DNA of 64,000 nt from NCBI GenBank assembly GCA_949300375.1, contig CASGEB010000003.1:263-64262 (forward strand), written 5' to 3'. Origin of the DNA: an uncultured Pseudomonadota bacterium. Lineage in GTDB: Bacteria > Pseudomonadota > Alphaproteobacteria > RF32 > CAG-239. A program made the translations under genes and the position numbers. Of this stretch, positions 1 to 64,000 are shown piece after piece. The notes beneath the pieces are model-generated. The model saw only the letters and a program-made list of their open reading frames with translations. It did no database searches and was not told the DNA's origin. Position 1 is the stretch's first letter. Each line of letters starts with the position of its first letter.

Positions 1-10
1 TTGTTGATGT

Positions 11-39
11 GGATCCCCGGGTCGCAGCCCGGGGATGAC
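11..39. repeat. REP-like palindrome (TGTC/CGTC-tagged family)
   Basis: GGATCCCCGGGTCGCAGCCCGGGGATGAC; ATCCCCGGG/CCCGGGGAT stem; near-identical to the copy at 60525-60552. Confidence 0.8.
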
Positions 40-57
40 CGGTGCGACCGGCGCGCG

Positions 58-192
58 GCACACCCGGCGGGTGAGGCGTCAGCTTATATGGTGCTAAAGA
101 GACCGCGGCCGAACGTCGGCAGTGTTCAGTTTATGCAGTGCCAAAGAGACCGCGTTGCTATAGCGGAAATGTGAAGGACATTGTGCTTTGAA
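58..192 (+). repeat. Modular cassette repeat, locus A
   Basis: GTGCYAAAGAGACCGCG at 91 and 138 (47 nt apart); 58-77 identical to 11303-11322; GACCGCGTTGCT (148-159) and CATTGTGCTTTGAA (179-192) recur at 60424 and 60456. Confidence 0.75.
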
Positions 193-202
193 TTATGAAA
201 AA

Positions 203-394
203 TCAGGGTAATTCTTTTTCAACGTAAGTTCCGTCGCTGTGAATTTCGATATGGTCCAAATTCTGGCGCGCAACAAAGTTTCCGGTTTTATGCAAAGCCT
301 CATTGACGCCTGCCGCCAGATAATTGTCATAAACCCATTTGCCGCCATAAGCCAGACCGGCTAAAATTATCAGATATACTATAAGTTTCATCAT
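203..394 (-). CDS. Small single-TM hypothetical protein
   Basis: 63 aa, N-terminal hydrophobic helix (LIVYLIILAGLAYGG), GGAG RBS upstream. Confidence 0.65.
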   Translation of the reverse strand: MMKLIVYLIILAGLAYGGKWVYDNYLAAGVNEALHKTGNFVARQNLDHIEIHSDGTYVEKELP

Positions 395-523
395 TGTTCT
401 CCTTTTTTTGCTAATTTTCTTTTAATACAAAAAAGTAAACAAATGTTTATTGACAAAAATTTACAAAAATGATATTGTTTTTTTATAAAAATATTTTTAT
501 GTTTAATAAAAAAATTGACTATT

Positions 524-1069
524 ATGTATCAGATGCAACGAGAATGGATTACGACCTGTTGTCCTGAATTATCCCAATCACAAAAAGAGCAATATCTGGC
601 AATTCTTGACAAATTGGAACAGCAAAAACAAGCTTTATCTCAAGAGGAGGTTATGGCTTATGCCGCAAAAATCCGACCGGTTTTGTTTGGCTCAAACGGG
701 AAGGCTGTGCTTGATCCTAAACCGGAAGACAAAGAGATTTACTGGATTGAGAGTACGCCGATTGCTACGGTGAGCGCCGCTTTTTACCGCAAGGTTATTG
801 GTCGGGCAGACGGGCTTAAAGAACTCGGGCGGATTGAATCGTATCATCCTTTCCACGGATATTATGGTTTCTTGCGGCCTTCGACCGCCGACGCAATTTA
901 TCAATGTCCGAAAGAAATTTTGAACAAGGTTTGTGCTTTTGCCTTTGTGACACCGGATTTGGATGTGAGAACCACATGTGATTTTAATCTGGAAATGCAC
1001 AAACTGACAATTGTTTACTTTAAAGGGGAACTTCCGCAGGAAATTGCTGCAACGCCCATAGAATGGTAA
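524..1069 (+). CDS. Hypothetical protein (HPFHGYYGFLRPS motif)
   Basis: Long ORF between an AT-rich promoter region and a terminator; ATG at 524 preferred over TTG at 515. Confidence 0.7.
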   Translation: MYQMQREWITTCCPELSQSQKEQYLAILDKLEQQKQALSQEEVMAYAAKIRPVLFGSNGKAVLDPKPEDKEIYWIESTPIATVSAAFYRKVIGRADGLKELGRIESYHPFHGYYGFLRPSTADAIYQCPKEILNKVCAFAFVTPDLDVRTTCDFNLEMHKLTIVYFKGELPQEIAATPIEW

Positions 1070-1071
1070 AG

Positions 1072-1106
1072 AAAAAAAGATGCTTTATAAATAAGCATCT
1101 TTTTTT
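1072..1106. terminator. Bidirectional intrinsic terminator
   Basis: A7-GATGCTT...AAGCATC-T7 between convergent genes. Confidence 0.8.
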
Positions 1107-1107
1107 G

Positions 1108-1911
1108 TTATCTCTCGCGGCCGGAACGGGAATTGTCATATTCCAGCAGGCGGGCCACATTTTGTTCGACTTCCGGATCAAGCTCCCGGCGAATCTGGCG
1201 GGACGGCTGATATTTTCCGGCAGAGTTTAATAAATTGTCCAATATCTCCAACGGATTTTTGCCGGCAAGCAGCTGCTGTCTGGTCATTTCGTTAGCCAAA
1301 GACTGGACGATTGCATTGCGAAAAGCCTCTTGTGCCGAATCGCGGGCTTTTTCTTCTTTTATTCGTTCTTTCTCGGTATATTTGCGATGGAATCGGGCGA
1401 ACTCGTAAATCGGATCGCCGCCGCGCTGAAATCCGTTCAGACCGGTCAGGCGCGTTTTTTCATCTATCAGCGATGATATGCCGAATCCTTCCCTGTCGCG
1501 GTAAATCATCCAGTCTTCAATAATTTCGGGATAAACGGCGGCGTCGGCATCAGCCGGGTGGATATTGCCGAAATCAACCATCTTTATATGTTCGTCGGCC
1601 TGATAAACATTAATGTTTTCAATAAAAAACTCCCGTGTTTCACGGTTACGGCGCACCGGATTGACCATTGCCTGCGACAAACAAAGGGCGACCAATGCTG
1701 TTTTGAACTCCTGAGAGGCCATATAATTGATTTTGCGCGGATCTTTCATCACCTCGGCATCTTTTAACACCTGATTTATGCAATAATTATGCAGATTTTT
1801 CAAAGCAGACAGCTGAGAATAGCCTAAAGGAACGTTTGAGGCTATTTCAACGGCCGCCGCTTTTTCGATAATATGATGAATCGCCTGTTGTAACTTTTTG
1901 TTATCATTCAT
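1108..1911 (-). CDS. Hypothetical protein with Arg-rich C-terminus (…NSRSGRER)
   Basis: ORF with GGAAAGG RBS before ATG at 1911; no family recognised. Confidence 0.7.
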   Translation of the reverse strand: MNDNKKLQQAIHHIIEKAAAVEIASNVPLGYSQLSALKNLHNYCINQVLKDAEVMKDPRKINYMASQEFKTALVALCLSQAMVNPVRRNRETREFFIENINVYQADEHIKMVDFGNIHPADADAAVYPEIIEDWMIYRDREGFGISSLIDEKTRLTGLNGFQRGGDPIYEFARFHRKYTEKERIKEEKARDSAQEAFRNAIVQSLANEMTRQQLLAGKNPLEILDNLLNSAGKYQPSRQIRRELDPEVEQNVARLLEYDNSRSGRER

Positions 1912-2135
1912 TTCAAAACCTTTCCGTTCTGTCGGGATTATAGCACGGAATGCTTTGCATTTCCACAAAAAAATCTGCCCTGAAAATCACATTTCTTTCC
2001 TAAAAAATTCCCCAATATCTGAATTTCTTAATTAAATTATTGATTTATTAATTCTTTTTGAATAGACTACAGCTATCATACTTTCGGGTCTTAGACCGGA
2101 ATATGAGAGAAAAAAACTACGTAAGGAGATCCTTT

Positions 2136-2933
2136 ATGAATTATAAAACTATATTGATGGCTTCAGCTGCTGTTATGTTTGCAACTGCTGCTTCTGCTAA
2201 AGATATCACCAACCCGTTTTATCTGCCGGAACAAGGCAAAGTTCTGTCTGACACTTCTATTGAAATGTCCCGTACAAACTTTAAACATTATGGCAATGAT
2301 GACAAGAGTTTGTATGCTAATGAAGAAATTACCTACGGCGTAACCGATAATTTCTCAATCTTCGGTTCTATCGGCAACGAATTCGACGGCAAGAAGTTCT
2401 CTAACGGCGAATATAACAATGATCATAACTTTGATTATATGCTCGGCGCTAAATATAATATGCAGGCAGGAAACTGGCTGGCACAGGTAGGCGCTCACTA
2501 CTATACTTATGATCAGGAAAGCTGGTATGGCCACAACAGACCGAACGGCAATGACAGATGGTACAAAGAACTGGGCGCTCAGGTTAAGCTCGGTTATGAC
2601 CTCTGCAACGGTTGGACTCCTTATACGAGTTTTGACATTGCCGGAAATATTGACGATGCTGAACGCGATCTTGGATATTCTTGGTTCGGCGGCGTTCACA
2701 AGAAATTCGACAAAGCTTCTGTTGATGCCGGTCTGCGTTATGACTTTAACCATAATGACGGCAGCGCTAACCAGCTGTATGCTCAGGCTGAAGCCAACTA
2801 CTTCATTAAAGACAATATCGCTGTTGGTCTTTATGGCGATTATTATCTGGCAGGCAACGATGGTGAAAATTGGGAAGATGCTGACATCGACTATGATTAC
2901 ACCGCCGGTCTGCAGGCAAAAGTTTTGTTCTAA
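2136..2933 (+). CDS. Outer-membrane beta-barrel protein (porin-like)
   Basis: AAGGAG RBS, Sec signal ending AASA, alternating aromatic beta strands, C-terminal beta-signal ending in Phe (GLQAKVLF). Confidence 0.85.
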   Translation: MNYKTILMASAAVMFATAASAKDITNPFYLPEQGKVLSDTSIEMSRTNFKHYGNDDKSLYANEEITYGVTDNFSIFGSIGNEFDGKKFSNGEYNNDHNFDYMLGAKYNMQAGNWLAQVGAHYYTYDQESWYGHNRPNGNDRWYKELGAQVKLGYDLCNGWTPYTSFDIAGNIDDAERDLGYSWFGGVHKKFDKASVDAGLRYDFNHNDGSANQLYAQAEANYFIKDNIAVGLYGDYYLAGNDGENWEDADIDYDYTAGLQAKVLF

Positions 2934-2955
2934 TTTTAACAGACAAGCTTTTAAC

Positions 2956-2984
2956 GGGGATCCTTTTCAAGGGTCCCCTTTTTA
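2956..2984 (+). terminator. Intrinsic terminator
   Basis: GGGGATCC…GGGTCCCC stem followed by T6. Confidence 0.75.
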
Positions 2985-3159
2985 TGTTCAAAAAAAAATT
3001 TTTTGAACTTTTTTTGCCGTTAAATCGTTTATAATTATGTGAGATTTATCAGATTTTAAATATTTAAAAATAAAAACACGAATAAGATATTGTAAAACAA
3101 ACAGTTTTTGAAATATATAATTCGTAACTCAAAAAAAAACAAAGAACAGAGAAAAAACG

Positions 3160-4362
3160 ATGGGAAAAATGAAAAAATTTGTGGGAAGAAATAAAAAACT
3201 TTTAATCTTTGCCTTTATTATCCTGGCCGGATTTTATATCTATTCCGCATATTTTAAAACCGGAAACGCGGTATCTTATATAACAGAACCGGTCAAGAGG
3301 CAAAATATTCAAAAAGTTGTGAATGCGACCGGCGAGGTCAGAGCCAGCGATTTGGTTACCGTCGGCGCCCAGGCTTCCGGTAAAATTGAAAAGCTTTATG
3401 TTTCCATCGGACAAGAAGTCAAAAAAGGAGATTTGATTGCGGAAATTGATTCAACAACCCAGCAAAACGAAGTTGATATCAACAAAGCGCGGCTGGACAG
3501 TTATCAGGCTCAGCTTAAAGCAGCACAGATTTCTCTGGATATTGCAAAAAAACAATACGACCGTACCCTTACTTTGAAAAAACGCAACGCGGCATCGGTG
3601 GAAGACGTGGAAAATGCCGAAGATACATTTGAAAGCGCAAAAGCAAGAGTTACGGAACTCGAATCGAGTATAAAAGAAACCGAAATTTCGTTGAGTACCG
3701 CAGAAACGAATCTGGGATATACAAAAATTACGGCGCCGCTTGACGGCACGGTTGTTTCTATCCCGGTCAAAGAAGGACAGACCGTTAACGCCGCAATGAA
3801 CACGCCGACGATTGTTCAGATTGCCGATTTGAGCAGAATGGAGATTTTGATTGAGATTTCGGAAGGCGATATCGGAAACATCAGACCAGGCGCAAAAGTT
3901 ACTTATTCTATTTTGGCGAATCTGGGCGATGTTTTTGAAACAACGCTGCAATCCATTGACCCGGGGCTGACTTCTCTGACCAACGGTGAATACACCGATA
4001 CCGAAGTTGTGGATTCAACACAGGCTATTTATTATTACGGCCGGCTGAATGTTCCCAATCCGGACGGCAAGCTGCGAATCGGGATGACGACGCAAAACGT
4101 TATTTATGTTGAAAGCGCGGAAGACGTATTGACCGTGCCGGTTACCGCTTTGAAAAAAGAAGGAAACGAGACTTATGTGGAAGTTCTCACCCCGCACGGC
4201 ATTATGAAATGTTCCGTTACGACCGGCGTTTCCGACGGGATGAATGTGGAAGTTACAAACGGTGTGGCCGAGGGGGATGAGGTTATTATTGCCTCGATGT
4301 CGTCCGATGAAATTTCGGATATGGCGGCCAATGCCCGGGGCGCAAGACGGAGACGTTTTTAA
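3160..4362 (+). CDS. macA: MacA-like periplasmic adaptor subunit
   Basis: N-terminal TM, lipoyl/hairpin motifs (VGAQASGKIEKLYV, ITAPLDGTV), directly upstream of macB. Confidence 0.9.
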   Translation: MGKMKKFVGRNKKLLIFAFIILAGFYIYSAYFKTGNAVSYITEPVKRQNIQKVVNATGEVRASDLVTVGAQASGKIEKLYVSIGQEVKKGDLIAEIDSTTQQNEVDINKARLDSYQAQLKAAQISLDIAKKQYDRTLTLKKRNAASVEDVENAEDTFESAKARVTELESSIKETEISLSTAETNLGYTKITAPLDGTVVSIPVKEGQTVNAAMNTPTIVQIADLSRMEILIEISEGDIGNIRPGAKVTYSILANLGDVFETTLQSIDPGLTSLTNGEYTDTEVVDSTQAIYYYGRLNVPNPDGKLRIGMTTQNVIYVESAEDVLTVPVTALKKEGNETYVEVLTPHGIMKCSVTTGVSDGMNVEVTNGVAEGDEVIIASMSSDEISDMAANARGARRRRF

Positions 4363-6303
4363 ATGAACATTCTTGAACTGCAAAACATTAACAAATTTTT
4401 TGGTCAGGGCGCCAACCGCGTTCATGTGTTGAAAGGCATCAATCTGACAATCGAAAAAGGCGATTTTGTGGCCATTATCGGACAGTCCGGCTCCGGAAAA
4501 TCGACTCTGATGAATATTATCGGCTGTCTTGACACCCCGACCTCCGGTTCTTACCGCATTAACGGCATTGAGGCCGGGAAAATGGAGCGCGACCAACTGG
4601 CTGAACTGCGCTGCCGGACTTTTGGCTTTATTTTTCAGCGCTATAATCTGCTCACCAGCTTAAACGCCCGTGAAAACGCCGCTCTGCCGGCTATTTATCT
4701 GGGAATGGGCGAGGAAGAAAGGACGCAAAGAGCCATTGGACTTTTGAAACGTCTTGAACTGGGCAACAAGCTTCGCAACAAGCCCAACGAACTTTCCGGC
4801 GGACAGCAGCAGCGTGTGAGTATTGCCCGCGCTTTGATGAACGGCGGGGAGATTATTCTGGCGGACGAACCGACCGGCGCCCTGGATTCAAAAAGCGGCG
4901 AAATGGTGATGGAAATTATTAAAGGTCTGCACAAGCAGGGCCATACCATTATTCTGGTTACGCACGACAGCAAAATTGCCGCCCAGGCCAGCCGGATTAT
5001 TGAGATTAAAGACGGCGAAATTGTTTCTGACGAGAGAAAGGCCTCTGATTTTTATAAGATTGAAGAAGAAGTCAGAAAATTTAAGCGGAGCAAACTGGAA
5101 ACTTTTAAATACCGCTTTGCCGAATCGTTCAGTATGTCTATTCATGCCATTTTGGCAAATAAAATGCGCTCGCTGTTGACGATGCTCGGCATTATTATCG
5201 GTATTGCTTCGGTGGTTTCGGTCGTGGCGCTCGGCAATGCATCGCAGGCCAAAATTATGGAGCAAATTAACTCCATGGGAACGAATACCATTGACATTAT
5301 GCCCGGGAGTGGGTTCGGAGATATGCGGTCGGGTAAGGTTAAGACGCTAAAAGTCAGCGACTCGGATTATTTGAGCAAGCAGGGTTTTATTGACAATTCC
5401 ACGCCCAGCGTCTCGGGCAGCGGCACGCTTGTTTACGGCAATACATCATCAACAGCGCAGTTAAAAGGCGTCGGCGCGTCTTTCTTTGATGTTAAAGGAC
5501 ACAAAATTGCCCTCGGCCGGATTTTTACGCAAGACGAGGTAAACAATATTGCCTCCGTTGTCGTGATTGACCATAACACCAAAAAAGAGGTGTTTGCGGA
5601 CAACGCAAATCCTATCGGCGAGATTATTATCTTTAACAAAAAGCCGTTGAAAATCATCGGTGTAACGGAAGAAGAAAACAATCCCGGCCCAAGAGCTGAC
5701 GCGATGAACCTCTGGGTGCCTTATACCACGGCAATGTATAAAATCAACGGCAGCACCGATATTAATACCATTACGGTCAAAATTTCGGACAAAGTCAATT
5801 CTCAGGTGGCGGAAACAAGCATTGAAAATATCCTTACTTCTTTGCACGGGCAAAAAGACTTTTTTATGATTAACAGCGACAGTATTAAGCAAACTGTTGA
5901 AAGCGCCACGAACACCATGAAATTTCTGATTGCCAGCATTGCGGTTATTTCTTTGATTGTCGGCGGTATCGGCGTGATGAACATTATGCTGGTCTCAGTT
6001 ACCGAACGGACGAGAGAGATAGGCATCCGGATGGCTATCGGCGCCAAACAGGCCGATATTCTGCAACAGTTTCTGATTGAGGCGATTTTAATCTGCCTGG
6101 TCGGCGGCTTTATGGGGGTGGCGCTATCTTTGCTTATCGGCTTTGGATTCAACACTTTTTCCGAAGAGTTCGGAATGATTTTTTCGACCGCTTCAATCGT
6201 TTTGGCTTTGGTTTGCTCAACGGCTATCGGTATTGTCTTTGGATATATGCCGGCGAAAAACGCTTCCAACCTTAATCCGATTGATGCTTTAGCGAGTGAA
6301 TAA
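4363..6303 (+). CDS. macB: MacB ABC transporter ATPase/permease
   Basis: Walker A GQSGSGKS, LSGGQQQRV, ILADEPTG; FtsX-type permease (VTERTREIGIRMAIGA). Confidence 0.95.
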   Translation: MNILELQNINKFFGQGANRVHVLKGINLTIEKGDFVAIIGQSGSGKSTLMNIIGCLDTPTSGSYRINGIEAGKMERDQLAELRCRTFGFIFQRYNLLTSLNARENAALPAIYLGMGEEERTQRAIGLLKRLELGNKLRNKPNELSGGQQQRVSIARALMNGGEIILADEPTGALDSKSGEMVMEIIKGLHKQGHTIILVTHDSKIAAQASRIIEIKDGEIVSDERKASDFYKIEEEVRKFKRSKLETFKYRFAESFSMSIHAILANKMRSLLTMLGIIIGIASVVSVVALGNASQAKIMEQINSMGTNTIDIMPGSGFGDMRSGKVKTLKVSDSDYLSKQGFIDNSTPSVSGSGTLVYGNTSSTAQLKGVGASFFDVKGHKIALGRIFTQDEVNNIASVVVIDHNTKKEVFADNANPIGEIIIFNKKPLKIIGVTEEENNPGPRADAMNLWVPYTTAMYKINGSTDINTITVKISDKVNSQVAETSIENILTSLHGQKDFFMINSDSIKQTVESATNTMKFLIASIAVISLIVGGIGVMNIMLVSVTERTREIGIRMAIGAKQADILQQFLIEAILICLVGGFMGVALSLLIGFGFNTFSEEFGMIFSTASIVLALVCSTAIGIVFGYMPAKNASNLNPIDALASE

Positions 6304-6304
6304 G

Positions 6305-7666
6305 ATGAAGAAAAATATGTTTAACATACTGCTTTTTACAACCACACTGCTGGTCTCTGGCTGCGCGACGCTTCAGCATTATCCGTCCGATACGGCGGAA
6401 GAACTTAACTATACCCGGGAAGTGCAGGAAAAATACAAGGCCAATGCCGACTGGTGGAAAGAATACGGCAGCAGCGAACTCAACCGGCTGGTCGATTTGG
6501 CCCTGGCAAACAATCCGGATTATCTGAAAGCCGCCATCAACATCAACAAAGAGCTTTATAACCTGAACCTCGTGACGGCGGATTTGTTTCCGACCTTATC
6601 CGGCAGTATGAGTACTTCAGCGCAACGGCGGATTGATACGGGGGACGGCTTTTCAAACAGTTTTTCCGGAGAGGCCGGGCTGAGTTATGAACTTGATCTT
6701 TACGGCAAAATCAGAAAGCTGCAATCCGCGCAGGAATTTGAATATCAGGCCACAGTTATGGACAAGGAAACAGCGCGGCTGAGCCTGATTAACAGCGTGG
6801 TTGATTTGTATTTTAATCTGGAATATCTGCAGAACACAATTGATATTACCAAGAAGAACATTAAGGCTTATGAGGATATTCGCAATATTACCGAGGCAAA
6901 ATACAAAAACGGCAAAGCTGATGATTTGGAATTTCTGGAATCCAAGCAGAGTCTTTTATCTGAGCAAAACCGCCTGCTGGAGCTGGAAACCCAGTTCAAA
7001 GAAATGGAAACCAGCCTGAAAAATATTTTGAATATCCGGCAGGAAGAATCTCTTGGCATTAAATTCGGCGATATTCTTGATCAAAAGACACTCGGCGTTA
7101 ATCTTGACGTTCCGCTTTCGGTTCTGGCCAACCGTCCTGACCTGCTGGCCAGCCAGTACCGTTTGGAAAAAGCTTTTAAAAATCTGGAGGCCGAAAATAC
7201 AAACTGGTATCCGGGTATTTCTTTGCGCGGCGCTTTAGGCTCATCTTCCGACAAAGCGCGCACGACTTTTGAATTTCCGTATATTTTGGGAAGCGTGGCC
7301 GTTGACTTGCCGTTTTTGGACTGGAACCGCGTGAAAAACAATATTAAAATCTCGGAAGCAGATTATCAGATTGCGGCTATCGACTTTAAAGACACGCTTA
7401 ATCAGGCGGTTAACGAAGTTGCCTATTATTATTATGCTTATGGCAAAGCCACGGAAAGCTTTGATAATATTCGGGAAAATTATCAGAATTCTGTTAAAAT
7501 CACCCAATATTACAAAGATCGTTATAATAACGGCAAAACAGAATTTCGCGACTATCTGCAGGCTATTTACAGCGAAAATTCCCTCCGGAAAAACCTGATT
7601 CAGCAAAAGTATCAGATTATCAATTACGAGAACTACGTTTACAAAGCCATGGCCGGGAAGTATTAA
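6305..7666 (+). CDS. TolC-family outer-membrane efflux lipoprotein
   Basis: Lipobox LVSGC, OEP repeats (LVDLALANNPD, VLANRPDL), third gene of the macAB operon. Confidence 0.9.
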   Translation: MKKNMFNILLFTTTLLVSGCATLQHYPSDTAEELNYTREVQEKYKANADWWKEYGSSELNRLVDLALANNPDYLKAAININKELYNLNLVTADLFPTLSGSMSTSAQRRIDTGDGFSNSFSGEAGLSYELDLYGKIRKLQSAQEFEYQATVMDKETARLSLINSVVDLYFNLEYLQNTIDITKKNIKAYEDIRNITEAKYKNGKADDLEFLESKQSLLSEQNRLLELETQFKEMETSLKNILNIRQEESLGIKFGDILDQKTLGVNLDVPLSVLANRPDLLASQYRLEKAFKNLEAENTNWYPGISLRGALGSSSDKARTTFEFPYILGSVAVDLPFLDWNRVKNNIKISEADYQIAAIDFKDTLNQAVNEVAYYYYAYGKATESFDNIRENYQNSVKITQYYKDRYNNGKTEFRDYLQAIYSENSLRKNLIQQKYQIINYENYVYKAMAGKY

Positions 7667-7692
7667 GTTTTTTGGTTAGCGGCAGAAAAACA

Positions 7693-7721
7693 AAACCCCG
7701 CGGGATAAAAACCACGGGGTT
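7693..7721. terminator. Terminator between convergent tolC and rplS
   Basis: AAACCCCG…CGGGGTTT stem. Confidence 0.65.
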
Positions 7722-7744
7722 TGGACTTGTAAGATAACAAAAAA

Positions 7745-8146
7745 TTATTTGCTTTCTTCTTTTGCAGCTTCGCGAGCCTTGGCCGCAGCAACCAGATCGT
7801 CCGCAATACGGGCAGAACGGCCGCGCAGAGCACGCAGGAAGTACAATTTTGCACGGCGAACTTTACCAATGCGTTCAACTTCAATCTTGGCAACGTTCGG
7901 AGAATACAGCGGGAATACGCGTTCCACGCCTTCACCGAAAGAAATTTTTCTAACCGTGAAAGAAGAATTCAACCCGTCATTCTTACGAGCAATGCAGACG
8001 CCTTCGTAAATCTGAATACGTTCACGATCGCCTTCTTTTACTTTGGTGTGAACTTTCAGAGTGTCACCAGGCTTAAAACTCGGAACGTTTTTTCCTTCCA
8101 TGAGCTTGCTGATCTGCTCTTTTTCAATATTTTCAATTATGTTCAT
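7745..8146 (-). CDS. rplS: 50S ribosomal protein L19
   Basis: [32 protein letters not shown]. Confidence 0.98.
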
Positions 8147-8185
8147 AAGTTTTACCCTTTTTATAAAATTTTCTTATGTATATAC

Positions 8186-8875
8186 CTAAGGCCGCTTAAA
8201 ATCAAGATATTTTTTCATTAAGTCCGGCCGTTTCCGTTCGGTTATTTCCAAAGACTGCGCTTTTCGCCATTTGGCAATGTTTTCATGATGGCCGCTCAGC
8301 AGAATTTCCGGAACTTCCCTGCCCTCCCAGACAACCGGGCGGGTATATTGGTCGTGTTCCAACAAAAAATTCTCAAAGCTTTCATCTTCCAGGGAACTGC
8401 TGTTGCCCAGCACTCCCGGCAACAGACGGACAACCGCATCAAGCATTATCTGCGCGGCCTGCTCGCCGCCGGTCAGGATATAATCCCCGATGCTGATTTC
8501 CTCAATTTCATAAGCATCAAGAACCCTTTGATCCACCCCTTCAAAACGGCCGCAGACAACCGTTATCTCCTCCTCTCTGCTCAGCTCTTTTACCAGCTGC
8601 TGGGTCAGAGGCCGGCCGCGCGGACTCATATAAATAATCCGGCCTTTTGTATGGTTGGCCTTTATGGCCGCACCCAAAACATCGGGACGCATTATCATTC
8701 CGGCACCGCCGCCGCAGGGAGTATCGTCAACCGAACCATGCTTGTCAAAAGCATAATCCCTGATGTTGACCGTTTCCAAAGACCAGATGCCCTCTTTTAA
8801 GGCTCGGCCGGTTAACGAATAACCAAGAAATCCGGGAAAAATTTCCGGAAAAATGGTTAAGACCTTAACCTTCAT
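8186..8875 (-). CDS. trmD: tRNA (guanine-N1)-methyltransferase
   Basis: VLTIFPE, VDDTPCGGGAGM, CGRFEGVDQR, SIGDYILTGGE; start overlaps the rimM 3' end. Confidence 0.97.
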   Translation of the reverse strand: MKVKVLTIFPEIFPGFLGYSLTGRALKEGIWSLETVNIRDYAFDKHGSVDDTPCGGGAGMIMRPDVLGAAIKANHTKGRIIYMSPRGRPLTQQLVKELSREEEITVVCGRFEGVDQRVLDAYEIEEISIGDYILTGGEQAAQIMLDAVVRLLPGVLGNSSSLEDESFENFLLEHDQYTRPVVWEGREVPEILLSGHHENIAKWRKAQSLEITERKRPDLMKKYLDFKRP

Positions 8876-9395
8876 CGCCCTCTCCGCTTTCAGGAGCAAA
8901 GCTCATTTCCCTGATAATAATAAACCCATCTTTGATATTGATTTGCGGAACATACTGCTTGTTAAACGGCAGCATTTCCAGCTTTGCGGTTTTATTTACT
9001 TTGATTTCAATAATGTCATTGGCGCCAAAGTTGTATAAAGCCGCCACTTTGCCGATAACCTCGGAAGAACCTTCTTCTTTAACATCCAGACCAATCAGAT
9101 CCGTATGATAGAACTCGTCTTCTTCCAGCTCCGGCAAGGCACTGCGTTCTATGTAAAGCTCCGTCCCTTTTAAGGCTTCGGCCGCATTACGATCATCGCA
9201 GCCCTGAATTTTAACGCGCAAATCGTCTTTGACTTTGCCGGTGATTTTCAAAACAAATTTCCGGGAAGCGTTCTTGTCTTCCAGCGGGCCATAAGCCGTG
9301 AGGCTGCGGCAGTCTTCGGCAAAGCATCTGACTTTGACTTCGCCGCGGATGCCGTACGCTCCGCTGATTATTCCCAGACAAACCCGTTCCGACAT
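8865..9395 (-). CDS. rimM: Ribosome maturation factor RimM
   Basis: GAYGIRGEVKV, EDEFYHTDLIGL, NFGANDIIEI; conserved operon position. Confidence 0.95.
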   Translation of the reverse strand: MSERVCLGIISGAYGIRGEVKVRCFAEDCRSLTAYGPLEDKNASRKFVLKITGKVKDDLRVKIQGCDDRNAAEALKGTELYIERSALPELEEDEFYHTDLIGLDVKEEGSSEVIGKVAALYNFGANDIIEIKVNKTAKLEMLPFNKQYVPQINIKDGFIIIREMSFAPESGEGDEG

Positions 9396-9430
9396 TTTGA
9401 AAACCTTATCCTGCAAAATCCAAACGGTAC

Positions 9431-9832
9431 TTATTCGGCAGATGCCTCAGAAGAAGATTCAGCGGCAGCGGCTGCAGCAGCTTCGGCTGCGGCTTTGGCT
9501 TTTTCTTCTTTTTCTTTAATTCTCTCAAGAGCCTTGGCTTTCGGAGCAGATTTCTTCGGCTGATTGTTGATTTTCGGAGCTGCGCAAAGGCCGAGCTTCG
9601 AGAACATTTTTGCCAGTCTTTCGGTCGGCGTTGCACCTTTGGCAATCCAAGCCTTTACTTTTTCGCTGTCAACAACGAGTCTTTCAGCGTGATCCTGCGG
9701 CAACATCGGATTGTATGTGCCGAGTTTTTCAATAAATCTACCGTCGCGGGGAGCTCTTTGGTCAGCTGCTACAATACGGTAGAACGGACGTTTTTTAGAA
9801 CCACCACGAGATAGTCTGATACGTACTGCCAT
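9431..9832 (-). CDS. rpsP: 30S ribosomal protein S16 with Ala/Lys/Glu-rich tail
   Basis: [35 protein letters not shown]. Confidence 0.98.
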
Positions 9833-9890
9833 TTTTATTTTTTCCTTTCTTTGCGTTTTTTCAAACGCGGTTAGTTAAACAAAACTCCCG

Positions 9891-11276
9891 TTAAAACGGA
9901 AATTTCAGGTTCTGTCCGCCCGGCAAACCGCCGAACGACCCTTTTTTCATAAACCGGGAAGCCAGGGCGCCCATACCGCCCATTTTTCCCATTCTTTTCA
10001 TCATCGTCGACATCTGCTCATATGATTTGAGCAGCTTGTTAACTTCATGAACTTCTACGCCGGAACCCGCCGCAATCCTTTTTTTGCGGGAGGCCTTGAT
10101 AATGTCGGGATTTCTTCTTTCCGCTTTGGTCATGGAAAGAATAATCGCCTCTTGTTTTTTAATCAGATTATCGCCGCCGGCGTTCTCAATCTGATTCTTA
10201 AACCCGGAAAGCCCCGGCATCATGCCGATAATGCCGCCCAAACTGCCCAGCTTTTGAAGCTGCCGGAGCTGGGAAAGCATATCTTCCAGGTCAAACTTGC
10301 CCTTGAGCATCTTCTGCGCCATTTTTTCGGCTTCAGTGCGGTCAACGTTTTCAATGGCTTTTTCTACCAGAGAAACAACATCGCCCTGCCCTAAAATCCG
10401 CCCGGCCAGACGCTCGGGATGAAACTCCTCAATCTCATCAATTTTTTCACCGGTTCCCAAAAATTTAATCGGCACTCCGGAAACCATCCGCATCGACAAT
10501 GCCGCGCCAGCCCGGGCCGAACCGTCTATTCTGGTCAGGACAATGCCGGTAAGGCCGACTTTGGCATTAAACTCTTTAGCCACATTGCAGGCATCCTGTC
10601 CGATCATGGCATCGGCAACCAAAAGGGTTTCTGCCGGATTGGAGATTTTTTTAACCTCTACGACCTCGTTCATCAGAGTTTCGTCAATATGCAAACGGCC
10701 GGCCGTATCGAGAATAATCACGTCATAGCCGCCCTTTTTGCCCTCGTTCAACGCCCTTTTGGCAATCTCCGCCGGTTTTTCGCCTTTGACTATCGGCAGA
10801 GAGACGACGCCGATTTGCGATGCCAGCTGCGCCAGCTGCTCCTGCGCCGCCGGACGGTATATGTCCAGCGATGCCAACAAAACTTTTTTGCGGTTTTTGT
10901 CTTTTAAGCGTTTGGCAATCTTGGCCGAGGTTGTGGTTTTGCCGGAGCCTTGCAGTCCGACCATTAAAATGCAAACCGGCGGAACGGCTTTAAAATTTAA
11001 ACCGCAATCTTCCGCTCCCAGCAATTTTACCAGTTCGTCATGAACAATCTTGACGACCATCTGCCCCGGTTTGACGGATTTAACGACTTTTTCGCCCAAA
11101 GCCTCGGTTTTAACCCTGGCAATAAAATCTTTGACAACCGGCAGAGAAACATCTGCTTCCAGCAAAGCGACGCGAATGTCGCGCATGGCTTCGTCAATGT
11201 CTTTTTCATTCAAGACGCCCCGTGAGGTTATCTTAGAAAAAGCAGCGTTTAATTTATCCGTTAAAGCGTCAAACAC
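9891..11276 (-). CDS. ffh: Signal recognition particle protein Ffh
   Basis: GLQGSGKTTT, DTAGR, TRIDGSARAG, M-domain; GTG start with AAGGA RBS. Confidence 0.97.
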   Translation of the reverse strand: MFDALTDKLNAAFSKITSRGVLNEKDIDEAMRDIRVALLEADVSLPVVKDFIARVKTEALGEKVVKSVKPGQMVVKIVHDELVKLLGAEDCGLNFKAVPPVCILMVGLQGSGKTTTSAKIAKRLKDKNRKKVLLASLDIYRPAAQEQLAQLASQIGVVSLPIVKGEKPAEIAKRALNEGKKGGYDVIILDTAGRLHIDETLMNEVVEVKKISNPAETLLVADAMIGQDACNVAKEFNAKVGLTGIVLTRIDGSARAGAALSMRMVSGVPIKFLGTGEKIDEIEEFHPERLAGRILGQGDVVSLVEKAIENVDRTEAEKMAQKMLKGKFDLEDMLSQLRQLQKLGSLGGIIGMMPGLSGFKNQIENAGGDNLIKKQEAIILSMTKAERRNPDIIKASRKKRIAAGSGVEVHEVNKLLKSYEQMSTMMKRMGKMGGMGALASRFMKKGSFGGLPGGQNLKFPF

Positions 11277-11287
11277 TTTTGTTCCTT

Positions 11288-11530
11288 TGCCTACATACTA
11301 TTGCACACCCGGCGGGTGAGGCATCAATGTCAACTCTCTGCCCCGAGAACCGCGTTGCTCCGACATATTTTTTGAACAACTATATGCCTACATACTATTG
11401 CACGCATCGGCGGGTGAGGCATCAATGCCAACTTTCTGCCCCGAGGACCGCGTTGCTCCGACATATTTTTTGAACAACTATATGCCTACATACTATTGCA
11501 CGCCAGTGTGCGAACCCTCGCTGACTGGCG
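11288..11530 (+). repeat. Tandem 97/98-bp repeat (2 full units + 19-bp third start) built of alternating 46/52-nt cassettes, ending in a hairpin; locus B
   Basis: TGCCTACATACTATTGCAC at 11288, 11385, 11483; CAACTnTnTGCC at 11331, 11377, 11429, 11475; hairpin CGCCAGT…ACTGGCG at ~11501-11530. Confidence 0.9.
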
Positions 11531-11780
11531 GCACTCCTCGGAGTGTTATCAAAAATTCCATACCTTTAAAAGGAGAAATCTGTTTATATTTATGCGCTTT
11601 TATACCGGTATTCTTTTTAACAGTCAAGAACTTTTTGTATAGATTACAGCATATTGTTTCAACAAATTCTGCCTTTATACAAATGTCCGACAAAATCAAT
11701 ATATGATTTTTCAAAACGTATTGGATTATTATTGTTTTTGTGTTATACTTAGAGATATATAACTTTTTAGGAGAACAGAA

Positions 11781-13361
11781 ATGTTAACACGCGATGAAAT
11801 CAGAGAAGCCAGAAAAGGCAGCATTACAGAAATGATTACAAACATGGGTTTTAACCGGGATTCATTTTTATATTTGAATATGAACGACCAAAGACAAATG
11901 GATTCCGGACAATCTATCGGCGGTTTTGAAGATGTTTTCAAAATGGATGGGCAAGTCTACGGTGCAAATTCTCAGGCTGTCGGCATTACCGGCTCCAACA
12001 ACGGAACTTATGCCGCTTATCTTCCCGGCGGACAATATATTGTTACGCAAGACCGGAAAATTATTGAAGCTTTGCAGGAAAAATGCCATTTTCAAGACGG
12101 CGGGCTGGGCGTTATCCTTTCCAACGGCGAACGTTTTTCTTCTTCCTATGATAATGAGCAGTGGGAAAAAGTCAAAACAGAATGCGCCCGCATTAACCGC
12201 AACAACGAATGGGAGTATAACCGACAGCAGGAAGCCAAGGCTTTTGACGGCGTGAGCTTTGAAGGTTATACGTTTAAGTACCGTGAAGGAAAAGAAGGAA
12301 AACTGTCTAATACGGCCGGAGAAATCAAAACACCGAGCGGAAAGACATTTTCAATAAACAGTTTTTATTTTGAAAATGACAATAAATACGGAAAAATGGC
12401 GCAAGAATTTTCTTCCAAAGAATTTGAGGAAAAAATTTATAAAGGCGAAATCAGCAAAGACGAGGTTATGAGCCGGATGGACGGCGCCGACAAAGCCGGA
12501 AAAGAGTTTGAGGAAAGCAAAGGACGCTTAAAAACGGCTCAGGAAAAACTGGACAGGGTTCAAAAAGAACTTGATAACAGCCGCCTTGAAGAAACAAATC
12601 TGAGTCAAGTTGATGAGAAGATAAAAGCCGTACAAGCCAAGCTTAAAGATTATCTGGACAAGAATCCGAAAAAAGCACCGGAACTGCAGGCTTATATTTC
12701 AGATATTATAAAATCGGCTACACAGGGCAAAGACCCCGAAATGAAAAATCCACTGGAACCCAAAGGCTTTTTCGGAAAAACAAAGGCTTTTCTGTTCGGA
12801 CGGAAGATAAGTGTTGAGGGTGTGGGGTTGGAAACGGCTATGAGTTCTTTGCAATCTACCCTGAAAAGAAACCCCGATGCCGTTAAAAATACTGCCGAAG
12901 ATAAAGATTTTTCTTTAGACGGCTTCGGCAAAAAAATCGAGAGCCATTTAAAAGAGGTTTCCGACAAAGTGAAACAGAACACAAATGCCAGAGAAGATGC
13001 CGGGAAATCTCTGGAAGCCACGGAAGACGCCGTGGCCAGAAACGCTTTTCACGTGGCAAAATTCAACAAATTGAAAGACACGGTATCAAAAATTTTCGGC
13101 GACAAGGAAGCAGCCAAAGAAATTGAGCTTAAAAGCACCGCCCGCGATACGACCGGCATAAAAGACATTAATACCAACAGCGGCATTGACAAGCTGGCGG
13201 AAAAAGCGAAAGCAATGGAAGGAATGACTGCCGGACAGCGCTTGGAGCAAAGGATGAGCCAGTTGCGCGGCATGGCAAAAGAAGAACCGAAAAAAGCCGT
13301 TGCCCGCAAAGTAGATTCCAACACGGTCAAACGGGCAATGGACAACAAGATGAGAGATTGA
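11781..13361 (+). CDS. Large Lys/Glu-rich coiled-coil hypothetical protein
   Basis: 526 aa, AGGAG RBS, no signal peptide or TM, long heptad-like central region. Confidence 0.85.
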   Translation: MLTRDEIREARKGSITEMITNMGFNRDSFLYLNMNDQRQMDSGQSIGGFEDVFKMDGQVYGANSQAVGITGSNNGTYAAYLPGGQYIVTQDRKIIEALQEKCHFQDGGLGVILSNGERFSSSYDNEQWEKVKTECARINRNNEWEYNRQQEAKAFDGVSFEGYTFKYREGKEGKLSNTAGEIKTPSGKTFSINSFYFENDNKYGKMAQEFSSKEFEEKIYKGEISKDEVMSRMDGADKAGKEFEESKGRLKTAQEKLDRVQKELDNSRLEETNLSQVDEKIKAVQAKLKDYLDKNPKKAPELQAYISDIIKSATQGKDPEMKNPLEPKGFFGKTKAFLFGRKISVEGVGLETAMSSLQSTLKRNPDAVKNTAEDKDFSLDGFGKKIESHLKEVSDKVKQNTNAREDAGKSLEATEDAVARNAFHVAKFNKLKDTVSKIFGDKEAAKEIELKSTARDTTGIKDINTNSGIDKLAEKAKAMEGMTAGQRLEQRMSQLRGMAKEEPKKAVARKVDSNTVKRAMDNKMRD

Positions 13362-13488
13362 TTTTCTTCGGCAGCCCTGCCCCCAAGACTTGAACTTTTC
13401 CGGAGTTTGGAAAAGTTTTTATCCTCCGTTATTGATAACCACAAATTCGGACATATTTAAATGGCAATTGCCATAAGAGGGGAAAAAT

Positions 13489-15123
13489 ATGAAAGTCGTG
13501 ATTATCGGAGGCGGAACGGCCGGGCTTGCCACAGCAACAAAACTGCGACGACTGGATGAAAATGCCGAAATCGTCATTCTGGAAAAATCTGCCGAGTTTG
13601 CCGTATCAAACTGCGCGCTGCCTTATTATCTTTCCGGTCAGATTTCCAAGCGCGAGAACCTTATCGGAATTTCAGCAGAGGGGCTGAAAAGCCGTTATAA
13701 CATTACCGCTCGAACCAATTGCGAGGTTATTGACATTAACCGGCAGGAAAAAACGCTCAAACTTGCAGGCAAAGATAATGAACTTTATGACAAGCTGGTC
13801 ATTGCCACCGGAGCGGTGCAGCTGCGTCCGGATATTGCAGGTATTCTTTCGGAAAAGGTTTTTACCATAAAATCTTTAGGTTCCATTGATAAAATCAAAG
13901 ACTTTATAAAATACAACAAGCCGGGACGCGCCGTTATTCTCGGCGGCGGGTTTATCGGGATTGAAACCGCCGAAGCCCTTGCCCGTCTCGGCATTAAAAT
14001 TTTAATTATCGAAGCAGGAAAACACATTCTGCCGTTTCTGGATGCCGATACGGCCGCTCTGGTTCAACAGGAGACGGAACGACACGGCATCAAAGTTCTT
14101 ACCGGATGCAGCATTGCTTCGTTCGGCGACGAGGACGTCCGGCTCAGCAACGGCAGCCGCTTGAAATATGATATGGCTATTGTCGCAACCGGCGTTCGTC
14201 CGGATGTGAAACTTCCGGTTTTGGCAGGCATTCAGCTCGGCGATAACGGAGGCATTGCCGTTAACGAACAAATGCAGACAAGCGACGGCAATATTTATGC
14301 CGTGGGCGATACGGTCGAAATCGGCAATTTAACGACCGGGCAAAAAGAATTGCGCTATAATGCCGGTCTCAGCATTAAAGAAGCGGCCTGTGCCGCGGCA
14401 GCTTTGGCCGGAAAAAAATGTCGTTTTTCGCTGATTGCCGGAACATCCGTTACGCCGGTATTTGATTTGACAGCGGCCTCTGCCGGCTGCAACGAGGCTC
14501 TTTTGCAAAAATCCGGTATTGCCTATAAAAAACTGCATCTTTGGGGCAGAACATCTTCTCCGCAGATGGACGACTCGTCTGAAATTCTGCTCAAGCTTTT
14601 GTTTTCCGAAAGCGGTAAAATCCTCGGACTGCAAGGAGTTGGAAAATACGGCGTAGACAAGCGGATTGACGTGGCGGCGCAAATCATCAGAAAACAAGGA
14701 GATTTTACTGATTTGGAAAATGCCGAGATTGCTTATGCTCCGGCTTATGCCTCTGCTTTTGACACCATTAATCAACTCGGCTCTCTGGCCGGCAGTGTGC
14801 TGAACGGTTCGCTCAAACTGATTATGCCGGAAGAGCTTGACCTTATCAGAGAAAAGGCCATGTTAATTGATATCCGCGAGCCGGAAACCTTTGCCGAAAA
14901 ACATCTGGATGGCGCCATTAATCTGCCTTTATATGCCATCCGCCAAAATCTGGACAGTATTCCACACGACAAGATGGTTATTGTCTACTGTATGCACGGC
15001 CGAGGTTCTTATCATGCGGCAATTCTGCTCAAAAACCGCGGATTTGATAATGTATATATGCTTTCCGGCGGAATGAAACTTTATGATTTGATATCTCAAA
15101 CATATTTTAACAAGAAAGGATAA
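13489..15123 (+). CDS. CoA-disulfide reductase-like FAD oxidoreductase with C-terminal rhodanese domain
   Basis: GGGTAG FAD motif, redox Cys in SNCALPYY, GGGFIG NAD(P) motif, AVGD, rhodanese IVYCMHG…LSGG. Confidence 0.88.
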   Translation: MKVVIIGGGTAGLATATKLRRLDENAEIVILEKSAEFAVSNCALPYYLSGQISKRENLIGISAEGLKSRYNITARTNCEVIDINRQEKTLKLAGKDNELYDKLVIATGAVQLRPDIAGILSEKVFTIKSLGSIDKIKDFIKYNKPGRAVILGGGFIGIETAEALARLGIKILIIEAGKHILPFLDADTAALVQQETERHGIKVLTGCSIASFGDEDVRLSNGSRLKYDMAIVATGVRPDVKLPVLAGIQLGDNGGIAVNEQMQTSDGNIYAVGDTVEIGNLTTGQKELRYNAGLSIKEAACAAAALAGKKCRFSLIAGTSVTPVFDLTAASAGCNEALLQKSGIAYKKLHLWGRTSSPQMDDSSEILLKLLFSESGKILGLQGVGKYGVDKRIDVAAQIIRKQGDFTDLENAEIAYAPAYASAFDTINQLGSLAGSVLNGSLKLIMPEELDLIREKAMLIDIREPETFAEKHLDGAINLPLYAIRQNLDSIPHDKMVIVYCMHGRGSYHAAILLKNRGFDNVYMLSGGMKLYDLISQTYFNKKG

Positions 15124-15128
15124 AAAAA

Positions 15129-15428
15129 ATGAAACATCTTTTTTTAGTTCTTCCCTTTCTGGTGGCAGCCTGCGCCAGTAATGTGGAAGTTACGCGCGAA
15201 ACCGAATATAAATGCGGAGAAAAAATCGTTCAAGCCGATTTTTTGGATGACGATTCAATGATTCTGCGGATTGACGGCATAAATAACGTGTTGGTAAAAG
15301 TTGCCGCGACTTCGGGAAAACGTTTTGAAAATTCGGCCTCTCAAGTTACTTTTATGCAGCAGAACGGCGATTATTATCTTTCCATTTCCGGACATAATTA
15401 TCCGGTTTGCCAGGAAATCAGCCGTTAG
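15129..15428 (+). CDS. MliC/PliC-like lysozyme-inhibitor lipoprotein
   Basis: Lipobox LVAAC; YKC…ATSGKRF…C pattern resembling the MliC SGxxY motif and disulfide. Confidence 0.7.
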   Translation: MKHLFLVLPFLVAACASNVEVTRETEYKCGEKIVQADFLDDDSMILRIDGINNVLVKVAATSGKRFENSASQVTFMQQNGDYYLSISGHNYPVCQEISR

Positions 15429-15568
15429 CCGGAAACGAGGAACGCCATACATGAGTAAAGAGAAACAAACTTATTTATCTTTAATGAATAAGTTTTAATC
15501 ATAAGAAAAAATAAAGGATTAAATATTATTCTAAACTAAATTTTGGATAATAAAAAGGAGTTCAAACA

Positions 15569-15970
15569 ATGAAATTATGGTAAAAAGAAGCTCTTGTATT
15601 GGGCGGTATATACGGTGTTTTAGAAACTCCTTTTTCTTTGTTAAGGTTTGAGCTTATTTCCGATGTTGTATTTTTATCGTTCATCGTTTGCGCAATAATG
15701 CTCCTTTTTAATAAAACACCGGGATTTATTTCTTTTGTTATGAGCAAATATCCGCAAACCGCATATTATCTGGCTGCGATTGGCTGGATTCCTTATCTTA
15801 TGATTATTATCGGTTTTGCAATAATAGGCTGTTATCAGATTTTCGGTTATACGGGCGTTATGTTGGAATATTTGTTGTTCGGATTAGCTATTTCAGCACT
15901 TCTTGCCGCCGTTGTTTCTTTGATTGTCGCTTATATCGCGACCAGCAAAAGAAAGACGAATAAAAAGTAA
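15569..15970 (+). pseudogene. Multi-TM membrane protein with an in-frame TAA at codon 5 (or TTG start at 15599)
   Basis: AAGGAG-N8-ATG(15569) AAA TTA TGG TAA AAA GAA…, in frame with the 123-aa hydrophobic ORF. Confidence 0.55.
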
Positions 15971-15986
15971 ATTTGAGCTGAGGTCG

Positions 15987-16230
15987 TCTACGAGTTCAAA
16001 TCTCGGAGCTCGCATACTAAAACACCAAAACCCTCCAACGGAGGGTAAATATATTGGCGCGACCCCAACGGATTAGGGACTCCCGCTGGCGGGGCCTCCT
16101 TGCGCCGTAAGCCTCGCGCTTCTTAAAATCGCGCTCGCCAACTACCCGCTTCGAACTCTACGAGTTCAAATCTCGGAGTTCGCATACTAAAACACCAAAA
16201 CCCTCCAACGGAGGGTTTTGGTGTTTTAGT
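15987..16230. repeat. 60-bp direct repeat (15987-16046 / 16157-16216, 1 mismatch) with tRNA-Glu-derived pieces and a 21-bp-stem hairpin
   Basis: Copies 170 nt apart; ACTAAAACACCAAAACCCTCC-AAC-GGAGGGTTTTGGTGTTTTAGT perfect hairpin; GACCCCAACG and TTCGAACTC match the tRNA-Glu 3' arm. Confidence 0.85.
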
Positions 16231-16257
16231 GGCGATGCTTAACTCACGGTTTACGAA

Positions 16258-17136
16258 TTAAATGGATAAACAATTATGTTGTTTTAATTTTTGATTAATG
16301 ATAATGGTTTGAATATGTTGCTTTCCTTCTTTTTGTAAAATCAATCCATTCATAACATCATCTTTAGGCATTCTAATTATATCAGCTACCGCTTTAGTTT
16401 TATCCTCCCAGTTATAATTATCAATTTTTGAAAATTCGTTCAGCATAAAATTTGTAGCATCAAACTTGTTAAGCCCATATATGTTTTCTACTCGTTTTGT
16501 ATATGCCAACATCCATAAATAAACTGACATATAAGATTTTAACTGCTGTGTTTCTCGCCCATCCATTTCATCGACGGCAAACATTCCTTTTTGGTTGAGA
16601 AATGTCATACTAAGCATATTTTCTTCTTGAAAAGAAGTAATTGATTTTTGGTGTTTTAAATTTCTTTCCTCATATCCCATTAAATAATGGGGCACTAATT
16701 CTGCAAATCCTTCACTTATTTGTCCTAAATTACGAAAATACCCGCCATGAATAACGTGTGCAAGTTCATGAGTTAATCCTATCCTAGATTGGAAATCAGG
16801 ATTTTTAAATCCATTTGCAAACCAATTATAATCAACACATAAACTTAATGGATAATTTTTATCAAGCTGAATAGGAGCTTCACACATTCCTTCTTCAATA
16901 GGTAACCCAACGGTGGAAGAAAATTCTTTTCCAGTAGGAACAATCAAAAAACTAAAGCACAATGGTTGTTTGAAATTAATAGGTAAATTGGCAATATTAT
17001 TTGCTAATTTATCCATAGTTTTTACAAAATCTTTTCCAATAGCATTTATATTATACTGCTCTATCATATTATTTTTTAGAGCAATTCGTATATTATCTGT
17101 AACATCAAATATTTTGTAATCTTTTATTTGTATCAT
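16258..17136 (-). CDS. Low-GC gluzincin-type zinc metallopeptidase-like protein
   Basis: THELAHVIH (HExxH) followed by SEGFAE third-ligand motif; visibly more AT-rich than its neighbours. Confidence 0.7.
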   Translation of the reverse strand: MIQIKDYKIFDVTDNIRIALKNNMIEQYNINAIGKDFVKTMDKLANNIANLPINFKQPLCFSFLIVPTGKEFSSTVGLPIEEGMCEAPIQLDKNYPLSLCVDYNWFANGFKNPDFQSRIGLTHELAHVIHGGYFRNLGQISEGFAELVPHYLMGYEERNLKHQKSITSFQEENMLSMTFLNQKGMFAVDEMDGRETQQLKSYMSVYLWMLAYTKRVENIYGLNKFDATNFMLNEFSKIDNYNWEDKTKAVADIIRMPKDDVMNGLILQKEGKQHIQTIIINQKLKQHNCLSI

Positions 17137-17422
17137 TAAGTTAACTTCATAAATAGGAATTATTATATCGACGAATAAGTATATTATATCAAAGGATATA
17201 ACAAATTTATATAAAAATTTTTTAAATTTTCATTTTAGTAGAAACTAATCCAATGTTTTAAAAATCAGAAAATCGAATAACACATTGAAAAACAAATAAA
17301 CAAGATTAAAAAAGTTCGGACAAATTGAAAAAATGATGATTTTTGAAAATTAAACATCCGAACTTGATGAAAGCCTTGGAAATAAAAGAAAAAGCAGCCA
17401 TTTTCATGACTGCTGTTTGAAT

Positions 17423-17498
17423 TGGTGACCCCAACGAGATTCGAACTCGTGTTCCCACCGTGAAAGGGTGGTGTCCTAGGCCTCTAGACGATGGGGTC
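17423..17498 (-). tRNA. tRNA-Glu (TTC)
   Basis: GACCCCA…TGGGGTC-ACCA acceptor, CCACC-CT-TTC-AC-GGTGG anticodon arm, GAGTTCGAATCTC T-arm; 76 nt. Confidence 0.97.
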
Positions 17499-17579
17499 TT
17501 TAGAAACTAGCTGCATATATAAAGGTTATTTTTATTCCGGTCAAGATATTTTTTCAGATTTTTGTATTTTTTTTGTTTT

Positions 17580-18794
17580 TTACTGCGGAATGCCCGTTAC
17601 TTCAACGATTTTGCTCATCGGCACCAATTTTATTCCCTTTTTTTCAAGTTCCGGCAGCCAGGCCGCCAAAGCCTGATATGTTCCGCTTTTCGGATGCCCG
17701 ATTGCCACAGCATAGCCGTTCTTTCTGGCAATCCGTTCCGCCAGGCGCAACTGGCCGTTAATATAATCAACGTTGTTTTCATTATCCAAAAAAACATGCC
17801 GGTGTGCATAAACTACACCGTGTTTTCCGGCTTCTTGTCTACCGACAGAACGAGCCGACGTTTTGGAATCCAAAAAAAACAGCCCATGTTCTTTTAAAAC
17901 TTCCATAACCGCACCCAGACGTTCCGAATCTTCCGTAAACAGGCTTCCCATATGATTATTGATACCTTTGATGCCGTCAAATTTGGACAACATTGCTTCA
18001 AGGCGCTCTCTGATTTCTTCCGGCGGCATTTTTGTAGTCAGAACATCCGGCGCCGCATCTTTGTTGCTTTTGGCCTGCATCGGAACGTGAATCATAATCT
18101 CGTGTCCTGCCGACCGGGCTGCCGCCACTTGTTCCGGAAGCTTGCGGGCATAGGTCAGAAAAGACGAAGTCAGCGGCGCTTTCAAAGATATAATATCCGA
18201 CGTGCGTTTCGGGCTTATTCCCATATCGTCAATTACAACGGCAATGACCGGCTGCGGCCCGAAATACAGAGGGCGCTTGGACGGTAATATTCCCATTTCA
18301 CGAATATTGCGATGACCATGGTAAATATGATAATCTTTACCATATTGGCGTATGGTTTCAGCATCTGACATTTCCTCTTCTTCCAGATAAGCTTCCGACG
18401 GGAGTTCTTCTTCATAGGTTTCTTCAATCTTATCCATTTCGGTAATGTCATTGATGGTGGCAGGGTCTTCTTCTGGATTGAGAAGCCTGACTGCCAAATC
18501 GGCATTAAAATCTTCAGAATTAATGATAAAAACTTCTTCATTTTCGGGGACATTTTCAGGATGGGAGAGAAAAGCCGCACTGCTGTTAATACAGCTCAGT
18601 CCTTCAGGACATGGCTGTGTTTCTGTTTTTTCAGCGTCATTCATTTGGTTTATTTCTATTTTTGCGCCAACACTTTCAGGAACGCTTTCAGGATGCACGT
18701 TCTCAATAGTTTCAAAGAAAAACCAGGTAAAAGAAAAAGCCAAAAAACTTCCCAGCAAAATCCGGCACAGCATCCGAATCCGGTTAAAAAACAT
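17580..18794 (-). CDS. Divergent polysaccharide deacetylase family protein (YibQ/DUF610) with acidic linker
   Basis: IAVVIDDMG, HEIMIHVPMQ, GINNHMGS, FFLDSKT, RHVFLDN, AVAIGHP; N-terminal TM. Confidence 0.92.
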   Translation of the reverse strand: MFFNRIRMLCRILLGSFLAFSFTWFFFETIENVHPESVPESVGAKIEINQMNDAEKTETQPCPEGLSCINSSAAFLSHPENVPENEEVFIINSEDFNADLAVRLLNPEEDPATINDITEMDKIEETYEEELPSEAYLEEEEMSDAETIRQYGKDYHIYHGHRNIREMGILPSKRPLYFGPQPVIAVVIDDMGISPKRTSDIISLKAPLTSSFLTYARKLPEQVAAARSAGHEIMIHVPMQAKSNKDAAPDVLTTKMPPEEIRERLEAMLSKFDGIKGINNHMGSLFTEDSERLGAVMEVLKEHGLFFLDSKTSARSVGRQEAGKHGVVYAHRHVFLDNENNVDYINGQLRLAERIARKNGYAVAIGHPKSGTYQALAAWLPELEKKGIKLVPMSKIVEVTGIPQ

Positions 18795-18937
18795 TGAGCG
18801 TTCCCGCCAGTCTTTTTTTTGAAAAAACAAAAGTACAATCCTTTTTTGACACAGAAATTGCGTTTCTGTGCGGATTGTAAACACTGTCTTGAAAATTTTC
18901 AAGAAATATATCTTTTTTTTGCAAAAAATGACTGGAT

Positions 18938-18952
18938 TTAAACGGTTTTTAA
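18938..18952 (+). promoter_or_regulatory. CtrA-type box TTAA-N7-TTAA
   Basis: TTAA ACGGTTT TTAA, 36 nt before the 18988 ORF; short motif in AT-rich DNA, could be chance. Confidence 0.4.
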
Positions 18953-18987
18953 GACTATATTGTTATTGAAAATTAGAGGGATAAGAG

Positions 18988-20043
18988 ATGAAAAAGAATG
19001 TAAAAGGATTTTTGAAAGCCGTCAGAAACAAAATGCTGACATTGGGGTTGACCGTATCCGGACTCGGAACGGCAGCGACGGCAGCAGCAAACCCGGGCGG
19101 GAATGCTCCGACAACAGATGACGCCCGTGTGGAAAGTTCGTCATTTGACTACAAAAAAAATTCAGTTAACGTGGCAGAGTTTAAGACAAGCGGTATTTAT
19201 AAAGGCGGAATTGAGATTAATTTTGCCGAATGTACGCCGCACCATCTGGGGTGGGTTTTTGAATCCGGCATGAAACCCGGCATCGTTGATCCGTCAAATT
19301 CTTACATCGGTCTGTTCCAGATGGATTTGGGCGCGACGATGGCAAGCTTTTTGAAAGAAAACAAAACCAAATATCCAAAACTGGCTGCCCTCGGCAAAAC
19401 AAAAGAAATGCGCAAGATTAAAAACGGGCCTTTTCAAAAATTATGGAAAGAACTGGACAGCCCGGAATTTCGTAAGGCTCAATCCGATTTTATGGACAAG
19501 TATAAATATGCTCCGATTTTTGAGGAATTGCGCAGTATTGACGGACTTGATATCGACAAACGGGGAGATGCTCTGCGCGGCGCCATTATGTCTGCCTCCA
19601 ATCAGTACCGCAAAGATGTTGTCATTAAAATGTTAAAAACGGCATATATTGAGGCTGCTAAAGGCAAAAATCCCAAAGACGTCAAAACAGAAGACATTAT
19701 CAGCAATTTTTATGACCAAAGGGTTAAACGCTCTCCCGGCTTAAAAGCTCGTCTGCTCGGCACTACCAACAAAAAAGGCAAGAAAGTTATCTTTGGCGAG
19801 AAAGATATGGCTTTGGACTATCAGCATTATCTTGAAAATATACAGATGCTTTTGCTGGCAGAAAAAGAGAAGGAAAAAACGCTCGCCATTCCGCTTAAAG
19901 AATGGCCCAAAAGCGTGGTGGACGTTATGCCGAAAGATATGACCAAAGAAGTTATTTCTCCGTTGGCGCTTGATCCGGTTTTGCCCGAAAACAATCTTTA
20001 TAAAAAGCGCGCCCTCGTCAACCGATTAAAAAGATCACGCTGA
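18988..20043 (+). CDS. Putative peptidoglycan hydrolase with VgrG3-like C-terminal (lysozyme-like) domain
   Basis: FESG, IGLFQM, AQSDFMDKYKYAP, GLDIDKRGDALRGAIMSASNQY, IISNFYDQR resemble the VgrG3-C pattern from memory; signal-like N-terminus. Confidence 0.55.
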   Translation: MKKNVKGFLKAVRNKMLTLGLTVSGLGTAATAAANPGGNAPTTDDARVESSSFDYKKNSVNVAEFKTSGIYKGGIEINFAECTPHHLGWVFESGMKPGIVDPSNSYIGLFQMDLGATMASFLKENKTKYPKLAALGKTKEMRKIKNGPFQKLWKELDSPEFRKAQSDFMDKYKYAPIFEELRSIDGLDIDKRGDALRGAIMSASNQYRKDVVIKMLKTAYIEAAKGKNPKDVKTEDIISNFYDQRVKRSPGLKARLLGTTNKKGKKVIFGEKDMALDYQHYLENIQMLLLAEKEKEKTLAIPLKEWPKSVVDVMPKDMTKEVISPLALDPVLPENNLYKKRALVNRLKRSR

Positions 20044-20052
20044 TTTTTTGAT

Positions 20053-20079
20053 TAAGCTCCTTTTGCAAGGAGCTTTTTT
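20053..20079 (+). terminator. Intrinsic terminator
   Basis: AAGCTCCTT-TTGC-AAGGAGCTT followed by a T-run. Confidence 0.8.
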
Positions 20080-20094
20080 CTTGACTTTTTTGCA

Positions 20095-20109
20095 GAACTA
20101 AAATAGAAC
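20095..20109 (+). promoter_or_regulatory. Alphaproteobacterial LexA (SOS) box
   Basis: GAAC-TAAAATA-GAAC directly upstream of lexA, just downstream of a TTGACT -35. Confidence 0.85.
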
Positions 20110-20149
20110 GTTTATATATATTCCAAAATTGAGGATGAGGATTGATTTT

Positions 20150-20806
20150 ATGCTGACCCAAAAACAATACAAGCTTTTGATGTTTATTAATAAAATCATT
20201 AAAGAAACAGGCTGTCCTCCTTCGTTTGATGAAATGAAAGATGCTGTCGGACTTAAATCAAAATCAGGGATTCATAATATGATTGAGGCTTTGTGCGAAC
20301 GCAATTTTATCAAGCGCCTGCCTCATAAAGCACGCGCCCTTGAGATTGTGCGGCTGCCCAAGCTCAAGCCGAGTTCCGTTATTGAAGAAGAAAAAAAACG
20401 GGAACAGGCTATCCAAAACGGCATGGTTGAAATTCCGCTTTATGGAAAAGTTGCCGCCGGACTGCCGATTGATGCAATTGCCGATGAAAATGAAAAGATT
20501 TTTGTTCCGTTTGATATGGTTTCGCGCGGGTCGCACTATGCTCTTCACGTTTCCGGCGATTCAATGAAAGAAGCCGGCATTCTGAACGGCGACGTCGTCA
20601 TTATCAAAAAAACAGAAACTGCTGAAAACGGCGATATTGTCGTTGCCCTGGTTGATGATGACGTGGCAACGCTGAAAAAATTCAAACGGGAGAAAGATAC
20701 CGTTATGCTTATTCCGTTTAATGAAAACTATGATGTGCAGAAATATCTGGCTTCCCGCGTTAAAATTCAGGGAAAACTGGCTGGACTCATTCGTAAATAT
20801 GCCTGA
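20150..20806 (+). CDS. lexA: SOS repressor LexA
   Basis: LTQKQ…PPSFDEM…SKSGIH wHTH, VAAG cleavage site, GDSM serine, ATLKK lysine. Confidence 0.97.
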   Translation: MLTQKQYKLLMFINKIIKETGCPPSFDEMKDAVGLKSKSGIHNMIEALCERNFIKRLPHKARALEIVRLPKLKPSSVIEEEKKREQAIQNGMVEIPLYGKVAAGLPIDAIADENEKIFVPFDMVSRGSHYALHVSGDSMKEAGILNGDVVIIKKTETAENGDIVVALVDDDVATLKKFKREKDTVMLIPFNENYDVQKYLASRVKIQGKLAGLIRKYA

Positions 20807-20818
20807 CCAGAACCTGTA

Positions 20819-22000
20819 TCATCCTGAAATCGGACGCGGGCCGGTATAAATTTTGCTGTCGGCAGGAATTTCTTTACCGATACCTTTGCTCAGATTATTC
20901 AGGCGGACGAATCCCATCTCTCCGTTATCCAGCATAATCCTGGCCCAAACGTCGTCAGGCGTTTTTCCGGTTAACCTCACGGTCGTTTGCCCGCGCAGTT
21001 CGGTTATCATGTCAAAATCGTCCGACGGGCCATACATTATTTTGGCGGCATTTTTCAGATGATACAGATTATTCAGGCTCGAGGTATCGGCCGGAATGTT
21101 TAAAATTTTGCTAACCATCATATCATCAAAAGTTTCGCGCCCATCGTTAAAGCGAACCTCCTGATTGTAAATAATTTCTTTTTTGGCGGCAAAATAGCTC
21201 AGCAACTCACTTTCCGATACAAATTTTGCGGTTGTCGGAATCAAAGCTCCCAACAAAATTATGCCAGGGACAATCAGCTGAATATATTTTAGCATTGAAA
21301 AATTAAATTTCGGCAAACTGACATCAGGATTTTTGCCCAGAAAATAAATCAGCTTTCGAAGCAGCCCCTGCTGATACGGATTGGCGTAATCTAATGCCTG
21401 GACAGCAGAATCCAACGCTTTGTCTTTTTTATTTTCCTGAGCGTAAGCCAAAGCATTATGCACCAAAAGAGTCAGATTTTTCTGACGGTTTTGGTTTATA
21501 CCGGAAAAATTGGCTTTTATTGCCTGAATATTGCGCGCAAAAGCCGGCCACCCCCACCAGCCGAGGAACCAGTTTTTTAACGAAGTTTGAAAGATTATGC
21601 CCGTTGCTTCTTTGGCATTGCAGATTTCATCATGTTCTTCGTCCGAAGTTTTTAAAATTTTTCCAACCACCCGGCGCAGCGAAAAAACACGCAAATACGG
21701 ATTTTCCTGTCCGGCGCGATCCGAATAGGGTTTTAGCGCAAACATATCGGGAAAATCCTTTGCGGTATAAATTTGCGTCAACAGGTCGTAAAACAGCCGG
21801 CTGTCCGCTTCTTTTAAAATATCATAGGCGACGGAGAGCTTTTGAAATTTTTCTGTGGCTTCCGGCCCGGAATTGTGATCCGGGTGCCACATTTTTGCCC
21901 GTTCGCGATAATTTTGCTTTATCCGGTTTTCATCCGCATCAAAAGGGACGCCCAAAATCTGATAGTAGCCTAAAGCATCTGCCGTGTATTGCGTTGTCAT
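20819..22000 (-). CDS. DnaJ-domain membrane protein with C-terminal bacterial SH3-like domain
   Basis: YYQILGV…WHPD J-domain; TM near IVPGIILLGALI; IMYGPSDDF…WARIMLDNGEMGFV SH3b pattern. Confidence 0.75.
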   Translation of the reverse strand: MTTQYTADALGYYQILGVPFDADENRIKQNYRERAKMWHPDHNSGPEATEKFQKLSVAYDILKEADSRLFYDLLTQIYTAKDFPDMFALKPYSDRAGQENPYLRVFSLRRVVGKILKTSDEEHDEICNAKEATGIIFQTSLKNWFLGWWGWPAFARNIQAIKANFSGINQNRQKNLTLLVHNALAYAQENKKDKALDSAVQALDYANPYQQGLLRKLIYFLGKNPDVSLPKFNFSMLKYIQLIVPGIILLGALIPTTAKFVSESELLSYFAAKKEIIYNQEVRFNDGRETFDDMMVSKILNIPADTSSLNNLYHLKNAAKIMYGPSDDFDMITELRGQTTVRLTGKTPDDVWARIMLDNGEMGFVRLNNLSKGIGKEIPADSKIYTGPRPISG

Positions 22001-23691
22001 ATAAAAATACCGTCTTCCAAAGTTGCATTTCTGTTATCAGTTTCGCATATTTTTATAAAATTTTCTTTAACATTAATCTTTATATTCCCGCTATAGCCGA
22101 CATCTTCCAATGATTTTTGAAACAGGCGCATCATCTCGCTGCAAAAATCGCGTTCCATATCTTTTTCCGTGCGGACAATCAGGTCAAAGCGCTTGTCTTT
22201 TGTGAAAGAAAAGCCGTCAAGCTGAAAAGCGCCCAGAACAGAAAAAGAGGTATCGACCACGAAACGGACGGCAGACTTCTCTTTGCGGCGTTTTTCCTGC
22301 CGTTGCTGTTCTTCATCCTCCATCTTTTTTACGGCAATCCGAATCCGGTTAAAGATATTGTCGCCGTAAAACGGAATGTTGATAATTTTCCAACCGGCGT
22401 TTTCCTGAACCTGAGCATTCAAAACCGTATTCAGCTTTTCCAAAACTTCTTTACCGTCCGTTCCGGCTGCATTCAACCTGTTTACATTGTCCGTTCCCAG
22501 CCAATGTTCCGCATTGCCGCTGCGGGCTGCCCTGACAAAAGACATTATATTGGCGAGCATTTTATCGTTATTTTGCGGAATTTTTTCCAACAGCCGCCCT
22601 TCCATCTCAGGCATTTCTTTGTTTTGAAGAAGTTCAAAAACATCTTTCAAACCCGGCGGAGTCAGTTTGGAAATATCGGTTCCGCTATTTTGAAGCAATC
22701 CGACGATTTGAAGCAGAATTTTTGCGTCCTCAGGAATTTTTAAAGGCGTTTCCGGGACAAGCTGCCCGAGAGGGCTTTGCAATGCCGGCCATAACTTTCC
22801 GTCCGATTTTAACATTTCCGCCGGCAGAGTTAATTTGTCCGACGATGAAAGAACTTCGATAATTTCGGTTGCCATTTTTTGTATGGCATTTTCAGGCAAA
22901 GCCCCACCATCCGACGGAAGGTTATTTTTTACCAAAGAGACAATCTGCCGTAACGTTTCCGGCAGAGCTGCATTTGACGGAGTTTGCACATTCAGGCTGC
23001 CCGGGGATTGCATCGGAATCATTGCAATTTGCAAGCTGAAACGGTTTAAGCTTTCGGCCAAAACCGATGCCGTATTCTGCGGGATTTGATTTTGAATGAA
23101 AATATTTTCCAGCGCCGTTCCCAATTTTACCGGCAGCATTTTAACCGCGGCAGACGCCGGATTGTTATTGCCGCCTAGCAAAACCCCGTCCGAAACAGCC
23201 GGATTTTTTACGGTCTCAGCAAACTGAACGCCTGTCCCGGAAAGACGGTTGTTTTTAACAAAACCGGCGGCAGGATTTTCTATGGCTGCTGCCTGCGTTC
23301 TTTCTTGCTGCGGCTGCGTCGGGCGAAACACAAAGTTTTCCGGCTTTTCATTATTGATTGTCAGCACTTTTAGTTCAAAAGCCTGCGGATTTTTAGAAAC
23401 CAGGCGGGCGGAAATTTCCTGAATCTGATTATCGGACAAACCGGCATTTTTTAATCCGGTCAGAGATACAGGAATATCCAACAAAACCTCTGACGCTGCT
23501 CCTTTGATAACGGCCCGGAGTTTTGAAATATCCGTCTGTCCGCCGGATGGCAGCAGCTCCAGCCGGATGTTTTCTCCCAGCCCCAGTTTTTGCAATTCCG
23601 GCGGCGGATTTTCTATTTGTATCGTCAAACCACCGCCAGAGGCATAATTTCCGAGTCCGGGAATATTTATTGAAGGAATCAGGCTATCCAT
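21997..23691 (-). CDS. FliK-like hook-length control protein (putative)
   Basis: Low-complexity Pro/Gln/Asn N-region and C-terminal RFVVD…LGAFQLDG…FDLIVRT fold; translationally coupled to flhG. Confidence 0.55.
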   Translation of the reverse strand: MDSLIPSINIPGLGNYASGGGLTIQIENPPPELQKLGLGENIRLELLPSGGQTDISKLRAVIKGAASEVLLDIPVSLTGLKNAGLSDNQIQEISARLVSKNPQAFELKVLTINNEKPENFVFRPTQPQQERTQAAAIENPAAGFVKNNRLSGTGVQFAETVKNPAVSDGVLLGGNNNPASAAVKMLPVKLGTALENIFIQNQIPQNTASVLAESLNRFSLQIAMIPMQSPGSLNVQTPSNAALPETLRQIVSLVKNNLPSDGGALPENAIQKMATEIIEVLSSSDKLTLPAEMLKSDGKLWPALQSPLGQLVPETPLKIPEDAKILLQIVGLLQNSGTDISKLTPPGLKDVFELLQNKEMPEMEGRLLEKIPQNNDKMLANIMSFVRAARSGNAEHWLGTDNVNRLNAAGTDGKEVLEKLNTVLNAQVQENAGWKIINIPFYGDNIFNRIRIAVKKMEDEEQQRQEKRRKEKSAVRFVVDTSFSVLGAFQLDGFSFTKDKRFDLIVRTEKDMERDFCSEMMRLFQKSLEDVGYSGNIKINVKENFIKICETDNRNATLEDGIFI

Positions 23692-24490
23692 TAATCAGTT
23701 TCCCGGCAATGGCTATCACATCTTCCGCGGCCTCCGATGTCGGATAACGCGTTAAAATAGACGCCTGGTTGCGAATAGAATCGCGGACTCTCGTATCGCG
23801 GCGGACAATTCCCAACAACGGCGGATTAATCTTTAGGAAATTGCGGCAGGCTTTTAACAGCGTATCATATGTCCGCTGCCCTTCCCGCAAAGAATTTGCC
23901 TGATTGACCACGATATTAATGTCGCTGCGGCTATACTGCATACTCATAATCTTGATAAAAGCATAAGCATCAGTCAGCGATGTCGGCTCATCGGTGCAAA
24001 CAACAATGATTTTTTCCGCCAGCCCCGATAAAATGCGCACCGGTTTTTCCACCCCGGCTCCCATATCCAAGATTACCTTATCATAATTTCCGGACAAGGC
24101 GCTCAAATCCTCGCCCAATATCTGCAGCCGGCCAATCGGCAAAGAAGCCAGTCCGGCAGAACCCGACCGGCCGGCGATAATATCAAAATGCCCTTTGTCG
24201 TAATGATAAACAGCCTGATTCAGCGTCAGGGCGCCGGTAACAACACTGCCCAGATCATATTTGGCCATTAATCCGAGCTGGATATCTATATTTGCCAGGC
24301 CTAAATCGCCGTCAAACAACAGCGTCCGCTGACGGAATCCGCTTAAAGCGTGAGCCAGAGTTATTGAGAACCAGGTTTTGCCGACGCCTCCTTTGCCGGA
24401 AGCCACCGCAATCATATTGCGCCCTTTCCGGGCGGTGCGGGTTCCGGTGCCTCGCGGCATAATTTGTAAGGTTTCACTTATATTCTCCAT
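23684..24490 (-). CDS. flhG: FlhG/MinD-like flagellar number regulator
   Basis: IAVASGKGGVGKT, DGDLGLANID, LDMGAG; follows flhF. Confidence 0.88.
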   Translation of the reverse strand: MENISETLQIMPRGTGTRTARKGRNMIAVASGKGGVGKTWFSITLAHALSGFRQRTLLFDGDLGLANIDIQLGLMAKYDLGSVVTGALTLNQAVYHYDKGHFDIIAGRSGSAGLASLPIGRLQILGEDLSALSGNYDKVILDMGAGVEKPVRILSGLAEKIIVVCTDEPTSLTDAYAFIKIMSMQYSRSDINIVVNQANSLREGQRTYDTLLKACRNFLKINPPLLGIVRRDTRVRDSIRNQASILTRYPTSEAAEDVIAIAGKLING

Positions 24491-24501
24491 ATCCACCTCT
24501 C

Positions 24502-25458
24502 TCATTCCAAAATTAAGCGGGCTAACGACTGCGGCGTGATTTCCGCCAGGCCTTTGGCAATGCTCGCACTGACGCCGGCCGAACAAAATCCGAGTTCACA
24601 GCAACTGGCTACCGACAGCAGGGAACCGATGCGGCGGGTCAAATCCATACGGGTCGGCATCAGGTAGCGCGCTCCCAATTCCGTGAAAACTTCGGCTATT
24701 TCTATTGCTTCATAGGTATTCAACCCCGATGCCATGGTCAAAATCATATCGGCGTTGACAGCTTCAACAAAGGCATTGACCTTTTCAACATCTTCCGGAA
24801 CAAACGGATTGATGCCGGGCGTATCAATTAAAAACACGTTATATTTATTTTCAATTTCTTTTATGGTTTCAAACAAAGCACGGCCGTTTTTACAAAACAA
24901 AAAATCAACTTCCAGAATTTCGGCAAAGGCTTCCAACTGGCGGTTGGCGCCGGCACGGACATTGTCCGTTGAAATAACGCAGGAAGAAACGCCTTTTAAT
25001 TTTGCCTGAGTGGCCGTCTTGGCTATTGCCGTTGACTTGCCGCTGCCGGACGTACCCATAAAAAGTTTGATTTTTGACGGCGTTTGCAAAGGGGCGGAAA
25101 ATTTGAACATTTCCTGAAAGCAGGCGGTCAGAAGTTTTTGATCATCAAAAATTTTTTGAGCTTTACTGATACTCCTGGCGCGGGATAATATCCGTTCTTT
25201 TACCAGATCCAGCACGGAATGGTAATCCAGACATTCACGAATAATGCTGTCATCAAAAACCGTACGGCTGTCCAACAGTTCGAGTTCATCATCTTCGTTA
25301 AAGCTAATCTCTTCTTTTTCTTCCAGCGCGGCGGTAATCCGAACTTTTCCGTCGTCCAACGTTTCCGTAGAAATAATGACGGCATCGCGCCCTAAAGTTT
25401 CCGAAGCCTGGCGCATGGCTTCCATTGAGGTGGCGGCGACGAAACTTTTTATTTTCAT
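24502..25458 (-). CDS. flhF: Flagellar SRP-type GTPase FlhF
   Basis: MKIKSFVA…, GTSGSGKSTAIAK, DNVRAGA, IDTPG. Confidence 0.88.
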   Translation of the reverse strand: MKIKSFVAATSMEAMRQASETLGRDAVIISTETLDDGKVRITAALEEKEEISFNEDDELELLDSRTVFDDSIIRECLDYHSVLDLVKERILSRARSISKAQKIFDDQKLLTACFQEMFKFSAPLQTPSKIKLFMGTSGSGKSTAIAKTATQAKLKGVSSCVISTDNVRAGANRQLEAFAEILEVDFLFCKNGRALFETIKEIENKYNVFLIDTPGINPFVPEDVEKVNAFVEAVNADMILTMASGLNTYEAIEIAEVFTELGARYLMPTRMDLTRRIGSLLSVASCCELGFCSAGVSASIAKGLAEITPQSLARLILE

Positions 25459-25473
25459 TCTGCTGCCCCCTGA

Positions 25474-27600
25474 CTAAATCTGACCGACGGTTTTGATTTT
25501 GGCTTTAGGATAAATTTCATTCTGAGACATTACAACCGTTAACGGGCGAAAACGCTCGATAATCGAACGGACAAAGGGTCGGATGTTCGGGCTGGTCAGC
25601 AAAACGGCCGTTTCGCCTTTTATGGCTAAATCTTCCAAAGTATTACGAACCTTGGTAATAAATGTTTGCAATGCCGACGGCGCCATAGCCAACTGGCGGT
25701 CATCGCCTTCGCCGACGATTGACTCGGCAAAAGCCTGCTCCCATTCCGCAGACAGCGTTACCAGCGGGATAATGCCAAACTCATTCGTATTGGCATTTGA
25801 CAACTGGCGGGACAGACGGGTGCGGACGTGTTCGGTAATCAGCATCAGGCTGCGGGTTGAGGATACGGCCTCGGAAATACCTTCCAAGATGGTCGGCAAA
25901 TCACGAATGGAAACACGTTCCTGCAACAGATTTTGCAAAATCCTTTGAACGGCGCCGAGGCTGATTTTGCTCGGAATAAGCTCTTTGACGAGTTTTTGCT
26001 GTTCCTTATCCATTTCATCAAGCAGTTTCTGGGTTTCGGCATAAGAAAGCAGCTCGGGCATATTGTCTTTGACCAGTTCGGTAATGTGCGTCGTTACAAC
26101 CGTTGCCGGATCAACCACGGTATAGCCCCGGAACATGGCTTCTTCCCGGTAAGACTGATCAATCCACATGGCTTTTAAGCCAAAAGTCGGCTCGGTTGTT
26201 GCCTCGCCGGGCAGTGTTATCGGCTCGCCGCGCGGATCCATAACCAACAGCTGGGTCGGACGCAGTTCGCCCTTGCCGGATTTGACTTCTTTGATGTAAA
26301 TATTATATTCGTTGGCCTCAAGCTGCATATTGTCCTGAATGCGGATAGACGGCATAATAAAGCCAAGTTCGGAAGCCAGCGACCGGCGCAGCGCCTTAAT
26401 CTGGTCGGTTAATTTTTTATTGGTTTGTTCGTTAATCAGCGGCAGCAAGCCGTATCCGATTTCCAGACGAATCAGATCCATCCGCAAAGCCGTGGCAATC
26501 GGCTCGTCGGCGGCTTTGGCAACTTTACCCTGCTTTTGTTCTTCCTCAAACACTTCCTGCGCCCTGGCCTGAGCCGCCTTTTGCTGCTTGTCCAGGTAAT
26601 AAGCACTGGCTCCGGTTAACATTGCCAGCAGGACAAACGGTATGGCCGGCGTTCCGGGCAGCATTCCCAAAGCAAGAGCCAGAAAGGCGCTCATTCCCAG
26701 AGCTTTCGGATAGTTGCTGACCTGTTCAAACAAGACTTTATCCGTCGAATCGGTCATACCGGCCTTGGAAACAAGAATACCGGCCGCAACGGAAATAATT
26801 AATGCCGGCACCTGACTGACCAGACCATCGCCGACCGTTAAACGGGTATAAGTTTCGCCGGCGGCCTTAAAAGTCATATCATTTTGAACCATTCCGATGA
26901 TGATACCGGCAACAATATTGATGAATGTAATAATCAAGCCGGCAATAGCGTCTCCGCGGACAAACTTGGAAGCACCATCCATGGCTCCGTAGAAAGAGCT
27001 TTCTTTTGACAAGTCTTCCCGGCGGGCGCGCGCTTCATCTTCCGTTATCAGACCGGAAGACAAGTCTGCGTCAATTGCCATTTGTTTTCCGGGCATGGCG
27101 TCCAAAGCAAAACGGGCGGCAACCTCTGCAATACGGCCGGAACCTTTGGTAATGACCACAAAATTGACCAATACCAAAATGGCAAAGACGATTACGCCGA
27201 TAACAAAATTGTTGCCCATAATAAAGCCGCCAAAAGCTTTAATCACCTGACCGGCGGCATCCGGCCCCATATAACCGTCCGACAAGATCAGGCGCGTTGA
27301 AGCCAGGTTCAGCGACAAACGGTATAATGTCGTAATCAGCAAGACCAGCGGAAAAGCGCTAAACTGGTTTGGTTTTTCAATAAAAATCGCCGTCATCAGT
27401 ACTAGGCATGAAACCGTGATGGAAAAGGCCAATGCGATATCCAACAACCAGGCAGGCATCGGCATAATCAAAATGACCAGCATTAAAATAATGGACAAAG
27501 CAAAGAAAATATCACCGCGTTTGGTTGAAGAAACCAAAAGGTCTTTAAAAGATTTGCCCCCAAACACCGAGGCGCTGATATGTTGCGGATTCTTGGCCAT
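25474..27600 (-). CDS. flhA: Flagellar export gate protein FlhA
   Basis: ITKGSGRIAEVAARFALDAMPGKQMAIDADL, FYGAMDGASKFVRGDA. Confidence 0.97.
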   Translation of the reverse strand: MAKNPQHISASVFGGKSFKDLLVSSTKRGDIFFALSIILMLVILIMPMPAWLLDIALAFSITVSCLVLMTAIFIEKPNQFSAFPLVLLITTLYRLSLNLASTRLILSDGYMGPDAAGQVIKAFGGFIMGNNFVIGVIVFAILVLVNFVVITKGSGRIAEVAARFALDAMPGKQMAIDADLSSGLITEDEARARREDLSKESSFYGAMDGASKFVRGDAIAGLIITFINIVAGIIIGMVQNDMTFKAAGETYTRLTVGDGLVSQVPALIISVAAGILVSKAGMTDSTDKVLFEQVSNYPKALGMSAFLALALGMLPGTPAIPFVLLAMLTGASAYYLDKQQKAAQARAQEVFEEEQKQGKVAKAADEPIATALRMDLIRLEIGYGLLPLINEQTNKKLTDQIKALRRSLASELGFIMPSIRIQDNMQLEANEYNIYIKEVKSGKGELRPTQLLVMDPRGEPITLPGEATTEPTFGLKAMWIDQSYREEAMFRGYTVVDPATVVTTHITELVKDNMPELLSYAETQKLLDEMDKEQQKLVKELIPSKISLGAVQRILQNLLQERVSIRDLPTILEGISEAVSSTRSLMLITEHVRTRLSRQLSNANTNEFGIIPLVTLSAEWEQAFAESIVGEGDDRQLAMAPSALQTFITKVRNTLEDLAIKGETAVLLTSPNIRPFVRSIIERFRPLTVVMSQNEIYPKAKIKTVGQI

Positions 27601-27613
27601 TTTCAGTTACACA

Positions 27614-28963
27614 TCATCCCATTGAAACCGGCGGCACCTGATAGCCGGCTTCTTCATATTGCTTTAGTTTGTTGCGCAGCGTCCGGATAGAGATGCCCAG
27701 AATATTGGCGGCCTGCGTCCGGTTGCCGAAAGTATGTTTCAGCGTATCAATAATCAATTCCCGTTCCGCGCCGGCAACCGTCTTGCCGTAAAGGGACGCC
27801 TCCTCAGTTTTTTCTCCTCCCGACATTGCCGGAAGACTGACATCAAAATTGATGACGGCGTTCGGGTCGGTCAAGACGACCGCCTCTTCTCCAATCTCAT
27901 CGCCGGCAGCAAGCAAAACAGCACGGTGCATGGTATTTTCCAATTCGCGGACGTTTCCCGGCCAGAGGTAGTTCAACAGTTTTTCCTCGGCCTCTTTGGA
28001 AATATCCCGAAGCGGAACGTCGTTTAACTCGGAATATTTTTTTACAAAGTGTTTGGCCAAGACGGGAATATCGCCGGGGCGGTCTTTTAAAGCCGGAATG
28101 TTAATGTTTACAACATTCAGACGAAAATAAAGATCCTGCCGGAATGTTCCGTTTTTGACGGCATCGTCCAAATTGCGGTTTGACGTTGCGATAATGCGGG
28201 TGTTGATTTTTATCGGGGATTTGCCGCCGATGCGGTCAATTTCTTTTTCCTGAATGGCACGCAGCAGTTTGGCCTGAATCCGGATATCCATTTCTGAAAT
28301 TTCATCCAACAGCAGCGTGCCGTCGGTGGCTTCTTCAAACTTGCCGATACGACGGGAAACCGCACCGGTAAAAGCCCCCTTTTCATAGCCGAAAAGCTCT
28401 GATTCCAGGAGGGTTTCCGGAATAGCCGCACAGTTGACAGCCACAAATTTTTTATTGGCCCGTTTGGAATTGTCATGAATAAAGCGCGAGAAAACCTCTT
28501 TACCGGTTCCGGATTCTCCCGTCAACAAAACATTGGCTTCCGACGGAGCAATCTGTTTGGCCATTTTCAAAACAGCCTCGGTTCTTTTGTCGCCGTAAAT
28601 CAGGGCATGATTTTCACGGGTGGCTGCGGCCAATACCGCCCCAATCAGTTCGGGATCCGGCGGCAGAGGAATATATTCTTTGGCGCCGGCTTTGATTGCC
28701 TTGACGGCAAGCGAGGTATCGTTAGCAACACCGCAGGCAACCACTAATACATTTATCCTTTCGCTCTCCAACGAACGGATAAACTTGTGGATATCCAGCT
28801 TGACATCTATCATTACCAGTTCAATATTCCTGGTGCCGGAACGCAGAATCTCCAGCGCCGTTTCAATCTTATCGGCCAGCGACACTTTTCCGCCCTGGCT
28901 GATGGCAATTTTACTGGCAGCCCCAATCTGTCCGTCTAATGTGCCAACAATTAAAAGTTCCAT
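27614..28963 (-). CDS. flbD: Sigma54-dependent response regulator FlbD
   Basis: Degenerate REC domain, GESGTGKE, GAFTGA, WPGNVRELEN, Fis-type HTH; position between fliN and flhA. Confidence 0.85.
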   Translation of the reverse strand: MELLIVGTLDGQIGAASKIAISQGGKVSLADKIETALEILRSGTRNIELVMIDVKLDIHKFIRSLESERINVLVVACGVANDTSLAVKAIKAGAKEYIPLPPDPELIGAVLAAATRENHALIYGDKRTEAVLKMAKQIAPSEANVLLTGESGTGKEVFSRFIHDNSKRANKKFVAVNCAAIPETLLESELFGYEKGAFTGAVSRRIGKFEEATDGTLLLDEISEMDIRIQAKLLRAIQEKEIDRIGGKSPIKINTRIIATSNRNLDDAVKNGTFRQDLYFRLNVVNINIPALKDRPGDIPVLAKHFVKKYSELNDVPLRDISKEAEEKLLNYLWPGNVRELENTMHRAVLLAAGDEIGEEAVVLTDPNAVINFDVSLPAMSGGEKTEEASLYGKTVAGAERELIIDTLKHTFGNRTQAANILGISIRTLRNKLKQYEEAGYQVPPVSMG

Positions 28964-28980
28964 TTCCCCTCTTTTGACTT

Positions 28981-29334
28981 TTATTTATTTACCGTCTTGA
29001 CAATTTCCGTCATCGTAATCCCCAATTTGTCATCCACCACAACCACTTCTCCGCGGGCAACTAGATTGTTGTTGACATAGATGTCAATTGCTTCACCGAC
29101 TTTGCGATCCAGTTCAATAATCGTTCCTTTGTTCAGCTTCATCAACTGGCTGACTTTCATCTGGGCTTTTCCCAAAATGGCAGACACTTTTACCGGAATT
29201 TCATAAACCGCTTCCAAATCGCTGGTAGAGCTCGGAATATCAAAATCTGTCTCACTGCTGCCGGCTTTCAAAATCGGGTCGTCGCCGATGATTGAACTCT
29301 CGTTTAACTCGTCTAATTTCAAATCTTCGCTCAT
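28981..29334 (-). CDS. fliN: Flagellar motor switch FliN
   Basis: VYEIPVKVSAILG, GTIIELDRKVGEAIDIYVNNNLVARGEVVVV. Confidence 0.93.
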   Translation of the reverse strand: MSEDLKLDELNESSIIGDDPILKAGSSETDFDIPSSTSDLEAVYEIPVKVSAILGKAQMKVSQLMKLNKGTIIELDRKVGEAIDIYVNNNLVARGEVVVVDDKLGITMTEIVKTVNK

Positions 29335-29379
29335 TTAAGCCCTTTCTTTTATATAAGCCGTTTTTTCCTAAATTTAAGC

Positions 29380-30102
29380 TTAGTTTTTAGCGGCATTTTC
29401 TTCAAGTAAATTGTCAACTTTTTCCAATAGTTTGTTGCTCAAATGCTCAACGCCGCCGTTTTCCCATTCTATGCGGCAATCAGCCTTGGACAAACTTTCG
29501 TCTTTATGTAATGCGATTTTTCCTTCAAAATCGTGGAGATGCGCCAATTTGGCAATCTGCTCCTGCACCTGGCCGATAACTTCCGGGTTCAGATAAAAAG
29601 ACAGTTTGGCCTCTCCGCTGAAATTGGCAAAATTGTCGGCAATAAACTTGTTGACAATCTCTACGCACTGTTCTTCCAGCAAATTGGGCATAAGTTTTTT
29701 GAACACGGCCCGGTTCAACGTCAGATATTGCTCTTCAACCTGTTTTTGAACTTCTGCGGCATTGACAACAAGATTCATCAACTTGGCATCTATATTGCCC
29801 AACAAATCGGCAATCTGCCGTTCCGAACTTTCCTGCGCCGAGGCCTGTCCCATGGCATAGCCCTTTTGTTCCGCTGAAGAAACCGCGGCATCCAGTTCGT
29901 CCTGCGTATAGGTTTGCACCGGAGGTTCAACCAGTTCGGGGGCAGCATCGGGTTCTTCCGCCGACGGCTCCAAAATATCTTCTCCGGAACCGTCTTCCGG
30001 TGTTTTTTCCTCTTCTTCCGGCTCCGGCTCTGTTTTTTTGATAATTTCGTTCTCGTCAACGATTATGAAATTATCAAACATAAATTTCTTAAAATCCCCC
30101 AT
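29380..30102 (-). CDS. fliH: Flagellar assembly protein FliH
   Basis: KFMFD N-terminus, AEQKGYAMG, DCRIEWENGG; position between fliG and fliN. Confidence 0.8.
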   Translation of the reverse strand: MGDFKKFMFDNFIIVDENEIIKKTEPEPEEEEKTPEDGSGEDILEPSAEEPDAAPELVEPPVQTYTQDELDAAVSSAEQKGYAMGQASAQESSERQIADLLGNIDAKLMNLVVNAAEVQKQVEEQYLTLNRAVFKKLMPNLLEEQCVEIVNKFIADNFANFSGEAKLSFYLNPEVIGQVQEQIAKLAHLHDFEGKIALHKDESLSKADCRIEWENGGVEHLSNKLLEKVDNLLEENAAKN

Positions 30103-30117
30103 CAGCAAAACCTAAAA

Positions 30118-31140
30118 CTAATAAATAAGCTCGTCATTGTCTTTGCCTTCACTGATGACGATTTCGCCATTGTTAGACAGCTCTTTGGTCGTGGCGACAA
30201 CATATTGCTGGGCTTCTTCCACATCACGCAGACGAACAGGCCCCATAGCCTCCATATCTTCTTTGATGATTTTGCCGGCACGCGAAGACATATTGTTAAA
30301 GAACAGCTCTTTGATTTGCTCGGACGCACCTTTCAAAGCAATCGCCAGTTTGTCTTTATCAATATTGCGCAGTAAAATCTGAATCCCCTGGGCGTCGACG
30401 CGGATAAGGTCTTCAAACGTAAACATCAAAGACTTGACGCGTTCCGCGCTCTCGCGGTTGCGCTCTTCCAAAGCCTCCATAAAGCGGCTTTCGGTGTTGC
30501 GGTCCAAAGAGTTGAAAATATCAGCAATAAGCTCATGCGAATCGCGGCGGGTAGATTTGGAAAGGTTGCTCATAAACTCTTTGCGCAATGTTTTTTCCAA
30601 CCCGTCCAAAACTTCTTTTTGCACCGAATCCATCCGCAGCATACGCATAACGATTTCCATGGCAAAATTTTCCGGCAGCAGCGCAATTACTTTTGCCGCG
30701 TGTTCCGCCTTGATTTTTGACAAGATGACGGCAATCGTCTGCGGGTATTCGTTCTTTAAGTAGTTCGCCAAAACGTGTTCGTTGACATTGCCGAGCTTAT
30801 CCCACATTGTGCGTCCGGCCGGACCGCGGATTTCTTCCATAATTACAGACACGCGGTCTTTATCCAAAGCCTTGGACAACAGCCTTTCCGTACTTTCATA
30901 AGTTCCGATCAAGGTTCCTGTGTTCGACAGCTTGTCGGTGAACTCCTGAAAAAGCTGCTCTACCACCGTTGAATTGACTTTGCCCAACGAAGCCATAATG
31001 ACGGAAAGTTCTTTGATTTCTTCATCGTCCATCAACGAAAACAACGAAGCCGAGCGTTCTTCATCCAAAGAAAGCATCAATATCGCCGCTTTCTGCTGAC
31101 CGGAAATCAGATTATAATCGTCTATTACATTTTGTTTCAT
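30118..31140 (-). CDS. fliG: Flagellar motor switch FliG
   Basis: GQQKAAILM, NEYPQTIAVILS, MFTFEDL, MGPVRLRDVEEAQ. Confidence 0.96.
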   Translation of the reverse strand: MKQNVIDDYNLISGQQKAAILMLSLDEERSASLFSLMDDEEIKELSVIMASLGKVNSTVVEQLFQEFTDKLSNTGTLIGTYESTERLLSKALDKDRVSVIMEEIRGPAGRTMWDKLGNVNEHVLANYLKNEYPQTIAVILSKIKAEHAAKVIALLPENFAMEIVMRMLRMDSVQKEVLDGLEKTLRKEFMSNLSKSTRRDSHELIADIFNSLDRNTESRFMEALEERNRESAERVKSLMFTFEDLIRVDAQGIQILLRNIDKDKLAIALKGASEQIKELFFNNMSSRAGKIIKEDMEAMGPVRLRDVEEAQQYVVATTKELSNNGEIVISEGKDNDELIY

Positions 31141-31157
31141 TGCGTTCTTCCCGTCTT

Positions 31158-32777
31158 TTAGTTCTCATTCTGATACAACCAGCCTCTGACGACATTGACG
31201 GCAGCATCCGGATTTTTATCGACAAGTTCGTTAATCCGCTTGATTGAGGCCGCCTTAACCCGGCCGTCAACCTTGTTCATCGTTACCAGTTCGTCAAGAT
31301 CAGAATCTTCATTGTTCAGGAAATTAGACAACAGCAGATTTTCCTCTTCGTTTTCACCCAAAAGCCGCTGTGTTGTATTGTTGGTGTCGAAAGCGTTGTT
31401 TATCAGCGGCCTGATAACCAGTAAGATAACCAGCACCGCTACAATTGCAACCCCTAAGCCTTCGGCAATGCGCATCAGTTCTTCTTTGGTAAAGCCCATA
31501 ATCAGGATTTCTTCTTCACCGGCAACTTCCGGCGCTACTTCAACAAACTTCAGATTTTCGACCTCGACAATATCGCCGCGGTTGGCATCATAGCCGACTG
31601 CCGATTTGACCAAAGCGCTCAGCTGCTCCATTTCTTCCGCCGTACGGTCGCGATAGACTGTTTTGCCGTCGGCATCTTTTTCATAAACGCCGTCAACCAT
31701 AACCGCAACGCTTAAGCGTTTGACCACGCCGGCATTTCTGACCTTGTTGCGGACAACTTTTGATATTTCATAATTGATTGTTTCTTCCACCCGGGAATTC
31801 TGGCTCAAGTTGTTGGCGTTATCGACCACATTGTCGCCGTTGGGGATATTTTGAGCAACGGTTACCGGCGCTTCTCCCTCACGCGACAGCCCTTCTTCCG
31901 TTACCGAACTTTGCGAGCGGACAACCTGGCTGTCCGGATCATAAACTTCTTCGTTGGTAACAACTTTGTCCATATCCATTTCAATATTGACCTGCGCGCG
32001 TACTTTGCCGGGACCGACTGTTTTTTCCAGCAAATTCTGTACGGACATTGCCAATTTGCGTTCCTGCTCCATACGCATCATTTCAATATTGGCATGCTGC
32101 AGCGTTTCTTCATCATCATAATTGTTGGTCAGCAGATTGCCGGCACTATCCACAATCGCCACATTTTTAACATCGAGTTTCGGCACAGCCGCAGCAACCA
32201 GTTTTTGAATCGACTGGATATTTTTCAAATCCAACGGTCCGTGTACCGTTTTGATGACGACAGAGGCAGACGGCGCCTGCTCCTCGCGCGAGAACATTTC
32301 CCTTTTAGGCAAAACGAGATGCACTCTGGCGCTTTTGATATTATCAACCGAACGAATCGTTCTGGCCAGTTCGCCCTCCAAAGCGCGAATCAGATTAACA
32401 TTCTGCACAAAATTGGTGGAACCGAGCGCGTCGGTATTGTCAAATATTTCATAACCGACATTCGAGCCTTTTGACGCCATTGCCAGTTCTGCCGTATCAA
32501 CGCGCATTTTGTTTACCAAATCTTTCGGCACCTGAACTTCCGTGCCGTTTTTGGTCAGCTTATATTTGACATTGGCCGCCTCCAGCCGGGTAACAATCTG
32601 TTTGGCATCCTCAAGTTCCAAATCCGTATACAAAACGGCATATTCCGTTGCGCTTACCTGCGTGGCAATGTAGGCAAAAAAACTAATCAAAAAGATAATA
32701 ATCGCAGAAATTGACACCAAACGTCCCGGCGACAAATTCTTTATGCTTTGCAAAAAATTATTCACCAGATTCCCCAA
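31158..32777 (-). CDS. fliF: Flagellar MS-ring protein FliF
   Basis: GYEIFD, RALEGELARTI, ARVHLVLP, RLSVAVMVDG, SAVGYDANRGD; two TMs. Confidence 0.95.
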   Translation of the reverse strand: MGNLVNNFLQSIKNLSPGRLVSISAIIIFLISFFAYIATQVSATEYAVLYTDLELEDAKQIVTRLEAANVKYKLTKNGTEVQVPKDLVNKMRVDTAELAMASKGSNVGYEIFDNTDALGSTNFVQNVNLIRALEGELARTIRSVDNIKSARVHLVLPKREMFSREEQAPSASVVIKTVHGPLDLKNIQSIQKLVAAAVPKLDVKNVAIVDSAGNLLTNNYDDEETLQHANIEMMRMEQERKLAMSVQNLLEKTVGPGKVRAQVNIEMDMDKVVTNEEVYDPDSQVVRSQSSVTEEGLSREGEAPVTVAQNIPNGDNVVDNANNLSQNSRVEETINYEISKVVRNKVRNAGVVKRLSVAVMVDGVYEKDADGKTVYRDRTAEEMEQLSALVKSAVGYDANRGDIVEVENLKFVEVAPEVAGEEEILIMGFTKEELMRIAEGLGVAIVAVLVILLVIRPLINNAFDTNNTTQRLLGENEEENLLLSNFLNNEDSDLDELVTMNKVDGRVKAASIKRINELVDKNPDAAVNVVRGWLYQNEN

Positions 32778-32860
32778 TCTACTAAATTATGAATAAATAT
32801 ATTCCCCTGCGTTTATAATTAATCCAATTTTATCTTTTTGAAATTATTATTTTAACCTAT

Positions 32861-32975
32861 CCACAGGCGGCAGCCCGGGCAGCCGGCTGCCAACATTGTA
32901 TGCCACAAGCCGCAGGGATTAGTTTATGCGGCACCTTGAAACACGCCGTATCCCGGCATAATTTGCGAATGACAT
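32861..32975 (+). repeat. Diverged modular cassette repeat, locus D
   Basis: 32861-32897 aligns to 60377-60413 at 28/37, all 9 differences transitions; AGTTTATGCGGCACC (32921) resembles 128-142. Confidence 0.6.
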
Positions 32976-33050
32976 AAAAATACCGCCATTCTTGCGCCGG
33001 GTTCAAGAATCTATTTTAATAAACCAACTGCTGCAATAATTCCGGAATTT

Positions 33051-33752
33051 TCAGGCTTCATCGGCGTCGAGCGATTTGTCGATTGAATAACCGGTTGCCC
33101 TGACGGTACGAATATAATCAGGGCCGAAATCATTTAAAGATTTGCGCAAACGGCGGATATGCACGTCTACCGTCCGGGATTCCACATAAATATTATCGCC
33201 CCAGACAGTTTTGAGCAGGTATTCTCTGGAAAAGACTTTGCCAGGCACCTCCATCAGCGTTTTAAGCAGGCGAAATTCTGTCGGGCCGAGATGAATGTAA
33301 TTCTCTCCGCGGAAAACTTTTTTCTCGCTCAAATCCATCCGGATATCTTCATACACAAGTTCTTTTTCCTGATGCGGTTCCGGCGCCCGGCGCAGGTTGG
33401 TTTTGACTCGCGCCATCAGTTCCGGAATGGAAAAAGGTTTGGTAACATAATCATCCGCGCCGGCAGAAAGCCCTTTGATTTTGTCTTCTTCTTCGCCTTT
33501 GGCGGTGAGCATTATTATCGGAATGTTTTTGATTTCAGGATTGCTGCGAATCAGTTTGCAGATTTCCACGCCGGAAATTTCCGGCAGCATCCAATCCAAC
33601 AGAATCAGAGAAGGACGGACTTTTTCTACCGCTGCCAGCGCTTTATTGCCGCGGGCTTCATGCACGACATCATAGCCTTCTTTCTGCAGGTTATATTTCA
33701 GCATCAAAGCTAAAGATTCTTCATCTTCTATCAGCATTACGGTATATTTCAT
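33051..33752 (-). CDS. phoB: Phosphate regulon response regulator PhoB
   Basis: LLDWMLP, LGPTEFRLL, VWGDNIYVESRTVDVHIRRLRK. Confidence 0.88.
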   Translation of the reverse strand: MKYTVMLIEDEESLALMLKYNLQKEGYDVVHEARGNKALAAVEKVRPSLILLDWMLPEISGVEICKLIRSNPEIKNIPIIMLTAKGEEEDKIKGLSAGADDYVTKPFSIPELMARVKTNLRRAPEPHQEKELVYEDIRMDLSEKKVFRGENYIHLGPTEFRLLKTLMEVPGKVFSREYLLKTVWGDNIYVESRTVDVHIRRLRKSLNDFGPDYIRTVRATGYSIDKSLDADEA

Positions 33753-33796
33753 TACGTTTCTCCTTCCCGGTCTTGCCGGAAAGTTTAAGCCAATCG

Positions 33797-33813
33797 GGTT
33801 AAAATTACCTTAA
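33797..33813 (-). promoter_or_regulatory. CtrA-type box TTAA-N7-TTAAC
   Basis: Minus strand TTAAGGTAATTTTAACC, about 47 nt upstream of phoB; 15/17 identical to the site at 53678-53694. Confidence 0.55.
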
Positions 33814-34440
33814 AGCCTCAATATTACGGGCATATTCGCCACCGGCAAAAACAGAGGTTCCTGCCACCAGAATATCGGCTCCGGCACTGATGCAGCGGGC
33901 TGCCGTCAACGGGTTTATGCCGCCGTCGACTTCGATTTCTATTTCCCGGCTGCCGCGCATTTCCTTTATCCGGGAGATTTTTTGCAGGCTGTTTTCAATA
34001 AATTTCTGCCCGCCGAAACCGGGATTGACCGACATTACCAGCACCAAGTCCAGCTTATCGAGTACATATTCCAGAACATCTTCCGGAGTGGCCGGATTGA
34101 GCGAAACGCCGGCTTTTACCCCGTAGGAGCGGATTGTCGACAATGTCTTGTCCAGATGGCGGCAGGCCTCAGCATGAACCGTAATGATATCAGCTCCGGC
34201 AGCAATAAACCACGGTATCATCTCGTCAGGGTTATTCACCATCAAATGAACATCAAAGCAAAGCTTGCTTTTGAGGCGCAGCGCTTTGACAATTTCAGGG
34301 CCGAAAGTCAGGTTCGGCACAAAGCTGCCATCCATAACGTCAAGGTGGATCATATCGGCACCGGCTTTTTCCAATGCCGCAACTTCTTCGCCCAGACGGC
34401 TGAAATCGGCTGACAAGATACTGGGGGCAATCTTAACCAT
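33805..34440 (-). CDS. rpe: Ribulose-phosphate 3-epimerase
   Basis: [38 protein letters not shown]. Confidence 0.97.
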
Positions 34441-34591
34441 CTTTCTTCTCCTTGAAATGTTTATCTGATAATACCTTATCGATGGCAAAAAATCCAGAAA
34501 AAAGATTTTTGAACAAGCCTTGTATTCCGTTTTTCAGAAGTTATATCAAACACTGAAAACAGATTTTAACATTATTTTTGGAGAAATGAAA

Positions 34592-35101
34592 ATGGGTGAA
34601 ATGGCTCAACAAATCAGCAATGTCGACCGCAAGGAGCTGGTTCATATGTTAAACACGGCCTTTGCCGAAGAATGGCTGGCTTATTATCAATACTGGATAG
34701 GCGCACAGGTAGCCGTCGGCCCGATGCGCAAAGATATTGCCGCCGAATTTGTGGAACATGCCAACGAAGAGCTTGACCATGCCCAGAAACTGGCAACCCG
34801 TATTATTGAACTGGGCGGCACGCCTCTTCTTGATCCGGATGACTGGAAAAAAACGGCACAATGCAAATATGACGCCCCTTCCGACGATTATGTGGAAAAA
34901 CTGTTGCAGCAGAATCTGGCGGCAGAGCGGTGCGCCATTGCCCGATACCAGAAAATTTGCGAGATGACAGTCGGTAAAGATTTTGCCACTTTTCATATGT
35001 CCCGCCATATTCTGGACGAAGAAATCGAACATGAGCAGGAAATCGGCGACTATATAGCCGATATTGAAGCAGGCAAAGAGCATATGACTATGCAGAAATA
35101 A
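34592..35101 (+). CDS. Ferritin-like (DpsL/bacterioferritin-like) protein
   Basis: AEEWLAYYQYW, EELDHA, AERCAI, EEIEHE di-iron ligand pattern. Confidence 0.85.
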   Translation: MGEMAQQISNVDRKELVHMLNTAFAEEWLAYYQYWIGAQVAVGPMRKDIAAEFVEHANEELDHAQKLATRIIELGGTPLLDPDDWKKTAQCKYDAPSDDYVEKLLQQNLAAERCAIARYQKICEMTVGKDFATFHMSRHILDEEIEHEQEIGDYIADIEAGKEHMTMQK

Positions 35102-35184
35102 TTTTCAGACATCTCCTGAACGTAGAAAACCCGTTTGAACCGTTGCGGCTCAAGCGGGTTTTGCTTTAGTTTCTGACAGGCTCA

Positions 35185-35553
35185 TTAATCACAATCGAAA
35201 TAAACCAGCAAAATCCGGCCATTTGGAAACTGCAGCAGAGCCCAATCAGAATCCATTCCCACAATCCGGGCATCGGACGGAAGCTGCATATAATATTGCC
35301 GGGAACTTTTTTGGCTTGTCCAGACAATATTGAGCTTATTTCTACGGGTCAATGTATCCATCTGGCAAATTTTATCACCAATGACAAAAGGATAATAGAC
35401 AACAAAATCCTTTTTCGGCATCCGGGCGATAACATAGCTGTAATTGTTTTGTTTTTGGCAAACGGAACATGAGCCAAGCAATAACGCAATCCCCAAGATA
35501 TGAGAAAAAAATTTAAAATGTGTCATAGTAGTAAATTTAATAATTAATATCAT
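35185..35553 (-). CDS. Hypothetical lipoprotein
   Basis: LLGSC lipobox; start may be MTHF. Confidence 0.6.
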   Translation of the reverse strand: MILIIKFTTMTHFKFFSHILGIALLLGSCSVCQKQNNYSYVIARMPKKDFVVYYPFVIGDKICQMDTLTRRNKLNIVWTSQKSSRQYYMQLPSDARIVGMDSDWALLQFPNGRILLVYFDCD

Positions 35554-35694
35554 AATAAAAATAAGGATATCTGGTTTAGCAGTATTCGGACAAAAAATCC
35601 AGAGTTAGTTTTAAGCATAAAAAATCCCCGTTTAAACAAGCGTTTAAAACAGGGATAATCGACAAGCTTATTCAAAAAGCGACGAACAGGCGCT

Positions 35695-36099
35695 TTAATG
35701 CGCATCATCATCCAGCTCCGGCTCCTCTATATGGCCGGGAAACATCCGTTTGACCAGTTCGGCGTCTTCCGGAAGCAGAAAGGCAAAACCTATTGTATGT
35801 CCGGTTTCCACGCTGACGACCAAACAATTTTCTTTTTCAAACTGTTCAAAGGCACAGCTTTCATTTACACTAAAAATAAAATCACGCAACTTATTGCTGC
35901 GCCAGAAAATTGTTGTCTGGTTTTGGCGAAGATTGACATTTACCGCTATGATACGTTCATCTTTCTGAAGCTCAAAAAAACGAAAATCAAACTCTTCAGA
36001 CAAATTATTCAAATGAATCACCTGTCTTGAATTGCCATTCGAACAACCGGACAATCCAATACTTACCACCGCTAATAAATAAAAAATAATTTTTTTCAT
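35695..36099 (-). CDS. Hypothetical lipoprotein
   Basis: MKKIIFYLLAVVSIGLSGC lipobox. Confidence 0.7.
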   Translation of the reverse strand: MKKIIFYLLAVVSIGLSGCSNGNSRQVIHLNNLSEEFDFRFFELQKDERIIAVNVNLRQNQTTIFWRSNKLRDFIFSVNESCAFEQFEKENCLVVSVETGHTIGFAFLLPEDAELVKRMFPGHIEEPELDDDAH

Positions 36100-36158
36100 A
36101 CCATAAAAATTTTAAATTGGCGTTTACATTATCTTATTTTTGACTATTTGTCCAGAAC

Positions 36159-36197
36159 AAAAAAAAGATTTGAGTCTTAGGCTCAAATCTTTTTTAT
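36159..36197. terminator. Intrinsic terminator
   Basis: AAAAAAAGATTTGAG-TCTTAGG-CTCAAATCTTTTTT. Confidence 0.75.
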
Positions 36198-36205
36198 CTG
36201 TAAGA

Positions 36206-36772
36206 TTATCGCGCGTACCATTCATACGCCACCTTTGTCAGTTCGGCAAGATAGCCGTAACCGGCGTTTTCCATCAGGTCGGCGTAGTTTTCACGCAACA
36301 GTTTCTGTCGAAATTCGGCATTTGCGATTTTTTCAGGAAATTCAGCTTTAAGACTTTTATATTTTTCCAATAAAGCTTTAACGCTGCTTTCAACGGCTGC
36401 CAGTTCCCGGGCATTATAAACTTTACGGTCTATAACGACTGCCGTCAAAAGATCACCGTTTTCAAAAATTCCCCAGTCGCAGTCTAAGGCGACAACTTTT
36501 GTTCCTTTCTGATAAGAAACAATATAAGGCTTATTGGGTTCATTAGTTTCCCATACTGTCATTTTTTCCAGAGGAACTATCCGGCAGATAAATTCTTCTG
36601 AATTTTGAAAAGAAAAATGAACGACAGTGTCTTGTCTGGTCTCTGCGAGATCATAAAACATCTGTCTAACCAACAAATCTTCCTGATGCCGCTGATTAAT
36701 GACCGCCATTACGGCAACAAAGATTACAACTACGACTGTCAACACGCCGAAATAAAATTTTTTATTTTTCAT
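36206..36772 (-). CDS. Hypothetical single-TM exported protein
   Basis: MKNKK followed by a hydrophobic helix; shares a motif with the 35185 ORF. Confidence 0.65.
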   Translation of the reverse strand: MKNKKFYFGVLTVVVVIFVAVMAVINQRHQEDLLVRQMFYDLAETRQDTVVHFSFQNSEEFICRIVPLEKMTVWETNEPNKPYIVSYQKGTKVVALDCDWGIFENGDLLTAVVIDRKVYNARELAAVESSVKALLEKYKSLKAEFPEKIANAEFRQKLLRENYADLMENAGYGYLAELTKVAYEWYAR

Positions 36773-36922
36773 ACAGTTAACGTTTATGTCCTGCCCTGCG
36801 GCAAGACGGATTAATAATATCTTTTTAATATAAAAACAGAAAAAGCATAGCATCTTTTTTCTGTTGTGTCTAGACAAAAAAACGGAGCCCGAAAGCTCCG
36901 CTTTTTTAACTGCAAAAAAGGC

Positions 36923-37972
36923 TTAAATTTCGCCGTCCGCATAACGTTTAGCCATAACAGACAACGGGATTGCCTTGATTTTGTCGGCATGTCCGGCTGC
37001 TCCGAAAGCAACATAGCGGGCTTCGCAGACTTTTTGCATTTCTTCAATCGCCGGCTTCAGGTATTTGCGCGGATCAAATTCTTTCGGATTTTCAATAAAG
37101 AATTTGCGGATTGCGCCGGTAATGGCCATACGGCAGTCTGTATCGACATTGACTTTGCGAACGCCGGATTTGATGCCGCGGACGATTTCTTCAACCGGGA
37201 CGCCGAAAGTTTGCGGGATTGCGCCGCCGTAAGCGTTAATCAGATCCTGCAGTTCCTGCGGAACAGAAGAAGATCCATGCATAACCATATGGGTATTCGG
37301 CAGAACTTTATGGATTTTTTCAATCACGTCAATTGCCAGAATATCGCCGGTCGGCTTGCGGGTAAACTTGTAAGCGCCGTGAGATGTTCCGACGGCAACG
37401 GCCAAAGCATCGACATGGGTTTCTTCAACAAATTTTTTAGCTTCATCCGGATCTGTTACCAGACGTTTTTTATCAATTACGCCTTCTGCGCCGTGGCCGT
37501 CTTCTTTATCGCCTTTGCCGGTTTCAAGAGAACCGATAACGCCAAGCTCGCCTTCTACGGAAGCACCAACGGCATGCGCGCGGGCGACTACCTCTTTGGT
37601 AACGCGGACGTTGTATTCAAAAGAAGAAGGCGTTTTGCCATCTGCCTCCAACGATCCATCCATCATTACGGAAGAATAGCCGTTAACAATGGCAGACTGA
37701 CAGACATTAACAGAAGAACCGTGATCCTGATGGATACAAATCGGAAGCTCCGGAAACATTTCAATCCCGGCGGCAACCATATGCCGAATCATCGGATCGC
37801 CGGCAAATTTACGAGCGCCGGTAGATGTTTGCAAAATTACGGGGGCATTTACCTTTTTAGCCGCCTGCAAAACGGCAATGATTTGTTCCATATCATTAAT
37901 GTTAAAAGCCGGAACACCATAATTGTTTTCGGCCGCATGGTCAAGAATCTGACGCATTGATACTAAAGGCAT
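36923..37972 (-). CDS. fba: Class II fructose-bisphosphate aldolase
   Basis: IHQDHG, SSVMMDGS, VEGELG, AVGTSHGAYK, VMHGSS, KVNVDTD. Confidence 0.96.
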   Translation of the reverse strand: MPLVSMRQILDHAAENNYGVPAFNINDMEQIIAVLQAAKKVNAPVILQTSTGARKFAGDPMIRHMVAAGIEMFPELPICIHQDHGSSVNVCQSAIVNGYSSVMMDGSLEADGKTPSSFEYNVRVTKEVVARAHAVGASVEGELGVIGSLETGKGDKEDGHGAEGVIDKKRLVTDPDEAKKFVEETHVDALAVAVGTSHGAYKFTRKPTGDILAIDVIEKIHKVLPNTHMVMHGSSSVPQELQDLINAYGGAIPQTFGVPVEEIVRGIKSGVRKVNVDTDCRMAITGAIRKFFIENPKEFDPRKYLKPAIEEMQKVCEARYVAFGAAGHADKIKAIPLSVMAKRYADGEI

Positions 37973-38127
37973 ATATTATCTCCTTAATGTTGGTTTATTA
38001 TTGTTACTGCAAATATAGCCAATCAACGCAATAATGCAAGTTTTTTATTGTGGTCAGCCACATAAATCGGACAATAAAAAAACGTTTCGGAGCCTAGAAA
38101 TCCGAAACGTTTAAAAAATTCAGCAAA

Positions 38128-38526
38128 TTACGCAGGCAAAGCGTGCCGCTTGGCCATTTCTTTTTTCTTCCGGCGGTATCGGCTGTCTTCAACCAGTTCT
38201 ACATCGTTGTCATGCTCTACCACATGCCAGACAGTCATGCCATAAGCAGAGTTAAAAGCATGATGCGGCGGGTATTCAGCCGTTACTTTTACATCCTGAA
38301 CATTCGCGTATTTTGCTTCACGCACAGTTTTTCCTTTAAACGCTTTCAGATAGAAGATAACATCTTCCACCCAAGCGTAAAAACACACATAGCCGCTGTC
38401 TTTTTTTACTTCATCAGCGGCTAAATCCAGTCTTCCGATATGAACATCATCCAGACTCAGAATTAAACCGTACTTCCTGTACACCTCGTCAATAAACTGA
38501 GATGCCTTTACAATTGCACTTTCCAT
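38128..38526 (-). CDS. Hypothetical protein
   Basis: 132-aa ORF with its own upstream AT-rich region and downstream hairpin. Confidence 0.6.
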   Translation of the reverse strand: MESAIVKASQFIDEVYRKYGLILSLDDVHIGRLDLAADEVKKDSGYVCFYAWVEDVIFYLKAFKGKTVREAKYANVQDVKVTAEYPPHHAFNSAYGMTVWHVVEHDNDVELVEDSRYRRKKKEMAKRHALPA

Positions 38527-38716
38527 AATAATCTAATTTAAAAAAATTTCTTAATAAGTTAATATGGGGTGAAAATAATATCTCTTTTGTTCTTTGTCAA
38601 ACATATTTGTAAAATTTTGATATTTTTTTGTGATTTTACCGCATAAACAGGAATATATCAGCCATTACAGCAAAAAAAAAACTCCCGTTTGCCGGGAGTT
38701 TTGGGGAACAATAATC

Positions 38717-40699
38717 TTATTTCAAGCTGTTTTTTACCGCCTCAACGACTTCTTCTTCGGTGATGCCGAAGAACTTATACAGCTCATCTGCCGGCCCGGA
38801 TGCTCCGAAACCGTCCATACCGATAATATCTCCGTTCAAACCGACATATTTTTCCCAGCCGAATTTGGAACCGGCCTCCACGGCAATCCGCGGACAATCT
38901 CCGAGAACTTCTTCCTGATATTTGATATCCTGACGATCAAACAGCTCGCAGCACGGCATGGAAACAACCGCCGCGGCAATTCCTTCGTCCGCAAGTTTTT
39001 TCTGAGCAGAAACGGCCAGAGAAACTTCCGAACCGGTGGCAATAATCGTTGCCTGGCGTTTTTGCCCTTTGGCAACATCCGAAATCACATAACCGCCGCG
39101 CGCCGTCAGATTTTCGGCTGCCGAAGCGCGCAGCAGAGGCAACCCCTGCCGGGTCAATGCCAAGATGCTCGGTGCGTTTTCATTTTCTAAAGCCAGCTGC
39201 CAGGCTTCTGCCGTTTCTACAACATCGCAAGGACGGAATGTAAAGAGGTTCGGCATTGCACGATAAGAAGCCAGATGCTCTACCGGCTGGTGAGTCGGTC
39301 CGTCTTCACCGACGCCGATGGAATCGTGCGTCAAAACATAAATTGCCCGAATGCCCATTAAAGCAGCCAAACGCATAGCCGGACGCATATAATCTGAAAA
39401 GACAAAGAATGTGCCTCCATAAGGAATAACGCCGCCGTGCAGAGACATACCGTTCATCAGCGCCGCCATAGCATGTTCCCGAATTCCGTAAGCCATATTG
39501 TTGCCGCTGAAATCTCCTTTGACAATATCTTTCATCCCGGCAACCTTTGTCAGATTAGAGGCCGCCAAATCGGCCGAACCGCCAAGAATCTCCGGAATAT
39601 GCGGCACAATCTTTTCCAAACACATTTGCGAAGCTTTGCGCGTGGCAACTTTTGTTTTTTCGGCGATGGACTGTTTTTTCAGCTCATCCAACTCCTTATC
39701 CCAATCTTTGGGCAGAATGTTATTGATAAAATCATTAAAACTTTTTCCGGCCTCTTTTGCCCGGGCTGCCCAATTTTTATAGGTTTCAGCATGGCGGCGG
39801 CCGGCCGTACGCCAAGCCTGAAGAACTTCTGACGGTATCTCAAAAGCAGGATAATCCCAGCCCAGATTTTGGCGCATTTTGGCCAGTTCATCCGCACCGA
39901 GCGGCGAACCGTGGCATTTGCTCGTCCCCTGTTTTGTCGGAGCGCCAAAACCGATTTTGGTTTTGCAGGCAATCAGCGTCGGTTTATTTGACTTTTGCGC
40001 TTTCTCAATGGCTCCGGCGATTTGGCGGTGGTTGTGTCCGTCAATTTCAATCGTATTCCAGTTATGAGCTTTAAAACGGGCTATCTGATCTGTCGAACTG
40101 GCGGAATCTACGCTGCCGTCTATAGTGATATTGTTATTATCCCAGAAAACAATCAGCTTGTTCAGTCCCAGATGTCCGGCCAGAGATATTGCTTCTTCCG
40201 AAATGCCTTCCATCAGGCAGCCGTCGCCGTTGATGACATAGGTATAATGGTTGCACAAATCATCTCCGAATCGGGCGGCAACAAACCTTTCGGCAATGGC
40301 CATACCGACTGCGGAAGAAATTCCCTGCCCCAAAGGCCCGGTTGTCATATCAATCCCGTCCAGATGACCGTATTCCGGATGTCCGGCCGTTTTGGCACCC
40401 AACTGACGAAAATTCTTAATGTCTTCAAGAGAAATATCTTTATACCCCAGCAGATACAGCAGAGAGTACATAAGCATGGAGCCGTGCCCGGCCGACAAAA
40501 CAAAACGATCCCGGTCAAACCAATGCGGCGACGCAGGGTTGAGCTTGATGTAACGGCTGAACAAAACCGTTGCAACGTCCGCCATTCCCAAAGGCATCCC
40601 CGGATGTCCGGATTTTGACTTTTCTATGGCGTCGGCACTCAAAAAGCGGATGGCATTGGCCATTTGCTCCGTTTGTTTGTCATTTTTAAAAAAGCACAT
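38717..40699 (-). CDS. tkt: Transketolase
   Basis: SGHPGMPLG, RFVLSAGHGS, GDGCLMEG, THDSIGVGEDGPTHQPVE. Confidence 0.98.
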   Translation of the reverse strand: MCFFKNDKQTEQMANAIRFLSADAIEKSKSGHPGMPLGMADVATVLFSRYIKLNPASPHWFDRDRFVLSAGHGSMLMYSLLYLLGYKDISLEDIKNFRQLGAKTAGHPEYGHLDGIDMTTGPLGQGISSAVGMAIAERFVAARFGDDLCNHYTYVINGDGCLMEGISEEAISLAGHLGLNKLIVFWDNNNITIDGSVDSASSTDQIARFKAHNWNTIEIDGHNHRQIAGAIEKAQKSNKPTLIACKTKIGFGAPTKQGTSKCHGSPLGADELAKMRQNLGWDYPAFEIPSEVLQAWRTAGRRHAETYKNWAARAKEAGKSFNDFINNILPKDWDKELDELKKQSIAEKTKVATRKASQMCLEKIVPHIPEILGGSADLAASNLTKVAGMKDIVKGDFSGNNMAYGIREHAMAALMNGMSLHGGVIPYGGTFFVFSDYMRPAMRLAALMGIRAIYVLTHDSIGVGEDGPTHQPVEHLASYRAMPNLFTFRPCDVVETAEAWQLALENENAPSILALTRQGLPLLRASAAENLTARGGYVISDVAKGQKRQATIIATGSEVSLAVSAQKKLADEGIAAAVVSMPCCELFDRQDIKYQEEVLGDCPRIAVEAGSKFGWEKYVGLNGDIIGMDGFGASGPADELYKFFGITEEEVVEAVKNSLK

Positions 40700-40718
40700 A
40701 TCTTTCTCCTTTGTTTTT

Positions 40719-41249
40719 TTAATTCAAGTCAAAAGCGGACTCATTATATTGTTTTTCCTGATTGGTCATCCGCAAGCCGAGATTGATTTGAAAAATACTG
40801 TCTTCCAATGTCGGAACCCGGATATCGACCGTCTGACCGCGAAACCTGAAAACCGGGGTTGAGGCCGGCACGTCAACTTGTTCGACAAACGTTTTTTCTC
40901 CCAGAAAAGCCGCCGGGCCTTCGCTGGTGCGATAAAACCAGTCCAGCATCACAAAAGCCTCGTTTCGGCCTCCGTCCAGGCGAATCAACTTAAACAATGG
41001 CGTAATGCTGGCTTTCGGCGATTTGACTTTGTCGTCAAACCAACAGTATCCTTCAAAACCGTACAGTTCTATTTTGAAATGGTCTTTATAGCCTTCTATC
41101 TGGCTCAGATAAGATTCCGAACGGTTGATAACAACATTCGGACAAGGCATTTTTTTTGCACTGCCGGCAGAATTTTCATCCGCTTCATATTCCGGCAGCA
41201 TACAGGAAGCGCATAGGAAAAAAGCCAGCAAAACAATTTTTTTTAACAT
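40719..41249 (-). CDS. Hypothetical lipoprotein
   Basis: LCASC lipobox; CPNV motif. Confidence 0.7.
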   Translation of the reverse strand: MLKKIVLLAFFLCASCMLPEYEADENSAGSAKKMPCPNVVINRSESYLSQIEGYKDHFKIELYGFEGYCWFDDKVKSPKASITPLFKLIRLDGGRNEAFVMLDWFYRTSEGPAAFLGEKTFVEQVDVPASTPVFRFRGQTVDIRVPTLEDSIFQINLGLRMTNQEKQYNESAFDLN

Positions 41250-41434
41250 TGGTATTCCTTTCTTGTGTGAAAGTATAAAAAATTATATTTTTAAAGTAAA
41301 CAAACATTCTTTTATTATTCCCGGGTGTCCGTTATCTTCCTGTTTCTCATTTCTCGTTTTATTTTATTGTTACTTTTTGAGCGTCAAAAAGGCCGGGCGA
41401 GGTGTAAACTCATACCTACAAACAAGACGACAGA

Positions 41435-42571
41435 TTATAGTTCAAAACAAGCCACCAATTCGCTATGCTCCGAAAAAGCGAACTGATCAACCAATGTAAC
41501 TTCCCGCAAATGATATCCGGCGGCAATTAATGTATTGGCATCATTAACAAAGCTGTGCGGGTTGCAGGAAACGGCAATCAGTTTTTCCGGTTTGTTTGCA
41601 AAAGCGGCAATCTGCGCCGTTTGAGCGGCAGCGCCGGCGCGCGGCGGGTCAAAAATAACGGCGCGGCAGCCGGCAAGTTCTTTTTCATCAAAAGGATATT
41701 TGAACAGATTTTTGTTAACGACTTCAACATTGCCTATCTGATTTTTGTTTAAAGACCGGCGAAAACCATCCAACAAAGCTGCCGAAGAATCTGCAGCCAA
41801 AATCTTATTGTTTTTATTTTCCGCCAAAGGATAAGAAAATGTTCCTACGCCGCAGAACAAATCGGCGATTTTTCCTTCCGTCCCGTTTAAGTATTTCATT
41901 ACCAGAGAAACCAGCGCCTGTTCTCCGGCCTTAGACGGCTGCAAAAACGTTCCGGCCGGAATGCAGACATCATATTTTCCCATTTTTACCAAAGGCCTGG
42001 CCTTTTCAATCAGCGGTTCGGCGGCATAATCTGTCTTTTCGCGGTGGGAAATACGAATAATATCCGGATATTGCTGCGCTTTTTCGGAAACTATCATCCG
42101 ATGCTCAAGAGACGGGATTCCGGCAAATTCCAATACAACGTCAATGCCGTTGTCAGCCTCGCAAAGCCAAACATCTCCGCCGGAAATATGCTGCGGAACG
42201 TTTTTGCGCCTTTTTTTGGCATTCGGCGATGCCAGCGGGAAAGCGCATAGTTCTTCCAGCAAAGAACGGATATTGGCAAGATTAGCGTTCAGACGCGGCG
42301 TTAACAAACAACAGGAGGCAACATCCACAAGCTCATTGCTGCGGCGTTGGTTAAATCCCAATATCAGTTTTCCTTTGCGGGCGGAAAAGGCCATTGAAGC
42401 CCGGCGGCGGACATTATCTCCGATAAAGACCGGCTTTCCGCAGGCTATATCTTTTTGCCGCAAGCCAGCCATAATTTTTTTAAAATCCTGCTCTTTCCGG
42501 CTGCGGTACTCGTCTTCCGGCATATTGCGGTAACGGCAGCCGCCGCAGATTTCCTGATACGGACAAGACAT
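41435..42571 (-). CDS. rlmD: 23S rRNA m5U methyltransferase, RlmD/RumA family
   Basis: CPYQEICGGC Fe-S motif, FLQPS, DLFCGVGTF, DPPRAG, VSCNP, DQF…H.E. Confidence 0.88.
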   Translation of the reverse strand: MSCPYQEICGGCRYRNMPEDEYRSRKEQDFKKIMAGLRQKDIACGKPVFIGDNVRRRASMAFSARKGKLILGFNQRRSNELVDVASCCLLTPRLNANLANIRSLLEELCAFPLASPNAKKRRKNVPQHISGGDVWLCEADNGIDVVLEFAGIPSLEHRMIVSEKAQQYPDIIRISHREKTDYAAEPLIEKARPLVKMGKYDVCIPAGTFLQPSKAGEQALVSLVMKYLNGTEGKIADLFCGVGTFSYPLAENKNNKILAADSSAALLDGFRRSLNKNQIGNVEVVNKNLFKYPFDEKELAGCRAVIFDPPRAGAAAQTAQIAAFANKPEKLIAVSCNPHSFVNDANTLIAAGYHLREVTLVDQFAFSEHSELVACFEL

Positions 42572-42577
42572 GGCTTT

Positions 42578-44338
42578 TTACAAATCCTCGTCATCCACGC
42601 CGAGAATATTCATTTTTTCCGGCTTTTTCTTTTTTTCTTCAATTTCAACATTGTCTTCTTGAATCCGGGACGAATCTATGCCGTCCAGCAATGAGATTTC
42701 ACGAGCGTCTTCTTTGTCAAAAATCGGATGGTGATTTTGGTTTTCTTTCCGGGCGGCCTCGTCCTCGGCCCCCATATTTTCAAAATCTTCCGGCCGGAAG
42801 ATGCAACAGCGGTTGCGGCCGGTTTGTTTTGCCCGATATAACGCTTCATCAGAAGTTTTTATCAACATTCCGACATTGTCGGAAATCTCGGATGAAGATA
42901 TGCCGATACTGACCGTAAAACGAACTTCTTCGCCTTCATCGCTGTAAACGACGGCGGCGGCAATGCTTTCACGCAGCCGTTCGGCAACAATCTCGGCCTG
43001 TTTCGGAGTGGTATGCGGCAAAAAGACAACAAATTCTTCGCCGCCATAACGCGCAACAATATCATCTTCCCGCAGGTTTTTCTCACAAGTATAGGCCAGT
43101 TCTATCAGAACCTTATCACCCACTTTATGTCCGTATGTATCGTTTACACGTTTGAAATGATCGGCATCAAGCATCAAAACACAATATTTTTCGTTATTGG
43201 TTTTGGCATCCACAATACGGTTAAATACTTCTTCTTCAAAGTAGCGGCGGTTATACAGCGAGGTCAGCGGGTCGCGAATCGCCTGATTTTTGAGCAGCAT
43301 TTCGCGGTTTTTGCGCGACGTGATGTCCTGAAAAGCAGAATACAGCACAACATCATAATTATAATCAATGATGTTGACTGATGCCAACAGCCAAAAAGGC
43401 GTATCGCCGCTCGGGGTTTTGACCAGGATTTCAAAGTCTTGCACTTCTTTTTCCTTTTCCAGCCTCTCGTTTAAAAGACGGCGGTTATCGACGTCTACAA
43501 AAAAGTCTTTCAAACGGTAGCGATCAACTTCCTGCGGCAAAATGCCGAACAATTTGACGGCGTTGGTGTTGGCCATAATGATTTTGTCATCATTCAGCTT
43601 GGACAGGATAATCGGAAACGGGGACGATTTGATGATATCGGCCAGACGCCGGTTGCTTTTTTTTACTTCTTCTTCCTGAATGTCATATTTGGTACTCAGG
43701 GCGTTGATTTTGATAATCAAAATGGCAACGGCCAGCAAAACATAAAACAGGGCGGAAGAATACCAAAGCTCCGCACTGTCTACCGCCCAACCGATGTGAG
43801 ACAGTTTCAGAATCATCAACAAACTGATGGCGGCCGTTACAACAGAGGCCAGAATATAGCCGCTTTTATACCGCTGGGTTACCTGAGACAAAAAGCCGAC
43901 ACTCAGATAGGCAAAACCGGCTATCGGAAAAACATAACGCAGACTGGATACCATATTGCCGTCAGGAAAGATAAAGACATATGAGACAACCGAAATCAGT
44001 CCCAGCCCGGCAACACCCAGAATCACCGGCAAATCAGGAATATTCTTCAACAGAATCTGCGAGGCGGCAACCGCCAGAAACACCATTGAACCCAAAAGCA
44101 GCAAAAGCTCGAAGAAAACATATATCTCTACTTCGCTCCCGGCTTTATATACATTGAATGACTGATATTCAATCGCAACAACCACCAAATCCAACAGCAG
44201 GCCCAAAAACAAAAACCATATGCCGCGGCGTACCGGCGTGCCTTTTTCGGTATAAAAACAGGACAAAAACAACAAAAAGAATGCCGTTAATGTTACAATA
44301 ATATGTGTTGTATTTGCAAATATGCCGATATTTCCCAT
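42578..44338 (-). CDS. Multi-TM PAS-GGDEF diguanylate cyclase
   Basis: About 7 hydrophobic helices, PAS (SSPFPII…DITSRK), DPLTSLYNRR, GGEEF active site, REDD I-site. Confidence 0.92.
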   Translation of the reverse strand: MGNIGIFANTTHIIVTLTAFFLLFLSCFYTEKGTPVRRGIWFLFLGLLLDLVVVAIEYQSFNVYKAGSEVEIYVFFELLLLLGSMVFLAVAASQILLKNIPDLPVILGVAGLGLISVVSYVFIFPDGNMVSSLRYVFPIAGFAYLSVGFLSQVTQRYKSGYILASVVTAAISLLMILKLSHIGWAVDSAELWYSSALFYVLLAVAILIIKINALSTKYDIQEEEVKKSNRRLADIIKSSPFPIILSKLNDDKIIMANTNAVKLFGILPQEVDRYRLKDFFVDVDNRRLLNERLEKEKEVQDFEILVKTPSGDTPFWLLASVNIIDYNYDVVLYSAFQDITSRKNREMLLKNQAIRDPLTSLYNRRYFEEEVFNRIVDAKTNNEKYCVLMLDADHFKRVNDTYGHKVGDKVLIELAYTCEKNLREDDIVARYGGEEFVVFLPHTTPKQAEIVAERLRESIAAAVVYSDEGEEVRFTVSIGISSSEISDNVGMLIKTSDEALYRAKQTGRNRCCIFRPEDFENMGAEDEAARKENQNHHPIFDKEDAREISLLDGIDSSRIQEDNVEIEEKKKKPEKMNILGVDDEDL

Positions 44339-44517
44339 TATTTCTCCCCGTCGGATTTTATTGGAATGCGTTTCTTGCATTAAAGCGGTTTTAGTTTATA
44401 TTGAGATTATTATAATTTAAAGCTTTAATTAAAATTAAAAAATATGATGAATATTAAAATAAATATAGTATTATTGTGATATTCGGAATTTGCTTTTGTT
44501 AAAAAGAGAGAAAAAAG

Positions 44518-45684
44518 ATGAACAAACATATGCCCAGGCATTACAGCAACCATTTTGAGCTCCGGCTTGACAAGATACCCGCCCGCAAAACAGACAGAAT
44601 GTCCGCATGGATTTTTTATCTCGGCCTGCTGGCCGGCGCGGCCTTGATTTTGCTCGGCGCATATGAGCTTTTTTCCGGCATCAGCGCTACCCGCAGCGAT
44701 TTTACCGGAAATTTTCCGACAACCGATTTTCAGCCAGTGATGAATCCGACATTTTTTGACATTATCATTATGCTTATCGGCGCCGGAATTATTATTGCGT
44801 TATTTTGCAACTATTTTCAATATCGCAAAATTTATTTTGACGGCAAAAACGTGGAAATCATCACCCGGCTGCTTAACGGCAAAAAGCTCCGGATGAAAGA
44901 AAAAATTGTCAAATATGAAGGCGTGCGTTTCAGAATCGAATTTGCACAGCTTGGTTTTATCAGCCGAAACAAATATATTATTGAACTCTCTCACAAGAAT
45001 CCGGAAAAATGCGTGCCGCTTTACATTTCTTACCGCGGCAAAAATGTGCGCCGCAAATGGGAAAATTACGCCCGGACGTTCGGTCTGCCGGCTTTGGTTC
45101 TGACTGCCGACGGCCTGGTCTCCCGCAAAACCGAGAATTTGAACAAATCCATCAAAGAACTGAAAAAAGCCGGAGAACTGCAAATTGATTATGATATTCA
45201 AAAAGCGCCCCTTCCCAAAAGCCTGGCCGTCGTCTGGCGCTCTGACAAAACGGTTTTGAAAATCCGCAAAACCATTTGGGACGCCTATAATATTCTGGCG
45301 ATTGCCGTTATTGCCGGTGCATCCGTCTTAATCAAATGCATTGAACATCTGGCACCGAATCTGAACCGCGGCGGCTTTTGGATTTTTTACGGCGTAATGG
45401 CGCTTTTTATTGCTCTGGCCGTGATTATATTATTCAGAAAAGACAAGATTGTGATTAAAAAATATAAAATCGTCAATGTTCACAAGTTCTTCGGTTTTTC
45501 TAAAAAACACGGAGAAATGAGCAAAGCTGACATTGAAGCCATCGACATTACGCCGAATCCGGCGACCGGGAGATGTTTTGTTTCCATCATCTCGGACAAA
45601 AAGACCATTATCTTCGGCAAAAAACTTCCGCTCGAGGATTTACGCTGGATTAAGAACTTTCTGCTATATGAACTTACAAAGTGA
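44518..45684 (+). CDS. Hypothetical membrane protein (two TM pairs, each followed by a beta-rich soluble domain)
   Basis: 388-aa ORF with four hydrophobic segments. Confidence 0.75.
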   Translation: MNKHMPRHYSNHFELRLDKIPARKTDRMSAWIFYLGLLAGAALILLGAYELFSGISATRSDFTGNFPTTDFQPVMNPTFFDIIIMLIGAGIIIALFCNYFQYRKIYFDGKNVEIITRLLNGKKLRMKEKIVKYEGVRFRIEFAQLGFISRNKYIIELSHKNPEKCVPLYISYRGKNVRRKWENYARTFGLPALVLTADGLVSRKTENLNKSIKELKKAGELQIDYDIQKAPLPKSLAVVWRSDKTVLKIRKTIWDAYNILAIAVIAGASVLIKCIEHLAPNLNRGGFWIFYGVMALFIALAVIILFRKDKIVIKKYKIVNVHKFFGFSKKHGEMSKADIEAIDITPNPATGRCFVSIISDKKTIIFGKKLPLEDLRWIKNFLLYELTK

Positions 45685-45768
45685 AATTTGAGAAAAAAGT
45701 CTTTGCTAAAATGAGTTGTTTCAGATATAAACAAAGTTAACGAAACTTTTTAACCGGAGATGGATTAA

Positions 45769-46449
45769 ATGAAAAAGGAAAAAGCCCCCAAAACCTTGCA
45801 AGACGCTTTTATTGAAGAGGTTAACGAGGATTTGAAAAATGACCAGTTGAAACAAATCTGGGACAAGTACGGCCTGCACATCATTATCGTTATCGTGGCC
45901 GTTCTGGTTGCCGCGGTCAGCTTTGAAAGCATCAAAGCCTGGAGAATCCGGCATCATCAGGAAAACTCCAATGTTTATGCCTATGCGGCCAGCCTTTCGG
46001 AACAGGGGAAAATCGAGGAAAGCAACAATGTGCTGAAGACGATTGCCGAAAACAACAACGGCATTTATGCCGACGCCGCCCGGATGCAGCTGGCAAAAAA
46101 TTATGCCGAAAGCGGAAAAACGGAGGAGGCTCAAAAAGTTTTGCAGGAGATAGCAGACGACGGCAGTTCCAATCCGCAGGTTAAAAACGTGGCAATCATC
46201 AAACTGGCAGCCATGCAGGTTGAAACCGCCTCTTATGACGATTTGGCAAAGATGCTGGAACCGGTTCTGCAAAACAAAAACTGGAGCGGCATGGGAAAAA
46301 GCCTGCTCGCTCTTTCGGCTCTTCATAAAAAAGACTATGCCAAGGCTCGCCAACTTTACGATGAAATTTCCGCAGATGCCGGTGCTCCGGACAGTCTGAA
46401 AGCCGAGGCGCAGGATATGATTGCAATTCTGGACGAGACCGTTAAGTAG
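45769..46449 (+). CDS. YfgM-like TPR membrane protein
   Basis: FIEEVNEDLK…TM…helical repeats; precedes bamB-der as in the conserved operon. Confidence 0.85.
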   Translation: MKKEKAPKTLQDAFIEEVNEDLKNDQLKQIWDKYGLHIIIVIVAVLVAAVSFESIKAWRIRHHQENSNVYAYAASLSEQGKIEESNNVLKTIAENNNGIYADAARMQLAKNYAESGKTEEAQKVLQEIADDGSSNPQVKNVAIIKLAAMQVETASYDDLAKMLEPVLQNKNWSGMGKSLLALSALHKKDYAKARQLYDEISADAGAPDSLKAEAQDMIAILDETVK

Positions 46450-46477
46450 TTTTTTAGAATAATAAGGATGATTTCTG

Positions 46478-47800
46478 ATGTATGGTAATTTGGTGAAAAA
46501 TACGATATGCGCCGGTTTGATTCTGGCTTTGGGCGCCTGCGGGCTTTTTTCTGACGAAAAAATCAAGCTGGAAGGAGAACGGCTTTCCGTTTTGAGCGGA
46601 TCGGCAAAACTGCAGCCGGATTATCCGGAAGGCAAAGTCAAAATCAAACTGCCCGAACCCGTCAGAAATCCCCGCTGGTCGCAAGACGGCGGAAATTCCG
46701 AGCATATTATGGGACATCTGGCCGCCAGTTCCCGTCTGAAAAAATTCTGGGATGCCGGTTTCGGCGAAGGGAGTTCCAAGCGCGATATGCTGATTGCCAA
46801 ACCGATTATTGCGCATCGCGTTGTCTTTGCCATTGATGCGGATGCCATTGTTACCGCCCGGCGGCTCGACAGCGGCGACCAAATTTGGAAAAAACGCCTG
46901 AAACCGCGTAATAAAGATGATAAGTCCAGTTCAATGAAAGGCGCAGGGCTGGCATATTTTGGCAAAAAGATTTATGCCACGACCGGGTTTGGCGGCGTTT
47001 TTGCCCTGGATATGCTGACCGGACGCGAACTCTGGCGTTATGACGCGGGAATGCCTATCCGTATTGCGCCGACGGCCAATGCCGACAAATTGTTTGTTCA
47101 GACGATTGACAATACGCTTATTGCACTGAATTCTATTTCCGGGGAAGAAGTCTGGAGATACAAAACCAAAACGGAAGACACGACTCTGGTCGGCGGCGCG
47201 GCTCCGGCTTACAGCCCCTATCTGGATGTTGTGATTGCGGCCTTTTCCAACGGAGAACTCCGCGCTTTCAAATCCAGTACAGGCACGCCGTTGTGGGCTG
47301 ACAACCTTATCAGCCGCAAACGGAATAATTCGCTGGCCAATATTGCGGCTATCAAAGCAAATCCGGTCATTGACAATGATAAAATTTTTGCTATCGGAAA
47401 CAGTGATGTTTTGGCTGCCATCGATCTAAAAACCGGTATGAGAATTTGGGAACGAGAAGTCTCCGGAACAAATCAGCCGTGGGCCGCCGGACAATATTTG
47501 TATGTTTTGAGCGACAATAACGAATTGCTGGCGCTGAATAAAAATGACGGCAAAATTATTTGGAATACGGAAATTCCCAACGTTAACGACAAACCGGGCG
47601 AATTTGCCGTCGGGCCGGTTCTGGTTAACAACCGGCTGCTGGTTCCGACTTCAGACGGACACGTTTTTTCTATTTCGCCTTACAACGGCAAGCTGATCGG
47701 CTTTATTAACATTGATGAAGATATTGATATGGCACCGATTGTTGCCGACGGTGTTGTTGTCTTTACGACAAACGAAGCCGAACTGCTGGCTTATAAATAA
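46478..47800 (+). CDS. bamB: BamB-like PQQ beta-propeller lipoprotein
   Basis: Lipobox LGAC, repeated AxDxxTGxxxW motifs; between the yfgM-like gene and der. Confidence 0.8.
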   Translation: MYGNLVKNTICAGLILALGACGLFSDEKIKLEGERLSVLSGSAKLQPDYPEGKVKIKLPEPVRNPRWSQDGGNSEHIMGHLAASSRLKKFWDAGFGEGSSKRDMLIAKPIIAHRVVFAIDADAIVTARRLDSGDQIWKKRLKPRNKDDKSSSMKGAGLAYFGKKIYATTGFGGVFALDMLTGRELWRYDAGMPIRIAPTANADKLFVQTIDNTLIALNSISGEEVWRYKTKTEDTTLVGGAAPAYSPYLDVVIAAFSNGELRAFKSSTGTPLWADNLISRKRNNSLANIAAIKANPVIDNDKIFAIGNSDVLAAIDLKTGMRIWEREVSGTNQPWAAGQYLYVLSDNNELLALNKNDGKIIWNTEIPNVNDKPGEFAVGPVLVNNRLLVPTSDGHVFSISPYNGKLIGFINIDEDIDMAPIVADGVVVFTTNEAELLAYK

Positions 47801-47816
47801 ATTTAAGGAAGAAATA

Positions 47817-49196
47817 ATGGCATTGAAAGTTGCAATCATCGGCCGCCCGAATGTCGGAAAGTCAACATTGTTTAACCGTCTTGTCGGACGTAAAGTGGCT
47901 ATTGTCCATGATCAGCCCGGCGTAACCCGCGACCGGAGAGAAGCTTCGGCAAAGCTCCGCGATTTGACGCTGACAATTGTCGATACGGCCGGATATGAAT
48001 ATTCTAATGAAGACAATCTGGAAAGGCGGATGTGGGAACAGACCAAGCGGGCAATCGACGAATCTGACGCAGCGCTGTTTTTATTTGATGCCCGCGCCGG
48101 ATTGCAACCTTATGACGAGCATTTTGCAGACATTCTGCGCCAGTCCGGAAAGCCGGTTATTCTTTTGGCCAACAAATGTGAAAGCAAAACTCAGGAAGAC
48201 GGCATTTATGAGGCTTATAAACTCGGACTTGGACAACCTATTCCTTTTTCGGCAGAACACGGGTTGGGCATTAATGAGCTTTATGACGCCCTGAAAAAAT
48301 TTGATAAAAAAAATGCATCTGAATCCCCGGAATCCGATGAAAAAGAACAAAACGACGCAATTGATGACGGCGAGGACAAACGTCCGATCCAGCTGGCGAT
48401 TGTCGGCCGGCCGAATGTCGGAAAGTCAACGTTAGTTAATGCTCTGTTGAATGACGAAAGGATGCTGACCGGACCGGAAGCCGGCGTAACGCGGGATGCC
48501 ATTACCAGCGAATGGTCGTGGGAAGGGCATCAAATTAATCTGGTCGATACGGCCGGGCTGCGCAAACGAGCCAGAATCTCTGATTCACTGGAGAAAATGT
48601 CTGCCGCCAGCACAAAACACGCGGCTTTTATGGCTCAGGTCGTGGTTTTAGTTCTGGATGCGGATGCCGTTTTGGAAAAACAGGATCTGACGATTGCACG
48701 GCAGGTTATTGACGAGGGACGGGCCTTGGTTATTGCCGTCAACAAGTGGGATATTGCCAACCGTAAGGAGGCTCTGGAGCAATTAAATTATAAGCTTGAA
48801 ACTTCTCTGACACAAGTCGAAGGCGTGCCGACAGTTACGATTTCGGCGTTAAAAAGAGAAAATCTTGACAAGCTGATGCGGGCGGTTATCAAAGTTTATA
48901 ACCGGTGGCGCAGCCGTATTCCGACAGCTCCGTTAAACCAATGGTTTGCCGATATGATAGACAATTATCCGCCGCCTCTGGGCAAAAACAAACGCCGGAT
49001 TAAGCTGCGTTACATTACGCAGGCTAAAACACGCCCGCCGTCGTTTTATATTTTTTCCAGCAATCCGGAAGGGCTGCCGGAGTCTTATTTGCGCTATCTG
49101 ACCAATAGTCTGCGCGAGAATTTTGATTTGCGCGGCATTCCGCTCAGAATTACGGTACGAAAAACCGGCAACCCTTATGCTGACAAAAAAAATTAA
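47817..49196 (+). CDS. der: Ribosome biogenesis GTPase Der (EngA)
   Basis: Two GRPNVGKS G-domains, DTAG, NKCE/NKWD, KH-like C-terminus. Confidence 0.97.
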   Translation: MALKVAIIGRPNVGKSTLFNRLVGRKVAIVHDQPGVTRDRREASAKLRDLTLTIVDTAGYEYSNEDNLERRMWEQTKRAIDESDAALFLFDARAGLQPYDEHFADILRQSGKPVILLANKCESKTQEDGIYEAYKLGLGQPIPFSAEHGLGINELYDALKKFDKKNASESPESDEKEQNDAIDDGEDKRPIQLAIVGRPNVGKSTLVNALLNDERMLTGPEAGVTRDAITSEWSWEGHQINLVDTAGLRKRARISDSLEKMSAASTKHAAFMAQVVVLVLDADAVLEKQDLTIARQVIDEGRALVIAVNKWDIANRKEALEQLNYKLETSLTQVEGVPTVTISALKRENLDKLMRAVIKVYNRWRSRIPTAPLNQWFADMIDNYPPPLGKNKRRIKLRYITQAKTRPPSFYIFSSNPEGLPESYLRYLTNSLRENFDLRGIPLRITVRKTGNPYADKKN

Positions 49197-49336
49197 GTTT
49201 AATGCTATATTTTCCCGCTTCTGAAAAAGGCGGGATTTTTTTGGCAAAAACATATGGACAAAATTTGAAAAATATATTATAAAAACATTTGAGAATTTAT
49301 TATTTTATTGTTTTTATAACTAAAACTCCAAAATTT

Positions 49337-49666
49337 ATGAACTGGATAATTATTTTAGGATGTTTACTTTTTTGTTTGTGGCAAAGGAACCATTATCGTC
49401 AGAAAATTGACCAGCTGTCCAAACGTCTTAAGTATTACAGCGACAAGCTTGATTTTGAACAAGTTGAGAAAAACAAGCTAATAACGCACCTCTTGGATTT
49501 GACAGACGGGCTTAATCCCCAACGAGATTGGTGGCTGGATGACGTTTCATCATCTGTTATCCGGAGATGGATACGGGATTTGAACGCTTCGCCGAAGCCA
49601 CCGCTTCATGTTATTGCTTATCTGGAGCGAACGCTGCAAAAAAGAAAGCTGAACATAACTATCTGA
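49337..49666 (+). CDS. Small TM + coiled-coil hypothetical protein
   Basis: MNWIIILGCLLFCLW followed by a helical region; AT-rich. Confidence 0.55.
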   Translation: MNWIIILGCLLFCLWQRNHYRQKIDQLSKRLKYYSDKLDFEQVEKNKLITHLLDLTDGLNPQRDWWLDDVSSSVIRRWIRDLNASPKPPLHVIAYLERTLQKRKLNITI

Positions 49667-49806
49667 AAAAAATAAAAACATCTGTCAACATCATTACGGC
49701 AGATGTTTTTTGTAAAAATTTCTGGACTTTTTAATCCGGCCGGGCTATATAGTCAGCCGAATTGAGATAATTATGTTTATTAAATGATAATTTAAAACCA
49801 ACAAAT

Positions 49807-50037
49807 ATGGAAAATATGATTTTATTATTATTGGCGGCTATCGCTGTCTTGATTGTGAGATTGCGGATAAAAAACATTCGTTTGTCTCAAGCCAAAACGC
49901 TGCTGGCTGAAGAAAAATCAAAATGCACCACCTTGCTACGACAGAACAAGATGCTGCATTGCGAGATAGACAAACTTCAGCAGCAACGGCCTTTTCTTTT
50001 AATCAGGCATCAAACCGAGCAAAAAGCCGGAGCTTGA
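49807..50037 (+). CDS. Small TM + coiled-coil hypothetical protein
   Basis: MILLLLAAIAVLIV followed by a helical region; terminator follows. Confidence 0.55.
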   Translation: MENMILLLLAAIAVLIVRLRIKNIRLSQAKTLLAEEKSKCTTLLRQNKMLHCEIDKLQQQRPFLLIRHQTEQKAGA

Positions 50038-50081
50038 TAATTTGCACAAAAGAATTCCCGGAGAAAACCGGGAATTCTTTT

Positions 50082-50876
50082 TTATTTACTCTGATTTTTA
50101 TTATATTCGCTTTTTTCTTTCAAAAAAATTATTATTCCCAGCGGGATTGTCAAAGCATAAACCAACGTTGCAACGCCAAGCGTAAACCACGGCTGCGTAA
50201 TCACGGAACTGGCAAACCAGACGACAACCAGCATCAGAGGAATAAACATCCATACCGGCACTTTCATATGCTTGGTTGAAATCGTCGGTATCCGGCTGAC
50301 CATCAGCAGCGTTACAATGCAAAGCAGCGTTGCGCAAAAAGCATGAGACCGGACGATGTAGCTGTATTCCGGAAAGTCAAAAGAAACCAATACCGGCATA
50401 ATTGCCAAAGCTGCAGCTGCCGGAGCCGGAACGCCGACAAAGAAATGCAGCCAATATTCCGGCTGGGGCTGGTCTTCCAGCATTGTGTTAAAACGAGCCA
50501 GACGCATGGCCATACCGATTGACATCAGCAGGCAGAAAAACCAACCGAATTTCGGCAGATCAAACAACGACCATTGATAAAGCAAAATTGCCGGTGCTAC
50601 GCCGAAACTTACAAAATCGGAAAGAGAATCGAGTTCGGCACCAAATTTGGTCGAGCCTTTTAACATACGGGCAACCCGGCCGTCAAACCAATCGAACAAC
50701 GCTGCAATGAAAATGCACATAACAGCCTTCGTCCAATCTGCCTGAATAGAATAGCGGATAGAGGTTACCCCGGCGCAAAGAGCCAGCATTGTTACGATGT
50801 TCGGCGCAATTTTACGAAACGGCAGCGCTCTTAACTTATGCGGCGCCATTTTAAGTTTACGGTTTATTTTTTCCAT
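50082..50876 (-). CDS. pssA: CDP-diacylglycerol--serine O-phosphatidyltransferase
   Basis: DWFDGRVAR…FGAELDSLSDFVSFGVAPA, RLARFN. Confidence 0.95.
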   Translation of the reverse strand: MEKINRKLKMAPHKLRALPFRKIAPNIVTMLALCAGVTSIRYSIQADWTKAVMCIFIAALFDWFDGRVARMLKGSTKFGAELDSLSDFVSFGVAPAILLYQWSLFDLPKFGWFFCLLMSIGMAMRLARFNTMLEDQPQPEYWLHFFVGVPAPAAAALAIMPVLVSFDFPEYSYIVRSHAFCATLLCIVTLLMVSRIPTISTKHMKVPVWMFIPLMLVVVWFASSVITQPWFTLGVATLVYALTIPLGIIIFLKEKSEYNKNQSK

Positions 50877-51583
50877 CAGCGGACAACTCCTTTCATTTCG
50901 GGAGCACTGCTCTTCAGATTAGCCAAAATGGTTTCTCCGGCAATCATTGTCTGACCGAGACAAACCTGAGGCTCAACGCCTTCCGGCAGATAAACATCAA
51001 GGCGGGAGCCAAAACGGATGAGGCCGAATCTTTCACCAGCGCGGTATTCCTGCCCTTCTTTGGCTTCACATAAAATCCGGCGGGCAACAAGCCCGGCAAT
51101 TTGCACAAAAGCAATTTCTTTGCCGGAAGACGTTTTCATTGACAACAGCTGGCGTTCATTGTCTTTGCTGGCTTTATCCAGGGTTGCGTTCAAAAATTTG
51201 CCGGGGACATATACCGATTTCAAAATTTTGCCGGTTGCCGGGGCGCGATTGACGTGAACGTTAAATACGCTCATAAAAATGCTGATCCGGGTAAAAGACT
51301 TGTCCCCCATTTCCAACTCTTTCGGCGCTTTAACTTTGGCTATCATCTGAACCGTTCCGTCTGCAGGAGAAACGACAACATCCGGCGTATCCGGCGTAAT
51401 CCGCTCCGGATCGCGGAAAAAATAGTAGCACCATACAGTAAGTATAAGCCCCAGCCAGCCCAGCGGCTGCCATAAAACTGCCAGCATCGCAGTGATTGCC
51501 GCAAAGATGCCGACGAAACGCCATCCCTCATTATTGATATTGGGAAAAATATAACGGCGCCATGAAATATCAATTGTTTTCAT
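50876..51583 (-). CDS. psd: Phosphatidylserine decarboxylase proenzyme
   Basis: FFRDPER, SPADG, FNVHVNRAP, FGSR cleavage motif. Confidence 0.95.
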   Translation of the reverse strand: MKTIDISWRRYIFPNINNEGWRFVGIFAAITAMLAVLWQPLGWLGLILTVWCYYFFRDPERITPDTPDVVVSPADGTVQMIAKVKAPKELEMGDKSFTRISIFMSVFNVHVNRAPATGKILKSVYVPGKFLNATLDKASKDNERQLLSMKTSSGKEIAFVQIAGLVARRILCEAKEGQEYRAGERFGLIRFGSRLDVYLPEGVEPQVCLGQTMIAGETILANLKSSAPEMKGVVR

Positions 51584-51791
51584 CCGTAAAATTCCTTATA
51601 AATCTCTTTTCTGCCGGGACGCTGTCTCCTGCCGCAAAAAAAGAGTGATGATTTGTTAACGTTATTCAGTTTAAGCATATTTGCCTTAATACACAAGCAA
51701 AAGATTGGAGTTAATCCGCACCTTTTTGCTTTGTTTTTGATTTTTAGACTTGCATTTGTTTGAATTTGTATGTATAAAATTTTCAGATTGT

Positions 51792-51878
51792 GCGCTTGTG
51801 GCGGAATTGGTAGACGCTGCAGACTTAAAATCTGTTGGAGGCAACTCCGTGCCGGTTCGATTCCGGCCTAGCGCACCA
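51792..51878 (+). tRNA. tRNA-Leu (TAA)
   Basis: GCAGA-CT-TAA-AA-TCTGT anticodon arm, long variable arm, CCGGTTCGATTCCGG T-arm, CCA end; 87 nt. Confidence 0.95.
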
Positions 51879-52011
51879 TTTATTTTGCTTGAAAATCAAG
51901 CGCTTAAGTTGAGGGCTAGAGCTGAAAAGTTAAGCCCTTTAATTTTTTTAAATCCTTCAAAAACAAGCACTTACATTTTTGCTTTACAAAAAACAACCTT
52001 GGGAGAGCAAA

Positions 52012-52287
52012 ATGTCTGAAAACTGTATGGCAAACTGCATGGCATCTAAAATCCATTTGCAGTTGCGAAACAAAATTTTCTATTATAGAGTGGAATTACC
52101 AAGAGTTAACAACAAGAGAAGATACAAAATTATCTCTCTCCATACGCAAAACTATTTTGAAGCCCAAGAAAAAATTAAACTTACAAAAGCAAAACAACCA
52201 TGGAACAATCTTATTCCAACCATATTCAGCTACGACTTCCTTAAACCATATTTTGCAAAGCGGAAAAGCATCATAGCAAAGACGTAA
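52012..52287 (+). pseudogene. Truncated tyrosine-integrase N-terminal (arm-binding, DUF6538-like) fragment
   Basis: IFYYRVELP…KRRYKIISLHTQNYFEA pattern immediately 3' of tRNA-Leu; no catalytic domain follows. Confidence 0.55.
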
Positions 52288-52596
52288 GAAATTGCGTTCC
52301 CTCCATACTTTCTCTATCATTAATAGAAACAGCGTTAAAAACCAACAATTATAGTTTAGAAATCTTGATTTTTTGTAAAAGTCAAGAGTTTTTTTTGCAA
52401 AAAAGCTAAATTTTTGTCTACAAAGTGACTAAAAAATATGATATCTTAGCAACTGTAGTATTAAGAATATGTTTTATTATTTTCAATTCCGTTTCCGTAA
52501 TTTTTAACATTGTTAAATTTTATGCGTTATTTGGTTTTGTTTTTAATATTCATAATCTTAAATTGCAAATAATGTTTAACTATAAATAAAAAAATT

Positions 52597-53076
52597 ATGG
52601 AAACAATGGACAAAAATGAAATGAGAGGATTTGCAGAAGGTTTAATCGCTAACGGCGCTATAGTAAAAACTTATGCAAAATTTGCTCGTGTTCAGGCTCG
52701 TGAGGCTCAAGAAGGTGAAGTGATTGAAACTATCCTGGCTGATGGCCACAAAGAGACTAGCAATAAGGCAAATGCCGGTGATTGGATTGTTACCAACCCA
52801 GGCGGAGAAAGTTATATTGTTCCTGGAAACAAATTCGGGAAGAAATATGAACCAGCTCCTGAGCTTGGCGAAGGTTGGTACAAACCGACAGGCGGCGTTG
52901 CAAAGTTCTTACAGATAACAGAAGATATTTCTTTTATCTGCTCTTGGGGTGAAGCCCAAAATATGCGCGCCGGAAGTTTTATCTGTATTACCTCTTTGGA
53001 TGATATCTACGGAATTGCCGAACAGGAGTTCTATGATACATACAAGGAATGTGATGCTGAAGGAAACTTCTGCTAA
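52597..53076 (+). CDS. PGDYG-like protein with an internal two-fold repeat
   Basis: AGDWIVTNPGGESYIVPGNKFGKKYE and AGSFICITSLDDIYGIAEQEFYDTYKE. Confidence 0.6.
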   Translation: METMDKNEMRGFAEGLIANGAIVKTYAKFARVQAREAQEGEVIETILADGHKETSNKANAGDWIVTNPGGESYIVPGNKFGKKYEPAPELGEGWYKPTGGVAKFLQITEDISFICSWGEAQNMRAGSFICITSLDDIYGIAEQEFYDTYKECDAEGNFC

Positions 53077-53095
53077 ACTCATTTCTAAAACTATT

Positions 53096-53201
53096 GAACT
53101 CTCCCCCAAAAAGGAGAGTTCTTTTTGTATCCGGAAAACCACGTGCCAGGCGCGTGGTTTTCCGGATACAATAAACCCTGTAAAAAATTTACAGGGTTTA
53201 T
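53096..53201. terminator. Three back-to-back hairpins between convergent genes
   Basis: Stems at 53096-53121 (9 bp), 53126-53170 (18 bp perfect) and 53171-53201 (14 bp perfect). Confidence 0.75.
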
Positions 53202-53252
53202 GTATTTGGTATTTTACTGTTTGCCGCATCCGGGCAGGCTTTCTGCCGCCGG

Positions 53253-53498
53253 TTATCTGGCATACATCCGCATTAACGTCTGCATGGTTTCCGCACTTAA
53301 AGCGCTGCGGAAAGTCGGAAAATGCCTTGGTTCTTTTGACGTTTCCCGGTCTGATGCGGTTGCCGCCCGGGCGTTTTCCGTATGGTTTTCATTAGCAGCA
53401 GTCTCTTCCGAAAAATTTTCAGGAGTCCGTTTCAGACAGGCTGATTGTGTCTGAATCGAATGATTTTTTGAAGAAACTGATGTTATGTCAAAACTCAT
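53253..53498 (-). CDS. Small low-complexity hypothetical protein ending LSAETMQTLMRMYAR
   Basis: AAGGGG RBS before ATG at 53498; 81 aa. Confidence 0.55.
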   Translation of the reverse strand: MSFDITSVSSKNHSIQTQSACLKRTPENFSEETAANENHTENARAATASDRETSKEPRHFPTFRSALSAETMQTLMRMYAR

Positions 53499-53677
53499 TT
53501 TTTCCCCTTTTGTTTTAAGCTTATTTTGAGCGCAAAAAAGTTTAGCAGTTTTATCTGCTTTTCTGTCTCGCAATTCCCCTGGATTATTCTCCGCCCGGTG
53601 AGCGCCATTCTGGCGATGCCCCAGAGATTCTGAGGCCTGGGCTGTTTTAATGCGGTTTGCATAAGCTAAAAAGAATT

Positions 53678-53694
53678 GGTTAAAAATGCCTTAA
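53678..53694 (-). promoter_or_regulatory. CtrA-type box TTAA-N7-TTAAC
   Basis: Minus strand TTAAGGCATTTTTAACC. Confidence 0.55.
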
Positions 53695-53941
53695 TATTTT
53701 GATAAAAAAATGCTTCTGCCGGCAAAGGCTTTGATATTATATCAAATTATTTTTATCTATATATATTTATGTCGTATCATTATACCGCAAACCGGCAGTT
53801 TTCTGCTGTTTTCAGAGTTTTGGCGCCGGCAGCAGCAAGGAATCCCGGACTGGATTCGAAAAAATTTTATTTTTTGTTTGCAAGGGAAGGAAATTTAGAA
53901 TAAACCTATAGCATTATTAACCATTATCAGAGGATTTTCTC

Positions 53942-54715
53942 ATGACAAAAATTACATGGAAACCCGGAACAATTCTGGCTCCGGTGCCACCGGCGCTGAT
54001 TTCATCCGGAACGACGGACAAACCAAACGTTATGACAGCCGCCTGGACCGGCATTATCGCCTCAGAACCGGCAATGACTTATGTTTCTATCCGTCCGTCC
54101 CGTTATTCGCACGAGATTATCAGCCGGACAAAAGAGTTTGTCATCAATCTGCCGACGCTTGCCTTGGCCGCCGCCACTGATTTTTGCGGCGTCAAATCCG
54201 GGCGCAGCGTAGACAAGTTTAAAGAAATGAATCTTACACCCCTGCCATGTTCACAGGTTCAGGCTCCACAGATTGCAGAATCTCCGGTTTCTATGGAATG
54301 CAAGGTAAAAGACATTTATCATTACGGAACGCATGATATGTTTGTGGCCGAGATTGTTGCCGTTAATATCGACGACCGATATCTTGATGAAGACGGAAGG
54401 CTGGCTTTGGAAAAGGCCGGGCTTCTGGCTTATGTTCACGGGCATTATTATACTTTAGGAAGGCAGCTCGGGAAATTTGGTTTTTCGGTTGAAAAAAGCC
54501 GCCTTAAAATGATGCAGAAAATGGCCGACATAAAGGTTGAAGTTAAAGAAAGCAAAAAAGGCGCTTTGAAAAAAGATGAAAAGGTTATGCAGAAAGCGGC
54601 CCGCAAATTCAGCGGAAAATCAAAATTTGAACGCAGCCGGCCTCATACGCCAGAACTGAAACCAAAGAAAAAATACGGAAACGGGCGAGGTTTTCAAAAG
54701 AAAACCCGAAATTAA
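53942..54715 (+). CDS. Flavin reductase-like (flavoredoxin) protein with a long basic C-terminal extension
   Basis: LAPVPPALIS, NVMTAAW, SIRPSRYSH, EFVINLP, DFCGVKSGR, IAESPVSMEC, GTHDMFVAEI. Confidence 0.88.
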   Translation: MTKITWKPGTILAPVPPALISSGTTDKPNVMTAAWTGIIASEPAMTYVSIRPSRYSHEIISRTKEFVINLPTLALAAATDFCGVKSGRSVDKFKEMNLTPLPCSQVQAPQIAESPVSMECKVKDIYHYGTHDMFVAEIVAVNIDDRYLDEDGRLALEKAGLLAYVHGHYYTLGRQLGKFGFSVEKSRLKMMQKMADIKVEVKESKKGALKKDEKVMQKAARKFSGKSKFERSRPHTPELKPKKKYGNGRGFQKKTRN

Positions 54716-54765
54716 ACAAAAAGCTTCGTCCTCAACGGGCGAAGCTTTTACTTTTTTTTCAAAAA

Positions 54766-55248
54766 TCACTTAAGATTTTTCAGCTTTTTGCGAATTTCCA
54801 TCAGAATATTCCCAATGTTGTTCTCTCCGACATAAGAACCCTCTACTTTACAGACACCCCAATAAATGTCGCCTGACGTATTAAGCTTTACAATTTCCCG
54901 GTCGCCGGTAGCCAGAAGTTTTTGCCCCAAGTCTTTGTTGCCGTAAAACTTTTGCCAAAGGAGATCATACATAACCTTGTATTTCACATTTTTCCAGTCC
55001 GGCGTTGTGGCGTGGGTTACATACTTTTTGGCTTCTTCCGGAGTCATTCTTGAAATTTTTCGTTGAATGGCGGGATCCGCAATTTTTGCTGCCTGATAAG
55101 CAGTTTCAACATTGTCAAAAGGAATACCGTTCAATTGAATCACAATTTTTTCAGGATAGGCATTGCTTAAGAAATGATATTCTTCCACATAAAAGTTTGC
55201 AATTGCTTCCTGTTCACTGGTCTTGAATTGAAATCTTTGTGTTTTCAT
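54766..55248 (-). CDS. NADAR (YbiA-like) family protein
   Basis: FLSNAYP, FDNVETAYQAAK, WKNVKYKVM…KF…LLATGDREIV…DIYWG…GENNIGNILMEIR. Confidence 0.88.
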   Translation of the reverse strand: MKTQRFQFKTSEQEAIANFYVEEYHFLSNAYPEKIVIQLNGIPFDNVETAYQAAKIADPAIQRKISRMTPEEAKKYVTHATTPDWKNVKYKVMYDLLWQKFYGNKDLGQKLLATGDREIVKLNTSGDIYWGVCKVEGSYVGENNIGNILMEIRKKLKNLK

Positions 55249-55383
55249 TTTGATAAAATTTAAAATTATACGAATAAAAATTTTGTTTATTCTCGTTATA
55301 AACACCACCGAGGCTTAATTGTCAAGTAAAATCCCAATCCTTTTAAAAGAGAAAACCCCTCGTAAAAACGAGGGGCTGCCTGA

Positions 55384-56589
55384 TTATTGCGGACGGTTCT
55401 GCCAATATTGCAGTTCTTTTTGCATATTATGCCGGGCGGTCTCTTCCAGCATTTCCTTAAAGAAAGGAAGGTGAAAGATTTCCGCTTTCAGACAATTTTG
55501 CAAAAAAGACTTCCGACCAGAAGCAAAAGCTTTTTCATTAATTGCCGGATATTCGTTCCGAATACCGAGGCAATATCTGCCATAATTGAGTTCATCACCC
55601 AAAATTGCCATATCAATATCGCTTATCAGTTTTTCAGCCTCTGTTTCTCTTGACTTTTTCGGAGGATGAACCGTGGCCCGAATCAGTTTAGACACGAGTT
55701 CATTCTTTTTGTTAATATACAGTTTGCCGCTAACGTTTGCGATTGACTTTTCCTCAGAATCATCTTCTCCCCAAACATAATCATGATAAAACCAAGCATA
55801 AAGGAACAACTCTTTCGGAATATTTTTTTGCCCGCCAGATAAGCGGCAGAAAATATTAAAAAGATTTATTCCATAAGCCAGGTGACTCAGATTATGCCAT
55901 GAGCGTTGTTCATAAGCTTTACACAATTCATCCCAGGCTTTTTCCGGCTGACCGCCAAAGTACCCCGGAACAGTTCCGTGATAGGCTTCAATAAACGTTT
56001 TTTTCAGACATATCTTCATCATGGCATTATGCACCCGAGGGGCAACATATGGCATAGCTGCAATATATTCTTCCAATCCGCAGAGATTTCTGACGGCGGA
56101 AGAAGAAACATAGGTCAGATTCTCCTGCGGAACAGGAATCAAATCCATTACCAAAGAACGACGGCGGACAGACAAAAGCTGTTTGTTGATGATTGACTGA
56201 TACATTTCATCGGCGTCGTCTCCGACGATTCTTTTTCCCCGAATCAATGCTGTTGCCCCATAGTATAATGCGGCATCAACAGTCAGGCTGTCATAAGAAA
56301 CAATATCAAGGCAGTCTTCTTTTTCCAAGCGGGTCAAGGCTTTTTCTTCCGATACAGAAAAAACGTATCCGCAAAGGCGGCGATTTTGCCAAAGGTTTAA
56401 AAAATCCTGCAAACTCTGCCGTACCAGTTCTTTTCGTTTATCTATGCCAAAGAAGTGTTTTTTCTTGTCGGGATTTTCGCCGATACCGACAATCACTTTG
56501 TCATAAGAACACAAGGCTTCACAAACAATTCGGAAATGTCCGACGGTAAAAGGATCAAAAGATCCGGCATAAAAAGCTATCTTTTCCAT
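55384..56589 (-). CDS. CoaD-like adenylyltransferase fused to an HD-family (COG4339-like) phosphohydrolase
   Basis: YAGSFDPFTVGH, LIRG, VSSSAVR; C-half WHNLSH, FYHD, DIDMAILG, IRNEY, GRKSFL. Confidence 0.8.
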   Translation of the reverse strand: MEKIAFYAGSFDPFTVGHFRIVCEALCSYDKVIVGIGENPDKKKHFFGIDKRKELVRQSLQDFLNLWQNRRLCGYVFSVSEEKALTRLEKEDCLDIVSYDSLTVDAALYYGATALIRGKRIVGDDADEMYQSIINKQLLSVRRRSLVMDLIPVPQENLTYVSSSAVRNLCGLEEYIAAMPYVAPRVHNAMMKICLKKTFIEAYHGTVPGYFGGQPEKAWDELCKAYEQRSWHNLSHLAYGINLFNIFCRLSGGQKNIPKELFLYAWFYHDYVWGEDDSEEKSIANVSGKLYINKKNELVSKLIRATVHPPKKSRETEAEKLISDIDMAILGDELNYGRYCLGIRNEYPAINEKAFASGRKSFLQNCLKAEIFHLPFFKEMLEETARHNMQKELQYWQNRPQ

Positions 56590-56659
56590 ACAAAAAATAA
56601 TTTAATTAATAATTCTTTTAAGAATTTTGCATTTTATGCCGGAATTTTATTATGTCAAG

Positions 56660-57361
56660 CTATTTACGCAAATCAAAATCAGAAAAAATCTGCTGAAGAT
56701 GCGCCGTCAGTTCAGGATTATTGAAAAACTGCTCGCACTGCCAGTCCTGCGTTACGGTATCTGACGGAACCGGGCGGTATTTTTGCAAATGGTAGCTCTT
56801 GACGCCGCGCTTTTTGAGTTCTTCGGCGATGGCATAGATATCTTCTATGCTCAAAATGCGGGGATCGCAGGTTGTGCGGCATTCAAAGGAGATTCCGCTG
56901 TCCAAAAGCAGCTGCAGACTTTCTAAAGCCCTGGCGAGATGATTGGCTCCGCCGACGGCTTTTTGATATTTTTCCGCGACAAAGGGCGCTTTGATGTCAA
57001 AACCCACCCAGTCCAGCAGAGGCAAAATTTTCTTCAGATGTTCCGGACGGTAACCCCCTGTATGCAAACCGATTTTATACCCCAAAGCTTTTACTTCTCT
57101 GATTTTGCTTTCCAGCGCATCTTGCACGAGCGGCTCTCCGCCGCTAAAAACGACGGCATCCAAAGCCTTTGTCCGCTTTTGCAAAAACTCAAAAATCACT
57201 TTCCAGTCATGATTCCCGTTCTGGCCGATTTTTTGCAGTTCGGTATTGTAGCAAAACGGACAACGCCACGGACATCCCTGCAGAAAAATAACCGCCGCCA
57301 CCTGTCCGGGATAATCTACCAAACTAAAACGCTCAATGCCGCCGATATTTATCTCTTCCAT
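56660..57361 (-). CDS. nrdG: Anaerobic RNR activating radical-SAM protein
   Basis: SLVDYPG, GCPWRCPFCYN (CxxxCxxC), FSGGEP. Confidence 0.92.
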   Translation of the reverse strand: MEEINIGGIERFSLVDYPGQVAAVIFLQGCPWRCPFCYNTELQKIGQNGNHDWKVIFEFLQKRTKALDAVVFSGGEPLVQDALESKIREVKALGYKIGLHTGGYRPEHLKKILPLLDWVGFDIKAPFVAEKYQKAVGGANHLARALESLQLLLDSGISFECRTTCDPRILSIEDIYAIAEELKKRGVKSYHLQKYRPVPSDTVTQDWQCEQFFNNPELTAHLQQIFSDFDLRK

Positions 57362-57441
57362 TCTTTACCTCTTATAAAAATCCCCGGTATGATGAAAGAT
57401 TATCCTACCGGGGATTGTTTTTTTAACAAAGCGTTTAAGAA

Positions 57442-57639
57442 TTACTCTGCTGCAACATCCATTGCATCAAATTTTACGGCTTTGCTTTCACAGAAGCATA
57501 CACGGGAGTAAAACTCAGATTTTTTGCCCTTGTTGAACTCGGAAACCGGACGGTGATAGCCCATTACTCTGGTCCAGATTTCGCAGGGTTGTCTTTCTTC
57601 ATCGCTTAATTTTACATCTTCAAAATTAACAGTATTCAT
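57442..57639 (-). CDS. Small NrdD C-terminal (glycyl-radical loop) protein
   Basis: CEIWTRVMGYHRPV…NKGKKSEF; GGAG RBS. Confidence 0.85.
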   Translation of the reverse strand: MNTVNFEDVKLSDEERQPCEIWTRVMGYHRPVSEFNKGKKSEFYSRVCFCESKAVKFDAMDVAAE

Positions 57640-57670
57640 TTCTTTCTCCATTTGTTGATTGAATTTTACT

Positions 57671-59746
57671 CTATGCAACTTCTTTTCTGGAAGCTGCGGC
57701 TCTTCTTTTTTCTGCCTTTTTCTCTTCATCACAGATCGGGCAATACTTATGTTCACCGGAAAGGTAGCCGTGTTTCGGACAAATCGAAAACGTCGGCGTA
57801 ATGGTGACATAAGGCAGTCGGTAGTTGGTCAGAACACGGCGGACGATGTCGCGGCAGACCTTGGCTGATGAAACTCTCTGACCCATGTACAGGTGCAATA
57901 CCGTACCGCCGGTGTATTTTGTCTGCAGTTTTTCCTGCAGTTCCAAAGCCTCAAACGGGTCATCAGTGTAGTTAACCGGCAGCTGGGACGAGTTGGTATA
58001 ATACGGATTTTCTTCCGTCCCGGCCTGCAGGATTCCTTTAAATCTCTTCTTGTCTTCGCGGGCAAAGCGATAAGTCGCACTTTCGGCCGGCGTGGCTTCC
58101 AGGTTATACATATGCCCGGTTTCTTCCTGAATTTTTACCATTCTGTCGCGGATATGATTCAGGAATCTTTCGGCAAAGTCTTGTCCCCATTCATCTGCAA
58201 CATTATGCTCGTCATTGGTAAAGTTGCGGATCATCTCGTTAATGCCGTTAACGCCGAAAGTCGAGAAGTGGTTGCGCAATGTGCCGAGATAACGTTTGGT
58301 ATACGGGAACAAACCGTTGTCAATGAGTCTTTGGATAACCTTGCGCTTGATTTCCAGAGAAGTCTTGGCCAGTTCCAGCAACTCGTCGACACGACCCAAC
58401 AAGGCATGCTCGTCGCCTTTGTAAAGGTATCCCAAACGGGCGCAGTTAATGGTCACAACACCAATCGAACCCGTTTGCTCGGCAGAGCCAAACAAGCCGT
58501 TTCCTTTGGCCAAAAGCTCGCGCAGGTCAAGCTGCAGGCGGCAGCACATTGAGCGAATCTGTCCCGGCTTTAAGACGGAATTGATAAAGTTCTGGAAATA
58601 AGGCAAACCATATTTGGCCGTCATTTCAAACAAGAGTTCGGTATTTTCATCTTCCCACGGAAAATCAGGAGTCATATTATAAGTCGGAATCGGGAAGGTG
58701 AACGGACGGCCTTTGATATCGCCTTTCATCATAACCGAAATGTATGCTTTGTTAATCATATGCATTTCTTCGGTCAAATCTCCGTAAGTGAAGTCCTGTT
58801 CAACGCCGGCAATCATCGGATGTTTGTCGCGCAGGTCTTCCGGACATACCCAGTCGAACGTAAAGTTGGTAAACGGTGTTTGAGAACCCCAGCGGGACGG
58901 AACATTCAGGTTATAAATCAGTTCCTGGAAAGACTGTTCAACTTGTTCATAAGTCAGGTGATCTACACGGACATACGGGGCAAGATATGTATCGACGGAA
59001 GAAAATGCCTGAGCGCCGGCCCATTCGTTTTGCAGAGTACCCATAAAGTTAACCATCTGTCCGACAGCGGCAGACAAATGTTTGGCCGGACCGGCTTCCG
59101 CTTTGCCCGGGACGCCGTTAAACCCTTCGTGCAACAAGTTTTTCAGCGACCAACCGGCGCAATAAGCCGCCAACATATCCAAATCGTGAATGTGAAAATC
59201 GCCGTTGCGATGCGCTTCGCCAACAGCCGCCGGATAAACATGGCTCAGCCAGTAGTTGGCCGTTACTTTGCCGGAGACGTTCAAAATCAACCCGCCGTTA
59301 GAGTATCCCTGGTTGGCGTTGGCATTAACGCGCCAGTCCAGCTTTTCCAGATATTCGTTGATAGAGCTTTCAACGTCAACCATAACCTTTTTGTCTGTAC
59401 GCATACGGTTGCGTTGGTCGCGGTATAAAATATAAGCCTTAGCTGTTGCAAAATAGTTGGCAGAAATCAGAACCTGCTCAACAATATCCTGAATTTGTTC
59501 AATGGATGGAAGAGAATCCGTAAACTTATGCTTCATAACCTTTAAGACCTGAGCGGTCAAAAGCCAGCTTTCCTCTTCGCCGAACTCGCCCGTCGTCGTA
59601 CCGGCTTTGTTAATAGCGTTAAAAATTCTGGTGTTGTCAAACGGGGCTAAGGTGCCATCTCTTTTGGTAACGCTGTCAAAAGGGATGTTCTCAGCAATCT
59701 TGCTCTGAGAAATTTCGTTATCGTTTACGGACATATCTTCGCTCAT
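57671..59746 (-). CDS. nrdD: Class III ribonucleoside-triphosphate reductase large subunit with ATP cone
   Basis: VTKRDG ATP cone, HIHDL, RSMCCRL, NLEATPAES, YTGGTVLH, CPKHG…CPIC; lacks RVxGY. Confidence 0.95.
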   Translation of the reverse strand: MSEDMSVNDNEISQSKIAENIPFDSVTKRDGTLAPFDNTRIFNAINKAGTTTGEFGEEESWLLTAQVLKVMKHKFTDSLPSIEQIQDIVEQVLISANYFATAKAYILYRDQRNRMRTDKKVMVDVESSINEYLEKLDWRVNANANQGYSNGGLILNVSGKVTANYWLSHVYPAAVGEAHRNGDFHIHDLDMLAAYCAGWSLKNLLHEGFNGVPGKAEAGPAKHLSAAVGQMVNFMGTLQNEWAGAQAFSSVDTYLAPYVRVDHLTYEQVEQSFQELIYNLNVPSRWGSQTPFTNFTFDWVCPEDLRDKHPMIAGVEQDFTYGDLTEEMHMINKAYISVMMKGDIKGRPFTFPIPTYNMTPDFPWEDENTELLFEMTAKYGLPYFQNFINSVLKPGQIRSMCCRLQLDLRELLAKGNGLFGSAEQTGSIGVVTINCARLGYLYKGDEHALLGRVDELLELAKTSLEIKRKVIQRLIDNGLFPYTKRYLGTLRNHFSTFGVNGINEMIRNFTNDEHNVADEWGQDFAERFLNHIRDRMVKIQEETGHMYNLEATPAESATYRFAREDKKRFKGILQAGTEENPYYTNSSQLPVNYTDDPFEALELQEKLQTKYTGGTVLHLYMGQRVSSAKVCRDIVRRVLTNYRLPYVTITPTFSICPKHGYLSGEHKYCPICDEEKKAEKRRAAASRKEVA

Positions 59747-59806
59747 TCCTTCGTTATTATTAGTTATAAAAAACAAAATTGTTTGTGTTATCACCTGATA
59801 ACAAGC

Positions 59807-59854
59807 ATACAATATATAGTATTAACAAAATGTAAATAAGACTAGATATAGTAT
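59807..59854. promoter_or_regulatory. Tandem NrdR boxes
   Basis: ATACAATATATAGTAT (59807-59822) and AGACTAGATATAGTAT (59839-59854), 32 nt apart, match the CwAtATaTwG core, upstream of nrdD. Confidence 0.85.
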
Positions 59855-60376
59855 GCACAGAAAAATTTTTTATTTCAAAATTCCTAACGCGCATCATCTT
59901 GAATATGTTGACATTCTGAGCGAAATATATGATGCAAACAAGGGCAAAAAAATTCTTTTTCAGGCTTGACACTGCTATCTTGCTATAATTCCACCAAAAA
60001 AAATTTTTTAAATAGTGGATAAAAAGATTAACTTTTTTAAACCCCAAAAATATCATTATTTTTCAACTCGATAGATTCTTGACGTAATCAACATATTTGT
60101 ACACAAGGAACACAAAAAAAGCTTAAATTTACAAAAACTATTTTCGGTTTCAGAATCGCCCCCACAAGATATTGTGTTTTACGCGGAGTCGAAATACAGA
60201 ATCAGGGAAAAGACTCGCCCCTTTGGCAAAAGAAGCAAAATTTTTGAGAATCGATTGGTGTTTTTCCTTATCTCTAAGATTCTCTTTTTATTTATTATCC
60301 TTTTTCTTATTTTTTGTTTTTTATAATTTATTTTTATTGTTACTTTTTGCCTGCCAAAAAGGTCGGAGGCCGGCAG

Positions 60377-60697
60377 CCACAGGCGACGGCCTGAGCGGCC
60401 AGTTGTTAACATTATGCCTTAGAGACCGCGTTGCTCCGACATTTTTTGTGAATAGCATTGTGCTTTGAAGGGTGGATTGCCGGGTCAAGCCCGGCAATGA
60501 CAAAGAAGAAAATTTGTTTGAGATGGATCCCCGGGTCAAGCCCGGGGATGACACTAAAAAACACAGCCCGGGGATGACTGTAAAAAAATAACATGCCCAG
60601 GGAGGAAAGGTGCAACCGATGGCGCTCAATCGGCAACATTGTGCTGCAGAGGCCGCGTTGCTATGATGGGGGAGGTGAACTAGATTGTGCTTTGAAG
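60377..60697 (+). repeat. Modular cassette repeat locus C with 2.5 REP palindromes
   Basis: REPs at 60474-60501, 60525-60552 and a half copy at 60564-60578; R-CCGCGTTGCT at 60424 and ~60651, ATTGTGCTTTGAA at 60457 and 60684. Confidence 0.85.
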
Positions 60698-60775
60698 TTA
60701 CTGCCCGGATAATCTTTAACATCGATAAATTTTCTTTCTACTATCTAGAACATTCTCCTTATAAAATCAGCACAG

Positions 60776-60802
60776 AAAAAGCACTCCGGAGAGTGCTTTT
60801 TC
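60776..60802 (-). terminator. Intrinsic terminator
   Basis: AAAAAGCACTC-CGGA-GAGTGCTTTTT. Confidence 0.8.
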
Positions 60803-60805
60803 TGT

Positions 60806-62707
60806 TTAATACCGCGGGCGGGTTTCTATTTCTTTGCCGATTTCACCATTAGCAATGTAGTCATCCGCACAATTTGTTCCGCGGCAGCGTTTCAGCACCG
60901 TGGCGTTCCGGCCTTTGGTCAACCCTCTGACCTGCATTGACGGCACGTAGACTTCATCGACAATAATCTTAAACGTAATGTAATTAACATTGCCGTACTC
61001 ATCTATAATATAGACCTTCACATGATAGGTTCCGCCGTCTTTCGGCATCGGCGTTCCGTAGAACGTCATTGTTTTTTCATCAAAGGTCAGCCAATCCGGC
61101 AGCGGACTGTCATCTATCAATCCGGCTTTGAATGTCAGATTACCGCGGGCATTGAGATCTTTCAGAGCATCTTCCGGAATGCTATAGAGATAATCTTGTC
61201 CGGTTTCCAGTTTTTGATCAGGAACGTCTTCCGTCGACAAATTAACCGGCGGACGCTTAGACGGTACGTTCAACAAATACGGGCGGTTGTCCGGCAGAAA
61301 ATCGCCGTCACGCCACTTTTCCAGCGTCGTATGCAAATAAACGGCAATTTTAGACGGTTTTTCACCCAACATATAATAAGGCAGCGCATCAAGCCCCAAC
61401 GCGGCGTAAAGATTTCCGAGCGAGGACTGAAGCTCAATATAAGCCTTAGAAGCCTTAACCTCATCGGCAATGGCACGCGCTGCTTCAAGCAAAGATTTCG
61501 AATCGCGGCTGCCCAGCTTTACCGTAATGTCTTCGGCAATGTCTTCCGATACGTTGGCGATTTCAATATTAATCTGATAATCTTCCAATGCCGACATATA
61601 GGCGGCCCAACCAACATACAACTGGCTTAAGACCAGATTGGTCATTCGCTGGCGGCGCAAGGCTTCCAGTTCTCCGGCCCGGGGATTTTTGACATCTTCA
61701 AAAACATGGTAACCAATTTCCTGCGCTTTGCGGCTCCAGACTTTATTATAATAAGCAGGATTGCTTTGATAATCGTTTTGCGTGGTTGATTTGAACTCCT
61801 GAATGGTGAATTCCAAGTTCTCGTCAATATTCACCATATCGCGCATTTTGAGTTCCGGGCGGTTGGTCAAAGCCAGCCATTCCATATCGGCCAGAGGCGT
61901 GCGGATATCCGGCAGGGCAAAATTGCCGTACAATTTGCCGACCAGTTTGTATTCCGTTGCCGGATGAAAACCCATTAAGGCGGCCAGCTTGGTCTCGGCT
62001 GTTTCCATTCCCCGTTTTAACTCGGACAAGTTCTTAACGGCTTCCATATATTCGCGTTTCAACACCAGCTTGTCCGTCGGCAGATACTGGTTTAATTTTG
62101 CAAGGTCTTTGGCCTGGGCGTTCAGTTCGTCAACCTCCAGCGTTAAGACCTCTATCATATCGTCAATCACCGGCAGCAGGCGTTGTGCCGTCAAAGCCTG
62201 CCAATAAAGCACTCGGGTTTCCTGCAAAAGATTGTGAATGACCTTGCGGCTCTGCTCAAAAGCCAGATTTTTGCGGTATTCCTGGTCGACGGTCTGATAA
62301 TAAACCGTACTCATATCCAAAAGGTTCCAGGCCAGCCGGAGTTCGGAATTGGCATCGGAGAGGGAATCGGGGCTTAAATATCCGGCCTGCCCCATAATCT
62401 CAGGGATTTGGTTGACCGGCGATTTTCCAGCCTTTATCAAACTTTCTTCATAACTGACAACGCGGCGGGTAAAGTTATATTTCAAGGCCAGCGCCATTGT
62501 CATATACATATCTATTGGTTTTGAAATCCTGCGCGGCTGGTTTAAATACATATTCTGCATATCCACATCGGCGCGGATTGCGCTGTCCCAATCGGAATAA
62601 GCCGCCGACGATACGGTTGTTTCGCTGACGGAATATTCTTCTTCGCGCGGGCCGCAGGAAACAACAAAAAACATGCCAAAAACCAAACATGCCAATATTT
62701 TTTTCAT
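60806..62707 (-). CDS. TolC-family outer-membrane lipoprotein fused to a C-terminal dystroglycan-type cadherin-like (He_PIG) domain
   Basis: Lipobox VVSC; MALALKYNF, ALTNRPEL OEP-like motifs; LPDWLTFDEKTMTFYGTP…GTYHVKVYIIDEYG Ig-like motif. Confidence 0.7.
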   Translation of the reverse strand: MKKILACLVFGMFFVVSCGPREEEYSVSETTVSSAAYSDWDSAIRADVDMQNMYLNQPRRISKPIDMYMTMALALKYNFTRRVVSYEESLIKAGKSPVNQIPEIMGQAGYLSPDSLSDANSELRLAWNLLDMSTVYYQTVDQEYRKNLAFEQSRKVIHNLLQETRVLYWQALTAQRLLPVIDDMIEVLTLEVDELNAQAKDLAKLNQYLPTDKLVLKREYMEAVKNLSELKRGMETAETKLAALMGFHPATEYKLVGKLYGNFALPDIRTPLADMEWLALTNRPELKMRDMVNIDENLEFTIQEFKSTTQNDYQSNPAYYNKVWSRKAQEIGYHVFEDVKNPRAGELEALRRQRMTNLVLSQLYVGWAAYMSALEDYQINIEIANVSEDIAEDITVKLGSRDSKSLLEAARAIADEVKASKAYIELQSSLGNLYAALGLDALPYYMLGEKPSKIAVYLHTTLEKWRDGDFLPDNRPYLLNVPSKRPPVNLSTEDVPDQKLETGQDYLYSIPEDALKDLNARGNLTFKAGLIDDSPLPDWLTFDEKTMTFYGTPMPKDGGTYHVKVYIIDEYGNVNYITFKIIVDEVYVPSMQVRGLTKGRNATVLKRCRGTNCADDYIANGEIGKEIETRPRY

Positions 62708-62848
62708 AATTTAAACCCTTTATAAAGATATGTACGGGTATAAATTATATCAATATTTCGGAGATTAACAGTATTTATTTGCTTTTATTCAACTCTGATG
62801 TATAAAATATTTGCATATTCTTGCGGCGCAAAAAGGTTTTGACAACTT

Positions 62849-63628
62849 ATGTTTGACATTTTTTATACCGTTTTTAAGTACAAAGAAAAAGAAAGTCCCG
62901 ACAAACTCGGGCTTTATCCCGAGCGCGCCCATACGCAGGCCATGCCGGAAAGACGGTATCTCTGGAGTTCCCGCATTTTAGTTATTCTGGCGGTAATCAG
63001 CATGAGCATAACCATGATGCTGGCGCTTACGATTTATCTGATGCTGCCGCAAAAAACCGTTTATCCCCGTTTGCTGCAAATTAACCGGTATTTTTCACAG
63101 TTGGAGCTGGTACAGCCGGCCGAACGCAGGATTTTGGTGACGGATCTGATTGCCGAACAGCATATTTCCGAATATATCGCGTTGCGCAATTCCATTACTT
63201 CCGATTATGACCAGCTGCTCTCCCGCTGGGGCGAAAGGCAGACGATATATTGGTATTCGGAAGCCAATGTGTACAGCCGCTTTTATAATACCGACGTGAA
63301 ATACAACCTGATACAATTTAAGAAAAACGCCCTGCAGCGCTATGTTAAAGTCGAATGGGTGCGGCCGTTGACACTCGGCTTGTGGCAGGTGCAGTTTCTG
63401 ACAATGGATATGACGCCGGATTCCGACAAGATAGACACTAAAATCTGGCGGGCAACGCTGCGCATTACTTATATGAGCCTGCCGTTTAAGACAAAAGACG
63501 ACGCGATGAAAAACCCGTTTGGTTTTGTGGTAACCAATTATTCGCTCGGTTATGTCGGAACCCCGGAAACATCGCAGCACTACCTGCAACGGGCAAGAGA
63601 ACTGGCCGAAAGCGGACAAGGGGCATAA
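62849..63628 (+). CDS. virB8: Type IV secretion inner-membrane protein VirB8 family
   Basis: Single TM, ISEYIALRNS, WQVQF, WRATLRITY, KNPFGFVVTNY (VirB8 NPxG motif). Confidence 0.85.
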   Translation: MFDIFYTVFKYKEKESPDKLGLYPERAHTQAMPERRYLWSSRILVILAVISMSITMMLALTIYLMLPQKTVYPRLLQINRYFSQLELVQPAERRILVTDLIAEQHISEYIALRNSITSDYDQLLSRWGERQTIYWYSEANVYSRFYNTDVKYNLIQFKKNALQRYVKVEWVRPLTLGLWQVQFLTMDMTPDSDKIDTKIWRATLRITYMSLPFKTKDDAMKNPFGFVVTNYSLGYVGTPETSQHYLQRARELAESGQGA

Positions 63629-63842
63629 AACAGCCCCTTTTGTTTTGGCAACTTCACACAAAACTATAACCTCCGATAAAAATTACCCGGCAAGAAAGCA
63701 TTGCTGATTTTTGTTAAAAAACTTTCCTCCTGTCTTGACTTTTGGAATATTATTCTCTATTTGAATACATAAGGAATTAATATGACCGTTTTACGGAGAG
63801 AAGAATTCCTTGTTATGCATTAACTTAATAAAGGAGCGGAAA

Positions 63843-64000
63843 ATGTTTGATAATCACAATTCCAATAACGGACAACGGCCGACGCGCTGCAAATTCGGGT
63901 TAAAGTTTACGCCAAAGCCCGTAAATCCCGAACTTTCGGTTCAAGAAAATATAATGAATTTTATTAACGACTACCGCCAATGGGAAAAAGAAAATCAGCA
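63843..64000 (+). CDS. Partial hypothetical protein running off the window
   Basis: AAGGAG RBS, ATG at 63843, frame open to the window end. Confidence 0.55.
   Translation, partial: MFDNHNSNNGQRPTRCKFGLKFTPKPVNPELSVQENIMNFINDYRQWEKENQ

Follow-up and report, generated by a model that had tools for sequence, protein, structure and literature searches.

A genome-wide, hairpin-associated, junk-like DNA repeat family in one group of uncultured gut Alphaproteobacteria, with a core that appears to descend from an ffh leader unit

Four intergenic loci (A to D) in the 64,000-nucleotide stretch of DNA analysed here (the window) reuse the same short modules in different orders, raising the question of what kind of element is assembled in this way, where it came from and what moves it. 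A sequence-only reading took the loci for a dispersed, modular, REP-associated non-coding family, and in this it was right: its motifs are all found where it placed them (Table 1), every copy in the window lies on the + strand as it said, and the window encodes no cognate enzyme. Loci A to D belong to a genome-wide, hairpin-associated, junk-like DNA repeat family of one group of uncultured gut Alphaproteobacteria. The genome holding the window (G000; 1.64 Mb, 98.9% complete) contains 63-68 copies of a body repeat of ~95 nt, within about 46 of its 76 intergenic repeat islands, an island being defined by REP hairpins and/or bodies. An HMM built from 28 body copies gave 68 genome-wide matches with nhmmer and a covariance model, R1, gave 63, while the exact 13-mer ATTGTGCTTTGAA occurs 20 times against 0.05 expected.

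Table 1. Repeat modules, hairpins, body copies and ffh-associated features in the window.
Feature	Position	Strand	Details
GCACACCCGGCGGGTGAGGC	58, 11303		
ACCGCGTTGCT	149, 11349, 11447, 60425		
GCCGCGTTGCT	60652		
ATTGTGCTTTGAA	180, 60457, 60684		
REP hairpin GGATCCCCGGGTCGCAGCCCGGGGATGAC (locus A)	11..39	+	CGTC/TGTC-tagged type in opposite-strand reading; variant with 9-bp stem and 6-nt loop
Partial body: small hairpins CCGGTGCGACCGG and CACCCGGCGGGTG, then first sub-unit tail	33..107	+	nhmmer C3:295-369, 19.3 bits, model positions 2-59
Body copy, locus A	111..192	+	nhmmer 58.7 bits; R1 56.0 bits; ATTGTGCTTTGAA end abuts unique flank
ffh (signal recognition particle protein)	9891..11276	-	TIGR00959, 598 bits; GTG start at 11276
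Locus B, two 97-98-nt body-type units	11288..11504	+	R2 69.9 and 71.6 bits; repeat families D2, D3, D20
Probable ffh RNA motif RF01793, bulged hairpin in ffh 5' leader	11493..11545	-	cmscan 34.4 bits, E 6.4e-05, model 1-52
Locus D, decayed body copy	32861..32975	+	no HMM match; identified via G007 ortholog
Body copy, locus C left, CAGGCGACGGCCTG hairpin type	60379..60469	+	nhmmer 72.8 bits; R1 68.8; R2 31.9
Two REP hairpins with compensating stems, TGGATTGCCGGGTCAAGCCCGGCAATGACA and TGGATCCCCGGGTCAAGCCCGGGGATGACA	60473..60553	+	repeat family D13
Half-REP (GCCCGGGGATGAC) and A-rich spacer, ~27-nt period	60566..60609	+	second copy degenerate
Body copy, locus C right	60605..60696	+	nhmmer 56.6 bits; ends TTTGAA/G (slash, body edge), flank conserved in relatives

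Islands are built from CGTC/TGTC-tagged REP hairpins, tandem repeats of a half-REP with A-rich sequence, and ~95-nt bodies; arrays of the second kind, like that of locus C, recur elsewhere in the genome. Each body consists of two sub-units, in both of which a small interchangeable hairpin precedes a conserved tail that closes with a CWTTGTRC-type motif, and the 45-52-nt period described earlier is real. The core, CCGCGWTGCT, does not vary among the 34 full-length copies aligned, and the body's 5' end, a small hairpin, bears no relation to its 3' end, TTGTGCTTTGAA. REP hairpins of the form (C/T)GTC-AT[TGC/CCC/TCT]CGG[G/A]-CTTGA-...-AT-CCA exist in at least four mutually compensating stem variants, with 117 perfect-stem copies in the genome (57 on +, 56 on -), and the stem/loop variant TCCCCGGG-TCGCAG-CCCGGGGA of the locus A hairpin occurs seven times. 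The common REP doublets are tail-to-tail and 78-79 nt long. Bodies join REPs at fixed points, namely the REP head (GATGAC/C, the slash marking the junction), the REP tail (..ATCC/A) or a REP truncated in its loop (CTTGAC/C). Because bodies, one to three per array, are interleaved with tagged REPs and with the half-REP/A-rich repeats, the islands are BIME-like mosaics.

The REP hairpins match a known superfamily. CGTC REPs carry a terminal CGTC/TGTC tag, an 8-9-bp stem with an initial AT, a 4-5-nt loop and a short CCA tail (Di Nocera, De Gregorio & Rocco 2013, PMC3733652); here we find a (C/T)GTC tag, a 9-bp stem starting with AT, a 5-nt loop and a CCA tail, and the tag, stem, CTTGA loop and tail are those of families CGTC-3/-4. 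Both sets are high-copy and intergenic, lie mostly between convergent or co-directional genes, and form dimers with 20-100-bp spacers, some of them conserved and holding small stem-loops. The absence of a dedicated transposase in that work parallels the absence of a RAYT here, yet the doublets here are tail-to-tail where those of PMC3733652 are mostly head-to-head, and the body is not itself a REP: it is confined to a single clade within one genus, while the REP occurs class-wide. The islands also resemble the BIMEs of E. coli, which are mosaic and intergenic, alternate REPs with conserved non-palindromic modules and vary in composition between strains; those differ in sequence and lineage, and the non-REP module here has a homologue in a gene leader and no known binding protein. 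The RIMEs of Sinorhizobium and the NIMEs/dRS3 of Neisseria are mosaic intergenic islands comparable to BIMEs.

Within G000, the 46 islands with a gene on both sides comprise 19 convergent, 22 tandem and 5 divergent contexts against 7.8, 30.3 and 7.9 expected (p = 6e-5), an enrichment of convergent and a depletion of divergent gene pairs. Islands sit mainly at gene 3' ends. Among 185,579 species, the body was found only in metagenome-assembled genomes of uncultured gut Alphaproteobacteria, and an R1 scan of relatives confines it to one clade of one genus, where dispersed copies number from 22 (in G002, the lowest-copy carrier) to 80 or more per genome. The REP pattern reaches far wider, being present in 21 of 61 relatives, other families included.

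Locus B differs from the other loci in its position, which the sequence-only reading missed together with its homology to the leader unit of other genera; both are new here. It occupies the ffh 5' leader, adjoining the probable Rfam ffh motif. Three copies of the direct repeat TGCCTACATACTATTGCAC delimit its two units, which lie between that motif and the ffh ribosome-binding site, so that they would be transcribed on the - strand within the ffh leader. The match to RF01793 is full-length and lies 217 nt upstream of the ffh start, although its 34.4 bits fall just under the gathering score of 35, and of the 30 family genomes inspected, most conserve the motif sequence upstream of ffh. The ffh-motif passages of Meyer 2009 (PMC2704228) describe a single bulged hairpin upstream of ffh in Alphaproteobacteria, the position in which our match aligns end to end with the model; the ~100-nt tandem unit falls outside that model, and those passages make no mention of it. 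An RNA element that has been an orphan since 2009 is followed here by a variable number of copies of a second, strongly structured unit: none in G008, about one in G010, G007, G009 and G002, two in G000, about 2.5 in G001 and at least three in G069.

The 98-nt locus B unit has homologues in the ffh leaders of at least five other genera (g1, g2, g9, g13 and g17), where the unit is strongly structured and strand-specific; with the window's genus this makes at least six genera of the family. With a leader-unit model, R2, matches outside the G000 clade lie solely beside ffh, while G000 has 17 further copies. In the other genera the unit is very probably a structured RNA: seven of nine units, a small sample from five genera, had fold z-scores between -2.2 and -4.8 when read in the ffh sense, versus +0.5 to -1.9 in antisense, and its helix is kept by compensatory changes and consecutive U.G pairs, in-register pairs switching between A-U and U-A and between U-A and C-G. 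No block is better conserved than the 10-nt core, whether among dispersed bodies or among leader units across all genera. The ~95-nt body appears to descend from the structured ffh-leader repeat unit, a direction suggested by the distribution of copies and not by a rooted tree. The leader units of the G000 clade have lost the fold and are closer to dispersed copies than to the leader units of other genera, so that either exchange went both ways or the leader was re-invaded.

Dispersed copies turn over, and island content differs even between genomes whose flanking proteins share 97-99% amino-acid identity. At the site orthologous to locus A, G010 and G007 carry REPs and a terminator hairpin instead of the body, and at locus C right G010 has an identical flank with a different insert. 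Locus D documents decay: the earlier assignment to the family holds, because the orthologous G007 site contains two intact bodies and REPs, but the copy in the window is so decayed that the HMM no longer detects it. Its body core has been lost without replacement, and the copies in G000 and G010 have diverged much more than their flanks. Apart from the ffh-leader unit, we found no clean single-copy insertion with a matching empty site. Body orientation agrees along contigs, in 32 of 34 adjacent island pairs (p = 7e-8, partly counted by hand from the R1 table). Plain recombination does not predict this agreement, which hints at a strand-specific process.

We consider it probable that the islands are lineage-specific mosaic repeats of the REP/BIME kind carrying an unusual leader-derived module. 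The ffh-leader unit would be the ancestor of the body and would have dispersed in one clade of the window's genus only. Spread and reshuffling would have taken place at the DNA level, likely through recombination or gene conversion between repeats, with a hairpin- or REP-directed activity as a further likely route. Single dispersed copies would have no sequence-specific function beyond the general role of REP-type islands at gene 3' ends. In a bolder version, to which we give only slight weight, a structured cis-regulatory RNA unit, through coupling to CGTC REPs, escaped from the ffh leader and turned into an orientation-coherent repeat found across the genome; the contig-wide polarity and the TGAC/C junctions, which lie in the REP head and in the REP loop, would be footprints of a putative strand-specific hairpin-processing enzyme, and copies might still bind whatever factor recognises GGAGCAWCGCGG in that leader.

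The direction of descent could also be the reverse. The body may be an old miniature mobile element, either PATE-like and derived from IS200/IS605 or linked to REPs, that moved as single-stranded DNA, entered the ffh leader in the family ancestor, survived only there in most lineages and is active in the G000 clade, making leader copies relics and not the source. PATEs and other IS200/IS605-derived miniature elements have asymmetric ends, sub-terminal hairpins and oriented copies, and lack terminal inverted repeats. Bodies share all of these traits, and their head-to-tail arrays, fixed junctions at REP tags and contig-wide polarity would suit such an element, as would the 19-nt direct repeat flanking the ffh units, the 'empty' leader of G008 and the strand agreement between bodies and tRNA genes on 11 of 14 contigs. 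Proxies for replication direction conflict with one another, however, and bodies have no matching autonomous element, defined target sequence or demonstrated link to replication direction. The expected enzyme is also missing: Pfam Y1_Tnp (PF01797) is absent from G000 and from the high-copy relatives G001 and G007-G010, which speaks against the present RAYT/HUH mobilisation proposed by the sequence-only reading, yet islands kept changing after the species split. Y1_Tnp occurs only in G003 and G005, both without bodies, and, as fragments, in G002. In G005 a TnpA gene lies between inverted CGTC REPs, and two G000 islands retain a 66-nt vestige of its 3' flank, which favours the mobile element; homologues of this TnpA, however, occur in just 3 of the 301 class genomes, in no case flanked by REPs. 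The leader units of other genera are single-locus and G.U-rich and show strong structure only when read in the ffh sense, which fits selection on RNA rather than a relic, and we regard the mobile-element origin as unlikely, if worth keeping in view. REPIN/RAYT systems (REPtrons) share the abundant inverted REP doublets and a family size that varies sharply between related genomes, and were rejected in the absence of a RAYT gene flanked by REPs, the G005 gene being IS200-type (NF033573 120 bits; RAYT model 25 bits, cut-off 80). A MITE was likewise rejected: the body ends are unrelated, the edges of loci A, C and D show no target-site duplication, and at locus B the 19-nt direct repeat marks the limits of tandem units.

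Readings that give the dispersed copies a function fare less well. They could be small-RNA genes, processing units or cis-acting 3' UTR elements with the ~20-nt variable segment as a guide, as homology to a very probably structured leader unit, the invariant core and a position mainly at gene 3' ends might suggest. On neither strand, however, do the dispersed copies exceed dinucleotide shuffles in fold stability (mean z +0.29 and -0.15), RNAalifold gave no consensus structure, bodies face either way relative to flanking genes (in tandem contexts, 6 islands sense and 7 antisense by hand count), no promoter or terminator signature was evident by eye in the sequences inspected, and copies at orthologous sites decay or are swapped. 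A structured RNA family was therefore rejected for the dispersed bodies, the processed small-RNA array suggested earlier falls with it, and we rate an RNA role of this kind very unlikely. Nor did the inserts support either this or a repeat-spacer reading: of 140 from G000 and related genomes, 118 fall into three clusters of mutually alignable variants common to several genomes, 9 into three small clusters limited to relatives, and 13 are singletons; there is no phage match, and plasmid matches are to the REP hairpin only. A CRISPR-like array with unusually short spacers, to which only the superficial alternation of conserved, ~20-nt variable and conserved blocks points, was rejected on these grounds and on the scatter of one to three units per island, interleaved with REPs, over ~46 islands; we see next to no chance of it. 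Bodies might instead be dispersed sites for a DNA- or RNA-binding protein, by analogy with the IHF and gyrase sites in E. coli BIMEs, acting as architectural elements or a titrating sink, perhaps for the factor that would recognise GGAGCAWCGCGG in the ffh leader. The conservation of the 10-nt core is consistent with this, and BIME-type mosaics are known to bind proteins (PMC2817692); but no candidate protein was identified, locus D has lost its core with nothing in its place, and the unit only weakly resembles the Ffh-binding helix of G000's own SRP RNA, a likeness that the predicted fold does not support. We find a binding-site role improbable.

For annotation, such islands should be labelled REP-type mosaic repeats and not CRISPR or small-RNA loci. 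The case suggests how part of a gene leader could plausibly have become a dispersed repeat alongside CGTC REPs. The leader series, from zero to three or more units, offers natural material on the leader's role, and close relatives with 0, 22 or 80 copies form a set for finding what moves such repeats. Within the genus, no Y1 gene other than the TnpA gene of G005 is flanked by REPs. Islands contain many of the contig ends, which is why assemblies of this lineage break where they do.

The sequence-only reading of this window (C3:263-64262 in the 1.64-Mb, 57-contig assembly of the genome under study, G000, which is 98.9% complete) described four intergenic loci, A to D, that reuse the same modules in different orders, and that description and all motif positions quoted in it were verified in the sequence. 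The motif ATTGTGCTTTGAA occurs exactly 20 times in the genome against 0.05 expected, and with it as anchor we aligned 28 copies that define a repeat of ~95 nt, here called the body; an HMM built from these copies gives 68 matches in G000, and a covariance model of 74 positions, R1, finds 63. The body is built of two parts, which accounts for the 45-52-nt period seen earlier: part 1 is a small hairpin in one of several interchangeable forms (CCTGCACGGCAGG, CCGGTGCGACCGG, CAGGCGACGGCCTG, GCCGAACGTCGGC, CACCCGGCGGGTG) with a tail ending CATTGTRCC..AGAGA, and part 2 runs from an invariant CCGCGWTGCT through a variable stretch of 19-24 nt to the 3' end WTTGTGCTTTGAA. Numerous body matches sit a few hundred bases or less from contig ends, indicating that the repeats break the assembly. 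A further repeat module of ~250 nt (...CCTTTGGGCCAAAAGCTAAGAAATCATTCGG...GTGCCGGATGAGRGATTGTGCWTTRAAG) ends in a ATTGTGCTTTGAA-type motif, as does the body.

Around the bodies lie palindromes of the form GGAT[CCC/TGC/TCT]CGG[G/A]-TCAAG-...-ATGAC, with 117 perfect-stem copies in G000, in both orientations and in four mutually compensating stem variants. On the opposite strand these hairpins carry a (C/T)GTC tag, a 9-bp stem starting AT, a 5-nt loop CTTGA and a CCA tail, the same features published for families 3 and 4 of the CGTC-tagged REPs (PMC3733652), and judged by these sequence features the palindromes are members of that described superfamily. Dimers of CGTC-REPs have 20-100-bp spacers, some of them conserved and with small stem-loops (PMC3733652). 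Bodies meet palindromes at a fixed set of junctions: ...GATGAC|C, ...ATCC|A, or, where the palindrome is cut in its loop, CTTGAC|C; some bodies are fused to such loop-cut REPs, and this junction and the REP-head junction GATGAC|C have one pentamer in common. When merged, palindromes and bodies make up 76 islands, a body being present in ~46. Bodies and palindromes are accompanied by tandem half-palindromes with ~27-nt A-rich spacers, inverted palindrome doublets of 78-79 nt and further modules; the half-REP tandem arrays have a 26-27-nt period and usually lead into a body. Among the 46 islands with a gene on both sides, as called by crude ORF calls, 19 are convergent, 22 tandem and 5 divergent, against 7.8, 30.3 and 7.9 expected (p = 6e-5). 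The islands are of the same known kind as BIMEs, RIMEs and NIMEs, and 21 of 61 relatives, among them members of other genera and families, have the REP pattern with different compensating stems.

Matches of R1 to the body are confined to one clade of the window's genus (63, 48, 22, at least 80, 58, 65 and 56 copies); R1 finds 0-1 copies in the sister clade, to which G003, G004 and G006 belong, and none in 50 other genomes. Scanning one genome per species across 185,579 species with a body pattern returned only MAGs of uncultured gut Alphaproteobacteria, sampled from humans, mice and deer, apart from three single matches elsewhere, a number within the ~12 that the pattern's information content leads one to expect by chance. 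Within the libraries searched, the body family is undescribed and confined to one clade.

Locus B places the body beside a gene leader. Directly upstream of ffh it holds two 97-98-nt units, which separate the Rfam ffh motif from the ribosome-binding site, with the direct repeat TGCCTACATACTATTGCAC as borders and GGAGCAWCGCGG as core; an Rfam scan of the window at gathering score returned two tRNAs and nothing else. We compared the region upstream of ffh by inspection in 30 genomes of the family and found a homologous ~100-nt unit in both clades of the window's genus (g1) and in genera g2, g9, g13 and g17, while in the remaining genera the ffh motif directly adjoins the ribosome-binding site with no unit between. 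Unit number varies from none in G008 and about one each in G010, G007, G009 and G002 to two in G000, about 2.5 in G001 and at least three in G069. TTGACT-N17-TATAAA is conserved, by eye, upstream of the ffh motif, and a consensus scanner rejects TATAAA as its second hexamer; if this is a promoter, the units would lie inside the ffh leader transcript. The Rfam motif is a bulged hairpin known from upstream of ffh in Alphaproteobacteria (PMC2704228), and the ~100-nt unit appears not to belong to the published motif.

In the leaders of other genera (L053 in G067, L054 in G022, L056 in G033, L059 in G064, L060 in G069 and L061 in G026), one to at least three tandem ~100-nt units follow the Rfam ffh motif, with a long, G.U-rich hairpin bearing an apical GAGCAWCGCGG and then two short hairpins. 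Seven of nine units from other genera and the sister clade are far more stable than shuffles, and this only in the ffh sense (z -2.2 to -4.8, versus +0.5 to -1.9 antisense), and about a quarter of their base pairs are G.U. RNAalifold on MAFFT alignments missed the long helix because the sequences of its 5' arm cannot be aligned; pairs were therefore counted in register with the conserved 3' arm CGGGGCA, and in this small sample the helix persists despite A-U/U-A and U-A/C-G exchanges. In the clade where the body is dispersed, leader units no longer show this stability (z -1.0 to +1.2) and resemble the dispersed copies, for example in TTCAAAAAATATGTCGGAGCAACGCGG. The idea that the unit mimics the Ffh-bound helix of SRP RNA was rejected: it shares only short strings, AGCA and GGCAG, with the SRP RNA of G000, and the predicted folds differ.

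Positions of repeat loci and associated features
Feature	Sequence	Positions	Strand	Remark
Repeat locus A	window	1-192
Repeat locus B	window	11288-11530
Repeat locus C	window	60377-60697
Repeat locus D	window	32861-32975
ffh	window	start 11276	-	locus B directly upstream
Rfam ffh motif RF01793	window	11493-11545	-	end-to-end match, 34.4 bits vs gathering score 35, E 6e-5
526-aa gene	window	11781-13361		adjoins putative ffh promoter; no NCBIfam match
Two 60-nt copies	window	15987-16216		98% identical, 170 nt apart; tRNA 3'-end-like
1.2-kb segment	window	about 16216-17423		missing from G010
tRNA	window	17426-17498
Tandem REP 3' half (GCCCGGGGATGAC) + ~13-nt A-rich spacer	window	60553-60610
Same	G000 C18	8975-9075
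Same	G000 C37	1690-1760, 2040-2145
~250-nt module	G000 C18	8480-8637
~250-nt module	L021 (G010), L022 (G007)			at locus C
IS200-type TnpA, 143 aa	L013 (G005:C64)	529-1144		between two inverted CGTC REPs, tags outward
Vestige of TnpA 3' flank	G000 C18	8874-8936
Vestige of TnpA 3' flank	G000 C31	15651-15713
Cys-rich family	G000 C44	9517-10836
Cys-rich family	G000 C46	8286-9023
Cys-rich family	G000 C16	33766-34182
Cys-rich family	G000 C14	35699-35980
Cys-rich family	G000 C29	9725-10903
Cys-rich family	G000 C9	9016-10512
Cys-rich family	G000 C39	9225-11171	-

A model built from the leader units, R2, has all its matches in G004, G006, G022, G026, G033, G064, G067 and G069 beside ffh; its matches in G000 are the two leader units together with 17 dispersed bodies. 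We propose that the family is probably a lineage-specific, BIME-like mosaic whose non-REP module descended from, or is at least homologous to, the structured ffh-leader unit. In five other genera the unit is found at one locus, and it is dispersed in one clade only; this distribution favours descent from leader to dispersed copies. The reverse, in which an old mobile element now survives only in the leader, could be accommodated because leader and dispersed copies have evidently exchanged sequence in the G000 clade; we nevertheless regard it as unlikely. The sole unusual point of the family is that the body is homologous to a tandem unit, itself undescribed, next to the ffh motif.

The dispersed bodies are not detectably structured RNAs. 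On neither strand do they fold more stably than dinucleotide shuffles (mean z +0.29 and -0.15), RNAalifold found no consensus fold among them, and in tandem-gene contexts 6 islands carry them in the sense orientation and 7 in the antisense (manual count). Nor was the suggestion that their variable ~20-nt inserts are spacers borne out: among 140 inserts (42 from G000, 98 from relatives), 118 fall into three cross-genome clusters, 9 into three small clusters of relatives only, and 13 are singletons, so that most are related variants common to several genomes. Searches of phage and plasmid databases gave no phage match, and the plasmid matches were to the REP hairpin only, in Rhizobiales replicons. 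The loci turn over between close relatives. At locus C, module sets differ between genomes with 97-99% identity in the flanking proteins, and the insert of the single clearly orthologous body is not the same; at locus A, relatives carry REPs and a terminator hairpin in place of bodies; and the copy at locus D is decayed in G000 and G010 and intact in G007.

The RAYT-type mobiliser suggested earlier was rejected, a RAYT/Y1 transposase being absent wherever the repeats are abundant in the genome and genus searched: Pfam Y1_Tnp (PF01797; RAYT/IS200) is missing from G000 and all high-copy relatives, and is present in the body-free G003 and G005, with fragments in G002, the carrier with the fewest copies (22). 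Beside the REP-flanked TnpA of G005, 66 nt of the 3' flank are 82% identical to two G000 islands. It was set aside as a general transposase of CGTC-REPs, since its score classes it as an IS200 transposase and not a RAYT, only 3 of the 301 class genomes contain homologues of it, and none of these homologues is flanked by REPs. The presence of a DUF559 nuclease (PF04480) is uncorrelated with the repeats, and the ~1-kb multi-copy sequence adjoining islands, considered as an enzyme, instead encodes a family of Cys-rich secreted proteins.

Body orientation is uniform across whole contigs: 32 of 34 adjacent island pairs agree overall (p = 7e-8, partly manual count), with 7/7 in G000 and, among the matches listed, 16/18 in G007 and 9/9 in G010 (manual count), and all 17 body copies of a syntenic segment are on the + strand. 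Simple recombination leaves this uniformity unexplained. The proxies for replication direction disagree with one another: tRNA genes share the strand of the bodies on 11 of 14 contigs, the sign of GC3 skew agrees with it on 8 of the 12 contigs where skew is strong, and the majority strand of protein genes is opposite at 21 of 30 islands. Third-codon-position strand skew in G000 is itself bimodal, being strong and of replication type (|R| 0.15-0.29) on about a dozen contigs and about zero on the others (exemplified by C1, C9 and C6 versus C2, C3 and C4) and a switch within C7 near 74 kb; contigs of both classes bear the same repeats.

The Cys-rich proteins reach 648 aa and share the N-terminus MRNDNTMLHMKLNSAV...; each gene starts 40-100 nt past a REP island, and contig ends truncate several copies. 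They could form a variable surface-protein family with an upstream region that is carried along with the repeats. Beside the putative ffh promoter, the 526-aa gene is kept in G009 and G002, and an FAD/NAD(P) oxidoreductase-like gene stands in its place in G010, G007, G001 and G008; gene content at this position, next to a conserved leader, is variable. Elsewhere in the window, the 1.2-kb segment missing from G010 adjoins both the two 60-nt copies and a tRNA.
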